Sequence record: SRR20825006_492
Reading direction: 5' to 3' (one strand)
Length of the DNA: 64,000 nucleotides
Shown here: positions 1-64,000 of the stretch, one piece after another
How the letters are laid out: every line of letters starts with the position of its first letter
Position numbering within the stretch: the first letter of the stretch is position 1
Translations under genes and position numbers: made by a program
Notes under the pieces: model-generated
Databases searched by the model: none
Told to the model about the DNA's origin: nothing
Seen by the model: the letters and a program-made list of their open reading frames with translations, nothing else

Positions 1-182
1 ATCACACCATTATTGATAATAATGGTACCATTTTCGATTATACCATTTGTAACGGTATAAATTTTAGCGTTGGTTAAAGCAAATTTACCACCTCGTGCTT
101 TATTCGCATCGTCACTTTGTGCGGTTGCAAAAATAGGAGCGAAGGTGAATACAAGTACTAGTATTTTTATAAATTTATTCAT
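1..182 (-). CDS. Amidohydrolase family protein, N-terminal part (runs off the window edge)
   Basis: Manual translation from ATG at 182 (alternative 188): MNKFIKILVLVFTFAPIFATAQSDDANKARGGKFALTNAKIYTVTNGIIENGTIIINNGV. Signal peptide plus the N-terminal beta-strands shared with the two neighbouring amidohydrolases. Confidence 0.75.
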   Translation of the reverse strand, partial: MNKFIKILVLVFTFAPIFATAQSDDANKARGGKFALTNAKIYTVTNGIIENGTIIINNGV

Positions 183-190
183 GATCATTC

Positions 191-1555
191 CTATTTGTTG
201 TTAAAGAGAACGTTGAAGTCAACCATCTCGGCATCTTGCATGCACTGGTGTTGGTCTTCACGATCAAATATTTGAACTACATCGATAGAAGACTCAGGAC
301 TAATGAAAATGCGCTGGTCTTTTGCATCGGTTGCTTTATCAAAGTATTTAACACCATCCACAAAAGTCATTTGAGGAATGGCATAAGTAGAAAGAGGATG
401 CTTGTCAAAAATAGTGATGTCGGCATCTTTACCTTTCTCAAGCGAACCTACTCTGTTATCAATACCGAGCTGTTTGGCAGGGTTTAATGTGATAAGAGCA
501 AGAGCTTCATTGTCACTGAGGTTGCCGTACTTTTGAGTTTTAGCAGCTTCATGGAAAAGGTGACGAATAAGTTCTCCTGAATCAGAGTTGATGGAAGTAG
601 TTACACCATTTTTTGTTAAGATTGCAGCGTTGTAAGCGGTTGAGTAATACACTTCCAACTTATATGCCCACCAATCAGCAAAAACGGATGCTGATGCGCC
701 AAAAGCTGCAAGCTCGGGCGCAACCTTGTATGCCTCGTTAGCGTGCTGGAAAGTCAATTTCTTTATGCCAAAGTCGGTAAAAACTTTCATCAACATATAG
801 ATTTCGTCAGCGCGGTAAGAGTGACAGTGAACTAATATTTTACCATCTAGAATTTCTACTAAGGTTTCCATTCTTAAGCTGTACTCTGGCGCTACTTTAC
901 GCTTACTTTTGTCGTTTCGGTAGTCTTCCCAATCTTTTTTATACACTAAAGCTTCTGAGAATGAATTACGAAGCATTGCTTCAACACCCATTCGACTTTG
1001 AGGCTGAATCCCACGAGAGCGGCCTCCACGTGTTGGGTTTTCACCGAGAGCAAATTTTATGGTACGAGGTGCATCTTCAAAACGAAGTTCATCAGGGTTG
1101 CTTGTTCCATAACGAAGTTTAAGTGTTTCGTTTCTACCACCAATTACGTTAGCAGAACCGTGCATAAGGTTGATAGTAGTTACACCACCAGCCAACGCTC
1201 TATAAATTGCGATGTCAAAAGGATCGACAACATCTTCCATACTTACTTCTGCTGTAACTTGGCTTGTGCCTTCGTTGATAGAAGTTCCTGCAATATGAGA
1301 ATGTGCATCTATAATGCCAGGCATTACGAACTTCCCATCAGCATCTATTATATCAACACCGTTTGGTGCTTTTATGTTTTTACCAATCTTTGAAATCTTT
1401 CCGTTCTGTACTAGAATGTCGGTGTTTTCAAGAGTACCGTTAGTTATAGTAAGTAGAGTACCGTTCTTAATAAGAACATCTCCTTTCTTAACTTGAGCTT
1501 GTGTAACTGTAGCTACAAGAAGAAATAAAACGGTGATTAAGCTAATTTTGTTCAT
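191..1555 (-). CDS. Secreted metal-dependent amidohydrolase
   Basis: PGIIDAHSH (HxH), HCHSY, QHANE, SINSD, GSLEKGKDAD motifs. Signal peptide from MNKISL at 1555, preceded by AAAGGA; ORF-track start at 1615 overlaps the upstream gene. Confidence 0.9.
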   Translation of the reverse strand: MNKISLITVLFLLVATVTQAQVKKGDVLIKNGTLLTITNGTLENTDILVQNGKISKIGKNIKAPNGVDIIDADGKFVMPGIIDAHSHIAGTSINEGTSQVTAEVSMEDVVDPFDIAIYRALAGGVTTINLMHGSANVIGGRNETLKLRYGTSNPDELRFEDAPRTIKFALGENPTRGGRSRGIQPQSRMGVEAMLRNSFSEALVYKKDWEDYRNDKSKRKVAPEYSLRMETLVEILDGKILVHCHSYRADEIYMLMKVFTDFGIKKLTFQHANEAYKVAPELAAFGASASVFADWWAYKLEVYYSTAYNAAILTKNGVTTSINSDSGELIRHLFHEAAKTQKYGNLSDNEALALITLNPAKQLGIDNRVGSLEKGKDADITIFDKHPLSTYAIPQMTFVDGVKYFDKATDAKDQRIFISPESSIDVVQIFDREDQHQCMQDAEMVDFNVLFNNK

Positions 1556-1571
1556 ATTTAATCCTTTCATC

Positions 1572-3260
1572 TTATTTAGCCTCATCTTTTGTTGCTGTGA
1601 ACGGAAATGAGACATTGAATACAGCTATCGAAGCTTCGGCATCAAACTCATTATCGGTAACTGTTCCTACTACCACAATTTCGATGGATTGCCCACCGCC
1701 ATCAAAAGAGAAATCAAAACTTAATGAACCATCAAGAAAAGTAAGGTTGTTTAAGTCGCTATCTGGTCCGCCTTGCATTCCTGAAAGAGTACCAGCTAAT
1801 TCTCCGTCTTCATTGGTTATGGTCATGGTGCCAGTTTGTACGCCTTGCGGAGATTCAACAGTGTATTCCCAAGTTCCAACGACAGCATTGAGACCAGTTG
1901 CATTGGCTTTAGAACCGTTAGCTTCTTTTTTCTCTTTTAAATCGTATTCGTATCTGTCACCATCTACAAAAACGTATTTAATTTGTGATTTTTTATCGAA
2001 AATCGGGCCATTTGTAATAACAGCGTTAGCTAGTTTTCCTGATTCAAGTGTTCCAGCAATGTTATCGATACCAAGAAGTTGGGCTGCATTGATAGTTAGG
2101 GAAGCCAATAAAGCATCTTCACTTAATCCGTTTTCAATCAAAGTGAGGAAATTGTCTTTAATTTTACTTCCTGTAGTTTCCATTGTAGAGATTCCGAACT
2201 TGATACCAGCTTTTTCCATATTAGAAAACTGTGTTAAGTACTTTTTGTAGAATTCCATTCTACGTTCTTCAAGTTGCTTCACTTCGTCCGTTTTCTTTTT
2301 GTCTTTTGAAGCTTTTGGTTCTTTGGGTAAGTCGAGAGATAAAAATACTTTTGCATTGCTTTCTTTAATAGCGCTGCTAAGATCCCAACCTTCCTTTAGA
2401 TTTCCGAGTACAAGACTAAAACCCAACTCTTTTTGAAGTCGCATTGCGCGGCGAGCTTCGAGAGAAGAAGAAGCGTTATAGAAAACTGGTTTTTGCTTGC
2501 TTACAACAGGATAAAAAGCTTCCAGTGTACGGTCGCGTGTTGGGCGTTCCATTCCTGTAGGGTTAGAAGCATACATCTCAGTATGTTGTTTAGAGAATTC
2601 TGCATTTCTATACAAATCTCTCCATTTGGCCATGATTCCAAGTGTATTGCCAGGATAAGCACCAGGAGCACCAACAAACTGTGTGTACATCGACACATCT
2701 TCAGAAAGTATTAACTCATCAGCATGAGTGGCATCTTTAAGAGTGATGATAGAACCTGAACCTGGAAGCATTCTTCCATAAGGCACAGAATGCGAAATGG
2801 TGAATCCAGCTTTTCTCAGATCATCGATGCTTTTTTCATCAATTTTAAGTTGCTGAGTAACTTGAAGTTCAGGGGTTATTCCTGCATAATCGTTTGGAGG
2901 ATTAGGAGTGAATAAGCCATCAGGACGTTTCATTTGTTCAGGGCGATCAGCACCTGTATAAGACATTCCGTCTATGAATCCTGGGTATATAAATAGGTCT
3001 GTTCCATCTATTACTTCTGCGTTATCAGGGATGTTTGTATTAGCTCCAACAGAGCTGATGAGCCCGTTGTTGAATATAATAGTAGCACCTTCAATAACTT
3101 TCCCTGGAGCTTGTACAATAGTAGCATTTGTAATTGCATAAGTACGTGTCGCAGGAGATTTTCCAGTTGGATCGCTTTGAGCTAATATGCCAAAAGACAG
3201 AAACAACATTGGAAGAAGTGTTAACAGACGAAAAGTAGTTTTCCGTAGTAGTAGCTTCAT
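1572..3260 (-). CDS. Secreted amidohydrolase-fold protein with degenerate metal site and extra C-terminal beta domain
   Basis: YPGFIDGMSY in place of PGxIDxHxH; GTLESGKLAN; signal peptide; C-terminal ~100 aa starting GTWEYTVESPQG. Confidence 0.8.
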   Translation of the reverse strand: MKLLLRKTTFRLLTLLPMLFLSFGILAQSDPTGKSPATRTYAITNATIVQAPGKVIEGATIIFNNGLISSVGANTNIPDNAEVIDGTDLFIYPGFIDGMSYTGADRPEQMKRPDGLFTPNPPNDYAGITPELQVTQQLKIDEKSIDDLRKAGFTISHSVPYGRMLPGSGSIITLKDATHADELILSEDVSMYTQFVGAPGAYPGNTLGIMAKWRDLYRNAEFSKQHTEMYASNPTGMERPTRDRTLEAFYPVVSKQKPVFYNASSSLEARRAMRLQKELGFSLVLGNLKEGWDLSSAIKESNAKVFLSLDLPKEPKASKDKKKTDEVKQLEERRMEFYKKYLTQFSNMEKAGIKFGISTMETTGSKIKDNFLTLIENGLSEDALLASLTINAAQLLGIDNIAGTLESGKLANAVITNGPIFDKKSQIKYVFVDGDRYEYDLKEKKEANGSKANATGLNAVVGTWEYTVESPQGVQTGTMTITNEDGELAGTLSGMQGGPDSDLNNLTFLDGSLSFDFSFDGGGQSIEIVVVGTVTDNEFDAEASIAVFNVSFPFTATKDEAK

Positions 3261-3384
3261 TCTATATATTTTGAGTTGTTAAAGTATAATTCGCCAATAT
3301 ATATTTTTGAAGTTGACTACGCTATTAATAAAGTCTCTGATTAAGTAAAAAAGTGTTGTAACTAAGTTGAATAGTTCTCAATTC

Positions 3385-3696
3385 TTAATGAGCATTTTCC
3401 TTTTTATAGCTTGCTAATAGGAATGTTTCGGCGACAGAGGGTTTAAAATAGAGATTTCTTACTTTTTTATAGTCTGAATTGGAGAAGAATTCATCCATCG
3501 CCTTTTGAGAAGGGAAGTAGATAGTAAAGACCCGATTTATAGACTTTTCAGCTTCAGGAAAAAGAACTTCCGAAACTTTGAAATCATAGCCAAAGCCGCC
3601 GCCATAGCTTTCTAATATGGGTTTCATGGCAGTTCGGTATTGTTGATAAACTTCATCGTTGGTAATATTTAAGCCAACTAAACGCTCGTATTGCAT
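3385..3696 (-). CDS. DUF1330-like small protein
   Basis: 103 aa with YQQYRTAMKPILESYGG...FPSQKAMDEFFSNSDY pattern typical of this family. Confidence 0.7.
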   Translation of the reverse strand: MQYERLVGLNITNDEVYQQYRTAMKPILESYGGGFGYDFKVSEVLFPEAEKSINRVFTIYFPSQKAMDEFFSNSDYKKVRNLYFKPSVAETFLLASYKKENAH

Positions 3697-3713
3697 GCTC
3701 TTGGTAATTCAGA

Positions 3714-5453
3714 TTATGTGTGGTAAGATTTTTTATTCCAAACTAAACTAACAGTAATACCAATAACTACAACTACAAAGGTTCCTAAGGGGTTTAACCA
3801 GAGAAATTCAATGGCTTTGGAATAGGATTCTGGAACTTGAGTCCATGGCAAAAAGAAAGAGTAATCGTTAGTAGAAGCGTTATAAAAAAGTCTATCAAAG
3901 GTGAAAACAGAAAGCATACCCGTAAGTAAACCAGTTAACGCACCTCGGCCATTTGCTCTTTTCACCCAAAGTAGAAGAATAAAAACACCTAAAATGGAAC
4001 CATAAAAATAACTACCTATTTGGTTTATTAGTTCAATAATAGATTTTGTTTCACCAAGAACCATTGCGGAACCCGTTGCAATAAGTCCCCAAAGTAAAGT
4101 TGCCACCCGTGATGAGTTTAGATAATGAACCTCAGATTGTTTATTTAAACCCAATCTCTGGTACCAATCTACAATACTTACGGTAGTTAGTGCATTTAAT
4201 TCGCTATCAATGGAACTCATCGCCGCTGCAAAAATACCAGCTACAATCAATCCCACTAAACCAATTGGGATGTGTTTTAGAATGAAATAAGGAAAGATGT
4301 AATTGGTATCATTAACATCTGTTTGGGTGATTTCAGCCTGAAAAGCGAGCTCTTTATTGCGGGCTTGATTAAGCATTTCATCAGCCTTAACGAAAGCACT
4401 CTTAGTTTCACTATTTCGAGTAGAAACAGCCATAAGAGCCGTTTCTTCCCTAAGTTTAAGTGCCGTTTGGTACTCTTGATAGATTTCTAGTTCTTCATCA
4501 ATTTGTTCCTGTGTTTGTGCGGTAGTATCTGTATTTCTAAAAGAAATAGGAGTGGGTTGAAATATGAAAAACACATACAGCATCACTCCAAGTAATAGAA
4601 TAAAAAACTGCATAGGAACTTTAGCGTAAGCTGAAAGCAGTAGAGATTTTTGAGCGTCTTTGAGAGATGAAGTTGTTAGATAGCGCTGAACTTGGGTTTG
4701 ATCTGTTCCGAAGTAAGAGAGCATGAGGAATAAAGCTGCAAAAACTCCACTCCAAACATTATACTTTTCACTAAGGTCGAACTCTAAATCAAGCGCTGTA
4801 AGTTTGTTTACACTGCCCGCTAAATAAAGTGCATCACCAAAATTCACGTTTTCTGGTAGTTCAAATAGAATTAGTGCAAAGCAGAAAATTAAGCCAAACA
4901 TCATGATGGCCATTTGCTTTACATCGGTAGAAATTACGCCCGCTGCTCCACCAACCATAGTATAACCTGTTGCTAATATTCCAATAATAAGAATGGTTAC
5001 GGAAAGTGGAAGTCCCAACAAGAGTGCTAATACATACGATGGTGCAGCGATTACAGCACCAAGTGCTAATCCCCGCGAAATCAAGAATAAGCCACTTGTG
5101 GTGAGGCGTGTTTTCAATCCAAAACGTTCTTCAAGAACTTGGTAGGCAGTAAAAGCTTTTAGTTTATGGAAGTATGGTACTACCGTTATACAAATAATAA
5201 CCATCGCAAAAGGTATTGCTAGATAAACTTGCACAAAGCGCATGTCTTCTACATAAGCAATCCCAGTTGTTCCAATAAATGTAATAGCGGAAGCTTGGGT
5301 TGCCATAATGGAAAGTCCTGCAGCCCACCACGGCATAGATCGATTGGCGAGTAAAAATCCTTCAATATTATGTGAGTTTTTGCCCTGTCTTGTTCCATCC
5401 CAAACGATATAAGCCAAGAACGAAAATAGAATGGTCCAATCAATCCAATGCAT
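3714..5453 (-). CDS. Sodium:solute symporter (SSS family)
   Basis: FLLANRSMPWW, ATQASAITFIG, GTDQTQVQRYL, AAAMSSIDSELN motifs; many TM helices. Confidence 0.92.
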   Translation of the reverse strand: MHWIDWTILFSFLAYIVWDGTRQGKNSHNIEGFLLANRSMPWWAAGLSIMATQASAITFIGTTGIAYVEDMRFVQVYLAIPFAMVIICITVVPYFHKLKAFTAYQVLEERFGLKTRLTTSGLFLISRGLALGAVIAAPSYVLALLLGLPLSVTILIIGILATGYTMVGGAAGVISTDVKQMAIMMFGLIFCFALILFELPENVNFGDALYLAGSVNKLTALDLEFDLSEKYNVWSGVFAALFLMLSYFGTDQTQVQRYLTTSSLKDAQKSLLLSAYAKVPMQFFILLLGVMLYVFFIFQPTPISFRNTDTTAQTQEQIDEELEIYQEYQTALKLREETALMAVSTRNSETKSAFVKADEMLNQARNKELAFQAEITQTDVNDTNYIFPYFILKHIPIGLVGLIVAGIFAAAMSSIDSELNALTTVSIVDWYQRLGLNKQSEVHYLNSSRVATLLWGLIATGSAMVLGETKSIIELINQIGSYFYGSILGVFILLLWVKRANGRGALTGLLTGMLSVFTFDRLFYNASTNDYSFFLPWTQVPESYSKAIEFLWLNPLGTFVVVVIGITVSLVWNKKSYHT

Positions 5454-5456
5454 GAG

Positions 5457-5567
5457 TTACGGTAAATTGAATGTGGAGGTGAACCAATAAAAAAGCAAGA
5501 TGTAAACCACCCCTGATAGCAATACAAGAGTATAGGTTTTTGATAGTGATTTGGACGTTTTAGGCAT
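5457..5567 (-). CDS. 36-aa single-pass membrane protein directly upstream of the SSS gene (not in ORF track)
   Basis: ATG at 5567 to TAA at 5457: MPKTSKSLSKTYTLVLLSGVVYILLFYWFTSTFNLP. Stop lies 3 nt before the SSS start; basic N-terminus plus one hydrophobic helix. Confidence 0.7.
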   Translation of the reverse strand: MPKTSKSLSKTYTLVLLSGVVYILLFYWFTSTFNLP

Positions 5568-5639
5568 TGTAAAGTTTACAGAAAATCTGATTGTAAGCCG
5601 AACTTAGAATGTAAAAATCTTACCTATCGTTCGGATTGT

Positions 5640-5668
5640 TAGGGGTAGAGACTTTGCGAACCGTCTAA
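5640..5668 (+). promoter_or_regulatory. Putative ECF-sigma promoter upstream of nagB (TAGGGGTAG-N13-CGTCTAA)
   Basis: Same bipartite motif with identical spacing recurs at 8237-8265; the CGTCT-like -10 box resembles ECF promoters. Confidence 0.65.
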
Positions 5669-5671
5669 TAC

Positions 5672-5679
5672 CAAAGATA
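5672..5679 (-). promoter_or_regulatory. Putative housekeeping -7 element (TATCTTTG) for the small-protein/SSS operon
   Basis: Matches the Bacteroidota sigma-70 TAnnTTTG consensus on the minus strand, about 105 nt upstream of the ATG at 5567. Confidence 0.4.
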
Positions 5680-5725
5680 GTGCGTAGTAATTTCCAAAGA
5701 AAGGACTGATACAACCTTTATTTAT

Positions 5726-6478
5726 ATGAATATAAACATATTTGAAAATTCCAGTTTAGGTAGCCAATTTGTTGCTAACCGGATTGGGAAAGTTTTAGCC
5801 GCTCGAAATTTAGTTTCCAAGCCCACGGTTTTAGGGTTGGCAACAGGAAGTACGCCTATTGAGGTTTATGATGAGCTTATTAAGAAGTACCGTAATGAGG
5901 GGTTGAGTTTTAAAAACGTAGTTACGTTTAATTTGGATGAGTACTATCCGATGGAGCCTTCTGATGTGCAAAGCTATTATTACTTTATGCACCAAAATTT
6001 ATTTAATGCTATTGATATTCAGCCGAGTAACGTTTTTATCCCAAATGGCGAAATTCATGAGCATAAAATCATTAAGTATTGCGAACAATACGATGATAAA
6101 ATAGCTGAAGTTGGTGGAATTGATATTCAGATTTTAGGAATTGGAGCTAATGGTCACATTGGTTTTAATGAGCCTGGATCAGAAAGAAAATCAGCTACCC
6201 GATTTGTTACGCTAGATGAGCAAACAAGAAAAGATGCCTCATATACTTTTAATGGTATTGAAAATGTACCAGAAAGTGCAATAACAATGGGCATAGATAC
6301 CATCTTGAAAGCAAAAGAAATTCTAATATTGGCGTGGGGAAAAAGAAAAGCCGAAATCATTAAGCAATGCTTATTTGGTGAGGTTACGAGTACTAAACCC
6401 GCAACATTTTTACAAGCACACCCAAATGTAAATGTTGTGTTAGATGTCGAAGCTGCGTCACTTTTAGATTTAGATTAA
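5726..6478 (+). CDS. nagB: Glucosamine-6-phosphate deaminase
   Basis: LGLATGSTP, FNLDEY, GIGANGHIGFNEPG, AITMGI motifs. Confidence 0.95.
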   Translation: MNINIFENSSLGSQFVANRIGKVLAARNLVSKPTVLGLATGSTPIEVYDELIKKYRNEGLSFKNVVTFNLDEYYPMEPSDVQSYYYFMHQNLFNAIDIQPSNVFIPNGEIHEHKIIKYCEQYDDKIAEVGGIDIQILGIGANGHIGFNEPGSERKSATRFVTLDEQTRKDASYTFNGIENVPESAITMGIDTILKAKEILILAWGKRKAEIIKQCLFGEVTSTKPATFLQAHPNVNVVLDVEAASLLDLD

Positions 6479-6532
6479 AATGAACGTCGAAATAATGAAG
6501 ATAAATATCCTAACAAAAACAAAGGAGTTATA

Positions 6533-7399
6533 ATGAGAAAAATAATAACGTTAATGCTTGCTGCCTTCTTGGTAGTTCCTAGTGTGCTTTTTGCTCAGCC
6601 AGAAGTACCAGTAGAAAAGTGGACCGGTAAAACTATTCTATTGATTGGAGCTCACCCTGATGATGATGGCGGCTCACATGGTACTTTAGCTAAATTACAA
6701 GCAAATGGTAACCAAGTGTACGTAATGCTTTTAACTACTGGTAACGTAGGAACAAGCGACCCAACAATGACTAGAGATCAATTATCTAAAATTCGTCGTC
6801 AAGAAGAAGTTGATGCTTTAAAAGAATTAGGTATCCCAGAAGATCATTATATCAACTTGGGCTACACTGATGGTATGCTAGAGTTTGCTGACAAAGAAGA
6901 AGTTGTTAAGCAAATGGTATATTGGATTAGAAAACTAAAGCCAACAACGCTAATGGGCTTTGATCCTGGCTATGGCTACCAACAATGGCACAAAGCAGAT
7001 CACAGAACTGCTGCTTACTTAACAGTTGATGCTGCACGTGCCGCTGAGTGGAGACTAATTTTCCCAAGCCAAATAATTAACCAAGGCTTAGAAGAGCATA
7101 GTGTATCAGATTACTTGTTCTATAGCTCAACAGGTGATGGTCAAAACACAGTAGTAGACATTTCTGATTTTGCTGAAAACAAAGTCCGTTCTTTGTCTAA
7201 ATATATTAGCCAGTTTACTTCTGCTTTTAAGAACTACACAGGTCCTAACCCAAGTGACTTACCAGGTAACGAAGGTAAAGAATTTGTAGAGCGCATGCGT
7301 CAGCGTGTTTTCGAAAGAGGTACCCTTAACGGTAAGCAAATCGAAAGATTCCGTTACTACAAAGGTGCGCCAGACGGAGCAGGTTCAAGAAGAAATTAG
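6533..7399 (+). CDS. Exported PIG-L/LmbE family deacetylase
   Basis: GAHPDD, RRQE, HKADH motifs; Sec signal peptide ending VLFA. Confidence 0.88.
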   Translation: MRKIITLMLAAFLVVPSVLFAQPEVPVEKWTGKTILLIGAHPDDDGGSHGTLAKLQANGNQVYVMLLTTGNVGTSDPTMTRDQLSKIRRQEEVDALKELGIPEDHYINLGYTDGMLEFADKEEVVKQMVYWIRKLKPTTLMGFDPGYGYQQWHKADHRTAAYLTVDAARAAEWRLIFPSQIINQGLEEHSVSDYLFYSSTGDGQNTVVDISDFAENKVRSLSKYISQFTSAFKNYTGPNPSDLPGNEGKEFVERMRQRVFERGTLNGKQIERFRYYKGAPDGAGSRRN

Positions 7400-7436
7400 A
7401 GTAATATTTATTTCTTGATTCAATAAAAACATAAAT

Positions 7437-7468
7437 AAGCAGTGGGCCTTTTTGGCTTGCTGCTTTTT
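7437..7468 (+). terminator. Intrinsic terminator after nagB-deacetylase
   Basis: AAGCAGTGGGCC-TTTTT-GGCTTGCTGCTT hairpin (with GU pairs) running into a T-tract. Confidence 0.7.
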
Positions 7469-7615
7469 GTGTATTTGTAAAATAATATTATTGTTTATAA
7501 GGGTGCTTATTAGAGATATAATGCCGTAATTAATAGGATGAATTCTATATAATAAATGGACTGGTAGAAAATACAAAGGCAATGATTTTTTTAAGAGGAC
7601 TGGGTATATAACGAT

Positions 7616-8227
7616 ATGCTGCTATTTGCATATCTCGAAGACAATACATCTAAGGAAGGACCTAATAACGACTTTGAGCGTGTGGCCAAGATACGTGCTG
7701 GAGACGAAAAAGCGTTTGAAGAGCTTTTTTTCGAGTATTATAACCAGTTAAGCCGTTTTGCAAATACAATTACTAGATCTAGAGAATTTGCAAGAGATAC
7801 CGTGCAGGATGTATTTCTTAAAATTTGGAGAAATAGAGCTAATTGGGAAATACATGTTTCTATAAAAGTATATCTCTACCAATCAGTTAGAAATCAATCG
7901 CTAAACCTATTAGAGAAGCAAAAAACCCGCCAGCGATTAAATGAAAAACTACAATTAGATCAAAGTAGTTATGTAAACCGCTATTACGAGAGTGATAACT
8001 ATCCAAGTTCAATAAGTGATAGGGAATTAAAGCTTGTTAAAAGAATTTGGGAGGTTGTGGAGCAAATGCCCGAAAGACGAAAATTAGTATTTGAGCTGCA
8101 CCGAAAGCATGGCCTAAGCTATAAGGAAATTGCCAAAGTCTTAGATATTGCCCGGAAGACAGTTGAGAATCATGTAGCTCAGGCGCTACAATTTTTACGA
8201 GACAATATAGATGCTAACGATTATTGA
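7616..8227 (+). CDS. ECF-type RNA polymerase sigma-70 factor
   Basis: GDEKAFEELF, DTVQDVFLKIW (region 2), GLSYKEIAKVLDIARKTVENH (region 4 HTH); adjacent to FecR. Confidence 0.93.
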   Translation: MLLFAYLEDNTSKEGPNNDFERVAKIRAGDEKAFEELFFEYYNQLSRFANTITRSREFARDTVQDVFLKIWRNRANWEIHVSIKVYLYQSVRNQSLNLLEKQKTRQRLNEKLQLDQSSYVNRYYESDNYPSSISDRELKLVKRIWEVVEQMPERRKLVFELHRKHGLSYKEIAKVLDIARKTVENHVAQALQFLRDNIDANDY

Positions 8228-8236
8228 TATTTTTCA

Positions 8237-8265
8237 TAGGGGTAGTTTAAAACTCTACTGTCTTA
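8237..8265 (+). promoter_or_regulatory. Putative ECF-sigma promoter upstream of fecR-susC-susD (TAGGGGTAG-N13-TGTCTTA)
   Basis: Lies between the sigma stop and fecR start; duplicate of the motif at 5640-5668. Confidence 0.65.
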
Positions 8266-8295
8266 CTAGAAATATACACCACTAAAATAACGAAA

Positions 8296-9345
8296 TTGGA
8301 TATCAAGCTTGTAGCTAAATATTTAGCTAAAGAGTGTACAAACGAAGAAAAAGCAACTCTTAATGAGTGGCTTTCAGAGAACTCAGAAAATGCAGATCGC
8401 ATGAAAGAGTTTGAAAGGATATGGGAAGTTTCTGGGAAGAATAACGAGTTTGAAAATATCTTTAATACGGAATTAGATTGGGCAGTGCTACAAAGTAGAA
8501 TTGATGACGAGTCTTTGATGCCAAATTCTCGTAGTGGTGCAAGAGGCGGTATGTTTTCACTTAACTCAGCTTGGTCTGTTGCAATACGCGTTGCCGCTAT
8601 TTTTCTTTTGGCGGCTTTGTTAGGTACTTATACCTACAAGTCTTTTTATGTACAAGAATCAGAGGTTGTGGAAAATGTTTTTCGGGAAATCTCTATGGCT
8701 AAAGGCCAGCGTGGTGGTGTAACGCTTTCTGACGGAACTAAAGTGTATCTAAACTCAGATAGCAAAATTGTATTACCTAGCGTATTTGAAAATGATTTGC
8801 GAGAAGTCTATTTAGAAGGTGAGGCATTTTTTGATGTTGCAAAAAACCCTAATAGACCTTTTATAATTAAAACAAAAGGCGCGATAGTACAGGTTCTAGG
8901 AACTTCTTTGTCGGTTAGAAATTATGCGGATGACAAAGCAGTTCAAGCAGTTGTAGAAGAGGGTGTAGTTTCCTTCCGCGCAGAAGATAAATCGCTGAAT
9001 GAGGGTGTTATACTTACTGCGGGTAAGCTTGGGCGGTTGAATTTAGAGAACAAAGTAATTGTAAAAGAACAAGTAGACGACCTAGAACTCTACTTGAGCT
9101 GGAAAGAAGGATATTTGAAGTTTAATGATGCGTCAATGAAAGAAGTGGCGCAGCAGCTAGAGCGTAAATATGATATTGAGGTGAACTTCGTCTCGAAAGA
9201 TATCGCAGAATTGCATTTAACAGCCGAATTAAAAAGCCGGTCTATTAACAATGTACTTCAAACAATAGCTACGTCGCTAGGACTTCAATATAAGCTAAAC
9301 CAAGATCGTGTTGATTTTAGCCTGGAGGGTGGGTCTAATAATTAA
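8296..9345 (+). CDS. FecR-family anti-sigma factor
   Basis: Single TM helix, then VTLSDGTKVYLNSDS, REVYLEGEAFFDVAKNPNRPF, VQVLGT, SWKEG; TTG start. Confidence 0.93.
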   Translation: MDIKLVAKYLAKECTNEEKATLNEWLSENSENADRMKEFERIWEVSGKNNEFENIFNTELDWAVLQSRIDDESLMPNSRSGARGGMFSLNSAWSVAIRVAAIFLLAALLGTYTYKSFYVQESEVVENVFREISMAKGQRGGVTLSDGTKVYLNSDSKIVLPSVFENDLREVYLEGEAFFDVAKNPNRPFIIKTKGAIVQVLGTSLSVRNYADDKAVQAVVEEGVVSFRAEDKSLNEGVILTAGKLGRLNLENKVIVKEQVDDLELYLSWKEGYLKFNDASMKEVAQQLERKYDIEVNFVSKDIAELHLTAELKSRSINNVLQTIATSLGLQYKLNQDRVDFSLEGGSNN

Positions 9346-9443
9346 TATAGACCTCAAAAACAGATATAGAATTGCATTTTTGGAAGCGCTTTTACAAAGA
9401 GCTAGGCGAAATACTAAATAATAACTAGTTATAGAGGACACGT

Positions 9444-12400
9444 ATGAGAACAAAAGTTACACAAACGATACGGATTGCTGTATGCTTTTTCTTGCTAGGA
9501 GTGTTAACACTTCATGTCGGAAATGCATCTAGTGCCAATGCACAGTTAATAACTTCCTTATCAAATAACCTACAAACTAAATATTATTCTGTTCAGTTAT
9601 ACTCCAACAGTATTCCTGAGCTTAAGAATGTTATTTCAGTTAGAAAGGATAACGCGCTTTTAGGGGAAGTTTTAAAAGACATTGCGCAAAAGTCGAGTTT
9701 AGGTATAGCCATAAACTCCGAAATTGAAATTCTTGACAAGAGAGTAACCGTTAATTTAATGGATATCTCTACTGGGGATGCACTTCAGTATGTTCTTTTG
9801 GGAACTGGTTATGAAGCTGCAATTTCAAAGACTCGCGAAATTTTATTGATTAAAAAAGCAGTTACGGAAAAGTCTGAAGCAAATGTAGAAAAAGTCTTAA
9901 CAGGTATCGTTAGAGATGCTGGTAACGACGAAACTATTCCTGCAGCTAACGTTTTTGTAAAAGGCACAAATATTGGTACTAGTACAGATATTAATGGAGA
10001 GTTCAAACTAACTGTTCCAGACGATGCTACTACGTTGGTATTTCGTTTTGTTGGTTACAAGAACCTAGAAGTGCCAATTGTAAATAACCAAACTTTCTAT
10101 GAAGTAAGTCTAGAGTCAGATTTAGTGTCTTTCGAAGACTTAGTTGTTGTTGGTTATGGTACTCAGCAACGAACTGAAGTAACTGGTGCGGTATCTTCAA
10201 TTAGAACTGAAGAAATCCAGAATGTGCCTGTTTCAAGTTTTGAAAATGCTTTACAAGGAAGAATGGCTGGTGTAAACGTTGCAGAATCTACAGGTGAGCC
10301 AGGAGCTTCTCCTCAAATTCTTATTCGTGGTACAGGCTCTATTTCAGCAGGTAATGACCCTTTATATGTAATTGATGGTGTTCCGATTTCTAAGAACACA
10401 AGTTTACAATCTAGTTTAGGAAGCCAACGTGAATCATTTCAGCCTCCTAAAGCAAATCCACTTTCTACCTTAAATCCAAACGATATTGAGTCTATCGAAG
10501 TTTTGAAAGATGCTTCTGCAGCGGCCATTTATGGTTCTCGTGGATCTAATGGTGTTATTTTGGTAACTACAAAGAAAGGTAAATCGGGTGCAGCTCGTGT
10601 TACTTTTAGTGGTTATGGTGGTGCATCTACGGTTTTTAATAAACCAGATATGATGAATTCTGAAGAATTGATTGCATACACAAAAAGTGCTCGTAATAAT
10701 AATTATTTGCAATCTGAAGATCCAACAAATCCAGCTAGCCCAGGATACAACGCAAGTTATAGCCCTGATAATAACAATGGTAGAGATGCCACGGCAGCGT
10801 CACCATCAGCGAACTATTTGATTCCAGAAACTATGGTAAATTGGGATGGTACCGATACTGATTGGTTAGATCTAATTTTTAGCTCAGCAACTATGCAGAA
10901 CTATGATCTTACAGTTTCAGGTGGTACAGAATCAACTCAGTACTTCCTATCTACAGGTTATTTGAATCAAGAAGGTGTTTTGGATGGTTCTGAATTTGAC
11001 CGTTATACAGTTAAGTTAAACTTAACTCGTAAAATTACCGATAGAGTTGAAATTGGAACTTCTATTAACACTGCACTTACTGAGCATAATCGTTTACCGG
11101 CAAATTCACCTTATTTTGGTTCACCTCCGGGCATTATTTACTCAGCAATGGTTACTTCACCAACTGTTAAGCCATATAATGCTGATGGTACTATTAACCA
11201 GTTAGACAATCAGTCTCATCTTGGTGGCGGTACTACATCTTCTAGTAACCCACTAGCTATAATGGAATTTATTGAAGAGGAGATTAATGAAAACCGAATC
11301 TTTGGTAATATGTATGGTAATATCGAAATTAACGAAAATCTTACATTTAAGAGTTTAGTTGGTTACGATTTAGATAACTATAAGCAATCGTTTTATAGAG
11401 GCACTCAGTTCCTTTATCGCGATCAAACTTCACCACAACCGTTTGCACAAAGTAGTGCAGGTAATAGCTTTAACTGGTTATGGGAAAACACTTTGAATTT
11501 CACAAAAACCTTTAACCTCGATCATTCTGTAAATGTTGTAGCTGGTTACTCTGCTCAAAAGCAAGCCGACGAACGTAGTGTAATTACTGCGACTGGTTTT
11601 ACTGATGATCAAGTTAAAACAGTGAATGGTGGTATTATTTCTAGTGGTAATCAGATAAAAGAGGAATGGAGTATAGTTTCTGCTTTAGCTAGACTAAACT
11701 ATGCATATAAAGGAAAGTACTTATTTACAGGTACTGTTCGTTCTGATCGCTCTTCACGCTTTGGTGCAGATGTTCAAACAGGGGTATTCCCTTCGTTCTC
11801 TCTAGGTTGGAGACTAAGTGAAGAATCATTTATGCCTGCTAAAGACGCCATTAATGAGCTTAAACTTCGCGGTAGTTATGGTGTGACGGGTAACTTCGAG
11901 ATTCCTAATTATGGATCTATTGGTTTACTTGGAACGGCAAACTATCCGTTTGGTGGTTCAGAAGAGATTGGTGTAGGTCCAGCTACGTTAGGTAACCAAG
12001 AGTTAACTTGGGAAACTACTTACCAATTTGATTTTGGTATTGATTATGCAATGTTCAATGACCGTATTTATGGATCATTCGATTATTACACAACAACTAC
12101 TAAAGATTTATTATTGTTCGTAAACGTTCCAGCATCTACTGGCTTTGAAACAGCGTTAACAAACATTGGTGAAGTTGAAAATGTTGGACTTGAGTTCTCT
12201 ATCACTACCAGAAACATGGTTGGTGAATTCCAATGGGCAACTGATTTCAACATCGCTCAGAACAAAAATAAAGTTACTAAGCTTGGACCAGAAGGTGATC
12301 CCATCTTAAGTGCTGGTGCTGCTGGAAGTCGTCACATTACAATGATTGGCGAAGAAATTGGTAGCTATTATGGGTATGTGTTTGATGGTATTTATCAAAA

Positions 12401-13040
12401 CCAAGCAGAAATAAATGCTGCTCCTACCGATTTGTTAGCTCCAGATGCTCAACCAGGTGATATCAGATTTAAAGATGTTAATGGTGATGGCTTTATTACT
12501 ACAGATGACCGTACCGTTATAGGTAGTTACCATCCAGACTTCACTTATGGTATTACTAACCGTTTTAACTACAAAAACTTTGATATGAGCGTATTCATTC
12601 AAGGTGTTGAAGGCCGTGAAGTAATGAACTTAACTGCTCGTCACATGTTAAATGGTGAAGCTAACTTCAACTCATATGCACAACTAAACGACCGTTGGAT
12701 TTCTGAATCACAGCCAGGAAACGGAAAAGATCCACGTGCAGATCGTAACACTGGAGCTCACGGTAATAATAACCGCGAATCTTCTTATCAGGTTCAAGAT
12801 GGTAGTTACCTGAAAATTAAAAATGTTACTCTTGGTTACACTTTACCACAAGACAAAGTTGGTAAGTATGTAAGCCGTGCTCGTATCTATGTATCTGCTA
12901 CTAACTTAGCAATGTTTACTGATTACATCGGGTTTAACCCAGAAGTTAGTTTGCAAACAAATAGCTTAACCCCTGGGGAAGATTACGGTGCTTATCCGTT
13001 ATCTAGAACTATCCAGGCTGGTATAGACATAGCATTTTAA
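9444..13040 (+). CDS. SusC/RagA TonB-dependent transporter with N-terminal signalling extension
   Basis: VVVGYGTQ, PLYVIDGVP, LNPNDIESIEVLKDASAAAIYGSRGSNGVILVTTKKG, LTWETT; C-terminal Phe; long N-terminal STN-like region. Confidence 0.96.
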   Translation: MRTKVTQTIRIAVCFFLLGVLTLHVGNASSANAQLITSLSNNLQTKYYSVQLYSNSIPELKNVISVRKDNALLGEVLKDIAQKSSLGIAINSEIEILDKRVTVNLMDISTGDALQYVLLGTGYEAAISKTREILLIKKAVTEKSEANVEKVLTGIVRDAGNDETIPAANVFVKGTNIGTSTDINGEFKLTVPDDATTLVFRFVGYKNLEVPIVNNQTFYEVSLESDLVSFEDLVVVGYGTQQRTEVTGAVSSIRTEEIQNVPVSSFENALQGRMAGVNVAESTGEPGASPQILIRGTGSISAGNDPLYVIDGVPISKNTSLQSSLGSQRESFQPPKANPLSTLNPNDIESIEVLKDASAAAIYGSRGSNGVILVTTKKGKSGAARVTFSGYGGASTVFNKPDMMNSEELIAYTKSARNNNYLQSEDPTNPASPGYNASYSPDNNNGRDATAASPSANYLIPETMVNWDGTDTDWLDLIFSSATMQNYDLTVSGGTESTQYFLSTGYLNQEGVLDGSEFDRYTVKLNLTRKITDRVEIGTSINTALTEHNRLPANSPYFGSPPGIIYSAMVTSPTVKPYNADGTINQLDNQSHLGGGTTSSSNPLAIMEFIEEEINENRIFGNMYGNIEINENLTFKSLVGYDLDNYKQSFYRGTQFLYRDQTSPQPFAQSSAGNSFNWLWENTLNFTKTFNLDHSVNVVAGYSAQKQADERSVITATGFTDDQVKTVNGGIISSGNQIKEEWSIVSALARLNYAYKGKYLFTGTVRSDRSSRFGADVQTGVFPSFSLGWRLSEESFMPAKDAINELKLRGSYGVTGNFEIPNYGSIGLLGTANYPFGGSEEIGVGPATLGNQELTWETTYQFDFGIDYAMFNDRIYGSFDYYTTTTKDLLLFVNVPASTGFETALTNIGEVENVGLEFSITTRNMVGEFQWATDFNIAQNKNKVTKLGPEGDPILSAGAAGSRHITMIGEEIGSYYGYVFDGIYQNQAEINAAPTDLLAPDAQPGDIRFKDVNGDGFITTDDRTVIGSYHPDFTYGITNRFNYKNFDMSVFIQGVEGREVMNLTARHMLNGEANFNSYAQLNDRWISESQPGNGKDPRADRNTGAHGNNNRESSYQVQDGSYLKIKNVTLGYTLPQDKVGKYVSRARIYVSATNLAMFTDYIGFNPEVSLQTNSLTPGEDYGAYPLSRTIQAGIDIAF

Positions 13041-13066
13041 TGAGAATATTTAAAAAGGATAAGATT

Positions 13067-14461
13067 ATGAAAAAACGACTGTTAATATTACTTATTCCCA
13101 TGCTAGTTTTATCTTGCGGGGAAGACTTTACGTTATTGAGTCCCATTTCTGAAAGAAATGTGGGGAGCTTTTATAAAACACAAACAGATTTAGAAGTTGC
13201 AATTACAGGTGCTTACGGTGCTTTGCAGTCTAATGGTAATTTCGGCGTAAATTACATTCTGTTTATGGAAATGAGAGCTGACAACGCTGATAACGGCGGT
13301 GGCGATACAGGGCTTGCAGCAACGCTAGCTCAAATAAATAAATTCCAGGAAATTGCCACTGCAAGTGAGCTGAAAAGCACGTGGGCTGCATCCTATAAAG
13401 GAATTGCATGGTGTAATACCATACTTGCTAAAATTGATGGAGTCGACTTTACTGACGATGTAGTAAAAGATAAGATTAAAGGGGAAGCTCTTTTTATCCG
13501 TTCATTACTTTATTATCACTTAGCTGTGATCTTTGGAAACGTTCCAGAGCAGTTTGAAGAAGTTACAACTCCTGATATAACGATCAATCAGGTTGGTGCA
13601 AGTGCTATATTTGCAAGAATTGCAACTGATTTAGAAACGGCTGAAGGTTTACTTCCACTTACTACTAATAACGGTAGAGTAACAAGCGGCGCAGCTGCAG
13701 CATTGCTTGGTAGAGTATACTTACAAGCAGGAAATAAAGCTGCCGCAGTAGCACCTCTTCAAAGAGTAGTAAATTCTGCAGCTGGTTACGACTTAGTTGA
13801 TGACTATGCTAATATTTGGGGCGTTGCAAATGAGCTTAACAAAGAATCAATCTTTGAAGTTCAATTTGAAGCAGGCACAAGCGAAGGTAGTTCTTACACT
13901 GAGATGTTTACTCCTAACGGCTTAGGCGGTGGAGTAGGTGGCGGTGTTAAACCACAGATCGAGACTGCTGATGTACTAGCAACTTTCGAAACTGGTGATG
14001 AGCGATTTGCTGGCACTTTTACGCAAGTAGTAGATACCACTACTAATGATACTACTTACTACGTAGGTAAGTATGATAGTGCGCCAACAGTAGCCTTTGA
14101 TGGTGATAACAACTGGATTGAAATTCGTTATGCTGAAGTTCTTTTAAATTTAGCTGAAGCATTAGGTGAAGGCGTTCCTGCTTATAACTTAATCAATGAA
14201 GTTAGAGACAGAGCTGGTTTATTACCTATCAGTGCAGTTACTCCTGGTACTTTTGATGAAAAACTTCTGCACGAACGCCGTGTTGAGTTTGCATTTGAAA
14301 ATAAGCGCTGGCCTGACTTATTACGATTTGGCGTTGCTAAATCAGTAATGGCAGCTCATCGAGGAATTCCTGAGTCTCAAGTGAAGCTATTGCTTCCAAT
14401 CCCACAGAGTGCAATTGATGTTGCTCCTGATGAGATGACTCAGAATTCTGAACATAACTAA
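13067..14461 (+). CDS. SusD/RagB surface glycan-binding lipoprotein
   Basis: Lipobox LVLSC after MKKR (start 13067; ORF track 13040); GEALFIRSLLYY, IRYAEVLLNLAEA, ERRVEFAFENKRWPDLLR, LLPIPQ. Confidence 0.94.
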   Translation: MKKRLLILLIPMLVLSCGEDFTLLSPISERNVGSFYKTQTDLEVAITGAYGALQSNGNFGVNYILFMEMRADNADNGGGDTGLAATLAQINKFQEIATASELKSTWAASYKGIAWCNTILAKIDGVDFTDDVVKDKIKGEALFIRSLLYYHLAVIFGNVPEQFEEVTTPDITINQVGASAIFARIATDLETAEGLLPLTTNNGRVTSGAAAALLGRVYLQAGNKAAAVAPLQRVVNSAAGYDLVDDYANIWGVANELNKESIFEVQFEAGTSEGSSYTEMFTPNGLGGGVGGGVKPQIETADVLATFETGDERFAGTFTQVVDTTTNDTTYYVGKYDSAPTVAFDGDNNWIEIRYAEVLLNLAEALGEGVPAYNLINEVRDRAGLLPISAVTPGTFDEKLLHERRVEFAFENKRWPDLLRFGVAKSVMAAHRGIPESQVKLLLPIPQSAIDVAPDEMTQNSEHN

Positions 14462-14480
14462 TTAAATAGTAGTAGCTCTT

Positions 14481-14516
14481 ACTGGGCTAGCCAGACGGTT
14501 AGCCCAGTTATTTTTT
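14481..14516 (+). terminator. Hairpin/terminator after susD
   Basis: ACTGGGCTAGCC-AGAC-GGTTAGCCCAGT followed by TATTTTTT. Confidence 0.7.
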
Positions 14517-14535
14517 AATAATTAATTTTAAGTAA

Positions 14536-15441
14536 ATGAAAAAAAATTCGATTGTCCTTTTTATGATTTTGTGTTTTTCAACAGTTTCTCTGTTCGCACA
14601 AACAAATACAGCTAAAGACGATAGGATAAGAGTAATAGCTATTTTTGCTCACCCAGATGATGGTGACGCTAAAATGGGCGGAACAGCAGCATTATTAGCC
14701 GAATTAGGCTATGCAGTAAAGTTTGTTGCTATCACAAATGGTGATGCTGGCCACCAAACTGAAGGCGGTGGAGCATTAGCAAAGAGAAGACGTGCAGAAG
14801 CTCAAGAATCAGCACGAAGATTAGGAATTGATGAATACAAAGTATTAGATAACCACGACGGTGAACTTCTTCCAGAATTGCATGTTCGCCAACAAGTTAT
14901 ACGAGAAATTAGAAACTGGAATGCTGATATCGTGCTTGGTTTGAGACCAAACGATTACCACCCTGACCACAGATATGCAGGCGTACTAGTACAAGATGCA
15001 GCTTATTTAGTTGTAGTCCCAAATGTAACACCAGATACTCCTCCTTTAACAAAAAACCCAGTATTCCTTTATATGGAAGATGGTTTTCAAAAGCCAAATC
15101 CATTTAGCCCAGACATTGTTGTGGGTATTGATAAAGTTATAGATAAGAAAATTGATGGTTTAGATGCTCATGAATCACAGATGTATGAGTGGTTACCATG
15201 GGTAAGTGGAAGATTAGACCAAGTACCAAAAGACAAAAAGCTTAGAAAAGAAATGGTGAAAAGAGGCTACGTAGAAAGAGGTTCTCTATCAGCAGAAAAG
15301 AAAAAAGCTTTAGAAAAATGGTATGGCAAAGCTGAAGGCTCCAAATTTAAGTATGCTGAATCTTTCGAGATTTGTGAGTACGGAAAGCAGCCTACAGAAG
15401 CAGAAATACGTGAGTTATTTCCAATGTTCCAAAAGAAGTAA
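14536..15441 (+). CDS. Exported PIG-L/LmbE family deacetylase
   Basis: FAHPDD, RRRAEA, DYHPDHR, AHESQ motifs; signal peptide ending SLFA. Confidence 0.9.
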   Translation: MKKNSIVLFMILCFSTVSLFAQTNTAKDDRIRVIAIFAHPDDGDAKMGGTAALLAELGYAVKFVAITNGDAGHQTEGGGALAKRRRAEAQESARRLGIDEYKVLDNHDGELLPELHVRQQVIREIRNWNADIVLGLRPNDYHPDHRYAGVLVQDAAYLVVVPNVTPDTPPLTKNPVFLYMEDGFQKPNPFSPDIVVGIDKVIDKKIDGLDAHESQMYEWLPWVSGRLDQVPKDKKLRKEMVKRGYVERGSLSAEKKKALEKWYGKAEGSKFKYAESFEICEYGKQPTEAEIRELFPMFQKK

Positions 15442-15489
15442 TCGTTTACTTCAATAAAAAATTTAAATAAACACTACCAAATAAATACT

Positions 15490-16740
15490 ATGAAACGTAA
15501 TCATTATCTAGTAGGTCTAATTGTTTTAACTTTTTTCGTAATCTCTTTTTTAACCAATATAATTGGGCCTTTGGTGCCGCAGATTATTGAAGATTTCGAT
15601 CTTAGCTTAACCCTAGTAGCAATACTACCGTTTGCATTCTTTATAGCTTATGGTGTGATGTCTATCCCCGCAGGGATGATGATAGAGCGCTTTGCTGAAA
15701 AAACTGTGATGATGATTGCTTTCTTAGTAGCATTCTCAGGTGCGTTACTTTTTGCATTGTTCCCTCAGTACTTAGTTGCGGTAGTTTCTTTGTTCCTAAT
15801 TGGATCAGGAATGGCTATGCTTCAAGTAGCCATTAACCCTCTTCTTAGAGTTTCTGGTGGAGAGGAGAATTTTGCTTTTAATTCTGTAATGGCTCAATTC
15901 TTTTTCGGATTAGCTTCGTTTATAAGCCCTTTAGTATACTCATACTTGGTACTTAATATTGGTAGTAATGATATGGGCTTTTTCCTATCAACTCTTACAA
16001 ATTTAGTTCCGGCAGAGCTTCCTTGGGTTTCTTTATACTGGTTATTTGCTATGGTTTCTCTAATAATGGTAGTGATTATTGGGGTTTCCAAATTTCCAAA
16101 AGTTGAAAAGAATGAAGATGAGAAAGTGGGTGCTTTAGAAACACACATGGAATTATTGAAGAACAAAAAAGTACTTCTTTTCTTCCTAGGTATATTCGCT
16201 TATGTAGGCGCAGAACAAGGTGTGGCTAATTGGATTTCAGAATTTTTATCATCATATCACGGATATGACCCTCAAACTGTAGGTGCTTCTACCGTTTCAT
16301 GGTTCTGGGGAATGATGACCGCTGGTACTTTCCTCGGCTTATTCCTACTTAAAGTTATGGACAGCAAGAAAATATTAGTACTGTTCACATCTATAGCTTT
16401 AGTGTGTTTAGCTCTAGCTTTATTTGGGCCAGGATCACTTGCTTTATATGCATTTCCAGCCATCGGATTTTTTATAGCAGTTATGTGGCCAATCGTCTTT
16501 TCATTAGCACTAAATTCAATTGAAGAACATCATGGCACCTTTTCTGGAATATTAGTTACTGGTATAGCAGGTGGTGCTATAGTTCCTCTAATTGTAGGTT
16601 CATTGGGCGATATATTTGGCTTGCGTATTGGGATGCTGTTTCTGTTTATCGCATTCGGGTACATATTAAGCATTGGATTTTGGGCAAAGCCACTAATCAG
16701 TAATAAGACTATTGATTTCGGAGCTAAGGATAAATCCTAA
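15490..16740 (+). CDS. Sugar MFS transporter (FucP/GluP/NagP-like)
   Basis: FAFFIAYGVMSIPAG, LQVAINP, YVGAEQG, MWPIVFSLAL, GGAIVPL; about 12 TM helices. Confidence 0.88.
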   Translation: MKRNHYLVGLIVLTFFVISFLTNIIGPLVPQIIEDFDLSLTLVAILPFAFFIAYGVMSIPAGMMIERFAEKTVMMIAFLVAFSGALLFALFPQYLVAVVSLFLIGSGMAMLQVAINPLLRVSGGEENFAFNSVMAQFFFGLASFISPLVYSYLVLNIGSNDMGFFLSTLTNLVPAELPWVSLYWLFAMVSLIMVVIIGVSKFPKVEKNEDEKVGALETHMELLKNKKVLLFFLGIFAYVGAEQGVANWISEFLSSYHGYDPQTVGASTVSWFWGMMTAGTFLGLFLLKVMDSKKILVLFTSIALVCLALALFGPGSLALYAFPAIGFFIAVMWPIVFSLALNSIEEHHGTFSGILVTGIAGGAIVPLIVGSLGDIFGLRIGMLFLFIAFGYILSIGFWAKPLISNKTIDFGAKDKS

Positions 16741-16778
16741 TTACACGTAGAAAAAAAGACGTTTTAAAAGAGATAAAA

Positions 16779-17639
16779 TTGGATACTAAAAGTCTTATAG
16801 GGATAGACTTAGGGGCAACCAATGTTCGTGTTGCCAGAGTTATCAACCAAGAAATAGAAGCAATTTCTTCACAGCCGATAGTCCAAGCCGAGAATTATAA
16901 CGAGCTTATTGATCAAATTGTCAGCTTAATAGAAGAACAAATCTCTCCAGAGATTTCAGCCATAGGAATAGGCGTTCCAAGTGTTGTAGATGTAGAAAAA
17001 GGGATTGTATATGATGTGCAAAATATCCCTTCTTGGAAAGCGGTTCCTTTAAAAGACATTTTAGAGGAAAAATTTAATAAGCCCGTTTTTATAAACAACG
17101 ATGCTAATTGCTTTGTTCTTGGTGAGAAATATTTTGGAAAAGCTCAAGCTTATTCATCTGTAGTAGGTTTAATTTTAGGAACAGGCTTTGGCTCAGGTTT
17201 AATCATAAATGGGCGCCTTTTCTCTGGTGCAAATTGTGGAGCTGGCGAAGTAGGAATGCTTCCATATAAAGATTCCATTTTTGAACATTATTGCTGTGGC
17301 CAATTCTTCGATATCCACAAAAATAATAGTGGTGTTGAGACTTATAAAAATGCCTTATTAGGCAATCCTGAAGCACTTCAAGACTATATCGAATTTGGAA
17401 CACATGTTGGCAATGCCATAAAAGCTGTTGTCTATGCTTACGATCCCGAATTCATTGTATTAGGTGGTAGCGCAAGTAAAGCTTTTCCATTTTTTGAAAA
17501 AAGTATGCTCGAAGCTATGGCAGACTTTGCATATCCAAAGTCATTAGAAAAATTAATAATAAGTGTCTCAGAGTTAGATCAGGTAGCCGTTTTGGGTGCG
17601 GCAGCTCTCGCTCTCGACCAACAAATCCCAACCAAATAG
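16779..17639 (+). CDS. ROK-family sugar kinase
   Basis: GIDLGAT, NNDANC, LGTGFGSG, GAGEVG motifs; no N-terminal HTH. Confidence 0.9.
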   Translation: MDTKSLIGIDLGATNVRVARVINQEIEAISSQPIVQAENYNELIDQIVSLIEEQISPEISAIGIGVPSVVDVEKGIVYDVQNIPSWKAVPLKDILEEKFNKPVFINNDANCFVLGEKYFGKAQAYSSVVGLILGTGFGSGLIINGRLFSGANCGAGEVGMLPYKDSIFEHYCCGQFFDIHKNNSGVETYKNALLGNPEALQDYIEFGTHVGNAIKAVVYAYDPEFIVLGGSASKAFPFFEKSMLEAMADFAYPKSLEKLIISVSELDQVAVLGAAALALDQQIPTK

Positions 17640-17651
17640 GAAATAAATGTT

Positions 17652-20339
17652 ATGTATGCATATTTAAAGAAACACACTAAACTTACACTAGTATTTCTAG
17701 GTCTTCTAGTAATGGTAGTAGGGTGTGGGAATAGTGGAACTAGTACTAAAATTCCAATTACTGTAGAAGGAAACATTCCCGGTTCCCCACAGGTTTTTGG
17801 CGTCCCTATCCCGAAAGGCGAATTATTTTCTCCAGATCATGTTCGTGTTCTTGGTTCAGATGGTAAAGAAATTCCATCTCAAATTACTAAAGTAAGCACT
17901 TGGGCACCTGCGGATAATAGCATCAAGTGGATTTGGGTATTTTTCTTTACTGAAGAAGAAAGCAATTATGAAGTAGAGTATGGTAAGTCGGTAATTAATG
18001 CCCGCAACTACGAACAAACTCTTACAGTTCGTAATAACCAAAGGCCGACTGGTGAAGTTATTGTAAATACAGGCCCGCTTAGGTTTACAGTAGAAAAAGG
18101 CGAGGGTGGCGGCTTTGGTAACGCTCCTGCTGGTAGTGGTTTTATGGATAAAGTAGAACTGGACTTGAATGGCGATGGTTTTGGTGATGAAGATATTATT
18201 GCTGTTGGGGAAGCTGGTAGAAGTTCATTCTTAGATCTATTAGATGACGCAGGCTTAGATCGCTCAAAAGCAGTGGTAACTAGAACAGTAAAAGAACTAG
18301 GTACTGGTCCATTATATGCTATTATTAGAGTTGAAGGTGATTATCATTACGGACGTGACGATAATAATATCGCTCCATTTGTTACAAGAATTCATGCCTA
18401 TGCCGGTAAAAGCTATGTAAAGGTTCAGCATTCTTTTGTTTATACAGGTATTCCTGATAAGCATAAAGTGCTTCCTGGTGAATATGAAGTTATTGCTACT
18501 GAGAATGGCGAAACTATGGATGAAAGCATATACGCTAAAGATCCTGGCTTTATGCAACCAAACGACAGAATCGCAGCTACAGGACTATCTTTAAAGTATA
18601 ATATGGCTAAAGATAAAACAGTTACTACTGCATATTATAAAGGCAAATGGTGGAGTGAAGATGGAAGTACTATTGTTCAATCTCCATTAACTGGTAATGC
18701 TTCAGTTTTACAAGTTGGGCCGAATGAATCTCAAATTCCGCCTTTACAAAATTCTTCTCCAGATGAAAGATTGGAAGGTGTTTTTAAGTCAACTGTTACT
18801 ATGAATGGTAATAAAAATGTTGATGCTGAACGTGCACCAGGTTGGTTAGATGTATCTGACAACAAATGGGGCGTTACAGTGGGTTTTAAAAGTTTCTTTG
18901 AAGAATATCCGAAAGAAATAAAAGTAGAAGAGGGCCAGGACAAACTAGTTGCCTATATTTGGACCCCATCTGTAGAGCCAATGAGTTTCGCTAAAAAAGA
19001 CAATAAAAATGATAGCGGAATGATCGGAAACTTTGCTCAAGGCTTAGCAAAGACAACCGAAATGGTGTTCAATTTCCATAAGAAAAGTACAAATGAGCAA
19101 GTTGAGAAAATTGCTAAAAGCTTTATGGATTCTCCAGTAACTCATGCTTCACCAGAATGGTATGCTGAAAGTGAAGCATTCGGTAAAATGACAGAAAGTT
19201 TAGATAAATATGCTACCTACGAGCGTGGCTTAGATTATAAAATGAACTGGATGAAGTTCAACCAAAAATGGGAGCCTTGGTATGGCATGTTAAATTACGG
19301 TGATAATTTAACATACTACTACGGTTACGATTGGTCGCAATGGACAAACAATGAGCCTGGTAACGATTACATGTGGTGGTTACAGTTTATAAGAACTGGT
19401 AACCCAATGTATTTCAAAACGGCACAAGCAGCTAGTATGCATACTATGGATGTAGATAATATCCATTGGCCAAAAACTCCTGTTTACATTGGTGGCACTA
19501 ACGAATCAATTCACGCATTCCAAAATGAAGATATGCCAAAAGGCTCTCCTTATGTAGGAATGGGACGTCGCCATGCTGCTCAACATTACACTTCTTTGTT
19601 AAGTGCTCACGTTTGGGTTCCTGGCTGGATTACTTCTTATTATTTAGATGCTAACCATCGTGGTCTAGAAGTAGCTATGGAAACAGGTGATTATTATGTA
19701 CGCAGAATATTCGGAGATCACGGTTTACGCGGTCGACGTTTATATCTATCTGTTTGGAACTTATCTGAAATCTATGACGCTACTAAATTGGCGAAATATG
19801 GCGATGAGCTAAAAGAACGTGTAGACATTATGCTTGAACTTCAAAATCACCCAGATCAAGGTGGTGAAATTGCAATCAATCGTTATGGATATTCTCAGGT
19901 GTATATAACCAATGGTTTACGTAAGTATTATCAGTTAACTGAAGATGATAGAGCTAAAACAGCTATGATTGATCATGCTCGCAGATTAAGAGACGTTCCA
20001 CCTCTAAATCATGACATGGAATCTTACTTATCATCTATTAGTAGCTTAGTTCTTGGTTACGAGTATTCAGGAGAGAAAAGCTTTTTAGACGAAGCCGTAA
20101 AACGTGCTCAGTATTTAAAAACTGATGAACTTGCTCAAGATTTCGAGTCATATGAGAATCAAAGAATACTTGCAGATGCTTTAGAAGAGTCTAGTCATTT
20201 TCCAAAAGATCCAGGTGCACGTCGCCCGCCGATTTGGCAAATTACAAATGGACTGCGAGTATTTGGTTGGACAAGTATCTATAATGTACCTTATTTAGAA
20301 TATTGGTTGGAAAAGGAAAACTATCCAGCTGACAAGTAA
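17652..20339 (+). CDS. Large lipoprotein, YetA/PcRGLX (PL26 exo-rhamnogalacturonan lyase)-like
   Basis: Lipobox VVGC. Motifs FGVPIPKG, SIKW, VNTGPL, GPLYAIIRVEG, WYGMLNYGD, WTNNE, QFIRTG, HTMDVD, GMGRRH recall the YetA/PcRGLX family (recognised from memory). Confidence 0.6.
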   Translation: MYAYLKKHTKLTLVFLGLLVMVVGCGNSGTSTKIPITVEGNIPGSPQVFGVPIPKGELFSPDHVRVLGSDGKEIPSQITKVSTWAPADNSIKWIWVFFFTEEESNYEVEYGKSVINARNYEQTLTVRNNQRPTGEVIVNTGPLRFTVEKGEGGGFGNAPAGSGFMDKVELDLNGDGFGDEDIIAVGEAGRSSFLDLLDDAGLDRSKAVVTRTVKELGTGPLYAIIRVEGDYHYGRDDNNIAPFVTRIHAYAGKSYVKVQHSFVYTGIPDKHKVLPGEYEVIATENGETMDESIYAKDPGFMQPNDRIAATGLSLKYNMAKDKTVTTAYYKGKWWSEDGSTIVQSPLTGNASVLQVGPNESQIPPLQNSSPDERLEGVFKSTVTMNGNKNVDAERAPGWLDVSDNKWGVTVGFKSFFEEYPKEIKVEEGQDKLVAYIWTPSVEPMSFAKKDNKNDSGMIGNFAQGLAKTTEMVFNFHKKSTNEQVEKIAKSFMDSPVTHASPEWYAESEAFGKMTESLDKYATYERGLDYKMNWMKFNQKWEPWYGMLNYGDNLTYYYGYDWSQWTNNEPGNDYMWWLQFIRTGNPMYFKTAQAASMHTMDVDNIHWPKTPVYIGGTNESIHAFQNEDMPKGSPYVGMGRRHAAQHYTSLLSAHVWVPGWITSYYLDANHRGLEVAMETGDYYVRRIFGDHGLRGRRLYLSVWNLSEIYDATKLAKYGDELKERVDIMLELQNHPDQGGEIAINRYGYSQVYITNGLRKYYQLTEDDRAKTAMIDHARRLRDVPPLNHDMESYLSSISSLVLGYEYSGEKSFLDEAVKRAQYLKTDELAQDFESYENQRILADALEESSHFPKDPGARRPPIWQITNGLRVFGWTSIYNVPYLEYWLEKENYPADK

Positions 20340-20352
20340 TTAATATATTTCT

Positions 20353-21828
20353 ATGGGATCTATGCTAGCTTTTGGTAAGCGCTCAGGTTTTTTTGCTGGG
20401 TTGATTGTATTCATAACGTTATTAATCATTCCAGCTCCTGAGGGCTTGACAGATGCCGCATGGAAAACAGCTGCTGTAACAATTTTAATGGGAATTTGGT
20501 GGATTACTGAAGCCATTCCCATTTCAGCAACAGCGCTGGTTCCTATTGTATTATTTCCGGTTTTAGGGATTTTTAGCATTGGAGATTCAACATCTCCATA
20601 CGCTAACCCTCTTATCTTTCTATTTATGGGTGGTTTTATAATCGCCTTAGCAATGGAAAAGTGGAACCTGCATCGGCGTATTGCAATAACTATTGTTAGT
20701 TTTGTAGGTATAAAACCGTCCTCAATAATTATTGGTTTTATAATTGCTGCTGCGTTTTTAAGTATGTGGGTAAGCAACACCGCTACTGCAATAATGATGT
20801 TGCCTATAGCAATGTCTATTCTAGATCTTATTGATAGAGAAGAAGGTAGTAGTAAGATTAATTTCGAAATTGCACTTATTCTAAGTATCGCTTATGCTTG
20901 TAATATCGGTGGGATGGGAACCTTAATTGGAACACCTCCAAACGCGTTACTCGCTGGCTTTGTACTTGAAAATTATGGCATCGAAATTGGCTTTTTTGAT
21001 TGGATGATGGTTGGCGTTCCTATAATGCTTATATCACTTCCTGTAATGTATTTGGTACTCACTAAAATTGTATACCCTGTAAAACTTAAAGTTTTACCAG
21101 GCGGTGAAGATTTAATTCGCAATCAGCTTAAAGAACTTGGTAGTATTACCTCTCAAGAAAAGAAAGTAGCTTTTGTATTCGTATCAGCAGCCTTAATGTG
21201 GATTTTTAGACCTTTACTGGCCGATTTCCTCCCTGGACTTTCTGATGCTGGTATTGCAATCGGAGCCGCTGTTATTTTCTTCATGATTCCTGCTAATAAA
21301 GAAGAAAATACATTTCTCTTGAAATGGTCTGATACAAAGAAATTACCATGGGGAGTTCTTATTCTCTTTGGTGGTGGTTTAAGTATGGCCTCAGCAATTA
21401 GTAAAACAGGACTAGCCACATGGATTGGCTCCGGAATCGGAAGTTTAAATACATGGCCAATTCTATTACTCATTTTAATTGTTATAGCACTTATCGTTTT
21501 CTTAACGGAAATGACGAGTAACACTGCTTCAACTGCAGCATTTTTGCCAATATTGGCATCTGTAGCAATCGGCTTAGGTGAGAATCCTTTATTATTTGCA
21601 ATTCCAACAGTGCTAGGTGCAAGTTGTGCGTTTATGCTTCCTGTTGCAACGCCTCCAAATGCTATCGTTTATGGAAGTGGTAAAATTACCATTCCAGAAA
21701 TGTCTAAAGCAGGGTTGTGGCTCAATCTGGTGTTTATTGTAATACTAACAGCAGCGTCTTACACGCTCATAAGTTGGGTATTCGGAATCGAGCTTGGCGT
21801 ACTTCCTGAATGGGCTAAGCTAGGATAA
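20353..21828 (+). CDS. DASS/SLC13 sodium-coupled anion (dicarboxylate/sulfate) permease
   Basis: WWITEAIP, LSMWVSNTAT, IGTPPN, LTEMTSNTA, AFMLPVATPPNAIV. Confidence 0.92.
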   Translation: MGSMLAFGKRSGFFAGLIVFITLLIIPAPEGLTDAAWKTAAVTILMGIWWITEAIPISATALVPIVLFPVLGIFSIGDSTSPYANPLIFLFMGGFIIALAMEKWNLHRRIAITIVSFVGIKPSSIIIGFIIAAAFLSMWVSNTATAIMMLPIAMSILDLIDREEGSSKINFEIALILSIAYACNIGGMGTLIGTPPNALLAGFVLENYGIEIGFFDWMMVGVPIMLISLPVMYLVLTKIVYPVKLKVLPGGEDLIRNQLKELGSITSQEKKVAFVFVSAALMWIFRPLLADFLPGLSDAGIAIGAAVIFFMIPANKEENTFLLKWSDTKKLPWGVLILFGGGLSMASAISKTGLATWIGSGIGSLNTWPILLLILIVIALIVFLTEMTSNTASTAAFLPILASVAIGLGENPLLFAIPTVLGASCAFMLPVATPPNAIVYGSGKITIPEMSKAGLWLNLVFIVILTAASYTLISWVFGIELGVLPEWAKLG

Positions 21829-21847
21829 TAGAATAATTAGAAACGAC

Positions 21848-22510
21848 TTAACGTAAAGGGTTGATAAGTATGAAGCTTTCAACCCCTTCGTTTAATAATA
21901 AGTCTAACACCGAGCAATTTGGTTGAAAACCAGAATAAGCTTGTTTGTAGATTGGATGTGTAATCAAGGCTGACTCTGCTTTTCTGCTCTGCCGTTGATA
22001 GTTTTTGGATTGATGTTCCAAATAAAGTTTTTCGTATCCTAAATTTTCCGCACACTCATCAGGAAAAGTACTATACCCCTTAACATTACTCGCTAGCTCA
22101 AAAGATATCTCTAATTCTAGATAACGTAGTATTCTCTCAAAAAAGTAAATATTGAAATCTAGCAATTTCTCAAATTCGTTAACCATTTGGATGTCATGGC
22201 GAATTTCATCTTCAAAATAATCGAAGTAAGTGGCGTTCTTATAGTTATGCGCTATAGCATTCCAAAATGGATCAAACCAACGTTGTGAATGATCTAAACG
22301 CACATCTTTAATCGCCTTTTTCCTATCCCCACTTAAAATGGGCAAATTTAGCCATTGAGTATCACCATCGGCACATATTTCAGCGCGATGCGTACGTCCT
22401 TTTCGCGACCATTTCTCTACATCTTGCAGAATAACACGGTCTGCTTTAAGCATAGAAGCAAGGTCGTAAAGATTAGGGGCAAATTGAGGTGTTAAGAGCG
22501 CTAATTTCAC
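21848..22510 (-). CDS. WbqC-like family protein
   Basis: RTHRAEI, WLNLPI, NYKNATYFDYF, YKQAYSGFQPNCSVLDLLLNEG. Confidence 0.8.
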   Translation of the reverse strand: MKLALLTPQFAPNLYDLASMLKADRVILQDVEKWSRKGRTHRAEICADGDTQWLNLPILSGDRKKAIKDVRLDHSQRWFDPFWNAIAHNYKNATYFDYFEDEIRHDIQMVNEFEKLLDFNIYFFERILRYLELEISFELASNVKGYSTFPDECAENLGYEKLYLEHQSKNYQRQSRKAESALITHPIYKQAYSGFQPNCSVLDLLLNEGVESFILINPLR

Positions 22511-22654
22511 TATATCAGGTTGAGGTAAATGAAGTGGAAGAATTATAAGTGCGATTTGAAAATAAGAACATAAGAAAATTCATAATCCAAAATTCGCCCT
22601 TTAAAATTTCTTATCTTACCATTCTTAAATTTACAATCACAAAAAGTAATATAC

Positions 22655-24136
22655 ATGAGCGTTCGCGTACGTTTTGCTCCATCCCCAACTGGATTTTTAC
22701 ACATCGGCGGTCTCCGTACTGCCCTTTATAATTATTTATTCGCCCGCCATCATGGTGGAACTTTTGTTCTTCGTATTGAAGATACCGACCAAAACAGGTA
22801 TGTAGAAGATGCAGAGCAGGATATTATAGATTCTCTAGAGTGGGCAGGAATGACCATTGACGAAGGTCCAAAAAACCCTGGTAAGTTTGGTCCGTACCGC
22901 CAAAGTGAGCGTAAAGAAATGTACTTAGGTTACGCACAGCAGTTGATTGAAAGTGGAAATGCGTATTACGCTTTTGATACTCCTGAAGAAATTGACGAAA
23001 TGCGTGAGCGTTTAAAGGCTTCTGGGAATCCTTCTCCAAGCTACGATTCTATTACACGCCAATCGATGAAAAATAGCCTCACACTTCCTCAAGAAGAGAC
23101 TGAGCGCAGACTTGAAGCTGGCGATGATTATGTTATTCGTTTGAAAGTGCCTCGCAGAGAAACCGTGAAGTTTGAAGATTTAGTGCGCGGGATTGTTTCT
23201 TTTGAAACTGCAGGGCTTGATGACCAAGTGTTGATGAAGTCTGACGGAATGCCAACCTATCACCTCGCAAACGTAGTTGATGACCACACGATGGAAATTA
23301 CTCACGTAATTCGCGGTGAGGAGTGGTTAAGTTCAACCCCAAAGCATTTGTTGTTGTATAAAGCATTTGGCTGGGAAGCACCAACAATGGCACATTTACC
23401 GCTTATTATGTCGCCAACGGGTGGGAAACTGTCTAAGCGTAAAGCTGAGACCGAAGGCATCCCTGTAAATACAAAAGATTACATTGCTGGAAATTATGAG
23501 CCGGAAGCTTTGGTGAATTTCTTGGCGTATATGGGTTGGAGTCCTGGCGACGATTCTGAAATCCATAGTGTAGAAGAAATGTGTAAACTGTTTACACTCG
23601 ATAGAGTGAGTAAAGGCGGAGCAGTGTTCAACTTCAAGAAGTTGATGTGGTACAACGAACACTACATACGTGCAACGGCAGTTGCTGATTTATTGCCAAG
23701 AGTGAAAGCCTCTGCTGAAGCTGCAAATTACGATACTAAAAGCGACGAGTATTTAACTCAAGTTATCGAACTCATTCACGAACGTGTTTCTAAAGTGGAT
23801 GAATTTGTAAGCATGGGCGCTTTCTTTTTTGAAGCTCCTAAAGAGTACGATGCAAATGCGCTTAAGAAGTGGAAAGATGACAGTGCGCCTTTAGTAACTG
23901 CCTACAGAGCAAAAATTGAGTCATTAAGCGCAGATGAGTTTGTAGCAGCAACGCTTAAAACTAAACTAGAAGAAACCGTTGCCGAAAATGAAGTTGGTTT
24001 TGGTAAGCTGATGATGCCACTTCGTATTGCCACAACAGGACAAGGTTTCGGACCTGATTTATTTGCTTCGCTAGAAATGCTAGGGAAGGAAGAGGTATTG
24101 GAAAGAATAGCCGTTTGCTTAGAAAAGTTAAGCTAG
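22655..24136 (+). CDS. gltX: Glutamate--tRNA ligase
   Basis: RFAPSPTGFLHIGG, LRIEDTD, THVIRGEEW, KLSKR. Confidence 0.97.
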   Translation: MSVRVRFAPSPTGFLHIGGLRTALYNYLFARHHGGTFVLRIEDTDQNRYVEDAEQDIIDSLEWAGMTIDEGPKNPGKFGPYRQSERKEMYLGYAQQLIESGNAYYAFDTPEEIDEMRERLKASGNPSPSYDSITRQSMKNSLTLPQEETERRLEAGDDYVIRLKVPRRETVKFEDLVRGIVSFETAGLDDQVLMKSDGMPTYHLANVVDDHTMEITHVIRGEEWLSSTPKHLLLYKAFGWEAPTMAHLPLIMSPTGGKLSKRKAETEGIPVNTKDYIAGNYEPEALVNFLAYMGWSPGDDSEIHSVEEMCKLFTLDRVSKGGAVFNFKKLMWYNEHYIRATAVADLLPRVKASAEAANYDTKSDEYLTQVIELIHERVSKVDEFVSMGAFFFEAPKEYDANALKKWKDDSAPLVTAYRAKIESLSADEFVAATLKTKLEETVAENEVGFGKLMMPLRIATTGQGFGPDLFASLEMLGKEEVLERIAVCLEKLS

Positions 24137-24163
24137 GCGTTTGATACCAAAACTCTATTTCAC

Positions 24164-24201
24164 AAAAAAAGCTTTCGATTAATAACCGAAAGCTTTTTTT
24201 T
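24164..24201. terminator. Bidirectional intrinsic terminator between gltX and M14 peptidase
   Basis: A-tract, GCTTTCG-loop-CGAAAGC, T-tract between convergent genes. Confidence 0.85.
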
Positions 24202-24221
24202 ATGCTTGAAATATGAAGGAT

Positions 24222-25958
24222 TTATTTCTTCTTAGAAACTAAGCCACCTTTCTGGCTGTCTACTTTAACCGTGTAGTTATTTCCACCGCTGATAATCCAT
24301 CGAACAGTTACAGAACTCATTCCTGGGATGTTATCAACTTCAAGACGTGCAGGACGGTTCTTTTGTTCTGTAGTCTGGTTTAAATCACGATTTGTAACAA
24401 TCATACCCGCTTCTACCGTAGCGCCTTCTAGGCTAATGATATCTGGAGGCATAATGCGATTTTTCACATCAATACTTGCGTGTGTTGGCATTAAGCGCTC
24501 GTTGGTGATAACAGCTGTAACTTCACGTAATCCTCCACCTAAATTTCGTTCGGAAACCTCGTCAATAGTGAGTTTAGGAGTTTGGTATAAATGGTAGATG
24601 GTAAATGCCATATTACGATGTGCACCTTGTTCTAACAAAAATCCAGGATGAGCTCGCCCAAAGTTCTTTTCAAATCCACCAATTTCGATTTCGCCGTATT
24701 GTGGATGGTTGTATGATTTCCATTCTACCATGGCATCACCAAATAGAAGGTGTTTGTTGAATTCATAAGAATCTGTGGCAGAGCGTTCTTTGCTCTGGAA
24801 CATTTCATAACTGGTCCATAACTCGTTTGAGTAAGTGAATACGCCACGTACTCCGTAGAACCAATCTAGTTCGCCACCAAATACATCATACAAATCAGCA
24901 TAAACGATCATGTATCGGTAACCTGGGAGTAGTCGCTCTCCAACTTCACCAATAGCATCGTAAACTCGGGAATCTTCTCGCGTATACGTTGCTTTGTCTT
25001 CCTCTACACCTGGTCCACGAAGAATCATTCCGCCCGAGTTATGATAGCTTTGAGCAGCTGCTATATTTGGTCGGCTCATTACAAAATCTAATACTGCACG
25101 AGATTCTGGCAATGAAAATGGATATTTATGCGCTCCACGTTGAATGTGATTTGGTTGCCAATTCCAGCCCCAATCCCGATTCGGATCGTAGTTTCCAACG
25201 CGATCTTCGTTTATGCGACCATCATTGTCGTTGTCGATTCCTTCAGAACCAAGTAGTTCGTAATCTCCAAACTCACCATCAGGGACACGAACCATCATGT
25301 TTGGATAAGTTGGATGAATTTTATAATTGCCACGAGGATTTTTACGACGCATTTGTGTGATGCTTCCATTGCCATCAAGGTCATCGGGCTGATCTTCATC
25401 AACGAGGCCATCGCCGTCATCATCAATTGGTTTTAATCCTGAGCGAGGAGAACTGGCGTTATTTGGCTCAGTCATAAAATGCTCACGAGCATCAGGGTTA
25501 ATAGTAGGCACAATGTAGAGTGTTTTGTCATTCAACAGCTCTGTAATGAACTTTACATCGCCAAAAGATTCCGTCAAATACCAAGCAGTATACATCGCCA
25601 TTTCGGTTCCCTGAATCTCATTGGAATGAATATTTCCATCAATATAAATTGCAGGCTTACGAGCTGGATCACCATTCTTGAAATTAGAAACCGTCAGCAT
25701 CCAAATGTCTTTACCTTCGTAAGACTTGCCGATGGAAGTTCTCTTAGCAAGATTGGGATATGCTTTTGCGATACGCTCAGTAAGCTCGCTAATCCCATCA
25801 TAGTTGTAATAATGATTCCAAGTAGCTTCTACTTTAGGGTTTGCAGGAGTTCCAGCTGCAGGAAAAACGCCCTCAGTTAGCTGTGCTTTTACTAGATTTG
25901 AAGTCGTCATCAAACCAAAAATAAAAGCCGTAATTAGGATATGTTTAATAGTTTTCAT
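24222..25958 (-). CDS. Secreted M14 zinc carboxypeptidase-like protein (catalytic motifs intact)
   Basis: GNIHSNE (HxxE), PTINPD, NRDW, SYHNSG, SNEL; DxDxDG repeats; signal peptide. Confidence 0.88.
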   Translation of the reverse strand: MKTIKHILITAFIFGLMTTSNLVKAQLTEGVFPAAGTPANPKVEATWNHYYNYDGISELTERIAKAYPNLAKRTSIGKSYEGKDIWMLTVSNFKNGDPARKPAIYIDGNIHSNEIQGTEMAMYTAWYLTESFGDVKFITELLNDKTLYIVPTINPDAREHFMTEPNNASSPRSGLKPIDDDGDGLVDEDQPDDLDGNGSITQMRRKNPRGNYKIHPTYPNMMVRVPDGEFGDYELLGSEGIDNDNDGRINEDRVGNYDPNRDWGWNWQPNHIQRGAHKYPFSLPESRAVLDFVMSRPNIAAAQSYHNSGGMILRGPGVEEDKATYTREDSRVYDAIGEVGERLLPGYRYMIVYADLYDVFGGELDWFYGVRGVFTYSNELWTSYEMFQSKERSATDSYEFNKHLLFGDAMVEWKSYNHPQYGEIEIGGFEKNFGRAHPGFLLEQGAHRNMAFTIYHLYQTPKLTIDEVSERNLGGGLREVTAVITNERLMPTHASIDVKNRIMPPDIISLEGATVEAGMIVTNRDLNQTTEQKNRPARLEVDNIPGMSSVTVRWIISGGNNYTVKVDSQKGGLVSKKK

Positions 25959-25965
25959 AATTCGA

Positions 25966-27630
25966 TTACTTAATGGTTTGTTCTTTGGTTACAAATCCGG
26001 TCATTGGTGAACCTGATTTTACCGTTATTTTTCCAGAGCCTTGAACAAGCCAAGTTTTAGTTACATATCCATCACCAGGGATTGAGCGTTCAAAACTTTG
26101 AATCTCGCCACTTAATAGATTCATTCCTTTATCTAGTTGTAACTGAGTGATTACTTTGCGAACCCAATTGTTTCTAACTCCAAGGTCAGAAGCGGTAGGT
26201 AAGCTTCCATCATTATAAACATCAACAGTAATGCGAGTTAGGTTTTTCCCAGCCTTTTCAGATTTGAAATTCACAAGCTTAACACTCGGCTTCATCGAAG
26301 CAAGTTCAAGTATGAAGTCGGAGTGGCTTTGCGCTAATGAATCAAGAATTTCTGAAGGAGGAGTATGCATGGTGAATGGTTTTAAACCACCAACTTCTAC
26401 TTTTTGGTTTGGGAAATCGGGGTGCTTAACCTCGGTCCAATCTACAAACACATCATGTCCTTCCTTTTCTGCCCAAGCTAAATACTGAGCCTCATCATTA
26501 TCGAATTTTTTAGTTTTTCCATCTTCGCCTTTAACTTCTGGTGTCCACCAAGCAGGAGTACTAAAACTATAGCGGCCATAATGGAAGTAAGCCCATTGAA
26601 AAAGATCACCTTGTTGAGGATCACCTGAAGGAGCTTTTCCTAAATTTGTTTTCTTATTATAAAGTTCAGAAACCATAGTGTTTACGTCGATATCATCCGA
26701 AAGCCAACCTGAAACAACTCTCTTAGAAGCCGCACCACGATTGAATTTAAGTGGACTAGATAGGTTGTTCTCTGGACCAAAAGAAATTACAGCAAAGGTA
26801 TTACGTGCTTCTTCAAACAGAAAGTCGAGAACGCCACGTGTCTCATTTTCAGAAACAGGGTTTTCGCTCGATCCAGACTTGAAATATGGAAAATCGTACG
26901 AGAAGTTTTGATTAATATTAACGCCACCCTCACCATCTTCGTTGAACTTGCCGTCTTTATCGTTATCTAAGCCTTCAGTAAAAATTTTGTAACGGCCTTT
27001 TTCGCCATTACTAATATCCGCTTTTGCCATAACTCTGGCGTCGTCTTTGTGGGCCGTAAAGTTTCCAGTTTGGTCTTCAACTCGCATCATGGTAATGAGT
27101 TTGTCGCCATTCAAGTCATCGAAACCGTCTTCGTCAAAAAAGCCATCTCTATCGGCATCCGTAGAAATCATGTTACCGTCACGCTCATACTTTATAGAAG
27201 CAAAATATTGAGTAGAGGCATCTGGATTGATTTGAGGAAATACATAAAAAGTGGTTGAAGCTAAAAGAGCTTTAGTCTCTTCAGTATTCGCTTTTGATAG
27301 AAGTTGCTCTGCGAACCTTAACGTTAGCTCACTTCCTACAATATGAGAAGCTTTTGCGCCTCCTAGAACTGCAATTGCTGGATGATTTTGGACATCACCT
27401 GAACCAATGGTGAGCACCCAAACATCTTTTCCACCTTTTGTTTTAGCTACTGATTTGAGCTCAGTAATATTTTTATGCGCGTTATTCAAAGCTTTCATCT
27501 TAGCTGTAATCTCTGAATAAGAGCGATAGTCAGTATTATTTTGAGCTTGTACATTAATTGAAACCGAAAGGAGGCTCACTAAACAGAACAAACTCAAAAT
27601 TTTGACGGATATATTCATTGTTGAATCCAT
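25966..27630 (-). CDS. Secreted M14-fold protein with degenerate zinc ligands
   Basis: Colinear paralogue of the neighbour (PQINPD, DADRDG, DNDKDG, HPDFPNQKVEVGG) but has GGAKASH, NQNF and SFGPE at the catalytic positions. Confidence 0.8.
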   Translation of the reverse strand: MDSTMNISVKILSLFCLVSLLSVSINVQAQNNTDYRSYSEITAKMKALNNAHKNITELKSVAKTKGGKDVWVLTIGSGDVQNHPAIAVLGGAKASHIVGSELTLRFAEQLLSKANTEETKALLASTTFYVFPQINPDASTQYFASIKYERDGNMISTDADRDGFFDEDGFDDLNGDKLITMMRVEDQTGNFTAHKDDARVMAKADISNGEKGRYKIFTEGLDNDKDGKFNEDGEGGVNINQNFSYDFPYFKSGSSENPVSENETRGVLDFLFEEARNTFAVISFGPENNLSSPLKFNRGAASKRVVSGWLSDDIDVNTMVSELYNKKTNLGKAPSGDPQQGDLFQWAYFHYGRYSFSTPAWWTPEVKGEDGKTKKFDNDEAQYLAWAEKEGHDVFVDWTEVKHPDFPNQKVEVGGLKPFTMHTPPSEILDSLAQSHSDFILELASMKPSVKLVNFKSEKAGKNLTRITVDVYNDGSLPTASDLGVRNNWVRKVITQLQLDKGMNLLSGEIQSFERSIPGDGYVTKTWLVQGSGKITVKSGSPMTGFVTKEQTIK

Positions 27631-27821
27631 TTAAATTTTAAGATGATAGAAAGTCTCTACTTAGAAGAGCATTTCAAAATTGTAGCTGTAAAAAGATTAT
27701 AAGCGAATCAGAAGAAATGGGTAAAAAATGAGTAAATAAATAATCACATATGGAAATTAACAGCGATATCTTTTATCGTGACGAATTAAATAGTTCAAAG
27801 CATAAGTTAGGTTAGATAAGA

Positions 27822-29201
27822 ATGAAGAAATATATCATTGGATCCTTATTAATTTTGGTAAGCTGTAAAACAACGCAGGTTGCTCAAAAAGAAGTTGTAG
27901 AAACTCCGAAAGCTTCTAGCTCAGCAGTTCAAGAGCTTGCAAGTAAATTCGAAACTTCACCCATCTTTTCTAAAACCATAACCGGTTTTGCTTTGTACGA
28001 TTCAGAAGTGGATTCAATTCTGTATGGCGTGAATGAAGATAAATATATGACGCCTGCATCGAACACTAAGTTGTTTACCTATTACGCTGGCTTGAATATG
28101 CTGGGCGATCGCATTCCTGCACTTTATTATATTATTAAAGGCGATTCGCTTATTTTTTGGGGAACAGGAGATCCTTCTTTTCTTCATCCCGACTTCGGCA
28201 CTTCAGATGTTTTCGATTTATTGAATGAATTTGAAGGTAATATTTACTTTTCGGATAGTAACTTTGCTGATGAACCTTTAGGACCCGGCTGGTCTTGGGG
28301 CGATTACGATTCTTATTATTCAGCAGAAAAAAGTCCACTTCCGATTTATGGGAATGTAGCTCGATTCACCTTAGAGCATATTGAGCAAGATCGTATTGCT
28401 GAAGAAAATGGCGAGTATTTAGTAAGCCCAAAGTTTTTCAGTGATTATGTGAAAAATGAAGGGTTGAATGAAGATGGACGACTATCTCTTTCTCGAGATA
28501 GAGTTGGCAATACTTACAACTATTCGTTTAAAAGTGATACTTCACGATATGAAGTAGATAAACCTTTCCATTATACTCCAGAGCTTGTTGTAGAACTTTT
28601 GGCTGATACGCTAAACAAGAAAGTAGAATACCTGAGTGAATTCAAAATGCCAGAAGAGTTTGAAACGCTTTACGGAATGGAATCAGATAGTTTGTATAAA
28701 AGAATGTTGCTACCAAGCGACAATCACGTTGCAGAGCAAATTATGATGATGATTTCTGGAACACTTGGTGGTGATCTGAATGTGAGAAAAGGCATCAATC
28801 ACGTAATTGAGAATTACATGTCTGATCTACCAGATTCTCCGAACTGGAGAGATGGTTCTGGGCTTTCACGCTATAATCTATTCACTCCACGTAGCGTAGT
28901 TGGACTTCTAAAAAAGATTGATGAGAAAGTGAATAACGATGAGTTACTATTCGATTCGTTACCACAAGGTGGAAAGCAAGGAACCATCCGTAGATTGTAT
29001 GCAGCACGTGATGGCGGTCCTGCATATGTGTTTGCTAAAACGGGGACTTTAAGTAATAACCATTGCTTGAGTGGTTTTGTGATTACAGAAAGCGGAAGAA
29101 AACTTCTTTTCAGCTTTATGAATAACAACTACGTTATCCCAACTAGAGAAGTACAAAGCCAAATGGAAGAGATTCTTTGGTTTATTCACACCAATTTCTA
29201 A
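27822..29201 (+). CDS. dacB: D-alanyl-D-alanine carboxypeptidase/endopeptidase (peptidase S13, PBP4 type), lipoprotein
   Basis: PASNTK (SxxK), SDN, DGSGLSRYN, AKTGTL; lipobox LVSC. Confidence 0.9.
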   Translation: MKKYIIGSLLILVSCKTTQVAQKEVVETPKASSSAVQELASKFETSPIFSKTITGFALYDSEVDSILYGVNEDKYMTPASNTKLFTYYAGLNMLGDRIPALYYIIKGDSLIFWGTGDPSFLHPDFGTSDVFDLLNEFEGNIYFSDSNFADEPLGPGWSWGDYDSYYSAEKSPLPIYGNVARFTLEHIEQDRIAEENGEYLVSPKFFSDYVKNEGLNEDGRLSLSRDRVGNTYNYSFKSDTSRYEVDKPFHYTPELVVELLADTLNKKVEYLSEFKMPEEFETLYGMESDSLYKRMLLPSDNHVAEQIMMMISGTLGGDLNVRKGINHVIENYMSDLPDSPNWRDGSGLSRYNLFTPRSVVGLLKKIDEKVNNDELLFDSLPQGGKQGTIRRLYAARDGGPAYVFAKTGTLSNNHCLSGFVITESGRKLLFSFMNNNYVIPTREVQSQMEEILWFIHTNF

Positions 29202-29492
29202 TCTAAGCTTAAACTACTTAAATAAAACCTGAGCCTCCTTTCAGAACAGCTAATCCTTATTCACAAATATTTTGAACGGTTCGTTTTTAAATGAGAGCTT
29301 ACGTCAATAGCTTCGATTTTAGCCCAAATTGTACCATTTATCTAACACTGCTGGAGTTTATATATGCGTAAGTAATTAATTGGATATTATTTATGTATTT
29401 ATTTATAACCTGTAGCTTATTTTAACGAATAAGATATCTATGAACGTTAATAATAAATTTAGATCAATATTACGTTAGCTGGGGTCTTTATT

Positions 29493-29678
29493 ATGACATT
29501 TTTTATAATGCTACAAAACACAAACAATGAAGCAAATGCTGAAAGTGCTTGCGCAGATTGTGAGATCACTAACACCTGTGTAGTTACATGTTTGCATAGG
29601 CCAAGTAATCCAATAACGCCGATTTGCGGTAATTATGGGAGCCAGCCTTGTAGTTGTGGCCCTATAGTATTCCAATAG
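29493..29678 (+). CDS. Small Cys-rich peptide (7 Cys); probable true start at 29440 separated by a 1-nt frameshift
   Basis: ...NNEANA-ESACADCEITNTCVVTCLHRPSNPITPICGNYGSQPCSCGPIVFQ. Stop lies 7 nt before the propeller gene; the frame stays open and hydrophobic upstream to 29463. Confidence 0.65.
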   Translation: MTFFIMLQNTNNEANAESACADCEITNTCVVTCLHRPSNPITPICGNYGSQPCSCGPIVFQ

Positions 29679-29685
29679 GGTATTT

Positions 29686-30759
29686 ATGCAGATATTAAAG
29701 AAAAAGAGACTATACTTCTTATCGCTTATTTTTATTTGTACAATGATTTCAGAAAGCAAAGCTCAGTTTTCTTTTGAAAAAATTAGTGATTACACAATTA
29801 AAATTGATGAAAATTTTATTCTCTCAAGTTTTCTTAAGGGAGTAATGGATAAGGAAGGGAATATTTTTTATTGTGATTTAACACGAATCTTAAAGTTTAA
29901 TAGCAACGGAGAGTTTCAAAAAGAAATTGCACCATCTGGAAGAGGGCCTGGTGAATTTCAAACACTTATTGATTGTAATGTAACAGAAAACTATTTAGTT
30001 GTACTGCCATTCAACGAGTTCAGGGCACTCTTCTTCAATAAGTCTGATATGTCTTACAGCCATGAATTTAGCTTGGAAAGTTTTAGAAGTAGAAAATTTG
30101 CAATAGCTGAAGACTCACTGCTTATAACTATTAATGATGTAAGCTATGGCCAGACTGATAAAGCATTATCAGTTTACGATATTGACGATAAGCAATTTTT
30201 AGGGGCGAATGTAGATACTCCAGAAATGGCTTATGTGGGTAATACATCAGAAGGGGGAGGATTGATTGCAAAGAGTACCGAAGTATTTTACTCGTATATC
30301 TCTTATCCAGGAATTTGGAGATATAACTTTAAAACAGGTGCCTCAAAGTATTATAACTCTGTTCCAGATTACTTTGAAGAATCTAATTTTAAAGAATTGG
30401 GATCTTTAAAAATCCCGAATGATCACAGATACTACAGAGGGTATATGTATAATAAATCTAGATCTGAGGGAATTTATTTTTTAGGTAAAGACAAAGTCGT
30501 GCAAATGATTGCGACAGGTAACCCATGGAAATCAGGATCTTTCAATAATTCTGAGGTTAAATACTATCTTGAAATTTGGGATACACAAGGAAACAAATTA
30601 GCGTCAAAGGTTCCAACCCCTAATAATCAGAGAATCGAATTTACACATGGCGATAATATTTACTTTAACACAGGTGAATTATTTGCTGAAGAAAGTGAGA
30701 GCCTTCCTGTGGGGAGTAAATTAAGTTTATTTGAAGTATATAAAATGATAGCTGACTAA
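29686..30759 (+). CDS. Exported 6-bladed beta-propeller protein
   Basis: Signal peptide; KFNSNGEFQKEIAPSGRGPGEFQ motif; repeated YD/WDxxG blade ends. Confidence 0.8.
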   Translation: MQILKKKRLYFLSLIFICTMISESKAQFSFEKISDYTIKIDENFILSSFLKGVMDKEGNIFYCDLTRILKFNSNGEFQKEIAPSGRGPGEFQTLIDCNVTENYLVVLPFNEFRALFFNKSDMSYSHEFSLESFRSRKFAIAEDSLLITINDVSYGQTDKALSVYDIDDKQFLGANVDTPEMAYVGNTSEGGGLIAKSTEVFYSYISYPGIWRYNFKTGASKYYNSVPDYFEESNFKELGSLKIPNDHRYYRGYMYNKSRSEGIYFLGKDKVVQMIATGNPWKSGSFNNSEVKYYLEIWDTQGNKLASKVPTPNNQRIEFTHGDNIYFNTGELFAEESESLPVGSKLSLFEVYKMIAD

Positions 30760-30964
30760 AGCAGATAGTTTAAGCATTTCAGTTTTTGAATTCGATTCAC
30801 CCCTGTAATAATTTTAGTTTACCTCATCCCCAATGATCTCTTAAGTCTGTGACTTAATGAGAAGTTGCACAGCAAGTTTGTAACTTGCATTACGAGCAAC
30901 AGTTTCTAAGCGATAGTACAGCCTGATATAACTCTATAGTTGTAAACTTAAAGAGTACTCGAGG

Positions 30965-30997
30965 AAAAAAAGCTCCAAGTATTAATTTGGAGCTTTT
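30965..30997. terminator. Bidirectional intrinsic terminator
   Basis: A-tract, GCTCCAAG-TATTAA-TTTGGAGC, TTTT between the convergent propeller and nhaC genes. Confidence 0.8.
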
Positions 30998-31006
30998 AGT
31001 GTTGAT

Positions 31007-32494
31007 TTAGTTTCTTTCTTCTGCAAGTTCAAGTCCGTCATTTTCAATTGCAGAGATGTCGTCTAATTTTCTAATTTTGATATCCATATAAGCAAAGAAG
31101 ATAGACATGAATGGGCTTATAAGATTAAAGAACGCAAATGGTAGATACGCCATAGTGTCTACCCCAAGTACTTTTGAATGATAAGCTCCGCAAGTGTTCC
31201 AAGGCACAAGCACAGAAGTTACCGTTCCTGAATCTTCTAAAGAACGACTTAAATTCTCAGGAGCGAGTCCTTTTTCTCTGTAAGTCTCGCCATACATACG
31301 GCCAGGAACTACAATTGCTAAATACTGATCTGAAGCTGTGATGTTGAAGAAAACACATGTTCCTACTGTTGAGGCGACTAACGATCCTGTAGAATTTACT
31401 ACTGAAATTACGGACTCAGCAATTCGCTTTAGCATTCCACTAGTTTCCATTACACCGCCAAAAATCATGGCAGAAATAATAAGCCAAACCGTACCTAACA
31501 TTCCGTACATCCCACTAGAACTCAGTAAATCATCTACAATGGGATTACCGGTAGCAATACTGATGTCACCGTAAAGTGCGAGCATTACACCAACGTATTT
31601 TGATTCCATAGATGACACAGTATAGCCTGAAACTTGATGCACAACGTCTGGTTGGAAAATCAATGCAAAAACACCACCCAATAAGGCGCCAACAGTAATT
31701 GCTGGGATTGCAGGAACTTTCTTCACAATCAAGAAAACTAGTATCGCAGGAACGATAAAGAGCCACCCGCTAATATTGAATTGACTTGAAATGGCGCTTA
31801 AAATTTCTTGCGTCTCTACGGCTTGTGAATTCCCACCGTTTATTAATCCTAAAATGAGAAATAAAACAAGAGCAATACTTATTGATGGAACTGTGGTATA
31901 GGCCATGTATCTAATGTGTGTAAAAAGGTCGGTGCCAGCCATAGCAGGTGCTAAGTTCGTAGTATCAGAAAGTGGAGACATCTTATCTCCAAAATACGCG
32001 CCCGAAATAATTGCTCCTGCAACCATTCCTTGCGACAAACCTAAAGCAGTACCAATTCCGATTAAAGCAATACCAACCGTTGCAGAAGTGGTCCATGATG
32101 AGCCCGTAGCTACAGACACAATTGCACAAACCGCACAAGCAGCAACTAAGAAAATGGTGGGGTTTAGAATTTGTAGCCCGTAATAAATCATGGCAGGGAC
32201 AATTCCACTGAGCAACCATGTACCTGCAAGCGAGCCAATCAGCAATAAAATAATCATTGAAGACATCGCTGAACTGATACTTTTTACAATACCCGTTCTA
32301 ATTTCAGGCCACTTAAAACCAAACTTATAAGCTACTAGCGAGGCAATGCCTGCAGAGAGCATAAGTATTATTTGATTGGAGCCTGAAAGAGCGTCGTCGC
32401 CAAAAACTCGAACATTGATGAAAAGGGCGACGATAAGAAATATGATAGGAATGAAGGACTGAAAAAGAGTCGGCTTTGCGTATTTATAGGTCAT
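31007..32494 (-). CDS. nhaC: Na+/H+ antiporter NhaC family
   Basis: TGSSWTT, GAYFGDKMSPLSDTTNLA, RSLEDSGT, LVPWNTCG. Confidence 0.92.
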   Translation of the reverse strand: MTYKYAKPTLFQSFIPIIFLIVALFINVRVFGDDALSGSNQIILMLSAGIASLVAYKFGFKWPEIRTGIVKSISSAMSSMIILLLIGSLAGTWLLSGIVPAMIYYGLQILNPTIFLVAACAVCAIVSVATGSSWTTSATVGIALIGIGTALGLSQGMVAGAIISGAYFGDKMSPLSDTTNLAPAMAGTDLFTHIRYMAYTTVPSISIALVLFLILGLINGGNSQAVETQEILSAISSQFNISGWLFIVPAILVFLIVKKVPAIPAITVGALLGGVFALIFQPDVVHQVSGYTVSSMESKYVGVMLALYGDISIATGNPIVDDLLSSSGMYGMLGTVWLIISAMIFGGVMETSGMLKRIAESVISVVNSTGSLVASTVGTCVFFNITASDQYLAIVVPGRMYGETYREKGLAPENLSRSLEDSGTVTSVLVPWNTCGAYHSKVLGVDTMAYLPFAFFNLISPFMSIFFAYMDIKIRKLDDISAIENDGLELAEERN

Positions 32495-32595
32495 TTGAGA
32501 CAGTTAGTTCACAGTTTTTAGCGCTCCAAGATAGTAATTAATTACTAAGTCGGCTATTTATTGAAAATTTGTTGGAATCTGCCTGCTTGCGTAGG

Positions 32596-33360
32596 CTAAA
32601 ATTTGAAATGTTGTTCATCAAGAACTTCTCTTTGTGTAGGATTATAACGGCGTTCTATAAACTCAACAGTTCCATCTGTATGTATTAGAAGCAAGGTAGA
32701 ACAACGAGTTCCATAACCATCCGTTTTTATAAAAACGGATGAAATAGCTTTTTCTAAATCAAAGGATAACCCTGTTTTAGGGAGTTTGTCATCTTCAGCT
32801 TTTGCTTCATTTTTCAGAATATCGAACAGTTCGTTGGTATCGATTCTATCTTGCTTGAGGAACTCATTAAGACCAGATTTAGCGAGTTCGAGCTTAGGCC
32901 AAGGCGTGTCTAGAAGAGCGTTACTAAGACCATGAATGCCTGAAGTAACCTCAATGATTTTGTCGGTTTGATTTGAGAAGTGGAATATGCCTTCTTCATC
33001 ATTAAGTAAAAGGTTAAAGCCATTATAGAGACTTGATTTTTTTTGAATATCCTTAAGGTATTGACGAGCAGATTGATCAGATTTTAAAAAATTTAGCGCC
33101 AAATCACCACGAGAGGGTGGGCTATCTTTTAATTGAGTAAGATCTCGAAAATTAGTTAACGCTGCCCATTTTCTATTTTTGTGAATCCCCATCCAAGTTC
33201 CAGCGGCCTCAAGATCTTTGCCCGCTAAGATGTCAGGATAACCTTCTTCAATCCAGTATTGAGCTTTTCTTGTAGGTCTTGCATAAAACTCATCTCGATT
33301 TGCAGCGAGAATAAGTGAATATTTGGGATGACTTTTATACGCGAAGGTAATTAAGCACAT
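32596..33360 (-). CDS. NRDE/TANGO2 family protein
   Basis: N-terminal MCLI, AANRDEF, GTWMG, SRG, YNGFNL, GLSNA, YGTRCST. Confidence 0.92.
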   Translation of the reverse strand: MCLITFAYKSHPKYSLILAANRDEFYARPTRKAQYWIEEGYPDILAGKDLEAAGTWMGIHKNRKWAALTNFRDLTQLKDSPPSRGDLALNFLKSDQSARQYLKDIQKKSSLYNGFNLLLNDEEGIFHFSNQTDKIIEVTSGIHGLSNALLDTPWPKLELAKSGLNEFLKQDRIDTNELFDILKNEAKAEDDKLPKTGLSFDLEKAISSVFIKTDGYGTRCSTLLLIHTDGTVEFIERRYNPTQREVLDEQHFKF

Positions 33361-33446
33361 AAAGCTTTTTAAAATTGGGTTTTATTATTCCCATGAATCT
33401 AAGCATATTCCTGCAACCATTTTCAGGCTTACCGTATAGACCGTTT

Positions 33447-36044
33447 ATGTTTTTGTCGCACGATCAACGCTTTAGGGATATTTTACTTCTTTGCTTAGGA
33501 TTTTTGGGTGCTTTCTGGTTCTACGCAGATTTCCAAAATCACTGGGTACCATCAACCATTAGTATAAAAATGGATGATGAAACTGCTTTAAATAAAGCCG
33601 ATTCCACATTAAGGAGTTGGAACTATCAACCTATTAGTTTACCAAAGGTTGTGAGCTCTATCACAACAGAAAATTACGTAGATTCATTGCAACGGAAATA
33701 TGGTAGTGCCACCTTAATAAAAAAGATAAGTGGTGAGGGTATAAGTGGGCCTAAGCTCCCTTATTTTAAAACTAATGTTTCAGTTTTTTCTACAGAAAGT
33801 AGAAGTGGAAGAGACTTGAGTATGGATTTTGCTGAAGATGGATCTATCGTGAATTTCTCCATATCATCTAAAATTATTAATGAGCAAACTCCTTTTAATC
33901 ACGTTTTGATGGCGAGCTCTTTTCAGCAAGGTGTAAAGGAAAAGCTTTCTGCGGATGCTATAGATTCTTTAATTGGAGGAATGGTTGATTACCAGCATAA
34001 TCACGAGAATTCTCAGAATTTTAGAAATATGAGAGATTTACTGATTCGAGTTAGAGAAGGAAGGCCAGGAGCTTTTCGTGAGTATTTAGGTTCTCGCAAT
34101 ATTTGGGATGGCGTGAATTACTATTTGGAGAATAGTTATTGGAAAAGATTCGAGTTTACGCAAGATACTTTGATATTTGATGAAGAAGATGGCTTCAAAA
34201 TTGCTCGCGCTTATTTAACAGCGAAAGTAGATGTTATGGGAGTTCTACCAAAGCTAAAAGTTGAAATTTTACCAGCAGGGAGTCTTCGGAAAATTGAAGC
34301 AAGTTATTTCCCTGTTACAAAAACTGAAAGGAAAAGTCTTTTTAATACTCAGATAGGTGTTTTAGGGCAAGTAATTATACTCTGTTTTGGTGTGTGGCTT
34401 TTGATTGTATTCTATCTAAGAATTAAAGCGAGAGCAATAGATACTAGACCCGCTTTAGTAGTAGCAGTGTTAGCGGGGTTTCTGGTTCCCGGTTTTATGG
34501 CATTGAGAATGTTGAACGAACTTGGGATTTCTGAACTTAATTCTAATGGTGTCCTTGCTAATCAGGTTTTCTTCTTAGGCATTATAGGAGCAGTAAGTTC
34601 AGTTGGGTTTTTTCTTATAACAGCCGTTAGCGATTCTATCACAAGGCAGTATTGGCCTGAGAAGTTGAAAACGTGGGACCTAGTTCGGCGAGGTATGTTT
34701 AACAACAAACCTGTTGGGTGGGCAATACTAAGAGGTCTATCAATCGGAGGAATTCTTGCTGGTATATATATCACACTCATAGAATTTACGCCCGATATCT
34801 TTCTTGATAGTACCATTCAATTTGTTAGTAGAGAATATCTGTTTGGTTCTATTGCGAACCAACTTATTCATGTTTGTTTAAGCTTATTAGTGATTGTTCC
34901 AACCTTTTTAATTCTTGCAAATCAAGTGTATGGTTTGTGGAACAAAAAATGGGTAATTCCTATTTTAACAGGTTTTTGTTCAATGCTATTAAACCCTATA
35001 ACGCTTTCAATTTTCCCTTCAGAAATGAGTTTGGGTGTTAGCTTTGTATTGGGTGTAATACTGGGTGTTTTCTATCTGAAATTTGATTTTGTAACCCTAG
35101 CTCTGGCGTATTTTATATTTCTGAATATTCTAAGTACAACCACAGGGTGGGCTATAACAAATTCACCCGATATCAACGTTTTTTATGTGTTTTTGCTAAT
35201 CTGTGTAAGTTTAGCGGGCTTTGGGTTATACTTTATTTATAAAGGGAATGAAAAGGATGAGCTTCCCGATTATATACCAGTATATATCGAAGAGCTTGCC
35301 AAAGAACAACGGGTACAGCAGGAGTTAGATATTGCTAGAATAGTTCAACAAACATTCTTGCCAAATACTACTCCCGAAATTACTGGCTTTGATACAGCGG
35401 CTATTTGTGACCCTGCAATGGAAGCGGGTGGAGATTATTACGACATCATTCGAATCGATGATTTTAAAGCTGGAGTAGCAATAGGTGACGTAAGTGGTAA
35501 AGGAATTCAAGCGGCATTTTATATGACGTTCATAAAAGGTGTTATACATAGTTTAAGTACTATTTTAACTTCTCCAAAAGAGTTGCTAGTGCAAGCTAAT
35601 CGGTTGTTTAACAGTAATGCAACTAGAGGCACTTTTATCTCTATGATATACGGAGTACTTAATTCCCAAGAAAATACTTTTACCTACGTTAGAGCGGGAC
35701 ATAACCCAATGCTCCATAAAAAAGCTAATGGACAGGTTTCTTGGCTTCAGCCTAAAGGCTTAGCGCTAGGAATGACAAGTGATGAACGATTTAAAATCGG
35801 CTGTGATGAAGTGACATTAAAGCTTGAAAAAGGCGATGTTTTGGTGCTTTATACCGATGGTGTAACCGAAGCTCAGAACAAAGAAGGAAAATTTTATGGC
35901 GAGGATCGGCTCTACAGAATATTGAAAAATGAAAAGACCCAAAATTCATCAGAACTTCTTAACTTCATAGTGAAGGATGTTAGAGTTTTTTATGGTGATG
36001 CCACGCAATACGATGACATGACTTTGGTCGTTATAAAGGCCTAA
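33447..36044 (+). CDS. Membrane-bound PP2C/SpoIIE-type phosphatase with extracytoplasmic and multi-TM domains
   Basis: C-terminal GGDYYD, IGDVSGKG, RAGHNP, LYTDGVTEA, DDMT. Likely start 33447 (ORF track 33375). Confidence 0.88.
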   Translation: MFLSHDQRFRDILLLCLGFLGAFWFYADFQNHWVPSTISIKMDDETALNKADSTLRSWNYQPISLPKVVSSITTENYVDSLQRKYGSATLIKKISGEGISGPKLPYFKTNVSVFSTESRSGRDLSMDFAEDGSIVNFSISSKIINEQTPFNHVLMASSFQQGVKEKLSADAIDSLIGGMVDYQHNHENSQNFRNMRDLLIRVREGRPGAFREYLGSRNIWDGVNYYLENSYWKRFEFTQDTLIFDEEDGFKIARAYLTAKVDVMGVLPKLKVEILPAGSLRKIEASYFPVTKTERKSLFNTQIGVLGQVIILCFGVWLLIVFYLRIKARAIDTRPALVVAVLAGFLVPGFMALRMLNELGISELNSNGVLANQVFFLGIIGAVSSVGFFLITAVSDSITRQYWPEKLKTWDLVRRGMFNNKPVGWAILRGLSIGGILAGIYITLIEFTPDIFLDSTIQFVSREYLFGSIANQLIHVCLSLLVIVPTFLILANQVYGLWNKKWVIPILTGFCSMLLNPITLSIFPSEMSLGVSFVLGVILGVFYLKFDFVTLALAYFIFLNILSTTTGWAITNSPDINVFYVFLLICVSLAGFGLYFIYKGNEKDELPDYIPVYIEELAKEQRVQQELDIARIVQQTFLPNTTPEITGFDTAAICDPAMEAGGDYYDIIRIDDFKAGVAIGDVSGKGIQAAFYMTFIKGVIHSLSTILTSPKELLVQANRLFNSNATRGTFISMIYGVLNSQENTFTYVRAGHNPMLHKKANGQVSWLQPKGLALGMTSDERFKIGCDEVTLKLEKGDVLVLYTDGVTEAQNKEGKFYGEDRLYRILKNEKTQNSSELLNFIVKDVRVFYGDATQYDDMTLVVIKA

Positions 36045-36066
36045 TTTATATTTTAGAAAAGTAATA

Positions 36067-36654
36067 ATGAGATTTTTAAATAAGACAGGGCTACTTTTTT
36101 CCTTAATATTTTTATTAGCTAGTGCCGCAAGTTGTGCTCAAGAGAAGAAGGAAAATAGCTCAAATGTAACAGATAAGAACAATGTAGCTTTAAATGGAGA
36201 GGTTGTTAATGACCCCTCTGGGATTAAATGGGTCGGGTTAGAAGAGGCTCAAAAACAAGCCAAAGTAACAGGCAAAAAGGTTCTTATTTTTGGTTATGCT
36301 GATTGGTGTACCTACTGTATGAAAATGCGTCGCGAAACGTATACCGACGAAAAAGTGAGAGAGCGTTTATACGAACAGTTTATACCTGTACAAGTTAATG
36401 CCGAAGCTGAGACAGAGCTGGTATTTAATGGCGAGAAATATAAATCGTGGGAATTTGCGCAGTATATGCGTTTAGCTTCATTCCCAACACATTACTTTTT
36501 AGGCTCTGATGGAGAAATTATTGGAGCTCAGCCTGGATTCTTACCATCAGAAGTGTTTGGACCGTTAATGGGCTACATCGGAACGGATCAATTTGGAAAA
36601 ATTGGTTTTGAAGAGTATTTAAAAGAAACTGAAAATACCATTATTAAGCAATAA
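36067..36654 (+). CDS. Exported thioredoxin-fold protein (SoxW-like)
   Basis: ADWCTYC (CxxC), FPT cis-Pro motif, signal peptide. Confidence 0.85.
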   Translation: MRFLNKTGLLFSLIFLLASAASCAQEKKENSSNVTDKNNVALNGEVVNDPSGIKWVGLEEAQKQAKVTGKKVLIFGYADWCTYCMKMRRETYTDEKVRERLYEQFIPVQVNAEAETELVFNGEKYKSWEFAQYMRLASFPTHYFLGSDGEIIGAQPGFLPSEVFGPLMGYIGTDQFGKIGFEEYLKETENTIIKQ

Positions 36655-37310
36655 TGAGTAGAACTCAGTCGGTTGAAGATTATTTAAAAGCAATCTACGT
36701 TCTTGAAACTGAAGGCAATCGTGCTACTACCACAAACATAGCGGAAGCACTTTCGGTTTCATCAGCTTCAGTAACAAATATGTTGAAGAGGTTAGCAACG
36801 CTAAAGCTGATTACTCATAAATCGTACCGAGGAGCAGAACTTACTGCCGCTGGCGAAAAAATTGCACTCGAAATTATTCGTCACCACCGATTACTAGAAC
36901 TGTACCTAAAAGAAATGCTCGGATACTCTTGGGATGAAGTGCACGATGAGGCTGAGAAACTAGAGCACCACATATCGGAACAGTTTGAAGATACGATTGC
37001 TGAGTTACTGAATCATCCTACTCACGATCCTCATGGCGACCCAATCCCATCAAAAGATGGAGTTGTGCCGAAAATGGCCTCTCTCGCGATAACAGATGCA
37101 GAGCTAGAAACGCCGTATTTAATTGGCAGAGTAAAAGATCAAGACCCAGAATTACTACGTTACCTCGAAAAAACAGGGATTATTCCTGGAGTAAAGGTAA
37201 GAGTAATTGAGAAAGCACCTTTTGATGGTCCAGTTAAAGTCAGTTTAGAAGAGAAAGAAAAAACAATTGGTTATAGTATTGCAAAACAAGTCTTCTTGGT
37301 AGAAAACTAA
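36654..37310 (+). CDS. DtxR/MntR-family metal-dependent regulator with FeoA-like domain
   Basis: EDYLKAIY, RHHRLLE, HDEAEKLEH, DPHGDPIP; TAATG overlap with the upstream gene. Confidence 0.93.
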   Translation: MSRTQSVEDYLKAIYVLETEGNRATTTNIAEALSVSSASVTNMLKRLATLKLITHKSYRGAELTAAGEKIALEIIRHHRLLELYLKEMLGYSWDEVHDEAEKLEHHISEQFEDTIAELLNHPTHDPHGDPIPSKDGVVPKMASLAITDAELETPYLIGRVKDQDPELLRYLEKTGIIPGVKVRVIEKAPFDGPVKVSLEEKEKTIGYSIAKQVFLVEN

Positions 37311-37402
37311 AAAAATCAAGATATTCCGAAAGGCGCGTCTTGTGAAATGCTTTGTATTACAAACCAACCTTGGCTTTAGAATTATACGTATTGGCTTATA
37401 AC

Positions 37403-37435
37403 AAAAAAGGCGACTCATATGAGCCGCCTTTTTTT
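37403..37435. terminator. Bidirectional intrinsic terminator
   Basis: A-tract, GGCGACTCA-TA-TGAGCCGCC, T-tract. Confidence 0.85.
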
Positions 37436-37452
37436 AATGAGTGATAGAATAT

Positions 37453-38538
37453 CTATTCAACCCAATCAGCTATAAAAATATTAGTAGCTCTAGTGCCACC
37501 GTTATTTCTGTTAGAAGAAAAGACCAACTTCTTTCCATCAGAAGAAAACATTGGGAAAGAGTCGAAAACACCATCGTGAGTAACTTGCTCTAAACCAGTT
37601 CCATCAGGGTTAATCATAAACAAGTTGAAAGGGAAGCCTCTTTCTGTGTTATGATTGGAAGAGAAAATAATTTTCTCGCCAGAAGGGTGAAAGAATGGAG
37701 CCCAATTTGCATTACCCAATTCTGTAATCTGACGCATGTTAGATCCATCAACATTTACCAAGAATAATTCCATATCCGTTGGTTCTACTAAGCCTTCCGC
37801 AAGAAGCGACTTATACTTTGTAATTTCTTCTATAGTTTTTGGACGAGAAGCTCTAAATAAAAGCTGTGTTCCATCAGGAGAGAAAAAGGCACCGCCATCA
37901 TAACCAAGTTCGTTGGTTACTTGAACTACGTTAGAACCATCAACATCCATAATGTAAAGCTCTAAATCACCAGAACGCATAGATGTAAACACAATTTTGT
38001 CACCTTTTGGCGATACCGTTGCTTCAGCATCATAACCAGGAGTATTGGTAAGTGTGTCTATAATTTCACCTTCTTTATTTGCTCTAAAAATATCGTAGCC
38101 TTCATAAATTGGCCAAACATAAGCACCACCTGGTACACGAGCAGGTTCTTCAGGACATTTAACATCAGCAAGGTGAGTAGAACCATATACAATAGTTTCG
38201 TCAGGCAAAAAGTAGGAGCAGGTAGTACGGCCTAACCCAGTACTGATAATAGGAGGCTCAAATCCAGGATCTTTTGGAGTAGTAGCGTCCATATAATAAA
38301 TCTGATCGCACTCGTTGCCCCACTTTGCGTTGTTTGATTGGAAAACCAACTTAGTATTATCATAACTCCAATAAGCTTCGGCGTTATCGCCACCAAAAGT
38401 AAGTTGTTGGAGATTACGTAAATGTGATTCTTGCTCATACTTTAGTGTGTCTGCTTCTGGATTATAAGCAGTTTCTTTCTTGGGAGAAGTACAGTTTAAA
38501 ACTAGTAGAGCAATGATTGCTGAAGCTAAAAATTTCAT
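37453..38538 (-). CDS. TolB-like PD40 beta-propeller lipoprotein
   Basis: Repeated SPKG/SPDG/HPSG/SSDG-KIVFxS units; lipobox VLNC after MKFL (start 38538; ORF track 38556). Confidence 0.85.
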   Translation of the reverse strand: MKFLASAIIALLVLNCTSPKKETAYNPEADTLKYEQESHLRNLQQLTFGGDNAEAYWSYDNTKLVFQSNNAKWGNECDQIYYMDATTPKDPGFEPPIISTGLGRTTCSYFLPDETIVYGSTHLADVKCPEEPARVPGGAYVWPIYEGYDIFRANKEGEIIDTLTNTPGYDAEATVSPKGDKIVFTSMRSGDLELYIMDVDGSNVVQVTNELGYDGGAFFSPDGTQLLFRASRPKTIEEITKYKSLLAEGLVEPTDMELFLVNVDGSNMRQITELGNANWAPFFHPSGEKIIFSSNHNTERGFPFNLFMINPDGTGLEQVTHDGVFDSFPMFSSDGKKLVFSSNRNNGGTRATNIFIADWVE

Positions 38539-38712
38539 ATTTAAATCTAATTTCAAGTTTAGCCACGATTTTACTCTTTTAATATGAAGATTATGTGAAG
38601 AAATATAGAATTTTAGATATTGAATTTAAGCTGCTTTTTTCTCAGGGTTAAAAGTTGGAACTATTGCCGATAGACTCCATTAAAAGAGATAAACCGAAAT
38701 GAAAAAAGCATT

Positions 38713-39144
38713 ATGAAAACCCGACATATTCTATCAATACTTGTAATAAGTGGATTGACATTCGCTTCATGTTCAGAAAAAAGTAAAACAGAGACTAGAG
38801 AGCTTGGCAACCAAGTGGAAGATACATTCAACTCTGCCCAAGATGATTTACAGGAAACCAGAGAAGAGTTTGTGGAAGAAACACGAGAAGAATTTAGCGA
38901 GCTAAACGAGAAAATTGATAAGCTTGAAGATAAAATTAAGGATCAGTCGACAGCTGTTAAAGAAGAGACTAAAGAGCAAGTTACGGCTCTAAAAGTAAAA
39001 AGAGATAACCTGAAAAAAGATTTAAACGAGCTTACTGAAGCTGGAAAAGACAATTGGGAACAGGTTAAAATGGCCTTTACCAAAAATATGAACGCTGCTA
39101 AAAAAGAGTATAACGAAATACTTGAAGAGCTTAAAACTGACTAA
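38713..39144 (+). CDS. Coiled-coil lipoprotein of unknown function
   Basis: Lipobox FASC; charged alpha-helical body. Confidence 0.75.
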   Translation: MKTRHILSILVISGLTFASCSEKSKTETRELGNQVEDTFNSAQDDLQETREEFVEETREEFSELNEKIDKLEDKIKDQSTAVKEETKEQVTALKVKRDNLKKDLNELTEAGKDNWEQVKMAFTKNMNAAKKEYNEILEELKTD

Positions 39145-39169
39145 GAAACACCACTTAGTTATGTCCCCT

Positions 39170-39200
39170 AGCCACGGTAATTTATTGCCGTGGTTTTTTT
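39170..39200 (+). terminator. Intrinsic terminator
   Basis: AGCCACGGTAA-TTTA-TTGCCGTGGTT followed by a T-tract. Confidence 0.85.
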
Positions 39201-39249
39201 ATACTTAGATTTAATGAATTAATAAGGAATATTAGATTCTACCTTTTTC

Positions 39250-40749
39250 TTATTCATGCTCTCCAGTAGAAAGAAGCTCAAGTGTTTGTGTGAGTACATC
39301 TTTTCCAATACTAAAAAACCGTTCTTGATTTCCCATTGCTAAGTAACGCAGCATAAATCTCAATTCTGCAAGTAGCACAGGCGGACGAGTAACTAAAGAA
39401 TCTTCTGAAATGATGTAATCCCAATCGAGCGGTTGTTGGAATTTGACACCAGCTTGGCGCATAACTTCTCGATAAACGTTGGCCATTAGACCATAAGCTA
39501 TAGTTGTAGGATGTAAACCATCTAAGCTAAAAATCCCGCCTTTATAAATCTTGCCTGTGGCCTTATCAGATCTAATAAAATCGGTGGTTAGTGTTACTTC
39601 GCCCGTACTGTTAACTAAATGCGCTGTTGCTGGATTACGTTTTAATGCTGCAGCAAAATCGGCGGGATAGCCGCGCAATAGTTCTCCACCTAAACGCCGT
39701 TGTGCCATTCCTGCTACATTCTTTGCCATGGGGACTACAAACCAGCCATATTCTTTAGCTACTTTCCGAATGATTGCATTGTATGCATCTACAGTAAAGT
39801 CGACTTGAATAGCTTCGTCTTTGGTAAGATGAGGATGTTTTTCGGGACTAAAGTCTTCATCCCAAATCCAAAAGCGAGTGTAATAATCGAAATAGCCTAA
39901 CCTTTTGCTCGATAGGCTAGAGTTCACTCCTCGGCAAACTGGTGGGATTGTAGGGTATGGAATGGTGGGAACAAATACGCGTTTAGCATTCAGTTTCGAA
40001 ATTCGTTCAGCCATTTCTCGATACTCTTTTTCGAAATGCTCTGGGCGATAAATGGTGTGTTTCCGGTTGGCGGTAAAAGCGTTCAAATCGTCTGGTTCCG
40101 ACCAAATAAACTTTAGATTTACTACTGCTCCAAGGGCATTGTTATGTCCTAAACAAACAATAAGATTCTCAATTCCACCATCTTGGCTTAATAGCTCAGC
40201 ATTTCTAATCTGGGTGTTCTCTGCAGATTTGTTTCCTAAAGTTGGATTTAAGACAAGACGAGCAGTCGTATATTTGGCATGTTCGGGTAACATCCCAAAA
40301 ACAGAATTTTTCTCTTTGTTGTTTTGTATGTATTCCCTGCTATTCCGTTCATTCACAATCCAAGAGTCGTTAATAGCAAAGCCCCAAACAGATTGATTAT
40401 GATAGGGAGTGGGTTGATCAACTTTGAGGCTTTTCATTCCTCCTTCCCAATATTTCTTAATTCTTTTAAGAGTTTTGAAAGTGTGAGAAGCAACGCCCAT
40501 ATATTCATTCCACTCAATTTCGCTCCCAAATTCATCGGCTAATCCGCGTAAAAGAACTTCCAAATTCAGAGGTATGCCAGCCTGTGCAGTAAAGCGAGGT
40601 TGTTGGAATGCTGGCTCTGGATCAAAGCAACGCATAATAAAAGCAGGGAAATTGATATCGGTGCGATAAACGCCACCGTTATTAAAACCTTGGGAGAGGC
40701 TATCGCCAATAACTACAAGTTTGTGTTTTGCTTCTTTCTTTTCAAACAT
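39250..40749 (-). CDS. SGNH/GDSL hydrolase-like protein
   Basis: IGDSLSQG (block I), LGHNN (block III-like), SLDGLHPT (block V); no signal peptide. Confidence 0.75.
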   Translation of the reverse strand: MFEKKEAKHKLVVIGDSLSQGFNNGGVYRTDINFPAFIMRCFDPEPAFQQPRFTAQAGIPLNLEVLLRGLADEFGSEIEWNEYMGVASHTFKTLKRIKKYWEGGMKSLKVDQPTPYHNQSVWGFAINDSWIVNERNSREYIQNNKEKNSVFGMLPEHAKYTTARLVLNPTLGNKSAENTQIRNAELLSQDGGIENLIVCLGHNNALGAVVNLKFIWSEPDDLNAFTANRKHTIYRPEHFEKEYREMAERISKLNAKRVFVPTIPYPTIPPVCRGVNSSLSSKRLGYFDYYTRFWIWDEDFSPEKHPHLTKDEAIQVDFTVDAYNAIIRKVAKEYGWFVVPMAKNVAGMAQRRLGGELLRGYPADFAAALKRNPATAHLVNSTGEVTLTTDFIRSDKATGKIYKGGIFSLDGLHPTTIAYGLMANVYREVMRQAGVKFQQPLDWDYIISEDSLVTRPPVLLAELRFMLRYLAMGNQERFFSIGKDVLTQTLELLSTGEHE

Positions 40750-40961
40750 GTTAACGAGGAATTCCCAATAAAAATATCAGTTTTAAGAGTGTGTAATAGT
40801 AAATCTATTCACGGAAAATGGTACCTGTCTAAGTTGTTGAATTTTCCGTTAAATCACTAAAGCACTGAAAAATAAAATGGTGTAATTTGTAAATTGAATT
40901 TAAAAAGGAAGGCGTAAAAAATTTACGTTCTCGAAAGAAAGAAAAATCAATTTTGATAGCT

Positions 40962-41333
40962 ATGAGTTCATCAGATTCAAAAAACCGTTTGCAGCAGTAT
41001 CGTGAAAAACGTTCGATTATGAACGATAAAGTGATGGACTTAGGACATCTTGGGGTTAAGCGATTTTTTAATATGGATTCGAACACCTATCGAGATGGCG
41101 CGCTAGATTCCAAAACCAAAGAATTGCTAGGTTTGGTAGCCTCTGCTGTTCTGCGTTGCAATGATTGTATAGATTATCATTTAGAGCAATGTGCAAAGGC
41201 TGGATTTACCAAAGATGAAATTATAGATGCAATGAATGTAGCTTTAATTGTAGGTGGAAGTATTGTAATCCCACATATGCGCCATGCCGTAGAAACCTTA
41301 GAATTTTTGGAAGAAGAAGGTTCGTTGAAGTAA
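40962..41333 (+). CDS. Carboxymuconolactone decarboxylase/AhpD family protein
   Basis: DGALDSKTKELLGL, LRCNDCIDYH. Start 40962 (ORF track 40953). Confidence 0.9.
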   Translation: MSSSDSKNRLQQYREKRSIMNDKVMDLGHLGVKRFFNMDSNTYRDGALDSKTKELLGLVASAVLRCNDCIDYHLEQCAKAGFTKDEIIDAMNVALIVGGSIVIPHMRHAVETLEFLEEEGSLK

Positions 41334-41369
41334 GAGAATCAAGTTATACCCATAAAGATTATTAAAGCT

Positions 41370-41945
41370 ATGGCATACTCAAAAAGAGTAACAGAATTAT
41401 CCAAACAGCAACAAAGTATACTCGACGTTCTGAATACTGAAACTGAACTTGCGTGTGTCTTAATTGGAACAAGTTATATAGATCAGTGTCTTAGCGAGAT
41501 ATTGAGGGAATACTTTATAACAAAAAGTAAAACAGTTGATAAAATTCTTGATTCAAGAGGTTTATTAGGAACAATTAGCGCAAAAATTGACTTGGCTTAC
41601 TCATTAGGACTCATTTCTAAGCCCGTAAAATGTGATTTGGATATTATTATTGAGATTAGAAATTCATTTGCCCATTCGCATGAAAAAATTCATTTTGAAT
41701 CAAGAAAGATCAAAGAACTAATTGACAAACTTGAATACTTAAAGATTCAAGATGAAGAACAGACTCTTAAAAATAGTGAAAGCCCTAAGGAATTAAATTA
41801 CACCTACATTTTAAAAACCCCTAGATATAGATTCAAAACAACTATAGCTTTAATATCAAGTAAACTAGTTCTTGCGGCCTTTGGAACAAAGCATCGAGAA
41901 GAGTGTATTGCGTATGTTCAAAATTACAGTAAGAAAAATAACTAG
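41370..41945 (+). CDS. MtlR-like (HEPN-superfamily) protein
   Basis: ETELACVLIGTSYID, GLLGTISAKIDLAYSLGLI, IRNSFAH (Rx4H). Confidence 0.75.
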   Translation: MAYSKRVTELSKQQQSILDVLNTETELACVLIGTSYIDQCLSEILREYFITKSKTVDKILDSRGLLGTISAKIDLAYSLGLISKPVKCDLDIIIEIRNSFAHSHEKIHFESRKIKELIDKLEYLKIQDEEQTLKNSESPKELNYTYILKTPRYRFKTTIALISSKLVLAAFGTKHREECIAYVQNYSKKNN

Positions 41946-41991
41946 ATTTCATTTTCTCTATATCAAGAATTACACAAGTAACTTTCTTATC

Positions 41992-44397
41992 TCACTTCAA
42001 TTTAACAACCGTACAACCTGCACCACCGAAATCTTCGTTGGCTAGCTTAAAGCTCTTTATGTCGTTGCGTTGGTTCAGATAGCTATGAATTTGATCTTTT
42101 AGAATGCCATCGCCTAGTCCGTGTATAATATCCACTTGCTGCAATCCACGGAAGATGGCTCTATCAAGGTAATGCGTAACTTCGTTGATAGCTTTATCGG
42201 TACGAAAGCCACGTAAATCTATGGATGGTTTAACGGTATCTTTTAAAGAAGAATCTTGATCGAGCAAAGCGCTAGAGCGCACTTTTTCTTTCTTCCTTTT
42301 TTGTACCTGAACCTGAATCAAATTCTTGTACTTAGTTTTTAGGCGAAGCCCATCTGCTTGTACTACTGCTTGATTGCCTGTCACTTCTACCAATTCACCA
42401 GTGATACTTCCGTCCACAAAGCGGACAAAATCTCCCACTTTTGGGGGCTTTTCGGATTTCGAGAATCGAGCTTCTCTTTTATCTTTAATCTCGTTTAAAG
42501 AAGAAGTTATAGAAGCTTTTTCTTGATCTATACCTGAACGAATTTCTTTAATATGCTTCTTATCCTTTAACTGCTTCTCAGCAATTTGCTCTACAGCTTG
42601 TTCAATGCGTTTGTTGGCACTGTCCATAATAGCTTTTGCTTCAGTAAGAGCTTTTTGGCGGATTTTTTCTTTCTCGTTATTTAAACCTTCAAGCTTATTT
42701 ATATATCGCTTTCTATCAATCTCAGCTTTGTCTTTTAATCCTTCAAACTTCTGCTTTAATTCCTGGGCTTGTTGAGTTTTATTCTCTAACTCAGTGATTA
42801 GCGATTCCATTTTATTCTTCGCCTCACCCAATAACTCTCTAGAGCGAGCTAGAACCTCTTTTTTTATGCGCATACGTTCTGCAATTTCGAACGCATAACT
42901 ACTTCCTGGTATTCCTTTTTTAAATCGGTATGTAGGAGAAAGCGTTGTTTGGTCAAACTCCATAGAGCCATTTACAGCCAATGCATGTTCGTGAGCAAAA
43001 ACTTTTAATGAGCCATGATGCGTAGTTACAATTACTTTACACTGCTGCTCTAATAAGTGTTCAATAAAAGCTTGAAAGAGGGCACCACCTTCTTCGGGAT
43101 CGGTTCCAGCAGCCGCTTCATCAATAAGAACGAGGGCGCCTTCTTCAAAATTATCGATGGTTTCTTGCATCCAACGCAAACGGGATGAAAACGTACTCAA
43201 ATCATTTTCTATAGATTGATCGTCGCCTAAATCCACAAAAATTCCATTAAAAACGGGAATTTCAGAAGTTGGATCAGCAGGAATAGCAAAGCCAGATTGA
43301 ATCATCAACGCAGAAATACCGAGTGTTTTCATTGCTACCGATTTACCGCCAGCATTAGGACCGGTAATCATTAGGCACTGTTCTTTGGGGGTGAGTTCCA
43401 AAAACAATGGAATAATATCGGATTGGTCTTCTTTACGAAGTTGTTGATTCTTTAGCAGAAGATTTGTGTTATAAGCTTTCTTCAACTTCAAGTTTTGGTT
43501 TATAGAAATTATCGGAATTTCGGCATCTAGTTTAATCGAAACCTTTGCTTTGGCAACGATAAGATCCAGCTTTGCCAAACTTTCCAAATTCTGCCAAATA
43601 TGTGAACTATTTATGCGAATGTGATTGGTTAACTCCCGTAAAATTCGATCAATTTCTTGTTGTTCTTCCGCTTCAAGCTGGCGGATTTCATTATTGAGGT
43701 GTAAGGCTTCAACAGGTTCCAAGTAAACTGTTTGTCCTGTAGAGGATACATCGTGTATAAAACCTTGAATTTGACGCTTATACTCAGCAAGTACTGGGAT
43801 TACCATACGACCGTTTCGAATGGTTGCTCCTTCATCTGAGGCCATTCCATCTTTAACTGCGGTACGCATTAATCGGTTGATGGTGGATCGTAAATCATTG
43901 CGTTTTCCATTCAATTTTCTTCGAATGGTTCGCAACTCAGGACTGGCGTCGTCTCTGAGTTCCCCATTTTCAGTCACTTTCCCTTTAATTTGCTCTTCTA
44001 ATTCTTTTAAAGGGATGAGTTCTTCAGCAATTTTTGAAAGCTTTGTATAATCGCCTGTGCGTTGACGGAAAAATTTCTTTACAAATCGAGCGGTTTTGAT
44101 TAGAAACTGGATTTCTACAAAAGCAGGTAAAGGAATCAAACTACCTTCTGCTCTTGCTTGAGAAAGATAAGGGCGAACATCGGGAAGTTCTGCTAAAGGA
44201 AATGGTTCTGGATCGTGCAAAATACGCATCATTTCATCAGTTTCAGCGAGTAACCTAAGTACAGTGTTGTAGTGACTTGTAGGATAGAGGTCGTTAATTA
44301 ATTCTTGGGTCCGACTCGATTGCGCAACTTTGCTAGTAGCTTGCCGAAGTTGTTCGTAGCCGAGTTTTTCTAGTATTGTTTCTGGATAAAGCTTCAT
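41992..44397 (-). CDS. mutS2: MutS2 family protein
   Basis: ITGPNAGGKS, DLSTFSS, LIDE, TTHH, GIPGSSYA; C-terminal Smr domain (IDLRG...IIHGLGDG). Confidence 0.95.
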   Translation of the reverse strand: MKLYPETILEKLGYEQLRQATSKVAQSSRTQELINDLYPTSHYNTVLRLLAETDEMMRILHDPEPFPLAELPDVRPYLSQARAEGSLIPLPAFVEIQFLIKTARFVKKFFRQRTGDYTKLSKIAEELIPLKELEEQIKGKVTENGELRDDASPELRTIRRKLNGKRNDLRSTINRLMRTAVKDGMASDEGATIRNGRMVIPVLAEYKRQIQGFIHDVSSTGQTVYLEPVEALHLNNEIRQLEAEEQQEIDRILRELTNHIRINSSHIWQNLESLAKLDLIVAKAKVSIKLDAEIPIISINQNLKLKKAYNTNLLLKNQQLRKEDQSDIIPLFLELTPKEQCLMITGPNAGGKSVAMKTLGISALMIQSGFAIPADPTSEIPVFNGIFVDLGDDQSIENDLSTFSSRLRWMQETIDNFEEGALVLIDEAAAGTDPEEGGALFQAFIEHLLEQQCKVIVTTHHGSLKVFAHEHALAVNGSMEFDQTTLSPTYRFKKGIPGSSYAFEIAERMRIKKEVLARSRELLGEAKNKMESLITELENKTQQAQELKQKFEGLKDKAEIDRKRYINKLEGLNNEKEKIRQKALTEAKAIMDSANKRIEQAVEQIAEKQLKDKKHIKEIRSGIDQEKASITSSLNEIKDKREARFSKSEKPPKVGDFVRFVDGSITGELVEVTGNQAVVQADGLRLKTKYKNLIQVQVQKRKKEKVRSSALLDQDSSLKDTVKPSIDLRGFRTDKAINEVTHYLDRAIFRGLQQVDIIHGLGDGILKDQIHSYLNQRNDIKSFKLANEDFGGAGCTVVKLK

Positions 44398-44458
44398 CAG
44401 TATTTTTGAGAAATTTGCCTTAGGTTAAGCCCTGAAAGATAACTCTAAAAAGTACGCT

Positions 44459-45238
44459 ATGAAATTATCCCTTTATCAAGTTGATGCTTTTTCTGCGCAT
44501 GTTTTTGGTGGCAACCCTGCTGCCGTTTGTCCTTTACAACATTGGCTCTCCGATGAAGCAATGCAGAAGTTAGCCATGGAGAATAATCTTTCAGAAACAG
44601 CTTTTTTTGTACCAGAGCAAGATGGTTTCGGCTTGCGATGGTTTACTCCAACCACTGAAGTTAGTTTATGTGGGCATGCAACACTGGCTACCGCTCACGT
44701 ACTTTTTGAACATTTAGGATACTCACAGAAGACAATCAATTTCTATACAAAAAGTGGAAAATTGATAGTACAGAAGGAAGGGAACCGGATCCAAATGAAT
44801 TTCCCTATTGATGAGATGGAGAAAGTAGAAGCGCCTCCCGTTTTGATGCAAAGTTTGGGTGTTCGAGAGGGAGAGGTGTACAAATCAGATGACTACATGG
44901 TAGTGCTTGGTCGTGAAGAAGATGTTGCTAATTTAGAACCCAATTTTAGTATGTTAGCTGAAGTGAAAACACGAGGAGTTATTGTTACAGCTCCGGGAAA
45001 TTCAGCAGATTATGTATTACGGTTTTTTGCTCCTCAATCGGGAATAAACGAAGACCCAGTAACGGGTTCAGCACATACAAAGTTAGTTCCATACTGGGCA
45101 AAAAAGTTGGGTAAGAATGAATTTGAAGCACGGCAGATTTCAAAGAGAGTAGGCGAGATGAGCTGTAGACTAAAAGGAAACCGTGTGGAAATTTTAGGGA
45201 ATGCAGTTACCTACTTAAAAGGAGAAATCGAGTTTTGA
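44459..45238 (+). CDS. PhzF-family epimerase/isomerase
   Basis: QVDAF, GGNPAAV, NLSETAF, LCGHATLA, EDPVTGSAH. Confidence 0.93.
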   Translation: MKLSLYQVDAFSAHVFGGNPAAVCPLQHWLSDEAMQKLAMENNLSETAFFVPEQDGFGLRWFTPTTEVSLCGHATLATAHVLFEHLGYSQKTINFYTKSGKLIVQKEGNRIQMNFPIDEMEKVEAPPVLMQSLGVREGEVYKSDDYMVVLGREEDVANLEPNFSMLAEVKTRGVIVTAPGNSADYVLRFFAPQSGINEDPVTGSAHTKLVPYWAKKLGKNEFEARQISKRVGEMSCRLKGNRVEILGNAVTYLKGEIEF

Positions 45239-46047
45239 TAGAGTTGATAGTTTTATTGGTAATAGGACTTTTTGCAGGGCTTATTGCTGGATTATTGGGC
45301 GTTGGTGGAGGGATTATATTTACGCCAGTGTTATTTTTTCTATTTGAAGAAGCGGGCGTTGAAAATCCTGTGCTATGGACTATAGCGTCTGGGTTGTTTT
45401 GTACTTTTGTGGCTGCATTTGGTAGTTCACTGCGTCAGTTTCAACAAAATAACACATTCTGGAAGGAAGGTATCACGCTTGGAATTTTAGGGGTGATTGG
45501 AGTTACTTTAGGTAAAATGGTGATTACCTCAGAGTACTACAACCGACTAGAATTCGTCATATTTTTTAGTTTTATGTTAATCTATGCTTCGGGAATGATG
45601 TTTAAGAGAGGGAGAGATACGAGCAATGAAGAAGATATGGTGTTTGAAGATATTGGGTTCAAAGAAGGGCTAATAACGGGAGGAATTGGTGGCTTTGTAG
45701 CTTCTTTGGCAGGTGTTGGTGGAGGGGGAATTATGGTTCCTATTATGAATCTAATTTTTAAGCAACCTTTTCGAAAGGCAGTGAGTGTATCTCAGCTAGC
45801 AATGATTATAATGGTATTTTCGGGTTGGATTCAGTTAGCACTAATCACCCATGATTATTCAGGAATAACCGAATATACGTGGGGATATGTAGATTTTGGA
45901 GCAGCTCTACCTCTTAGCATTGGTGGTCTAATTGGAGGTTTTGGAGGAGCATTACTCAACCATAAAATTAATAGAAAGATCCTTCAATGGGGATTTTCAA
46001 TCCTAGCATTCGTAATGGCAAGCAGATTAATCTGGAGCGTTTTCTAA
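45235..46047 (+). CDS. TauE/SafE (TSUP) family membrane protein
   Basis: Duplicated GLLGVGGG / SLAGVGGG motifs; about 8 TM helices. Confidence 0.88.
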   Translation: MIELIVLLVIGLFAGLIAGLLGVGGGIIFTPVLFFLFEEAGVENPVLWTIASGLFCTFVAAFGSSLRQFQQNNTFWKEGITLGILGVIGVTLGKMVITSEYYNRLEFVIFFSFMLIYASGMMFKRGRDTSNEEDMVFEDIGFKEGLITGGIGGFVASLAGVGGGGIMVPIMNLIFKQPFRKAVSVSQLAMIIMVFSGWIQLALITHDYSGITEYTWGYVDFGAALPLSIGGLIGGFGGALLNHKINRKILQWGFSILAFVMASRLIWSVF

Positions 46048-46128
46048 GACATTCTTGGTTTTATCTTTACATCTGTTTGTAAGCTAGAGTTGTTTTGATA
46101 TAAAATTGCAACTAATATCATCAAGTCT

Positions 46129-47274
46129 ATGAAAATAGGTTATATAACAAAGCAATCACCGCACGATGTAAAAGCTTACTCGGGCACGCATTATAGTATG
46201 CTTAGAGTTCTTCAGTCTCAATTTGAAGATGTGGTAGCTTTGGGGCCATTAGATCACCCGTATAAGAATATAGCGAAACTGAAGGGGCGTGTACTAAGGC
46301 TTTTTGATAAACGAGTCTATAGATATCAATACAATGTTACCCTCGCAAAAAAAATGGCAGCAATTCTTGATAAAAGAATTGAAGTGACTAAGCCAGATGT
46401 TTTACTAGGCTCATTAGTAAGCCCTGAAGTTGCATACCTAAAAAGTAAGTTGCCGTTGTTTCTTACCACCGACTCCACTTTCCCATTGTTACATGATGTA
46501 TATGCAAGTCATTCAAATCTTAATCAGAGTACTATAAAAAATGCTAGAGAATTAGAAAGAATGGCTTTTGAAAGAGCTACAAAACTTATTGTGCCATTGC
46601 AATGGATAGCCGATTCAGCTATGAGTGATTATGGAATTTCGAGCGAGAAAATTGAGGTAGTTCCTTACGGTTCTAACTTTGATTTTCAAGTTTCCGAAGC
46701 TCAGATAAATACCATGATTAAAAAACGGGCTTTGGAACCCAAGCTAAGCCTGCTTTTTGTAGGAATTCGCTGGGAAGAAAAAGGTGGACCATTTGCAGTT
46801 GAAGTTCTAAAAAAAATAATTTCTATGGGGGTAGAAGCAGAATTAACAGTGATTGGCAGTAATCCAGAAATTCCAAATAAACCTGAACAAGTTAAAGTAT
46901 TGGGATTTTTAGACAAACAAGATGAAATGGGGCTAAGCATTTTGAATAAAAGCTATGAACAGGCGACTTTTTTCATTTTACCAACTAAAGCTGAGTGCAT
47001 AGGGATGTCTTTCATAGAGGCAGCTTCTTATGGGTTGCCATCAATAGGAACTGATATTGGGGGAGTTCCAGAGGCAGTAGTTCATGAAAAGACAGGGTTT
47101 ATAATCCAAAAAGAAAATACGCCAGAAGAAATTGCGGAATGGATTGTAAATACTTGGAATAACGAACATAAATACTCTTCATTCTCCCAAAATGCTTACT
47201 CGAGGTATTTAGGCACAATGAATTGGAAGAATTGGAGTGAAAAGGTGAGGGAGTTGGTCTTTGAAAAAATTTAA
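46129..47274 (+). CDS. Glycosyltransferase family 4
   Basis: LLFVG...EEKG; FILPTKAECIGMSFIEAASYGLP (EX7E); GGVPEAV. Confidence 0.9.
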   Translation: MKIGYITKQSPHDVKAYSGTHYSMLRVLQSQFEDVVALGPLDHPYKNIAKLKGRVLRLFDKRVYRYQYNVTLAKKMAAILDKRIEVTKPDVLLGSLVSPEVAYLKSKLPLFLTTDSTFPLLHDVYASHSNLNQSTIKNARELERMAFERATKLIVPLQWIADSAMSDYGISSEKIEVVPYGSNFDFQVSEAQINTMIKKRALEPKLSLLFVGIRWEEKGGPFAVEVLKKIISMGVEAELTVIGSNPEIPNKPEQVKVLGFLDKQDEMGLSILNKSYEQATFFILPTKAECIGMSFIEAASYGLPSIGTDIGGVPEAVVHEKTGFIIQKENTPEEIAEWIVNTWNNEHKYSSFSQNAYSRYLGTMNWKNWSEKVRELVFEKI

Positions 47275-47320
47275 TATGACATTTGTTTTTCAAGTAGTTA
47301 GATTTAAAAAAAACTGTGTT

Positions 47321-50300
47321 ATGAGAATATTACTCCCCCTACTTGCTTTCTTTATTTTCTCAATCCCATCGTTTGGATTTCAAGCCGAATCGCCAGACCC
47401 TGTTTTATATCTAGCTTTTGATGAAAGCATTACTGACTCAACCGGACTTAACACAAATATTCAGGTAATGGGAGGTGAGTTTGTAGAAGATCGAAATGGC
47501 AATCCCAACTCGGCCTATTATTTTAATGGAATTGATGATGTTATAACAATCATAAACCCTGCCTTAAAAATAAATGAAATAACAGATGAAAAGGGCATTA
47601 CTTTTATGGCCTGGATAAATATCGAAGGGTTTGAAACAAGTAGTAGGGCTATTATTTTAGAAAGATATGATATTTATAATGGAGATTATTGGAAAAGTGA
47701 GGGGTATCATTTTGGAGTGAACAATGTTGGGCAGCTTCATGCTCGGAGTGCTAATTCTGGCTATATAGATAAACTTTATGAACGAAATACATGGATACAC
47801 ATAGCTGTTACTATTCAGAATGGGATGGGAGCTTATTTTGTAGATGGAGTAAAGTATAGTACGGCAACTCACCTTAGATCAGCAACAAATTCGGATATAA
47901 GTATAGGTAATACCGCTTTCTCTAATCAGTCTTTCAAAGGGAAATTGGACGAAATTAAGCTTTACGATACTGTACTTTCTGATTCTCTTATTGCCAAGGC
48001 AGCGGGGTTAGAACCTATTGAAGAAGTAGATGAAGAAATATTACATTTATCATTTGATGGTGTAATTGTCGATTCTAGTAAATATCTGAGCTTTAAAGAT
48101 ACTACCCAAAATATCGATCGGTTTGTAACCGACAGGTTTGGAAACCCAAACAGCGCTTTTAATTTTAAAGGGTATGAGTATGATATAAGAATATCAAATG
48201 GAAATTTTTACAGTAATTTTAGTAAAAGAAAGAGTTATAGTATTTCGAGCTGGGTTTATATTGACTCATATAGAAATTCAGTTCTTCTACAAATACCATA
48301 TAGCGCAGATAGTGGGAAACCAGGCTTTACGGTAAATCTAGATGTAGATGGAAATATTAGCTTTACAACTGGTCGTGATGGCATCTTAAAATTAAATAGT
48401 CCATTTCCTCAGAATCGATGGGTACATTTGGCTTTTACGTTTGATGGAGAGGAAAGGTCGATTTACATTAACGGAAAAAAACAAAATAACATTTCTAATT
48501 TGTTAACCACATGGCCAATCAATATAAAAGGTGTCACTGGAGCGTTAATAATTGGTAATAACTCATATGATAATATTCCTTACGAAGGCATTTTAGATGA
48601 TTTGATAATTTATAATTACGCTCTCTCTGAAGAGGAGGTAATTCAATTGGTGGATTATTCAGAAGAAATTAAACCAGTTCCAGATACAAAATTATTGCTA
48701 TTTCCTTTTGATAGTTCTTATGAAGATGAGGGAGACCTAAATAATAAAACGGTTTCATCAGGGGGAGTTTTTATAAAAGACCGATTTGACCAAGATAATA
48801 ATTCGATATTATTTGATGAGAATGACTATTTAACTATTGAGGATTCAGATAATCGACTAGACTCGATAGGTAACAAACTTACTTTTGGAACTTGGATCAA
48901 ACCAAGAGATTTAGGAGAAGTGAGTGAGAGTATTTTATTCGAAAGATCTGATGGTACGAATGGAGACAGAATTAAATCCTGGATCTACAGTGATTATGCT
49001 CCAGAAAATGCCTTTTACTTTTCCATTAATAGTGAATCTGTATATTTTAGATCATTAGATATTATAGAGAATAACTGGGTATTTTTGACCGCAACCTATG
49101 ATGGTCAGCAAGTGAAGCTTTTTCTTAATGGGGAGCTTAAAGCTATTAAAAAATTGGAGACGGAATCTTTTGTAACCGAGTCTGATTTATATATAGCTGG
49201 TAAACCAGGATATGGAAAATACGAAAAAGGCTATGATGGTGCTTTGGATGACCTTTTTCTCTACAACTATGTTTTGTCTGATTCTGCGATAGCTCAAATT
49301 TATGATTTAAATAAAGAAGGTAGAAAATACCCTCCCAAGTTATTAGTCAATCTGGATTTAAAAGATTCTCTTGTTATCTCTAATCATGGTTCTGAAATAG
49401 AATTATCAGAGATAGAAGCGGATAAAGGTAGGTTTGAAGAGTCTGGTGGAGCTTTGAAGTTTGGAGATGAATCAGATTATATAAGAATTGTCAATACTGG
49501 TGAAAATTTAGACTCTTTGTACTCGGGTATTACTCTTAATGCGTGGGTAAAATTAGCTGACTATTCAGAAGAGCCAATGTCGATAATTGATAGAAATAGT
49601 TCTGGAGACAAAGGTTTTTATCTAGGAATAGTTAATAAAGAATTCATTTTTAAAATAAATAATGCCTCTATCCCTTCTCGGTTTTATCCTAGTAGAGGCA
49701 AATGGTATTTGCTTACAGGCACTTTAGAAAATACAGAAATGAGACTCTTTATAGATGGGGAATTAACTTATAAAGGAGAATACTCTGGGAAAATGGAAGT
49801 AAGTGATACAGATATTTTCATTGGTAATAACCAAGATCTTAGTAATCCATTTATTGGATTAATTGATGAAATACAGATTTATAATTATGCATTAAGTGAC
49901 TCTTCAATACGTGAATTATATAGTGATAGATTTCATGGGTACAATTCGGTTGATTCTAAAATATTGGATATTGGTTTCGATAATTCGATAGAAGACATGA
50001 GTGGGGCTGGTCAAACCTTGCAGGTTAATGGAGGTACTTTTATATCAGATAGATTAAGCCAAACTGAGTCAGCGTATTATTTTGATGGAGATGATATTAC
50101 AGTCGTAGACACAGACAATGGTTTTGATTCTCTAAGTAATAGTTTAACAATTAGTTCTTGGGTTATTATGGGTACTAGGGACGGTGTGTATCCAAAATCA
50201 AATCTTATAAGTAGAATAGATACTGAATTTGATAAATATTCAATATCTATTCAGGAAAGTCCACAACCAAGTTATCAGTATCCTGATTCAAAAGAGCTAT

Positions 50301-50890
50301 TCTTTCAAATTGATGATGTATCAATTTCTCATAAAGATTTTACAATCAAGCCCGGGTACTGGTTTCATTTTGCAGCTACATATTCCGATAATTTAATGAA
50401 ATTGTATTTAAACGGAGTCAAAGTTAGTGAAAAATTCTATGATGGATTAATCACAGTCTCTGAATCAGATTTACTCATTGGTAATAGTCAAGACGGTTCA
50501 GAACCTTTTAAAGGAGTATTAGATGAAATTCAGATATATAACTATGCCCTTTCTGATAGTGCAATTGCTGATATGATTGATATTGAGGTCCTTCCAGTAG
50601 CTCTTGAAGTGGAAAATGAAGTCCCTTCATCAGTAATACTCAATCAAAACTATCCTAACCCATTTAATCCCACGACTAGCATCTCGTTCTATTTACCAAA
50701 AACTGATTTGGCGAATTTAAAAGTTTACGACTTATTGGGTAGAGAAGTGGCAGTATTGATAAATCAAACTTTACCTTCAGGTGAGCATACTTACCACCTT
50801 AACGCGAGTGGCTTCTCAACAGGAGTATATTTCTACCGGCTTAGTACCGGGAACGCTGTTATAACTAAAAAAATGCTACTTATTAAATAA
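47321..50890 (+). CDS. Secreted protein with five LamG-like jelly-roll domains and a T9SS-type C-terminal sorting domain
   Basis: Five repeats ending F/YxGxLDExxxYxxxLSD; C-terminal LNQNYPNPFNPTT...GVYFYRL...KKMLLIK. Signal peptide from MRILL at 47321 (ORF track 47261). Confidence 0.88.
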   Translation: MRILLPLLAFFIFSIPSFGFQAESPDPVLYLAFDESITDSTGLNTNIQVMGGEFVEDRNGNPNSAYYFNGIDDVITIINPALKINEITDEKGITFMAWINIEGFETSSRAIILERYDIYNGDYWKSEGYHFGVNNVGQLHARSANSGYIDKLYERNTWIHIAVTIQNGMGAYFVDGVKYSTATHLRSATNSDISIGNTAFSNQSFKGKLDEIKLYDTVLSDSLIAKAAGLEPIEEVDEEILHLSFDGVIVDSSKYLSFKDTTQNIDRFVTDRFGNPNSAFNFKGYEYDIRISNGNFYSNFSKRKSYSISSWVYIDSYRNSVLLQIPYSADSGKPGFTVNLDVDGNISFTTGRDGILKLNSPFPQNRWVHLAFTFDGEERSIYINGKKQNNISNLLTTWPINIKGVTGALIIGNNSYDNIPYEGILDDLIIYNYALSEEEVIQLVDYSEEIKPVPDTKLLLFPFDSSYEDEGDLNNKTVSSGGVFIKDRFDQDNNSILFDENDYLTIEDSDNRLDSIGNKLTFGTWIKPRDLGEVSESILFERSDGTNGDRIKSWIYSDYAPENAFYFSINSESVYFRSLDIIENNWVFLTATYDGQQVKLFLNGELKAIKKLETESFVTESDLYIAGKPGYGKYEKGYDGALDDLFLYNYVLSDSAIAQIYDLNKEGRKYPPKLLVNLDLKDSLVISNHGSEIELSEIEADKGRFEESGGALKFGDESDYIRIVNTGENLDSLYSGITLNAWVKLADYSEEPMSIIDRNSSGDKGFYLGIVNKEFIFKINNASIPSRFYPSRGKWYLLTGTLENTEMRLFIDGELTYKGEYSGKMEVSDTDIFIGNNQDLSNPFIGLIDEIQIYNYALSDSSIRELYSDRFHGYNSVDSKILDIGFDNSIEDMSGAGQTLQVNGGTFISDRLSQTESAYYFDGDDITVVDTDNGFDSLSNSLTISSWVIMGTRDGVYPKSNLISRIDTEFDKYSISIQESPQPSYQYPDSKELFFQIDDVSISHKDFTIKPGYWFHFAATYSDNLMKLYLNGVKVSEKFYDGLITVSESDLLIGNSQDGSEPFKGVLDEIQIYNYALSDSAIADMIDIEVLPVALEVENEVPSSVILNQNYPNPFNPTTSISFYLPKTDLANLKVYDLLGREVAVLINQTLPSGEHTYHLNASGFSTGVYFYRLSTGNAVITKKMLLIK

Positions 50891-50920
50891 TAAATCATTT
50901 CAAAAAACATTCATCTCATT

Positions 50921-50953
50921 AAAAAAGAAGCCTCTTATCGGGAGGCTTCTTTT
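50921..50953. terminator. Bidirectional terminator between the LamG gene and the dcw operon
   Basis: AAAAAAGAAGCCTCT-TATC-GGGAGGCTTCTTTT. Confidence 0.85.
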
Positions 50954-51094
50954 GTTGTTAGCAATCTATAGCCTATCTGTATAAAACAGACAATGAGCTA
51001 TAATCCAGTAAATTCAATGTTCATAATCTGGCAATTGGAGATTCCTATTCCAAGGCGTCTTACAACTACCAGGTATCCATCATAATTAAAAAGT

Positions 51095-52438
51095 TTAATC
51101 CATGATTTTGCGTAAGAACGCTGGTTGATCAGAATCATCTTTTTTAATGCGTTCTGTACGGCTTTGGAAAGGAGCGATGTTGTCTTTTGGTGCTTGTCTT
51201 TCTTCAGCTTTGTATTCCTCTTCGCGATAATCATTTGACTCATTGCGGTCAATAGCGTCATCATTTTTTGCAGATAAATCACGTCTTAAGTAAGAAGGAG
51301 TGTCTAATCTTTTTAGATTTCCTTCCCCTTTGTAATAATCATTTGATGTGCGATTAAAACGAGATGGAACTTCATCTACTTTAGCTGTCTGAGTGCGAGC
51401 GATATTTTCAGCAGCAGCTCTAAGAGGAGCGTTTGGTGCTACTTTTACTGTAGTACGATCTTCAGTAAGTTCAAACCCAGTAGCAATTACTGTTACACGG
51501 ATTTCGTCACCAAAGGACTCATCAAGAACTGTTCCTAGAATAATCTCTGCGTTGTCGCCAGCTTCTTGCTGTACAATACTTGTAGCAGTGGTTGTTTCGC
51601 GCATTCCTAAACCGGAACCTGCTGAGATGTTAACCAATACACTTCTTGCACCGCGAATACTTACGCCGTCGAGTAGTGGAGAGTTTATAGCAGCACGAGC
51701 AGCGATTTCTGCACGGTCAGGACCTTCAGCTGTAGCTGAGCCCATAATTGCAGCACCACCGTCTGTCATCGTTGTTCTTACATCTGCAAAATCGAGGTTT
51801 ATTAAGCCTGGCATTAGGATGAGGTCGCTGATACCACGTGTGGCATTATAAAGCACCTCGTTTGCTAGTGCAAAAGCTTCAACTAAAGAAGTATTTTCGT
51901 CGGCAATGTCGAGCAAACGTTCGTTTGGAATAACAATTACCGTATCGCAGTTTTTTTTAAGCTCTGTAATTCCTTCTAGTGCATAACGCTTACGGATTTT
52001 ACCCTCACACTCAAATGGTGTTGTGATGATACCAACGGTTAAAATGCCTTTACGTTTTGCCATGCCAGCAACAACGGGTGCACCGCCAGTTCCTGTTCCA
52101 CCGCCCATTCCTGCAGTCACAAAAATCATATCTGCAGTTTCGAGTGATTCCTCGATCTCATGTCGGTTTTCTTCAATAGCTTCTCGGCCAACTTCTGGTC
52201 GAGCTCCGGCGCCTAATCCATTGGTTAGTGTAGTACCAACCTGAATTTTGATATTAGCCTTGCTATTTTTTAGTGCTTGGGCGTCTGTGTTCAGTGCGAT
52301 ATACTCTACACTGTCGAGACCCATATTTATCATATTATTGATAGCGTTTCCGCCACCGCCGCCTACGCCGATTACTTTTATCTTAGCGTTTTCTTGGCTC
52401 TGTTCGTCAAAAAAGAAACGAGTATTATGGTTAGCCAT
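51095..52438 (-). CDS. ftsZ: Cell division protein FtsZ
   Basis: GVGGGGGNA, GGGTGTG, NLDFADV; C-terminal QPAFLRK. Confidence 0.98.
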   Translation of the reverse strand: MANHNTRFFFDEQSQENAKIKVIGVGGGGGNAINNMINMGLDSVEYIALNTDAQALKNSKANIKIQVGTTLTNGLGAGARPEVGREAIEENRHEIEESLETADMIFVTAGMGGGTGTGGAPVVAGMAKRKGILTVGIITTPFECEGKIRKRYALEGITELKKNCDTVIVIPNERLLDIADENTSLVEAFALANEVLYNATRGISDLILMPGLINLDFADVRTTMTDGGAAIMGSATAEGPDRAEIAARAAINSPLLDGVSIRGARSVLVNISAGSGLGMRETTTATSIVQQEAGDNAEIILGTVLDESFGDEIRVTVIATGFELTEDRTTVKVAPNAPLRAAAENIARTQTAKVDEVPSRFNRTSNDYYKGEGNLKRLDTPSYLRRDLSAKNDDAIDRNESNDYREEEYKAEERQAPKDNIAPFQSRTERIKKDDSDQPAFLRKIMD

Positions 52439-52498
52439 GATAACTCCTGTTTATATTATTTTACTGGATTATTATTTGTTGTATTTGATTGCTGATTG

Positions 52499-53758
52499 CT
52501 AAAGTTCTTTGAACCAACTCTTCATGCGGTCGGCAATTTTGCCCATCACCTGTTCCATATTGTTTCCGCCTTTTTGAGAAGTTGATACAATATTTTTTTT
52601 GCTGTCTGCGCCTGTTTTTAAAGCATGCACAACTAAGCCTACACCCGTGGCATAAACAGGGCTATTTACTTCCTCAACTAATCCACCGGTAAGACCAAGT
52701 GGAATTCCCACTTTTGCATCCATACCTAGGATTTCGTTAGCCAATGGACATATATTTTTAATAAGAGCGCCTCCACCAGTTAGTACCACACCAGCACTTA
52801 GTGAATCAGAATAACCACTGCGCTTAATTTCGATGCCAACTATCTCGAGGATTTCTTCCATTCTAGCTTGAATAATTTTAGCTAGAATGCTCTTTGTAAT
52901 TTCTTTGGGTGGACGACCAGCAATTCCAGGAACGGTAATTACTTCGTCTTCTTGAATCATATCTGCAAAGCTTTCGCCATGTTTTCTTTTGAGTGATTCT
53001 GCTTGGTCGTCAAGTACGCTTAATCCTAAACGGATATCATCGGTTACTTTTTGCCCTGCAATTGCAATTACTGCAGTATGGCGAATCGTATTATCTTGAA
53101 AAATAGCTACATCAGTAGTGCCTCCACCAATATCAACGAGAACAACGCCAGCTTCTTTTTCTTCTTCGTCTAGAACAGAATATGAAGATGCTAGTGGCTC
53201 AAGAATGATATCTGCTACTTGGTAACCTGCTCGTTCAACACATCTATAAATATTTTTTGCCGCCGAAACTAAACCAGTGATAATGTGAACCTCAGCTTCC
53301 ATACGCATTCCGCTCATCCCAACAGGGTCACTGATGCCGTCTTGGCCATCAACCACAAATTCCTGAGGAATTACGTGTAGAATTTGTTGATCGGTAGGCA
53401 GCATGATGCGTTGACAATCTTCCAACAGACGTTCTACATCATGTGCTGTAATTTCGTTATCGCGGTTATTAATAGTAATTACGCCTTTGCTACGCATGCT
53501 ACGAATGTGGTCGCCAGCAATACCAACATTAACAGAATTAACCTGAATACCTGATGCAAGTTCAGCCTGAGCTATAGCATCTTTTATGGCATTTACCGTT
53601 TTATCGATGTTTACAACAACACCACGATTAAGACCTTCACTAGGAGATTTACCAACTCCTAGAATGTTAATTCGATTATGTTCAATTGAAGCTACGATTG
53701 CACAAATCTTAGTAGTTCCGATGTCCAGCCCTACCATTATGTTTTCTTGTTCTGACAT
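52499..53758 (-). CDS. ftsA: Cell division protein FtsA
   Basis: GLDIGTTKI, VDIGGGTTD, LTGGG; C-terminal amphipathic KSWFKEL. Confidence 0.97.
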   Translation of the reverse strand: MSEQENIMVGLDIGTTKICAIVASIEHNRINILGVGKSPSEGLNRGVVVNIDKTVNAIKDAIAQAELASGIQVNSVNVGIAGDHIRSMRSKGVITINNRDNEITAHDVERLLEDCQRIMLPTDQQILHVIPQEFVVDGQDGISDPVGMSGMRMEAEVHIITGLVSAAKNIYRCVERAGYQVADIILEPLASSYSVLDEEEKEAGVVLVDIGGGTTDVAIFQDNTIRHTAVIAIAGQKVTDDIRLGLSVLDDQAESLKRKHGESFADMIQEDEVITVPGIAGRPPKEITKSILAKIIQARMEEILEIVGIEIKRSGYSDSLSAGVVLTGGGALIKNICPLANEILGMDAKVGIPLGLTGGLVEEVNSPVYATGVGLVVHALKTGADSKKNIVSTSQKGGNNMEQVMGKIADRMKSWFKEL

Positions 53759-53823
53759 GTCAGTACCGGTGTATATTATTGATTGCTAAATTGGTTCTAG
53801 TATCAGGTGTTAAATATGTTTTG

Positions 53824-54576
53824 CTAACTTTCACGGGTAACCACCTGGTTTAAAAATCTTAAATCTACTTGTTGAATTTTGTTGATCCCTTTAACTCGAA
53901 TCACTTCCGTATAAAAGGCTTTCCAATTCTCAAATTTTGTATCGAAATCGTTTTCTCCAAAAAGAAGTTTTACTCCATTTTCTTGGCTCAAAGCTACTAC
54001 GCCTTCTTCTTGGCTATAAGCTACTTCACTAATAGTAGCCCAACCAAATTTGTTGGTTCTGGCCGAAACCAATAGGTCTCTAATTTGTCTAAAAGCAGCG
54101 CTTTTCAAGGTGTCTTTTGAGAAAGAAGTACTAAATCCATAAACCAATGGTAGATTTTGTGTTTTACCTTTTAAAATTGGAAGGCGAACACCTTCTGCAT
54201 CTACATAAACTCGGTTTGCATCTTGTATTAATAGAGCTAATGGTTTTCTTTCTGTGATAGTGATGTTTAAATCACCATTTGGTTCGATATAGGGAGTCGC
54301 TTTTTTCACATAATGAAGTGCTTCTAAACGAAGAACAATTGTTTCTAAATCGATACTATCTGGGTTTACTCCAAAAGGAACGGCTGCAGTTTTAGTAAGC
54401 TGTTCTGTGTCAGTGAAGTAATTCCCAGCAAATTTGACGCTATCAACTTTCACATTTCTATTCCAATAGATTGCCGCAACCATAGCAAGCCCAACAATCA
54501 TTAAAATGGCTGTGATAATAGGAAGTTGACTTCGTCTCTTCGACTCAGTTTCAATATGTGGAGTGGCTTCACTCAC
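53824..54576 (-). CDS. ftsQ: Cell division protein FtsQ/DivIB
   Basis: Single TM, POTRA-like region, ITERKP, VDLRF; position between murC and ftsA. Confidence 0.88.
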   Translation of the reverse strand: MSEATPHIETESKRRSQLPIITAILMIVGLAMVAAIYWNRNVKVDSVKFAGNYFTDTEQLTKTAAVPFGVNPDSIDLETIVLRLEALHYVKKATPYIEPNGDLNITITERKPLALLIQDANRVYVDAEGVRLPILKGKTQNLPLVYGFSTSFSKDTLKSAAFRQIRDLLVSARTNKFGWATISEVAYSQEEGVVALSQENGVKLLFGENDFDTKFENWKAFYTEVIRVKGINKIQQVDLRFLNQVVTRES

Positions 54577-56005
54577 TATCGATAGTAGGTTTAAAGGTTC
54601 CAGATTTCAAATCGTTTGCAAAAGCTTCGCCGAATTTATAAATGTCTCCAGCGCCCATCGTTATAACAATATCTCCAGCTCGGGTAATAGCCTTCAACTT
54701 CTCAGTTACTTCCTCTTTGTTCTCTACATAAATAACTTTTTTATGGCCGTACTGCTCTGCAGTGTCAGCTATAAGCTTGCCAGTTACACCTTCAATTGGT
54801 TTCTCACGAGAAGGATAGACATCCGTAATTAGCAGAACCTCAGCATCAAAGAAAGAAAGACCGAATTCTTTGTATAAATCTTGAGTTCTTGAATACAAAT
54901 GAGGTTGAAATACAGCTACTAATCTGCGATCTGGCCAGCCTTTGTGGGCAGCACTTAGAGTAGCTTGTACTTCGGTTGGATGATGTGCGTAATCATCAAT
55001 CACCATAATACCTTGTTCTTCAGCTTTGCGCTGAAAACGGCGGAAAACTCCAGAAAAGCGTTCAAGACCAGCCTTTATTAACTTGAAGTCGATGCTTAAT
55101 TCAATTCCTGTAGCTACAGCTGCGAGAGCATTGTTTACGTTATGATCACCTGGTGAGTTTAACGTAATCACACCTAGCTTTTTACCGTCGTTTGTTACGG
55201 TGAATGTGCTAGTAAATTGGTTCATTTGGATATCAACTGCACGAATTTGTGCTTGAGGTGTTAGCCCATAGGTGATAATTCTTTTCTCTAGCTGAGGTAA
55301 AATGCTTCTTACATTTGAATCATCTAAACAGACAATTACCGCACCATAGAAAGGTACCTTGTTAGCATAATCTATAAACGCATTTTTAACGTCTTCTAAG
55401 TCGTCATAAATATCTAAATGATCTGCTTCTATATTTGTGATAATAGCAATAGAAGGAGTGAGTCGTAGGAAAGTACGGTCAAACTCATCGGCTTCAACAA
55501 TAATCAAATCTCCTTTTCCAACAACAGCATTTGTCTTGTCAAAGCTATGAACTTTCCCGCCTACAATAATTGTCGGGTCATAGTGTCCATCTTGAGCAAC
55601 ATGCCCAACCATAGTGGTAGTTGTTGTTTTGCCATGTGTACCTGCAACACCAATACCGAATTTCATTTTCATGAGTTCGGCTAGCATTTCAGCTCTTTTA
55701 ATAGTTGGAATGCGTTTTTCGAGAGCCGCTTTTGTCTCTGGATTTTCAGAAGCTTTTACGGCACTGGTATAAACTACAACGTCTGCGCCCTCGATATTTT
55801 CTTCAGAGTGACCTAGATAAACGGTAGCGCCAAGCTTTTCTAAACGTTCTGTAGTTTCGCTACGTGCCCCGTCAGACCCAGATATTTTATATCCACGTTG
55901 GATTAGGATCTCGGCCATGCCGCTCATTCCAATTCCTCCAATTCCCACCATATGAATGTGGCGAGTTCGTCCAAAAACGGGTTGTGTTTCTATTCTATGC
56001 TCCAT
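54569..56005 (-). CDS. murC: UDP-N-acetylmuramate--L-alanine ligase
   Basis: GIGGIGMSG, GTHGKTTT, EADEFD, DDYAHHPTE, FQPH. Confidence 0.97.
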   Translation of the reverse strand: MEHRIETQPVFGRTRHIHMVGIGGIGMSGMAEILIQRGYKISGSDGARSETTERLEKLGATVYLGHSEENIEGADVVVYTSAVKASENPETKAALEKRIPTIKRAEMLAELMKMKFGIGVAGTHGKTTTTTMVGHVAQDGHYDPTIIVGGKVHSFDKTNAVVGKGDLIIVEADEFDRTFLRLTPSIAIITNIEADHLDIYDDLEDVKNAFIDYANKVPFYGAVIVCLDDSNVRSILPQLEKRIITYGLTPQAQIRAVDIQMNQFTSTFTVTNDGKKLGVITLNSPGDHNVNNALAAVATGIELSIDFKLIKAGLERFSGVFRRFQRKAEEQGIMVIDDYAHHPTEVQATLSAAHKGWPDRRLVAVFQPHLYSRTQDLYKEFGLSFFDAEVLLITDVYPSREKPIEGVTGKLIADTAEQYGHKKVIYVENKEEVTEKLKAITRAGDIVITMGAGDIYKFGEAFANDLKSGTFKPTIDSE

Positions 56006-57105
56006 CAGTTCAAACGGGATTTAGCGAGTTCTAAAATTTCGTTAGCAATTTGTTTAGCGGCATCTGGCTTAGCATGCTTTAATGCTGCTATGTTCATTGC
56101 AGTTAGTTTTCTTTGGTCGTGTAAAAGGGTGTGTACAATATTAGATAAAGAGCGTGTTGCATGTGCATCAACTAGCAATACTGAAGCTCCAGCTTCAACC
56201 ATAGCTTTGGCGTTTTGTGTTTGATGGTCTCCAGCCACATTAGGAGAAGGAATTAACACGCTTGGCTTTCCTGTAAGCATCAATTCGGAACAAGAACTAG
56301 CGCCAGCACGACTAACTATCAAATCTGAAGCAGCATACGCTTCAGGCATATTTTCTATGTAAGGAAGTAACCGTACATTCGGATATGCGTTTAAATCTAT
56401 CTCGGAAGAAAGAGTTTCGAAATATTGGCTACCACATTGCCAAATAACTTGTACGCTTGCAAGAGCGTTTAAATTCGCTTTTACTGCGTTGTTTATAGAT
56501 CTCGCACCAAGACTACCACCAAGTACAAATAGCACAGGTTTAGTGCTATCGAAATCAAAAACTTTTAAACCCACTTCTTTTTCAACAGCGGTTAGTGAAT
56601 TACGAGTAGGATTTCCTGTTTCAATAATTTCACTATTTGGGAAGAATGTTGATGCGGCTTTAAAAGCGATAAATATTTTTGAGGCGTATTTTGCAAGCAT
56701 TCTATTTGTAACGCCAGGGAAACTATTCTGCTCTTGAATTACAAGGCTGATATTCTTTTTAGCGGCAACCCAACCTATCGGACCAGCAACATAGCCACCA
56801 CAAGAAACTACAACTTGTGGTTTAAAAGAACTTAAAATGCTGAAACTCTGGAAAATGCTTGTTATTAACTTAATGGGGAACAAGAGGTTTTTAAGCGTGA
56901 ATCTTCTTTGGAAACCACTTATCCAGACGTTTACAATCTCAAAACCAGCTTTTGGTACAGCGTTCCATTCCATATGATTCTTAGTTCCTACAAAAAGAAT
57001 CTCAGTGTCTGGATTTTGTTCTTTTAAAGCTGAAGCGATAGCAATAGCAGGATAAACATGCCCACCCGTTCCGCCAGCTGCAATTAATACTCTTGGATTA
57101 TGCAT
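56005..57105 (-). CDS. murG: Lipid II GlcNAc transferase MurG
   Basis: GGTGGHVYP, EQNSFPG, GNP, GGSLGA, SRAGA, HQTQNA. Start 57105 (ORF track 57159). Confidence 0.96.
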   Translation of the reverse strand: MHNPRVLIAAGGTGGHVYPAIAIASALKEQNPDTEILFVGTKNHMEWNAVPKAGFEIVNVWISGFQRRFTLKNLLFPIKLITSIFQSFSILSSFKPQVVVSCGGYVAGPIGWVAAKKNISLVIQEQNSFPGVTNRMLAKYASKIFIAFKAASTFFPNSEIIETGNPTRNSLTAVEKEVGLKVFDFDSTKPVLFVLGGSLGARSINNAVKANLNALASVQVIWQCGSQYFETLSSEIDLNAYPNVRLLPYIENMPEAYAASDLIVSRAGASSCSELMLTGKPSVLIPSPNVAGDHQTQNAKAMVEAGASVLLVDAHATRSLSNIVHTLLHDQRKLTAMNIAALKHAKPDAAKQIANEILELAKSRLN

Positions 57106-58288
57106 AGAACAACTGCCTCCTGTCTCGGTTATGTTTCGAGATATTGAGAAGAATGCCAACCATCAATCCAGTAAAAAGCATACTTGTTCCGCCATAGCTC
57201 ACAAAAGGCATTGGCAAACCTGTTACGGGAAGTAAACCACTTGCCACACCAGCGTTTACATAGCCGAATAATACGATGGTGAGTGTGCAACCTATCGCAA
57301 GTAAGGTTCCTAAATTATCTTCCGCTCGTTTAGATATATAAACTACGCCACGGAATAGAATGAGAGTGAAAAAGAAAATCAAAGTGAGTGCACCAACCAT
57401 GCCGTACTCTTCTGCGATAATTGCAAAGATAAAATCGTTATAGGGAGCTGGGAGAAAATCTCGTTGCGTACTTTTTCCAATTCCGACGCCCATCAATTCG
57501 CCTTTGGCAATGGCAATCTGCGCTTGTTGGGCTTGATAACCTCTTCCTTGAAGAATCTCGGCACTCTCTATGTCTTTAATCTGACGAACATATTCATCTA
57601 TTCTACTTTGGCGCACCTCAGATTGACCTAAAAGAATCGAACCGCCTAAAACGGCTAGAATAACAAGTGAACCAAGTTGTACAACACTTGCTCTACCAAT
57701 AAACATAACAATTAAGCAAATGCTCATAAGGAGCCCTGCGCTACTAAAATCTTGAATTCCTATGAGACCACAAGTAACAATCACCCAAAACATAATAGGG
57801 AGGAAGGTCTTTTTAAAATCTTTGATATAATCCTGTTTCTCAGCTAAGAGAACACAAACGTGTAAAATCAGAGCAACCGATGCAAAGGTAGACGGTTGGA
57901 ATGTAAATCCACCTACATTCAGCCAACGTTTTGCACCAAACTGTGCAGTACCAAATACAAGTACAGAAATCAAGAGTATCCAGCTCAAAACCATACCTAA
58001 ACGACTGAATTTAGCTAGAGTATGGTAATTGATTTTTGAGACAAGAAGCATCACTACAAACGCGATACCAAGCTTGATGATGTGCCCAGTAACTAATTGG
58101 AATGCTGTTGTAGACTTAGACTCTGCGAAGTAAGCAATAGATGAATACACAGCAAGAATCCCGAAAATCATAAGCATAATAACCGACATTAACAGAACGC
58201 GGTCGCTACCTTGCGTTTTTGTATCGATATCTTCAGGGCTTGTACCCAAGATGCTCTTAATGTTTCTATTTGGACTGGTGTGTAACAT
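57098..58288 (-). CDS. ftsW: SEDS peptidoglycan polymerase FtsW
   Basis: GAKRW, FQPS, DFIFAIIAEEYG, LPVTGLPMPFVSYGGTS; dcw position. Confidence 0.94.
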   Translation of the reverse strand: MLHTSPNRNIKSILGTSPEDIDTKTQGSDRVLLMSVIMLMIFGILAVYSSIAYFAESKSTTAFQLVTGHIIKLGIAFVVMLLVSKINYHTLAKFSRLGMVLSWILLISVLVFGTAQFGAKRWLNVGGFTFQPSTFASVALILHVCVLLAEKQDYIKDFKKTFLPIMFWVIVTCGLIGIQDFSSAGLLMSICLIVMFIGRASVVQLGSLVILAVLGGSILLGQSEVRQSRIDEYVRQIKDIESAEILQGRGYQAQQAQIAIAKGELMGVGIGKSTQRDFLPAPYNDFIFAIIAEEYGMVGALTLIFFFTLILFRGVVYISKRAEDNLGTLLAIGCTLTIVLFGYVNAGVASGLLPVTGLPMPFVSYGGTSMLFTGLMVGILLNISKHNRDRRQLFYA

Positions 58289-58329
58289 GTATTCTTTTTT
58301 CGAAGCTTTTTGTTAAAGCTTCAACTCGG

Positions 58330-59685
58330 TTAGATTTTGTTTACTTCTTCTTTAAATACTCTTCCGCGATGTTCGTAATCGTCGAACATGTCGAAGGAAG
58401 AGCAAGCTGGACTTAACAGTACAATTTCTCCACGTTTTGCTACTTTCTTCGCCACTTTTACAGCAGCCCACATATTTTCGGCAGTAACAAAGTTGGGTAC
58501 AGCACTTCCTAATTGTTCTTCAATTCTACTTTTAGATTCTCCGATGGCAATAATGGTGTGAACTTTCTCTTTAACCTGATCTAATAATTCGGTGTAGTCA
58601 TTTCCTTTATCTCGGCCACCAAGAATTAATGTCATAGGCTCGTTAAAACTATCTAAAGCGAACCAAACAGCATTTACATTCGTAGCTTTGCTATCGTTAA
58701 TGTATTTCACGCCATCTACAATGCGTACAATCTCTAAACGATGCTCAACTCCGACAAAAGTTTTTAAACTCTCTCTAATAGCTTCATTCTTAATTTCAGC
58801 GGCGCGGGCAGCAAGTGCCGTAGCTAAACCATTACTTAGATTATGTCGTCCATTTAATCCTATCTCGTGCACTGCCATCAGAGGTTCTTCCTTATTGTTG
58901 AATTTGAAGATAATTTGTTCGTCGCGTACAAAGGCTCCTTCAGAAACCTCGTTGATATTAGAAAAAGCCCATAATTTTGGAGCGTTTTCTTTCTGTTTTA
59001 GCGCTTCAACGTGATTGCGAATGAGTGGGTCGTCGTAGTTGAAGATGAACCAACTGTTTTTGTCTTGGTTCTCAGATATTCTGAATTTTGATGCTGCATA
59101 AGCTTCTAAACTATTTCCATACCTGTTTAAATGATCTGGAGTAATGTTTAGTAACAAGCTTATAGTAGGCTTAAAAGTCTCTATGTGGTCGAGTTGGAAT
59201 GAACTCACCTCAAGTATAAAGTCATTGTGTTCAGCTTTTACTTTCTCTGAGAAAGCAAAGCCGATATTGCCAGCAAGCGAATAGTCACGATTTGCATGCT
59301 TCCAAACGTCAGCAATCCATGAGGTAACTGTGGTTTTTCCGTTACTTCCAGTTATTGCAATAATATCATTACTAGTGAACCAACTGGCTACTTCAATTTC
59401 AGAAAACACTTTTTTCTGCTTATTCAGATAATGCTGAATAATTGGAGCCTCAGTGGGTACGCCAGGACTTACCACCGCAAAGTCGGCATCAAATGCACGT
59501 TGGGTATGGCCGTTTTCTTCAAACTCAATGTTAGCAACAGTAAGGCGTAATTTTTGATGCTCTCCAATTTTTCCGAAATCAGACACAAAGATGTTAGCTC
59601 CTTCTTGTTGAAGGAGAATGGCTGCGGCAACACCACTTCTAGCTGCACCAATCACGACGATATGTTTATCCCTCACAGTCATCAT
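58330..59685 (-). CDS. murD: UDP-MurNAc-L-Ala--D-glutamate ligase
   Basis: GSNGKTT, EVSSFQL, DHLNRY, NDSKATN, LSPACSSFD. Confidence 0.97.
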   Translation of the reverse strand: MMTVRDKHIVVIGAARSGVAAAILLQQEGANIFVSDFGKIGEHQKLRLTVANIEFEENGHTQRAFDADFAVVSPGVPTEAPIIQHYLNKQKKVFSEIEVASWFTSNDIIAITGSNGKTTVTSWIADVWKHANRDYSLAGNIGFAFSEKVKAEHNDFILEVSSFQLDHIETFKPTISLLLNITPDHLNRYGNSLEAYAASKFRISENQDKNSWFIFNYDDPLIRNHVEALKQKENAPKLWAFSNINEVSEGAFVRDEQIIFKFNNKEEPLMAVHEIGLNGRHNLSNGLATALAARAAEIKNEAIRESLKTFVGVEHRLEIVRIVDGVKYINDSKATNVNAVWFALDSFNEPMTLILGGRDKGNDYTELLDQVKEKVHTIIAIGESKSRIEEQLGSAVPNFVTAENMWAAVKVAKKVAKRGEIVLLSPACSSFDMFDDYEHRGRVFKEEVNKI

Positions 59686-60815
59686 CGTATTTTGAGTGTT
59701 AGAAGACTAATAATGGCAAGCATGACTGTTATAATCCAAAAACGAACCACAATTTTTTGTTCCGACCAGCCTTTCTTTTCAAAATGATGATGGATCGGAG
59801 TCATCAGAAAGACTCGTTTTCCTTCTCCATACTTCTTTTTGGTGTACTTGAAGTAAGTTGTTTGAATAATTACCGAAAGTGTTTCGAAAAAGAATACTCC
59901 ACAAACAAAGGGTAACAGAAGTTCTTTGTGAAGCATCAATGCTAATGCGCCGAAGATTCCACCAAGAGCTAATGAGCCTGTATCTCCCATAAATACGGAG
60001 GCAGGATTACTGTTATACCATAAAAAGCCCATGCACGCGCCTACTAAAGCGGCACAGAAAATAGTGAGTTCGCCGGCGCCAGGTAAATACATGATGTCGA
60101 GGAACTGAGAAAAATCTGTACGACCAGATACGTATGCAAAAATTGCGAAAACGAAGCCACAAATCGCTGAGATTCCTGAAGCGAGTCCATCTAAACCATC
60201 AGTTAAATTTGTGGCATTACTAACTGCTGTAATTACAAAAATGGCTACAGGGATATAGATAAGCCACCCAAGCTCCACACCTAAGAATGCGTAATCAATG
60301 TTTACATTCTTAACAAATGGAACGGTAGAAAGTGTATTTACATCGGCGAAGTTAGGATGGAAATAAAGCGTTGTTCCAACTACTAAACCAACTACAACCT
60401 GTCCAGCAATTTTAAAACGTCCTGCAAGGCCGCTCTTGTCTTTCTTAACTACTTTGATATAGTCATCGATAAAACCTACTAAGCCAAGCGCAATGGTCAC
60501 AAAAACGATTAATAGCGCATAAACACTATCCATCTTCATAAAAAGAACAGCAGGGATAAGCACTGCAAGTATAATGATGACACCACCCATTGAAGGTGTT
60601 CCCGCTTTGGATTGATGATCTAAGCCAACATCATCTCTTATAACTTCTTTAAGTTGCATGCTACTTAGCCACTTAATAATTCGATGGCCAATAATTAAAC
60701 TTATTAGCAAAGAAGTAACAGCAGCTAAACCTGTTCTTGTTGAGATATATGCAAAAGCTCCTGTACCAGGAACATCGTAGGTTTGGTCTAGCCAATAGAA
60801 TAATTCAAACAGCAT
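59682..60815 (-). CDS. mraY: Phospho-N-acetylmuramoyl-pentapeptide transferase
   Basis: GTPSMGG, IDDYIK, NLTDGLDGL, FMGDTGS, PIHHHFE. Confidence 0.97.
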   Translation of the reverse strand: MLFELFYWLDQTYDVPGTGAFAYISTRTGLAAVTSLLISLIIGHRIIKWLSSMQLKEVIRDDVGLDHQSKAGTPSMGGVIIILAVLIPAVLFMKMDSVYALLIVFVTIALGLVGFIDDYIKVVKKDKSGLAGRFKIAGQVVVGLVVGTTLYFHPNFADVNTLSTVPFVKNVNIDYAFLGVELGWLIYIPVAIFVITAVSNATNLTDGLDGLASGISAICGFVFAIFAYVSGRTDFSQFLDIMYLPGAGELTIFCAALVGACMGFLWYNSNPASVFMGDTGSLALGGIFGALALMLHKELLLPFVCGVFFFETLSVIIQTTYFKYTKKKYGEGKRVFLMTPIHHHFEKKGWSEQKIVVRFWIITVMLAIISLLTLKIR

Positions 60816-62275
60816 TAAAGGCCCCCTTCATTTTTGAGGTGAAGTGCTTTTCTAGCAACCACACGATCGTCGAAAGGATGTCGAACTCCATTAACCTCTT
60901 GGTAATCCTCATGACCTTTTCCAGCAATGAGAACAATGTCGTTATTCGAAGCTCTTACAATGGCCTCATTTATAGCTTCTTCTCTAAGAGTAAAACTAGT
61001 AACGTTCTTTGTCTCAGAAAAACCTTGAAGGATATCAGCAATTATTAAATCTGGATTTTCTCTTCTAGGGTTGTCGCTAGTAACTATAATCTGATCAGCT
61101 AGACGTTCACAAACTTCAGCCATTTCAGGGCGTTTTGTTGTATCTCTATCTCCACCAGCACCAAATACTACATACAATTGTTGGTTCTGGTTTTTAAGTT
61201 CTTTTAGTGTTTTAAGTACATTCTCAAGAGCATCGGGAGTGTGAGCGTAATCCACAATTACTTTTGGTGCATCAAAATCTACATCAATGCTTTCCATTCT
61301 ACCTGCAGCACCTATAGAGCTGTTTAAAGCGGATGTAATATCTTTTTCAGCTATTTCAAGTGCAGAAGCTATCAGAAAAGCTTGAGCTACATTGTATGCG
61401 TTGAAAGTTCCAATAAGTGGCGTTCTTATTTCGGTTCCATTAATAGAAATCACCAAACCATTTTGTGAACTGGAGATGATAGACGCATTACTATTATTAA
61501 ACCCAAAAGGCATTGCTTTAGCTTTGGTATCGCATAGCATATGTCTCCCAAAAGCATCATCAGTATTTACTACGGCAGTTGTAGATTCAGAAAGTCCATC
61601 GAAAAGCAATTTTTTGGCATTAGCGTATTCTTCTAATGTTTCGTGATAATCTAGATGATCGTGACTCAAGTTTGTGAATGCAGCTACAGAGAAATCAATT
61701 CCTCCAACGCGCTGCTGGTGCAATGCATGTGAAGAGACTTCCATTACTAAGTACTCAGAGCCTGCATCAACCATAGCTCGCATATCAGCGGCTAGTTCAA
61801 TTGGATCTGAAGTGGTGAGTTTACTTTCTAATACTTCATCATTAATAACTTTAGAAACGGTTCCTAAAAGAGATGCTTTTCTACCAACAGCGGTTAGTAT
61901 TTGATATACAAGTGTAGCGGTAGTGGTTTTGCCATTCGTTCCTGTAATACCAATTACAGTTAATTCCTTAGCAGGATTTCCTTCAAATTGTTGAGATAGT
62001 GGGCCAATGAGTGATCTAGTGTTTTCAACTTCTATCACACAAACTCCAGGCGCATCTGTGTAGAAAGACTCTTCACAAATTAAAACTTTTGCTCCTCTAT
62101 GAATAGCATCTTCCAAAAAGAGATGTCCGTCTACTTCAGTGCCTCTAATAGCAATAAAAACTGCTCCATCGGTTACTTGTCGAGAATTTTGGACAAGCGG
62201 ACCAATTTCACCCTCCGGTTTTGTACGGGAGACATCAAGTGGATTAACCAGCTCTATGAGTTCTTTAATAGTCAA
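60815..62275 (-). CDS. murE: UDP-MurNAc-dipeptide--meso-DAP ligase
   Basis: GTNGKTT, MEVSSH, DHLDYH, DYAHTPD, DNPR (DAP-type), GKGHE. Confidence 0.96.
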   Translation of the reverse strand: MTIKELIELVNPLDVSRTKPEGEIGPLVQNSRQVTDGAVFIAIRGTEVDGHLFLEDAIHRGAKVLICEESFYTDAPGVCVIEVENTRSLIGPLSQQFEGNPAKELTVIGITGTNGKTTTATLVYQILTAVGRKASLLGTVSKVINDEVLESKLTTSDPIELAADMRAMVDAGSEYLVMEVSSHALHQQRVGGIDFSVAAFTNLSHDHLDYHETLEEYANAKKLLFDGLSESTTAVVNTDDAFGRHMLCDTKAKAMPFGFNNSNASIISSSQNGLVISINGTEIRTPLIGTFNAYNVAQAFLIASALEIAEKDITSALNSSIGAAGRMESIDVDFDAPKVIVDYAHTPDALENVLKTLKELKNQNQQLYVVFGAGGDRDTTKRPEMAEVCERLADQIIVTSDNPRRENPDLIIADILQGFSETKNVTSFTLREEAINEAIVRASNNDIVLIAGKGHEDYQEVNGVRHPFDDRVVARKALHLKNEGGL

Positions 62276-64000
62276 TTATCTTTTATCCGATTGAGATACA
62301 AATTCTAGTGATTTCGCTTTACCACGTAAAGTTATAGTGCTGTTTAAGCGCATTTTTTCTCCCTTGAGAGGAAATTGAGCATAAACGGTTCCAGAGCCAA
62401 TCATTTTGGTATTAAAGCCAAGTTCACCAAGTAAATTATTGGCAGCTCGCATATTCATTCCACGTAACTCAGGAACTATTACAATCCCTTTATTTGTGCT
62501 TGCACTATCAGCGGGAACATAGGTTTCAGAAAGGGTGAGAATAATTTTATGTCCAGCCTCAATGGGGTTTCCAGCTTCAATACTTTGACTAACTATAGAG
62601 CCAGTTTTTCCTTTAAATTTAAATGGGATATCGAGTTCGCCCAATAGGTATTCGGATTGATTTTTTTCTAAACCGACTAAACTCGGTACACGAACAACCT
62701 CTTCAGCATCTTGTTCCGCTTGAGTCAAATTGCGTTGAATATCATTATCTAAACCGGCAATTCTCTTAGTAGTTTCTCTAAAAATTGGCGCGGCAACTAC
62801 GCCACCGTATCCACTTGTCTTTGGCTCGTTAAGCATGATTAAGCAAACATATTTGGGGTCATCAACGGGGAAAAACCCTATAAATGAAGCTAAATATCTA
62901 TTGGTATAGCGGCCGTCAACAACTTTCTTAGCGGTTCCTGTTTTACCCGCAATTCTGAGTCCGTTAATCTGAGCAGCGTCTCCAGTTCCAGAATCACTAA
63001 CTACACTTTCAAAAACAGGTAGTAATTTCTTTAACGTACTTTCTTTGGCAACTCTTCTAATTTCTGTAGGCTCGTTTCTAAGAATTACTTCTCCATTTTC
63101 ATTCTCAATATAATCTACAACGTAAGGGCGCATCATAATGCCCTTATTCGCAAAAGCTGAATAGGCTTGAGCTACTTGAAGCGGTGTTGCAAGAACCTCA
63201 TAACCATGCGACATCCACGGTAAACTAACTAAACTCCAGTCGTAGGGCTTTTTTAAAGAACCAGCTACTTCTCCAGATAAATCAATCTGTGTTTCGGAAC
63301 CAAACCCAAGATTTCTAACATATTGATAGAATACTTTAGGCTTTAAACGCATCGCAATTTCAGCAGTTGCCACATTTGAAGACTTCTGTATAACCTGCTG
63401 GAAGTTGATGTTTCCGAGTGGATCATGATCTCGTAATGTGAGGCCATGAATTTGAACCTCACCATTAGCTGGCGTTTCAAAAATCTCATTAAAATCTACT
63501 ACATTTTGCTCAACGGCAGCAATAGCAGTTATTAACTTGAACGTTGAGCCAGGCTCAACCATATCAGAAATAGCAAAATTTCTACGATTTATATCTTCAT
63601 CATTTCCTGGGAAATTAGGATCATAAGTTGGGTAATTAGCCATCGCTTTAATAGCGCCTGTCCTAGGGTCAATAATTATTCCTGTTCCATACAGTGAGGA
63701 TGTTTTCTCAACTCCATTTTTTAATTCATCTTCTAGGATGGCTTGGATATAAGAATCGATAGTAGTGTGAAGCGAATTTCCATTTTCTGGAAGTTTTTTG
63801 GGAGCGCCCACATAGGCTGAAATTCTATTTCTAGGATCGCGTCTCACTTGTTGTAGGCCATCAGCACCTTTTAGCTCGTCGTTGTAATAAGCTTCAAGCC
63901 CGATTCTACCATCAGTGTTATGGTTTACAAAGCCTAAGGTGTGAGCTGCTAAACTGCCAAAAGTATATTTTCTACGGAAACTCTCTTCAATTATTACACC
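62276..64000 (-). CDS. ftsI: Class B penicillin-binding protein FtsI with two C-terminal PASTA-like repeats (5' end outside the window)
   Basis: EPGSTFK, SSN, KTGT. The frame stays open to the window edge (GVIIEESFRRKYTFGSLAAHTLGFV...), so the ORF-track start at 63847 is internal. Confidence 0.93.
   Translation of the reverse strand, partial: GVIIEESFRRKYTFGSLAAHTLGFVNHNTDGRIGLEAYYNDELKGADGLQQVRRDPRNRISAYVGAPKKLPENGNSLHTTIDSYIQAILEDELKNGVEKTSSLYGTGIIIDPRTGAIKAMANYPTYDPNFPGNDEDINRRNFAISDMVEPGSTFKLITAIAAVEQNVVDFNEIFETPANGEVQIHGLTLRDHDPLGNINFQQVIQKSSNVATAEIAMRLKPKVFYQYVRNLGFGSETQIDLSGEVAGSLKKPYDWSLVSLPWMSHGYEVLATPLQVAQAYSAFANKGIMMRPYVVDYIENENGEVILRNEPTEIRRVAKESTLKKLLPVFESVVSDSGTGDAAQINGLRIAGKTGTAKKVVDGRYTNRYLASFIGFFPVDDPKYVCLIMLNEPKTSGYGGVVAAPIFRETTKRIAGLDNDIQRNLTQAEQDAEEVVRVPSLVGLEKNQSEYLLGELDIPFKFKGKTGSIVSQSIEAGNPIEAGHKIILTLSETYVPADSASTNKGIVIVPELRGMNMRAANNLLGELGFNTKMIGSGTVYAQFPLKGEKMRLNSTITLRGKAKSLEFVSQSDKR

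What the first reader, a model, noticed from the sequence alone, without database searches (positions are those of the whole stretch)
5726..21828. Amino-sugar PUL suggesting a deacetylate-first, NagA-independent route with no glycoside hydrolase
Seen: nagB, PIG-L, ECF, FecR, SusC, SusD, PIG-L, sugar MFS, ROK kinase, lyase-like lipoprotein and DASS, all on the + strand; I recognise no nagA, glycoside hydrolase or sulfatase among them. Known: the standard bacterial route is GlcNAc kinase, NagA, NagB, while the Thermococcus chitin pathway uses a PIG-L-family diacetylchitobiose deacetylase before phosphorylation. Inference: SusC/D imports an N-acylated amino-sugar oligomer or conjugate, it is de-N-acylated in the periplasm, and glucosamine enters via the MFS, then ROK kinase and NagB yield fructose-6-P plus ammonia. 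Best candidate in this window for an undescribed catabolic system.
Basis: partly seen in the sequence, partly recalled or inferred. Interest (0 to 1): 0.72.

Follow-up and report, generated by a model that had tools for sequence, protein, structure and literature searches.

The report
Conserved amino-sugar plus diacid uptake locus
This marine Balneola gene cluster, conserved in many related bacteria, seems built to import a small compound made of glucosamine joined to a four-carbon diacid (possibly the common bacterial thiol bacillithiol) and to burn both halves; nobody has described such a system.

Summary
All eleven genes lie on the + strand at the stated coordinates. No nagA, glycoside hydrolase or sulfatase family was hit in the locus.

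Both PIG-L proteins carry signal peptides, and NagB and ROK do not, which fits de-N-acylation in the periplasm.

The "lyase-like lipoprotein" is the defining gene. It is a tight clade (50% identity or more across phyla) of distant PcRGLX/PL26 homologues.

In 44 related loci with full flanks:
- 43 have a PIG-L
- 41 have the MFS
- 40 have the ROK kinase
- 41 have SusC/D
- 33 have an in-cluster anion carrier: DASS, or in Sphingobacteriales/Chitinophagales a DctA C4-dicarboxylate transporter. Three more have DctA just outside the fetched flank.

No glycoside hydrolase family appeared among the ten recurrent or lineage-restricted neighbour clusters I scanned. The near-identical genome G001 has no GH18.

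So the substrate is more likely a small GlcN(Ac)-O-C4-dicarboxylate conjugate than chitin oligomers. The best-known such compound is bacillithiol or GlcNAc-malate, and this organism makes bacillithiol itself. That assignment is inference, at roughly 0.3.

I found no description in print. This is a new variant of a PUL, and worth bench work.

The parts
5726..6478 (+). NagB, short (250 aa) glucosamine-6-phosphate deaminase; cytoplasmic
   Evidence: TIGR00502 266.3 bits, over the 236.9 cut-off. It also matches the N-terminal half of the long NagB-like model NF002557. No signal peptide.
6533..7399 (+). PIG-L1, secreted LmbE/PIG-L family de-N-acylase
   Evidence: PF02585 88.2 bits. BshB1 model 77.8 bits, under the 182.5 cut-off. 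Signal peptide and AHPDD metal motif present. Followed by a terminator-like hairpin with a 12-bp stem at 7437-7465.
7616..8227 (+). ECF sigma factor (Bacteroidota type)
   Evidence: TIGR02985 150.3 bits, over the 126.4 cut-off.
8296..9345 (+). FecR-type anti-sigma factor
   Evidence: PF04773 67.1 bits and PF16344 54.7 bits.
9444..13040 (+). SusC-type TonB-dependent transporter with a long N-terminal extension (about 150 aa before the CarboxypepD_reg domain)
   Evidence: TIGR04056 928.9 bits. The match starts at residue 151.
13040..14461 (+). SusD-family lipoprotein
   Evidence: PF07980 99.6 bits and PF14322 89.1 bits. A terminator-like hairpin lies at 14481-14508.
14536..15441 (+). PIG-L2, secreted LmbE/PIG-L family de-N-acylase; the PIG-L most often kept in related loci
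   Evidence: PF02585 90.8 bits. BshB1 model 110.1 bits, under the 182.5 cut-off. Best solved relatives are diacetylchitobiose deacetylases (69.3 bits) and BshB (62.2 bits). AHPDD and HPDH motifs present.
15490..16740 (+). MFS sugar permease of the GluP/FucP/NagP group; proposed glucosamine importer
   Evidence: gluP 161.5 bits and NagP 89.5 bits, both under their cut-offs. 59-88% identical in related loci.
16779..17639 (+). ROK-family sugar kinase; proposed glucosamine kinase
   Evidence: PF00480 157.6 bits. No equivalog cut-off reached. Closest solved proteins are GlcNAc, ManNAc and glucose kinases at 90-97 bits.
17652..20339 (+). PcRGLX(PL26)-like lipoprotein, 895 aa; proposed enzyme that splits the amino sugar from its aglycone
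   Evidence: Three PcRGLX Pfam domains over their cut-offs. A profile of the clade hits PcRGLX in the PDB at E 4.4e-27. Foldseek top hits are PcRGLX chains, E about 1e-18, 15-16% identity. Lipobox seen.
20353..21828 (+). DASS sodium-coupled anion symporter; proposed di-carboxylate importer
   Evidence: TIGR00785 334.1 bits, over the 198.6 cut-off. Closest solved proteins are the Na+/dicarboxylate carriers NaDC3 (266 bits), NaDC1 (255 bits) and VcINDY (230 bits).

Best explanation
This is a trans-envelope-regulated SusC/D uptake locus for a small amino-sugar conjugate, not for a polymer.

Proposed flow:
1. SusC/D, controlled by the ECF sigma and FecR anti-sigma pair, brings the compound into the periplasm.
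2. The secreted PIG-L enzymes remove the N-acyl group from its glucosamine.
3. The periplasmic PcRGLX-like enzyme splits glucosamine from an acidic aglycone.
4. The MFS permease imports glucosamine. The DASS carrier (DctA in other orders) imports a C4-dicarboxylate.
5. The ROK kinase makes GlcN-6-P, and NagB turns it into fructose-6-P plus ammonia.

The leading candidate substrate is the bacillithiol family: bacillithiol, its disulfide or conjugates, and GlcNAc-/GlcN-malate. In that reading the PIG-L enzymes act like the amidase Bca or the deacetylase BshB. The PcRGLX-like enzyme releases fumarate by beta-elimination, or malate by hydrolysis.

What is shown: gene content, predicted compartments, conserved synteny and family assignments. 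What is inferred: every catalytic step and the identity of the substrate.
For: **Gene families and signal peptides.**

**Transcription layout.** Genes from SusC to DASS are spaced by 75 bp or less, with only two strong hairpins, one after PIG-L1 and one after SusD.

**Conserved synteny.** Of 317 genome stretches that matched, 308 encode a relative and 80 were fetched. In the 44 loci with at least 8 kb on both sides:
- any PIG-L: 43
- MFS: 41
- ROK: 40
- SusC and SusD: 41 each
- DASS or SDF carrier: 33

**The anion carrier is swapped, not lost.**
- The SDF carrier of L085 is DctA: NF002461 543.4 bits, over the 513 cut-off.
- In 3 of the 11 loci that seemed to lack a carrier (L045, L046, L075), a 59-60% identical DctA lies immediately upstream of the ECF gene, just outside the fetched flank.
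- The window's DASS is closest to Na+/dicarboxylate carriers.
- Two unrelated carrier families for the same substrate class in the same cluster argue that a C4-diacid is a product.

**No depolymerase.** None of the ten recurrent or lineage-restricted neighbour clusters that I scanned hit a GH family. There is also no sign of a surface enzyme: the orthologues from KSB1 and Pedobacter have plain signal peptides.

**The cleaving enzyme is a distinct clade.** In the representative search the clade scores 1369 and 1013 bits, and the next protein scores 370.

**Bacillithiol is available and chemically fitting.**
- G001, which carries the locus at 100% identity, has bshA (559 bits), bshB1 (272 bits) and bshC (442 bits), all over their cut-offs.
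- bshC is over its cut-off in 284 of 301 sampled Bacteroidota genomes.
- bshC is also over its cut-off in 5 of 5 other locus-bearing genomes tested, including KSB1 and Caldithrix.
- Passages read in PMC6282198 report BSH or N-methyl-BSH as widespread, including in a marine Bacteroidetes strain.
- Both PIG-L proteins score best against the BshB models of NCBIfam.
- Bca, a PIG-L enzyme, hydrolyses the Cys-GlcN amide of bacillithiol conjugates (passages read in PMC4101496).
- From chemistry, as inference: in GlcN-alpha-1,2-malate the glycosidic oxygen is beta to the C4 carboxylate. That is the same geometry a polysaccharide lyase uses at a uronate.
Against: - No assay exists, and no RNA run holding the locus was listed.
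- bshC is near-universal in the phylum (284 of 301), while the locus is patchy (23 of 301). Co-occurrence therefore says nothing.
- No bshA, bshB1 or bshC orthologue (E <= 1e-20) lies in any of the 80 loci.
- PIG-L2 is slightly closer to archaeal diacetylchitobiose deacetylases (69.3 bits) than to BshB (62.2 and 49.8 bits).
- The BshB arginine before the HxDH motif (Arg109), reported as important for substrate binding (PMC4101496 passages), is kept in the organism's own BshB1. It is Tyr in PIG-L2 and Trp in PIG-L1.
- The tyrosine that is changed to Phe in the PcRGLX substrate complex 5xqo has no aligned counterpart in this clade. Lyase chemistry is therefore unproven.
- 8 of 44 full loci have no DASS or DctA nearby. 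Most of these are Cytophagales. One locus, L060, carries a lactate permease and a glycerate kinase instead.
- The AlphaFold model is only moderate (pLDDT 67.6).
Confidence: 0.5

Rival explanations
1. A chitin- or chitosan-oligosaccharide locus using the Thermococcus-type deacetylate-first route, essentially the first reader's view. SusC/D imports chitobiose or short oligomers. PIG-L deacetylates the non-reducing GlcNAc. The PcRGLX-like protein acts as a new exo-beta-glucosaminidase. GlcN then goes through the MFS, ROK and NagB.
For: - The best solved relatives of PIG-L2 are diacetylchitobiose deacetylases (69.3, 69.2, 66 and 63.6 bits).
- NagB, ROK and a NagP/GluP-like MFS are present.
- No NagA lies in the locus.
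Against: - It does not explain the DASS or DctA carriers kept in 36 of 44 full loci.
- No GH18, GH19 or GH20 was hit among the ten recurrent or lineage-restricted neighbour clusters scanned from the 80 loci.
- G001 has no GH18 at 99% completeness.
- The only characterised homologue of the cleaving enzyme is a lyase acting next to a carboxylate.
Confidence: 0.15
2. A locus for an amino-sugar/uronic-acid glycan fragment, such as a heparosan-, hyaluronan- or teichuronic-like bacterial polymer. The PcRGLX-like protein is a true exo-lyase cleaving hexosamine-(1->4)-uronate. The anion carrier takes up the unsaturated uronate product.
For: - Homology to a PL26 exo-lyase that cleaves Rha-(1->4)-GalA (review passage in PMC13501991).
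- An anion carrier sits in the cluster.
Against: - No GH88 or GH105, KduI/KduD or uronate isomerase was hit among the ten neighbour clusters scanned.
- The replacement carrier is an over-threshold DctA, a C4-dicarboxylate carrier and not a hexuronate carrier.
- The tyrosine mutated in the PcRGLX substrate complex is not aligned in this clade.
- There is no surface depolymerase for a polymer.
Confidence: 0.12
3. A locus for some other GlcN glycoside without a diacid, such as mycothiol-type GlcN-inositol, GPI-anchor fragments or an aminoglycoside-like compound. In this view the anion carriers serve an unrelated or accessory role.
For: - The PIG-L family acts on many GlcNAc-alpha-1-X conjugates (PMC4101496 passages).
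- 8 of 44 full loci lack a diacid carrier.
- L060 and L061 carry Gfo/Idh/MocA and xylose-isomerase-like TIM-barrel genes, families also used in inositol catabolism (the inositol link is recalled, not tested).
Against: - Carrier swapping between DASS and DctA within the cluster across orders is hard to explain as accident.
- No inositol-pathway family recurs across the loci.
Confidence: 0.1

Closest known systems
PcRGLX, the exo-rhamnogalacturonan lyase of Penicillium chrysogenum (CAZy PL26; PDB 5xq3, 5xqg, 5xqj, 5xqo)
   Same: - Same three-domain build: all three PcRGLX Pfam domains are over their cut-offs.
- Profile E 4.4e-27 against the PDB.
- Foldseek top hit.
- A shared conserved block in the toroid domain (WYG..DYGD ... 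RTG ... H..DVD..H), visible in the alignment.
   Different: - Only 15-16% identity and TM 0.36-0.39, on a moderate model.
- The Tyr replaced by Phe in the substrate complex 5xqo falls in a loop that is much shorter and lacks Tyr in this clade.
- The genomic context is amino-sugar plus C4-diacid uptake, not pectin.
- The clade is separated from the rest of the superfamily by a score gap from 1013 to 370 bits.
Thermococcus/Pyrococcus chitin pathway (Dac deacetylase, GlmA exo-beta-glucosaminidase, sugar kinase, GlcN-6-P deaminase)
   Same: - A PIG-L enzyme acts before phosphorylation, then GlcN goes to GlcN-6-P and fructose-6-P.
- PIG-L2 is about as close to Dac as to BshB.
   Different: - No GH35-type GlmA and no chitinase.
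- The enzymes are periplasmic and fed by SusC/D.
- A dicarboxylate carrier is part of the cluster.
I did not read it in a paper here.
Bacillithiol enzymes BshB and Bca (LmbE/PIG-L family)
   Same: - HxDD plus H metal motif and the conserved Arg53 equivalent.
- The best NCBIfam hits of both PIG-L proteins are the BshB1 and BshB2 models.
- Their substrates hold GlcN(Ac) bound to malate (PMC4101496 passages).
   Different: - Scores are far under the equivalog cut-offs (110.1 and 77.8 bits against 182.5).
- These proteins are secreted, not cytoplasmic.
- The Arg109 equivalent is Tyr or Trp.
- The organism has a separate true BshB1.
NanO/NanU-type SusC/D systems for small sugar acids, and classic ECF/anti-sigma-controlled PULs of Bacteroidota
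   Same: - An adjacent SusC/SusD pair under an ECF/FecR pair, with an N-terminally extended SusC.
- The best NCBIfam hit of the SusD is NanU, but only 73.2 bits against a 425 cut-off.
   Different: - No CAZy glycoside hydrolase.
- The likely target is a small conjugate.
- The enzyme set (PIG-L plus PL26-like) was not found in the papers searched.

Membership tests
Polysaccharide utilisation locus (SusC/D type) | Adjacent susC-like and susD-like genes on one strand | tested here: met
   SusC: TIGR04056 928.9 bits, over the 368.25 cut-off. SusD: PF07980 and PF14322. The two genes overlap at 13040.
Polysaccharide utilisation locus (SusC/D type) | Associated carbohydrate-active enzymes | tested here: inconclusive
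   No GH family was hit. There is one distant PL26-like protein and two PIG-L de-N-acylases. I could not run dbCAN or PULDB.
CAZy PL26 (exo-rhamnogalacturonan lyase) | Sequence and fold homology to PcRGLX over its three domains | tested here: met
   PF19501 25.8, PF21345 49.2 and PF21346 34.1 bits, all over their cut-offs. Profile E 4.4e-27. Foldseek E 1.1e-18. Identity is only 15-16%.
CAZy PL26 (exo-rhamnogalacturonan lyase) | The tyrosine that is mutated to obtain the PcRGLX substrate complex (5xqo compared with 5xq3) | tested here: not met
   The Tyr lies in an insertion relative to the clade profile. The clade loop is shorter and has no Tyr. This rests on sequence alignment only, and I could not read the primary paper.
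CAZy PL26 (exo-rhamnogalacturonan lyase) | Beta-eliminative cleavage of Rha-(1->4)-GalA | not testable with these tools
   This needs an enzyme assay. The genomic context holds no pectin genes.
LmbE/PIG-L metallo-de-N-acylases | HxDD plus a distal His as metal site and catalytic Asp | tested here: met
   AHPDD is present in both proteins. PIG-L2 has HPDH and PIG-L1 has H..DH. The motif definition comes from PMC4101496 passages.
BshB1/BshB2 (bacillithiol deacetylase or amidase equivalogs) | Score over the NCBIfam equivalog cut-off | tested here: not met
   PIG-L2 scores 110.1 and PIG-L1 77.8 bits against a 182.5 cut-off for TIGR04001. The true BshB1 of G001 scores 272.2 bits.
NagB glucosamine-6-phosphate deaminase | Score over the TIGR00502 cut-off | tested here: met
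   266.3 bits against a 236.9 cut-off.
NagA-dependent GlcNAc pathway | N-acetylglucosamine-6-phosphate deacetylase in the locus or genome | tested here: inconclusive
   None in the locus. The best match in G001 is a 325-aa protein at 191.9 bits, under the 225.65 cut-off, next to a sodium/solute symporter.
DASS / DctA dicarboxylate carriers | Score over the family cut-off | tested here: met
   Window DASS: TIGR00785 334.1 bits against 198.6. L085 DctA: NF002461 543.4 bits against 513. The transported substrate is not testable here.

The most novel reading that the evidence does not exclude
The locus is a dedicated scavenging system for bacillithiol-family compounds released by other bacteria: BSH, its disulfide, N-methyl-BSH and GlcNAc-malate.

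- Secreted PIG-L amidases strip the cysteinyl or acetyl group.
- A new PL26-derived 'glucosaminyl-malate lyase' releases fumarate and glucosamine.
- Both products are imported and burned.

This would be the first catabolic route for a low-molecular-weight thiol run by a SusC/D system, and a new reaction for a polysaccharide-lyase fold. The sarcosine-oxidase-like gene inside the Cytophagales versions could then demethylate N-methylcysteine.
Probability: 0.3. Interest if true: 0.85.

Novelty: new variant of a known kind. Interest (0 to 1): 0.68.

Why it matters
The cluster is kept, gene for gene and at 50-90% protein identity, from marine Balneolaceae and Salinibacter to soil Pedobacter, freshwater Sediminibacterium, KSB1 and Caldithrix. 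Its central enzyme has no characterised close relative, and no paper I could find describes it.

Working out its substrate would do three things:
- Assign a function to a large uncharacterised branch of the PcRGLX superfamily (3450 representatives at E <= 0.001).
- Show what SusC/D systems do with small acidic amino-sugar conjugates.
- If bacillithiol is the substrate, reveal how the most widespread bacterial thiol is recycled in nature as a carbon, nitrogen and sulfur source.

Tried and rejected
- **Own-genome search.** Not possible: the assembly is not held. I used G001, which carries the locus at 100% identity.
- **Bacillithiol co-occurrence.** bshC is over its cut-off in 284 of 301 sampled Bacteroidota genomes, while the locus is in 23 of 301. 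The baseline is too high to be informative.
- **bsh genes in the loci.** Searching the 80 loci for bshA, bshB1 and bshC gave no hits at E <= 1e-20.
- **RNA evidence.** No RNA holder was listed among 19 runs. I did not lay reads.
- **PcRGLX paper.** FEBS Lett 2018 is not held, so the catalytic residues are inferred only from the Y-to-F difference between PDB sequences.
- **Superfamily alignment.** Aligning 72 full-length representatives plus 5 clade members showed that the loop holding that Tyr is hypervariable. Lyase versus hydrolase stays open.
- **Thioredoxin-like (TlpA/Redoxin) neighbours.** They occur in about 8 of 80 loci. I judged this no more than chance for Bacteroidota. The background rate is recalled, not measured.
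- **Literature.**
  - 'PcRGLX' gave 0 papers.
  - PL26 with SusD gave 3 unrelated papers.
  - bacillithiol/catabolism/GlcN-Mal showed no degradation pathway in the 15 papers listed of 165.
  - bacillithiol with TonB-dependent gave 11 papers, 10 listed. I read passages only in the top one (PMC12817932), which is unrelated.
  - One search was badly worded (a prefix matched 'susceptibility') and is worthless.
  - One search listed no paper holding 'bacillithiol' among its 12 of 728.
  - Supplementary files were not seen.
- **Earlier-findings look-ups.** The look-ups by place and by words gave nothing.

Full report
**Observation**

The window comes from a Balneolaceae bacterium. The closest named relatives of its proteins are Balneola and Gracilimonas.

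- Family assignments are firm for NagB, both PIG-L proteins, the ECF sigma factor, FecR, SusC, SusD, ROK and DASS.
- The MFS permease belongs to the GluP/FucP/NagP group but reaches none of their cut-offs.
- None of the eleven proteins hit a NagA, glycoside hydrolase or sulfatase family.
- Flanking genes are not conserved with the cluster outside the family, and the rest of the window is housekeeping, including a dcw cell-division cluster. Upstream lie a sodium/solute symporter, DUF1330 and an amidohydrolase. Downstream lie WbqC, GltX and M14 peptidases.

**Compartments and transcription**

- PIG-L1 and PIG-L2 start with typical signal peptides, and the 895-aa protein has a lipobox.
- Its orthologues in KSB1 and Pedobacter have plain signal peptides, so a periplasmic location is the common denominator.
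- NagB and ROK have no signal peptide.
- Genes from SusC to DASS are separated by at most 75 bp.
- The two strongest terminator-like hairpins (12-bp stems) lie after PIG-L1 and after SusD. A hairpin after susD is usual for PULs; that statement is recalled.
- SusC carries about 150 extra N-terminal residues ahead of the region matched by the SusC model. This fits signalling to the FecR/ECF pair; the link is recalled knowledge.

**The 895-aa protein**

- It matches all three Pfam domains built on PcRGLX, weakly but over their cut-offs.
- A profile of 16 clade members finds only PcRGLX in the PDB, at E 4.4e-27.
- A moderate AlphaFold model (pLDDT 67.6) gives PcRGLX chains as Foldseek top hits, at E about 1e-18, 15-16% identity and TM 0.36-0.39. 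Next come GH38 and GH36 beta-sandwich matches at about 1e-6.
- It is therefore a true but distant PL26 relative.
- In the 50%-clustered protein library the clade collapses to two representatives (1369 and 1013 bits). The next protein scores 370 bits, within a superfamily of 3450 representatives.
- The PDB sequence of the PcRGLX substrate complex (5xqo) differs from the wild type by one Tyr-to-Phe change, presumably an inactivating mutation.
- That Tyr sits in a loop that is shorter and Tyr-free in this clade, and hypervariable across the superfamily.
- I could not read the primary paper. Whether the clade is a lyase or a hydrolase stays open.

**Conserved context**

A genome scan found 308 relatives, and 80 loci were fetched with 10-kb flanks. 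tblastn with the window's proteins and an all-against-all clustering of ORFs give the same picture.

Counts in the 44 loci with at least 8 kb on both sides:

| Gene | Loci with it (of 44) |
|---|---|
| any PIG-L | 43 |
| MFS | 41 |
| ROK | 40 |
| SusC | 41 |
| SusD | 41 |
| FecR | 33 |
| ECF | 32 |
| DASS | 27 |
| SDF-family carrier | 6 |

- My simple ORF caller lost the PcRGLX gene in three high-GC Salinibacter-type loci (L067, L070, L074). These are covered only.
- The SDF carrier is DctA, a C4-dicarboxylate transporter, over its cut-off.
- In three loci that seemed to lack a carrier, a DctA orthologue lies just outside the fetched flank, next to the ECF gene. That makes 36 of 44.
- The eight without a nearby carrier are mostly Cytophagales. 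Four of these carry a sarcosine-oxidase/N-methyltryptophan-oxidase-like flavoenzyme, and two of them also a glyoxalase-like protein and a DUF2911/TPR protein. One Sediminibacterium locus has a lactate permease and a glycerate kinase.
- Five Balneola loci have PIG-L1 but no PIG-L2, so the two look interchangeable.
- Sphingobacteriales use an 830-aa PIG-L fusion.
- NagB lies inside the cluster in five loci and about 1.1 kb upstream of the ECF gene in 4 of 5 further Balneolaceae genomes.
- None of the ten recurrent or lineage-restricted neighbour clusters that I scanned hit a glycoside hydrolase family.

**Distribution**

The orthologue (E <= 1e-100) is patchy. It occurs in 23 of 301 sampled Bacteroidota genomes, 19 of 49 in the window's family and 12 of 18 in its genus.

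**Rest of the genome**

I used G001 as stand-in, since it carries the locus at 100% identity.

- The best NagA match is a 325-aa protein under the cut-off, beside a sodium/solute symporter and argD.
- There are two GH20 genes and no GH18 (completeness 99%).
- There is a second, long NagB.
- bshA, bshB1 and bshC are complete.

**Interpretation**

The set is a compact periplasm-to-cytoplasm pathway with no surface depolymerase. The imported compound should therefore be small.

Two unrelated carrier families for di-carboxylates occupy the same cluster in different orders. This is the strongest clue: a C4-diacid is probably one product and glucosamine the other.

The known natural compounds that join GlcN(Ac) glycosidically to a C4-diacid are bacillithiol and its precursors GlcNAc-malate and GlcN-malate (structures as described in PMC4101496 passages). 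The PIG-L family includes both the deacetylase (BshB) and the amidase (Bca) for them.

Bacillithiol is made by this organism and by nearly all sampled Bacteroidota, so it should be common in their habitats. PMC6282198 passages say the same for BSH and N-methyl-BSH.

Chemically, the glycosidic oxygen of GlcN-malate is beta to a carboxylate. A lyase-type fold could therefore release fumarate. This is my inference.

**Against this reading**

- PIG-L2 is marginally closer to archaeal chitobiose deacetylases than to BshB.
- The BshB Arg109 equivalent is not kept.
- No bsh gene lies in any of the 80 loci.
- Co-occurrence with bshC is uninformative.

I give about 0.5 to the module-level model (GlcN plus C4-diacid from a small conjugate) and about 0.3 to bacillithiol-type substrates specifically.

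**Rivals**

- A hexosamine-uronate glycan lacks the usual downstream genes and does not fit DctA.
- Another GlcN glycoside would make the carriers incidental.

e1-4227694, on another genome, reached the same module-level view: the clade lacks the key tyrosine and always sits with GlcN plus four-carbon-diacid uptake. I re-derived both points independently before seeing it. It is not independent evidence.

**Novelty**

In the papers I could search I found no description of this cluster, of a bacillithiol degradation route beyond Bca, or of a characterised bacterial member of this PcRGLX clade. Supplements were closed.

It is a new variant of the PUL theme with an uncharacterised core enzyme.

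Noticed in passing
window 7437-7465 and 14481-14508: Two strong terminator-like hairpins (12-bp stems followed by a T-run) lie after PIG-L1 and after SusD. They suggest separate nagB-PIG-L1 and susCD units, with attenuated read-through into PIG-L2...DASS.
   Followed up: no
L001 (G001:C4:3836-7756), ORF 1507-2484: The only NagA-like gene of the stand-in genome is short (325 aa). It matches model positions 55-349 of 380 and scores under the cut-off. It directly follows a sodium/solute symporter and precedes argD.
   Followed up: partly
L051 3299-6562; L055 3303-6564; L082 6617-7846; L073 8491-9702: The Cytophagales versions (L051, L055, L082) lack a diacid carrier and carry an MSOX/N-methyltryptophan-oxidase-like flavoenzyme between SusD and PIG-L2 (233.7 bits in L051, under the 257 cut-off). 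In L073 the oxidase instead lies on the opposite strand beside the PcRGLX-like gene. L051 and L055 also carry a Glyoxalase_3 protein and a DUF2911/TPR protein.
   Followed up: partly
L060 2760-15900: A Sediminibacterium version has no SusC/D nearby. It adds two Gfo/Idh/MocA oxidoreductases, a xylose-isomerase-like TIM-barrel protein, an L-lactate permease and a glycerate kinase (DUF4147/MOFRL) around PIG-L2 and the PcRGLX-like gene.
   Followed up: no
L050 6268-8943 and 18804-21302; L085 18628-21129: Daejeonella carries a second PcRGLX-like paralogue (47% identity to the window protein). Sphingobacteriales carry an 830-aa secreted PIG-L fusion whose C-terminal 600+ residues hit no Pfam family.
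   Followed up: no
window 47261-50890: A 1209-aa protein with five Laminin_G_3 repeats and a type-IX-secretion sorting tail.
   Followed up: no
window 24222-29201: Two tandem M14 carboxypeptidase genes on the - strand are followed by a gene whose L014 orthologue is an S13 D-Ala-D-Ala carboxypeptidase. They are syntenic with the locus only within Balneola.
   Followed up: no
window 29686-30759 and 39250-40749: Two ORFs (357 and 499 aa) with no Pfam hit at E <= 1e-5.
   Followed up: no
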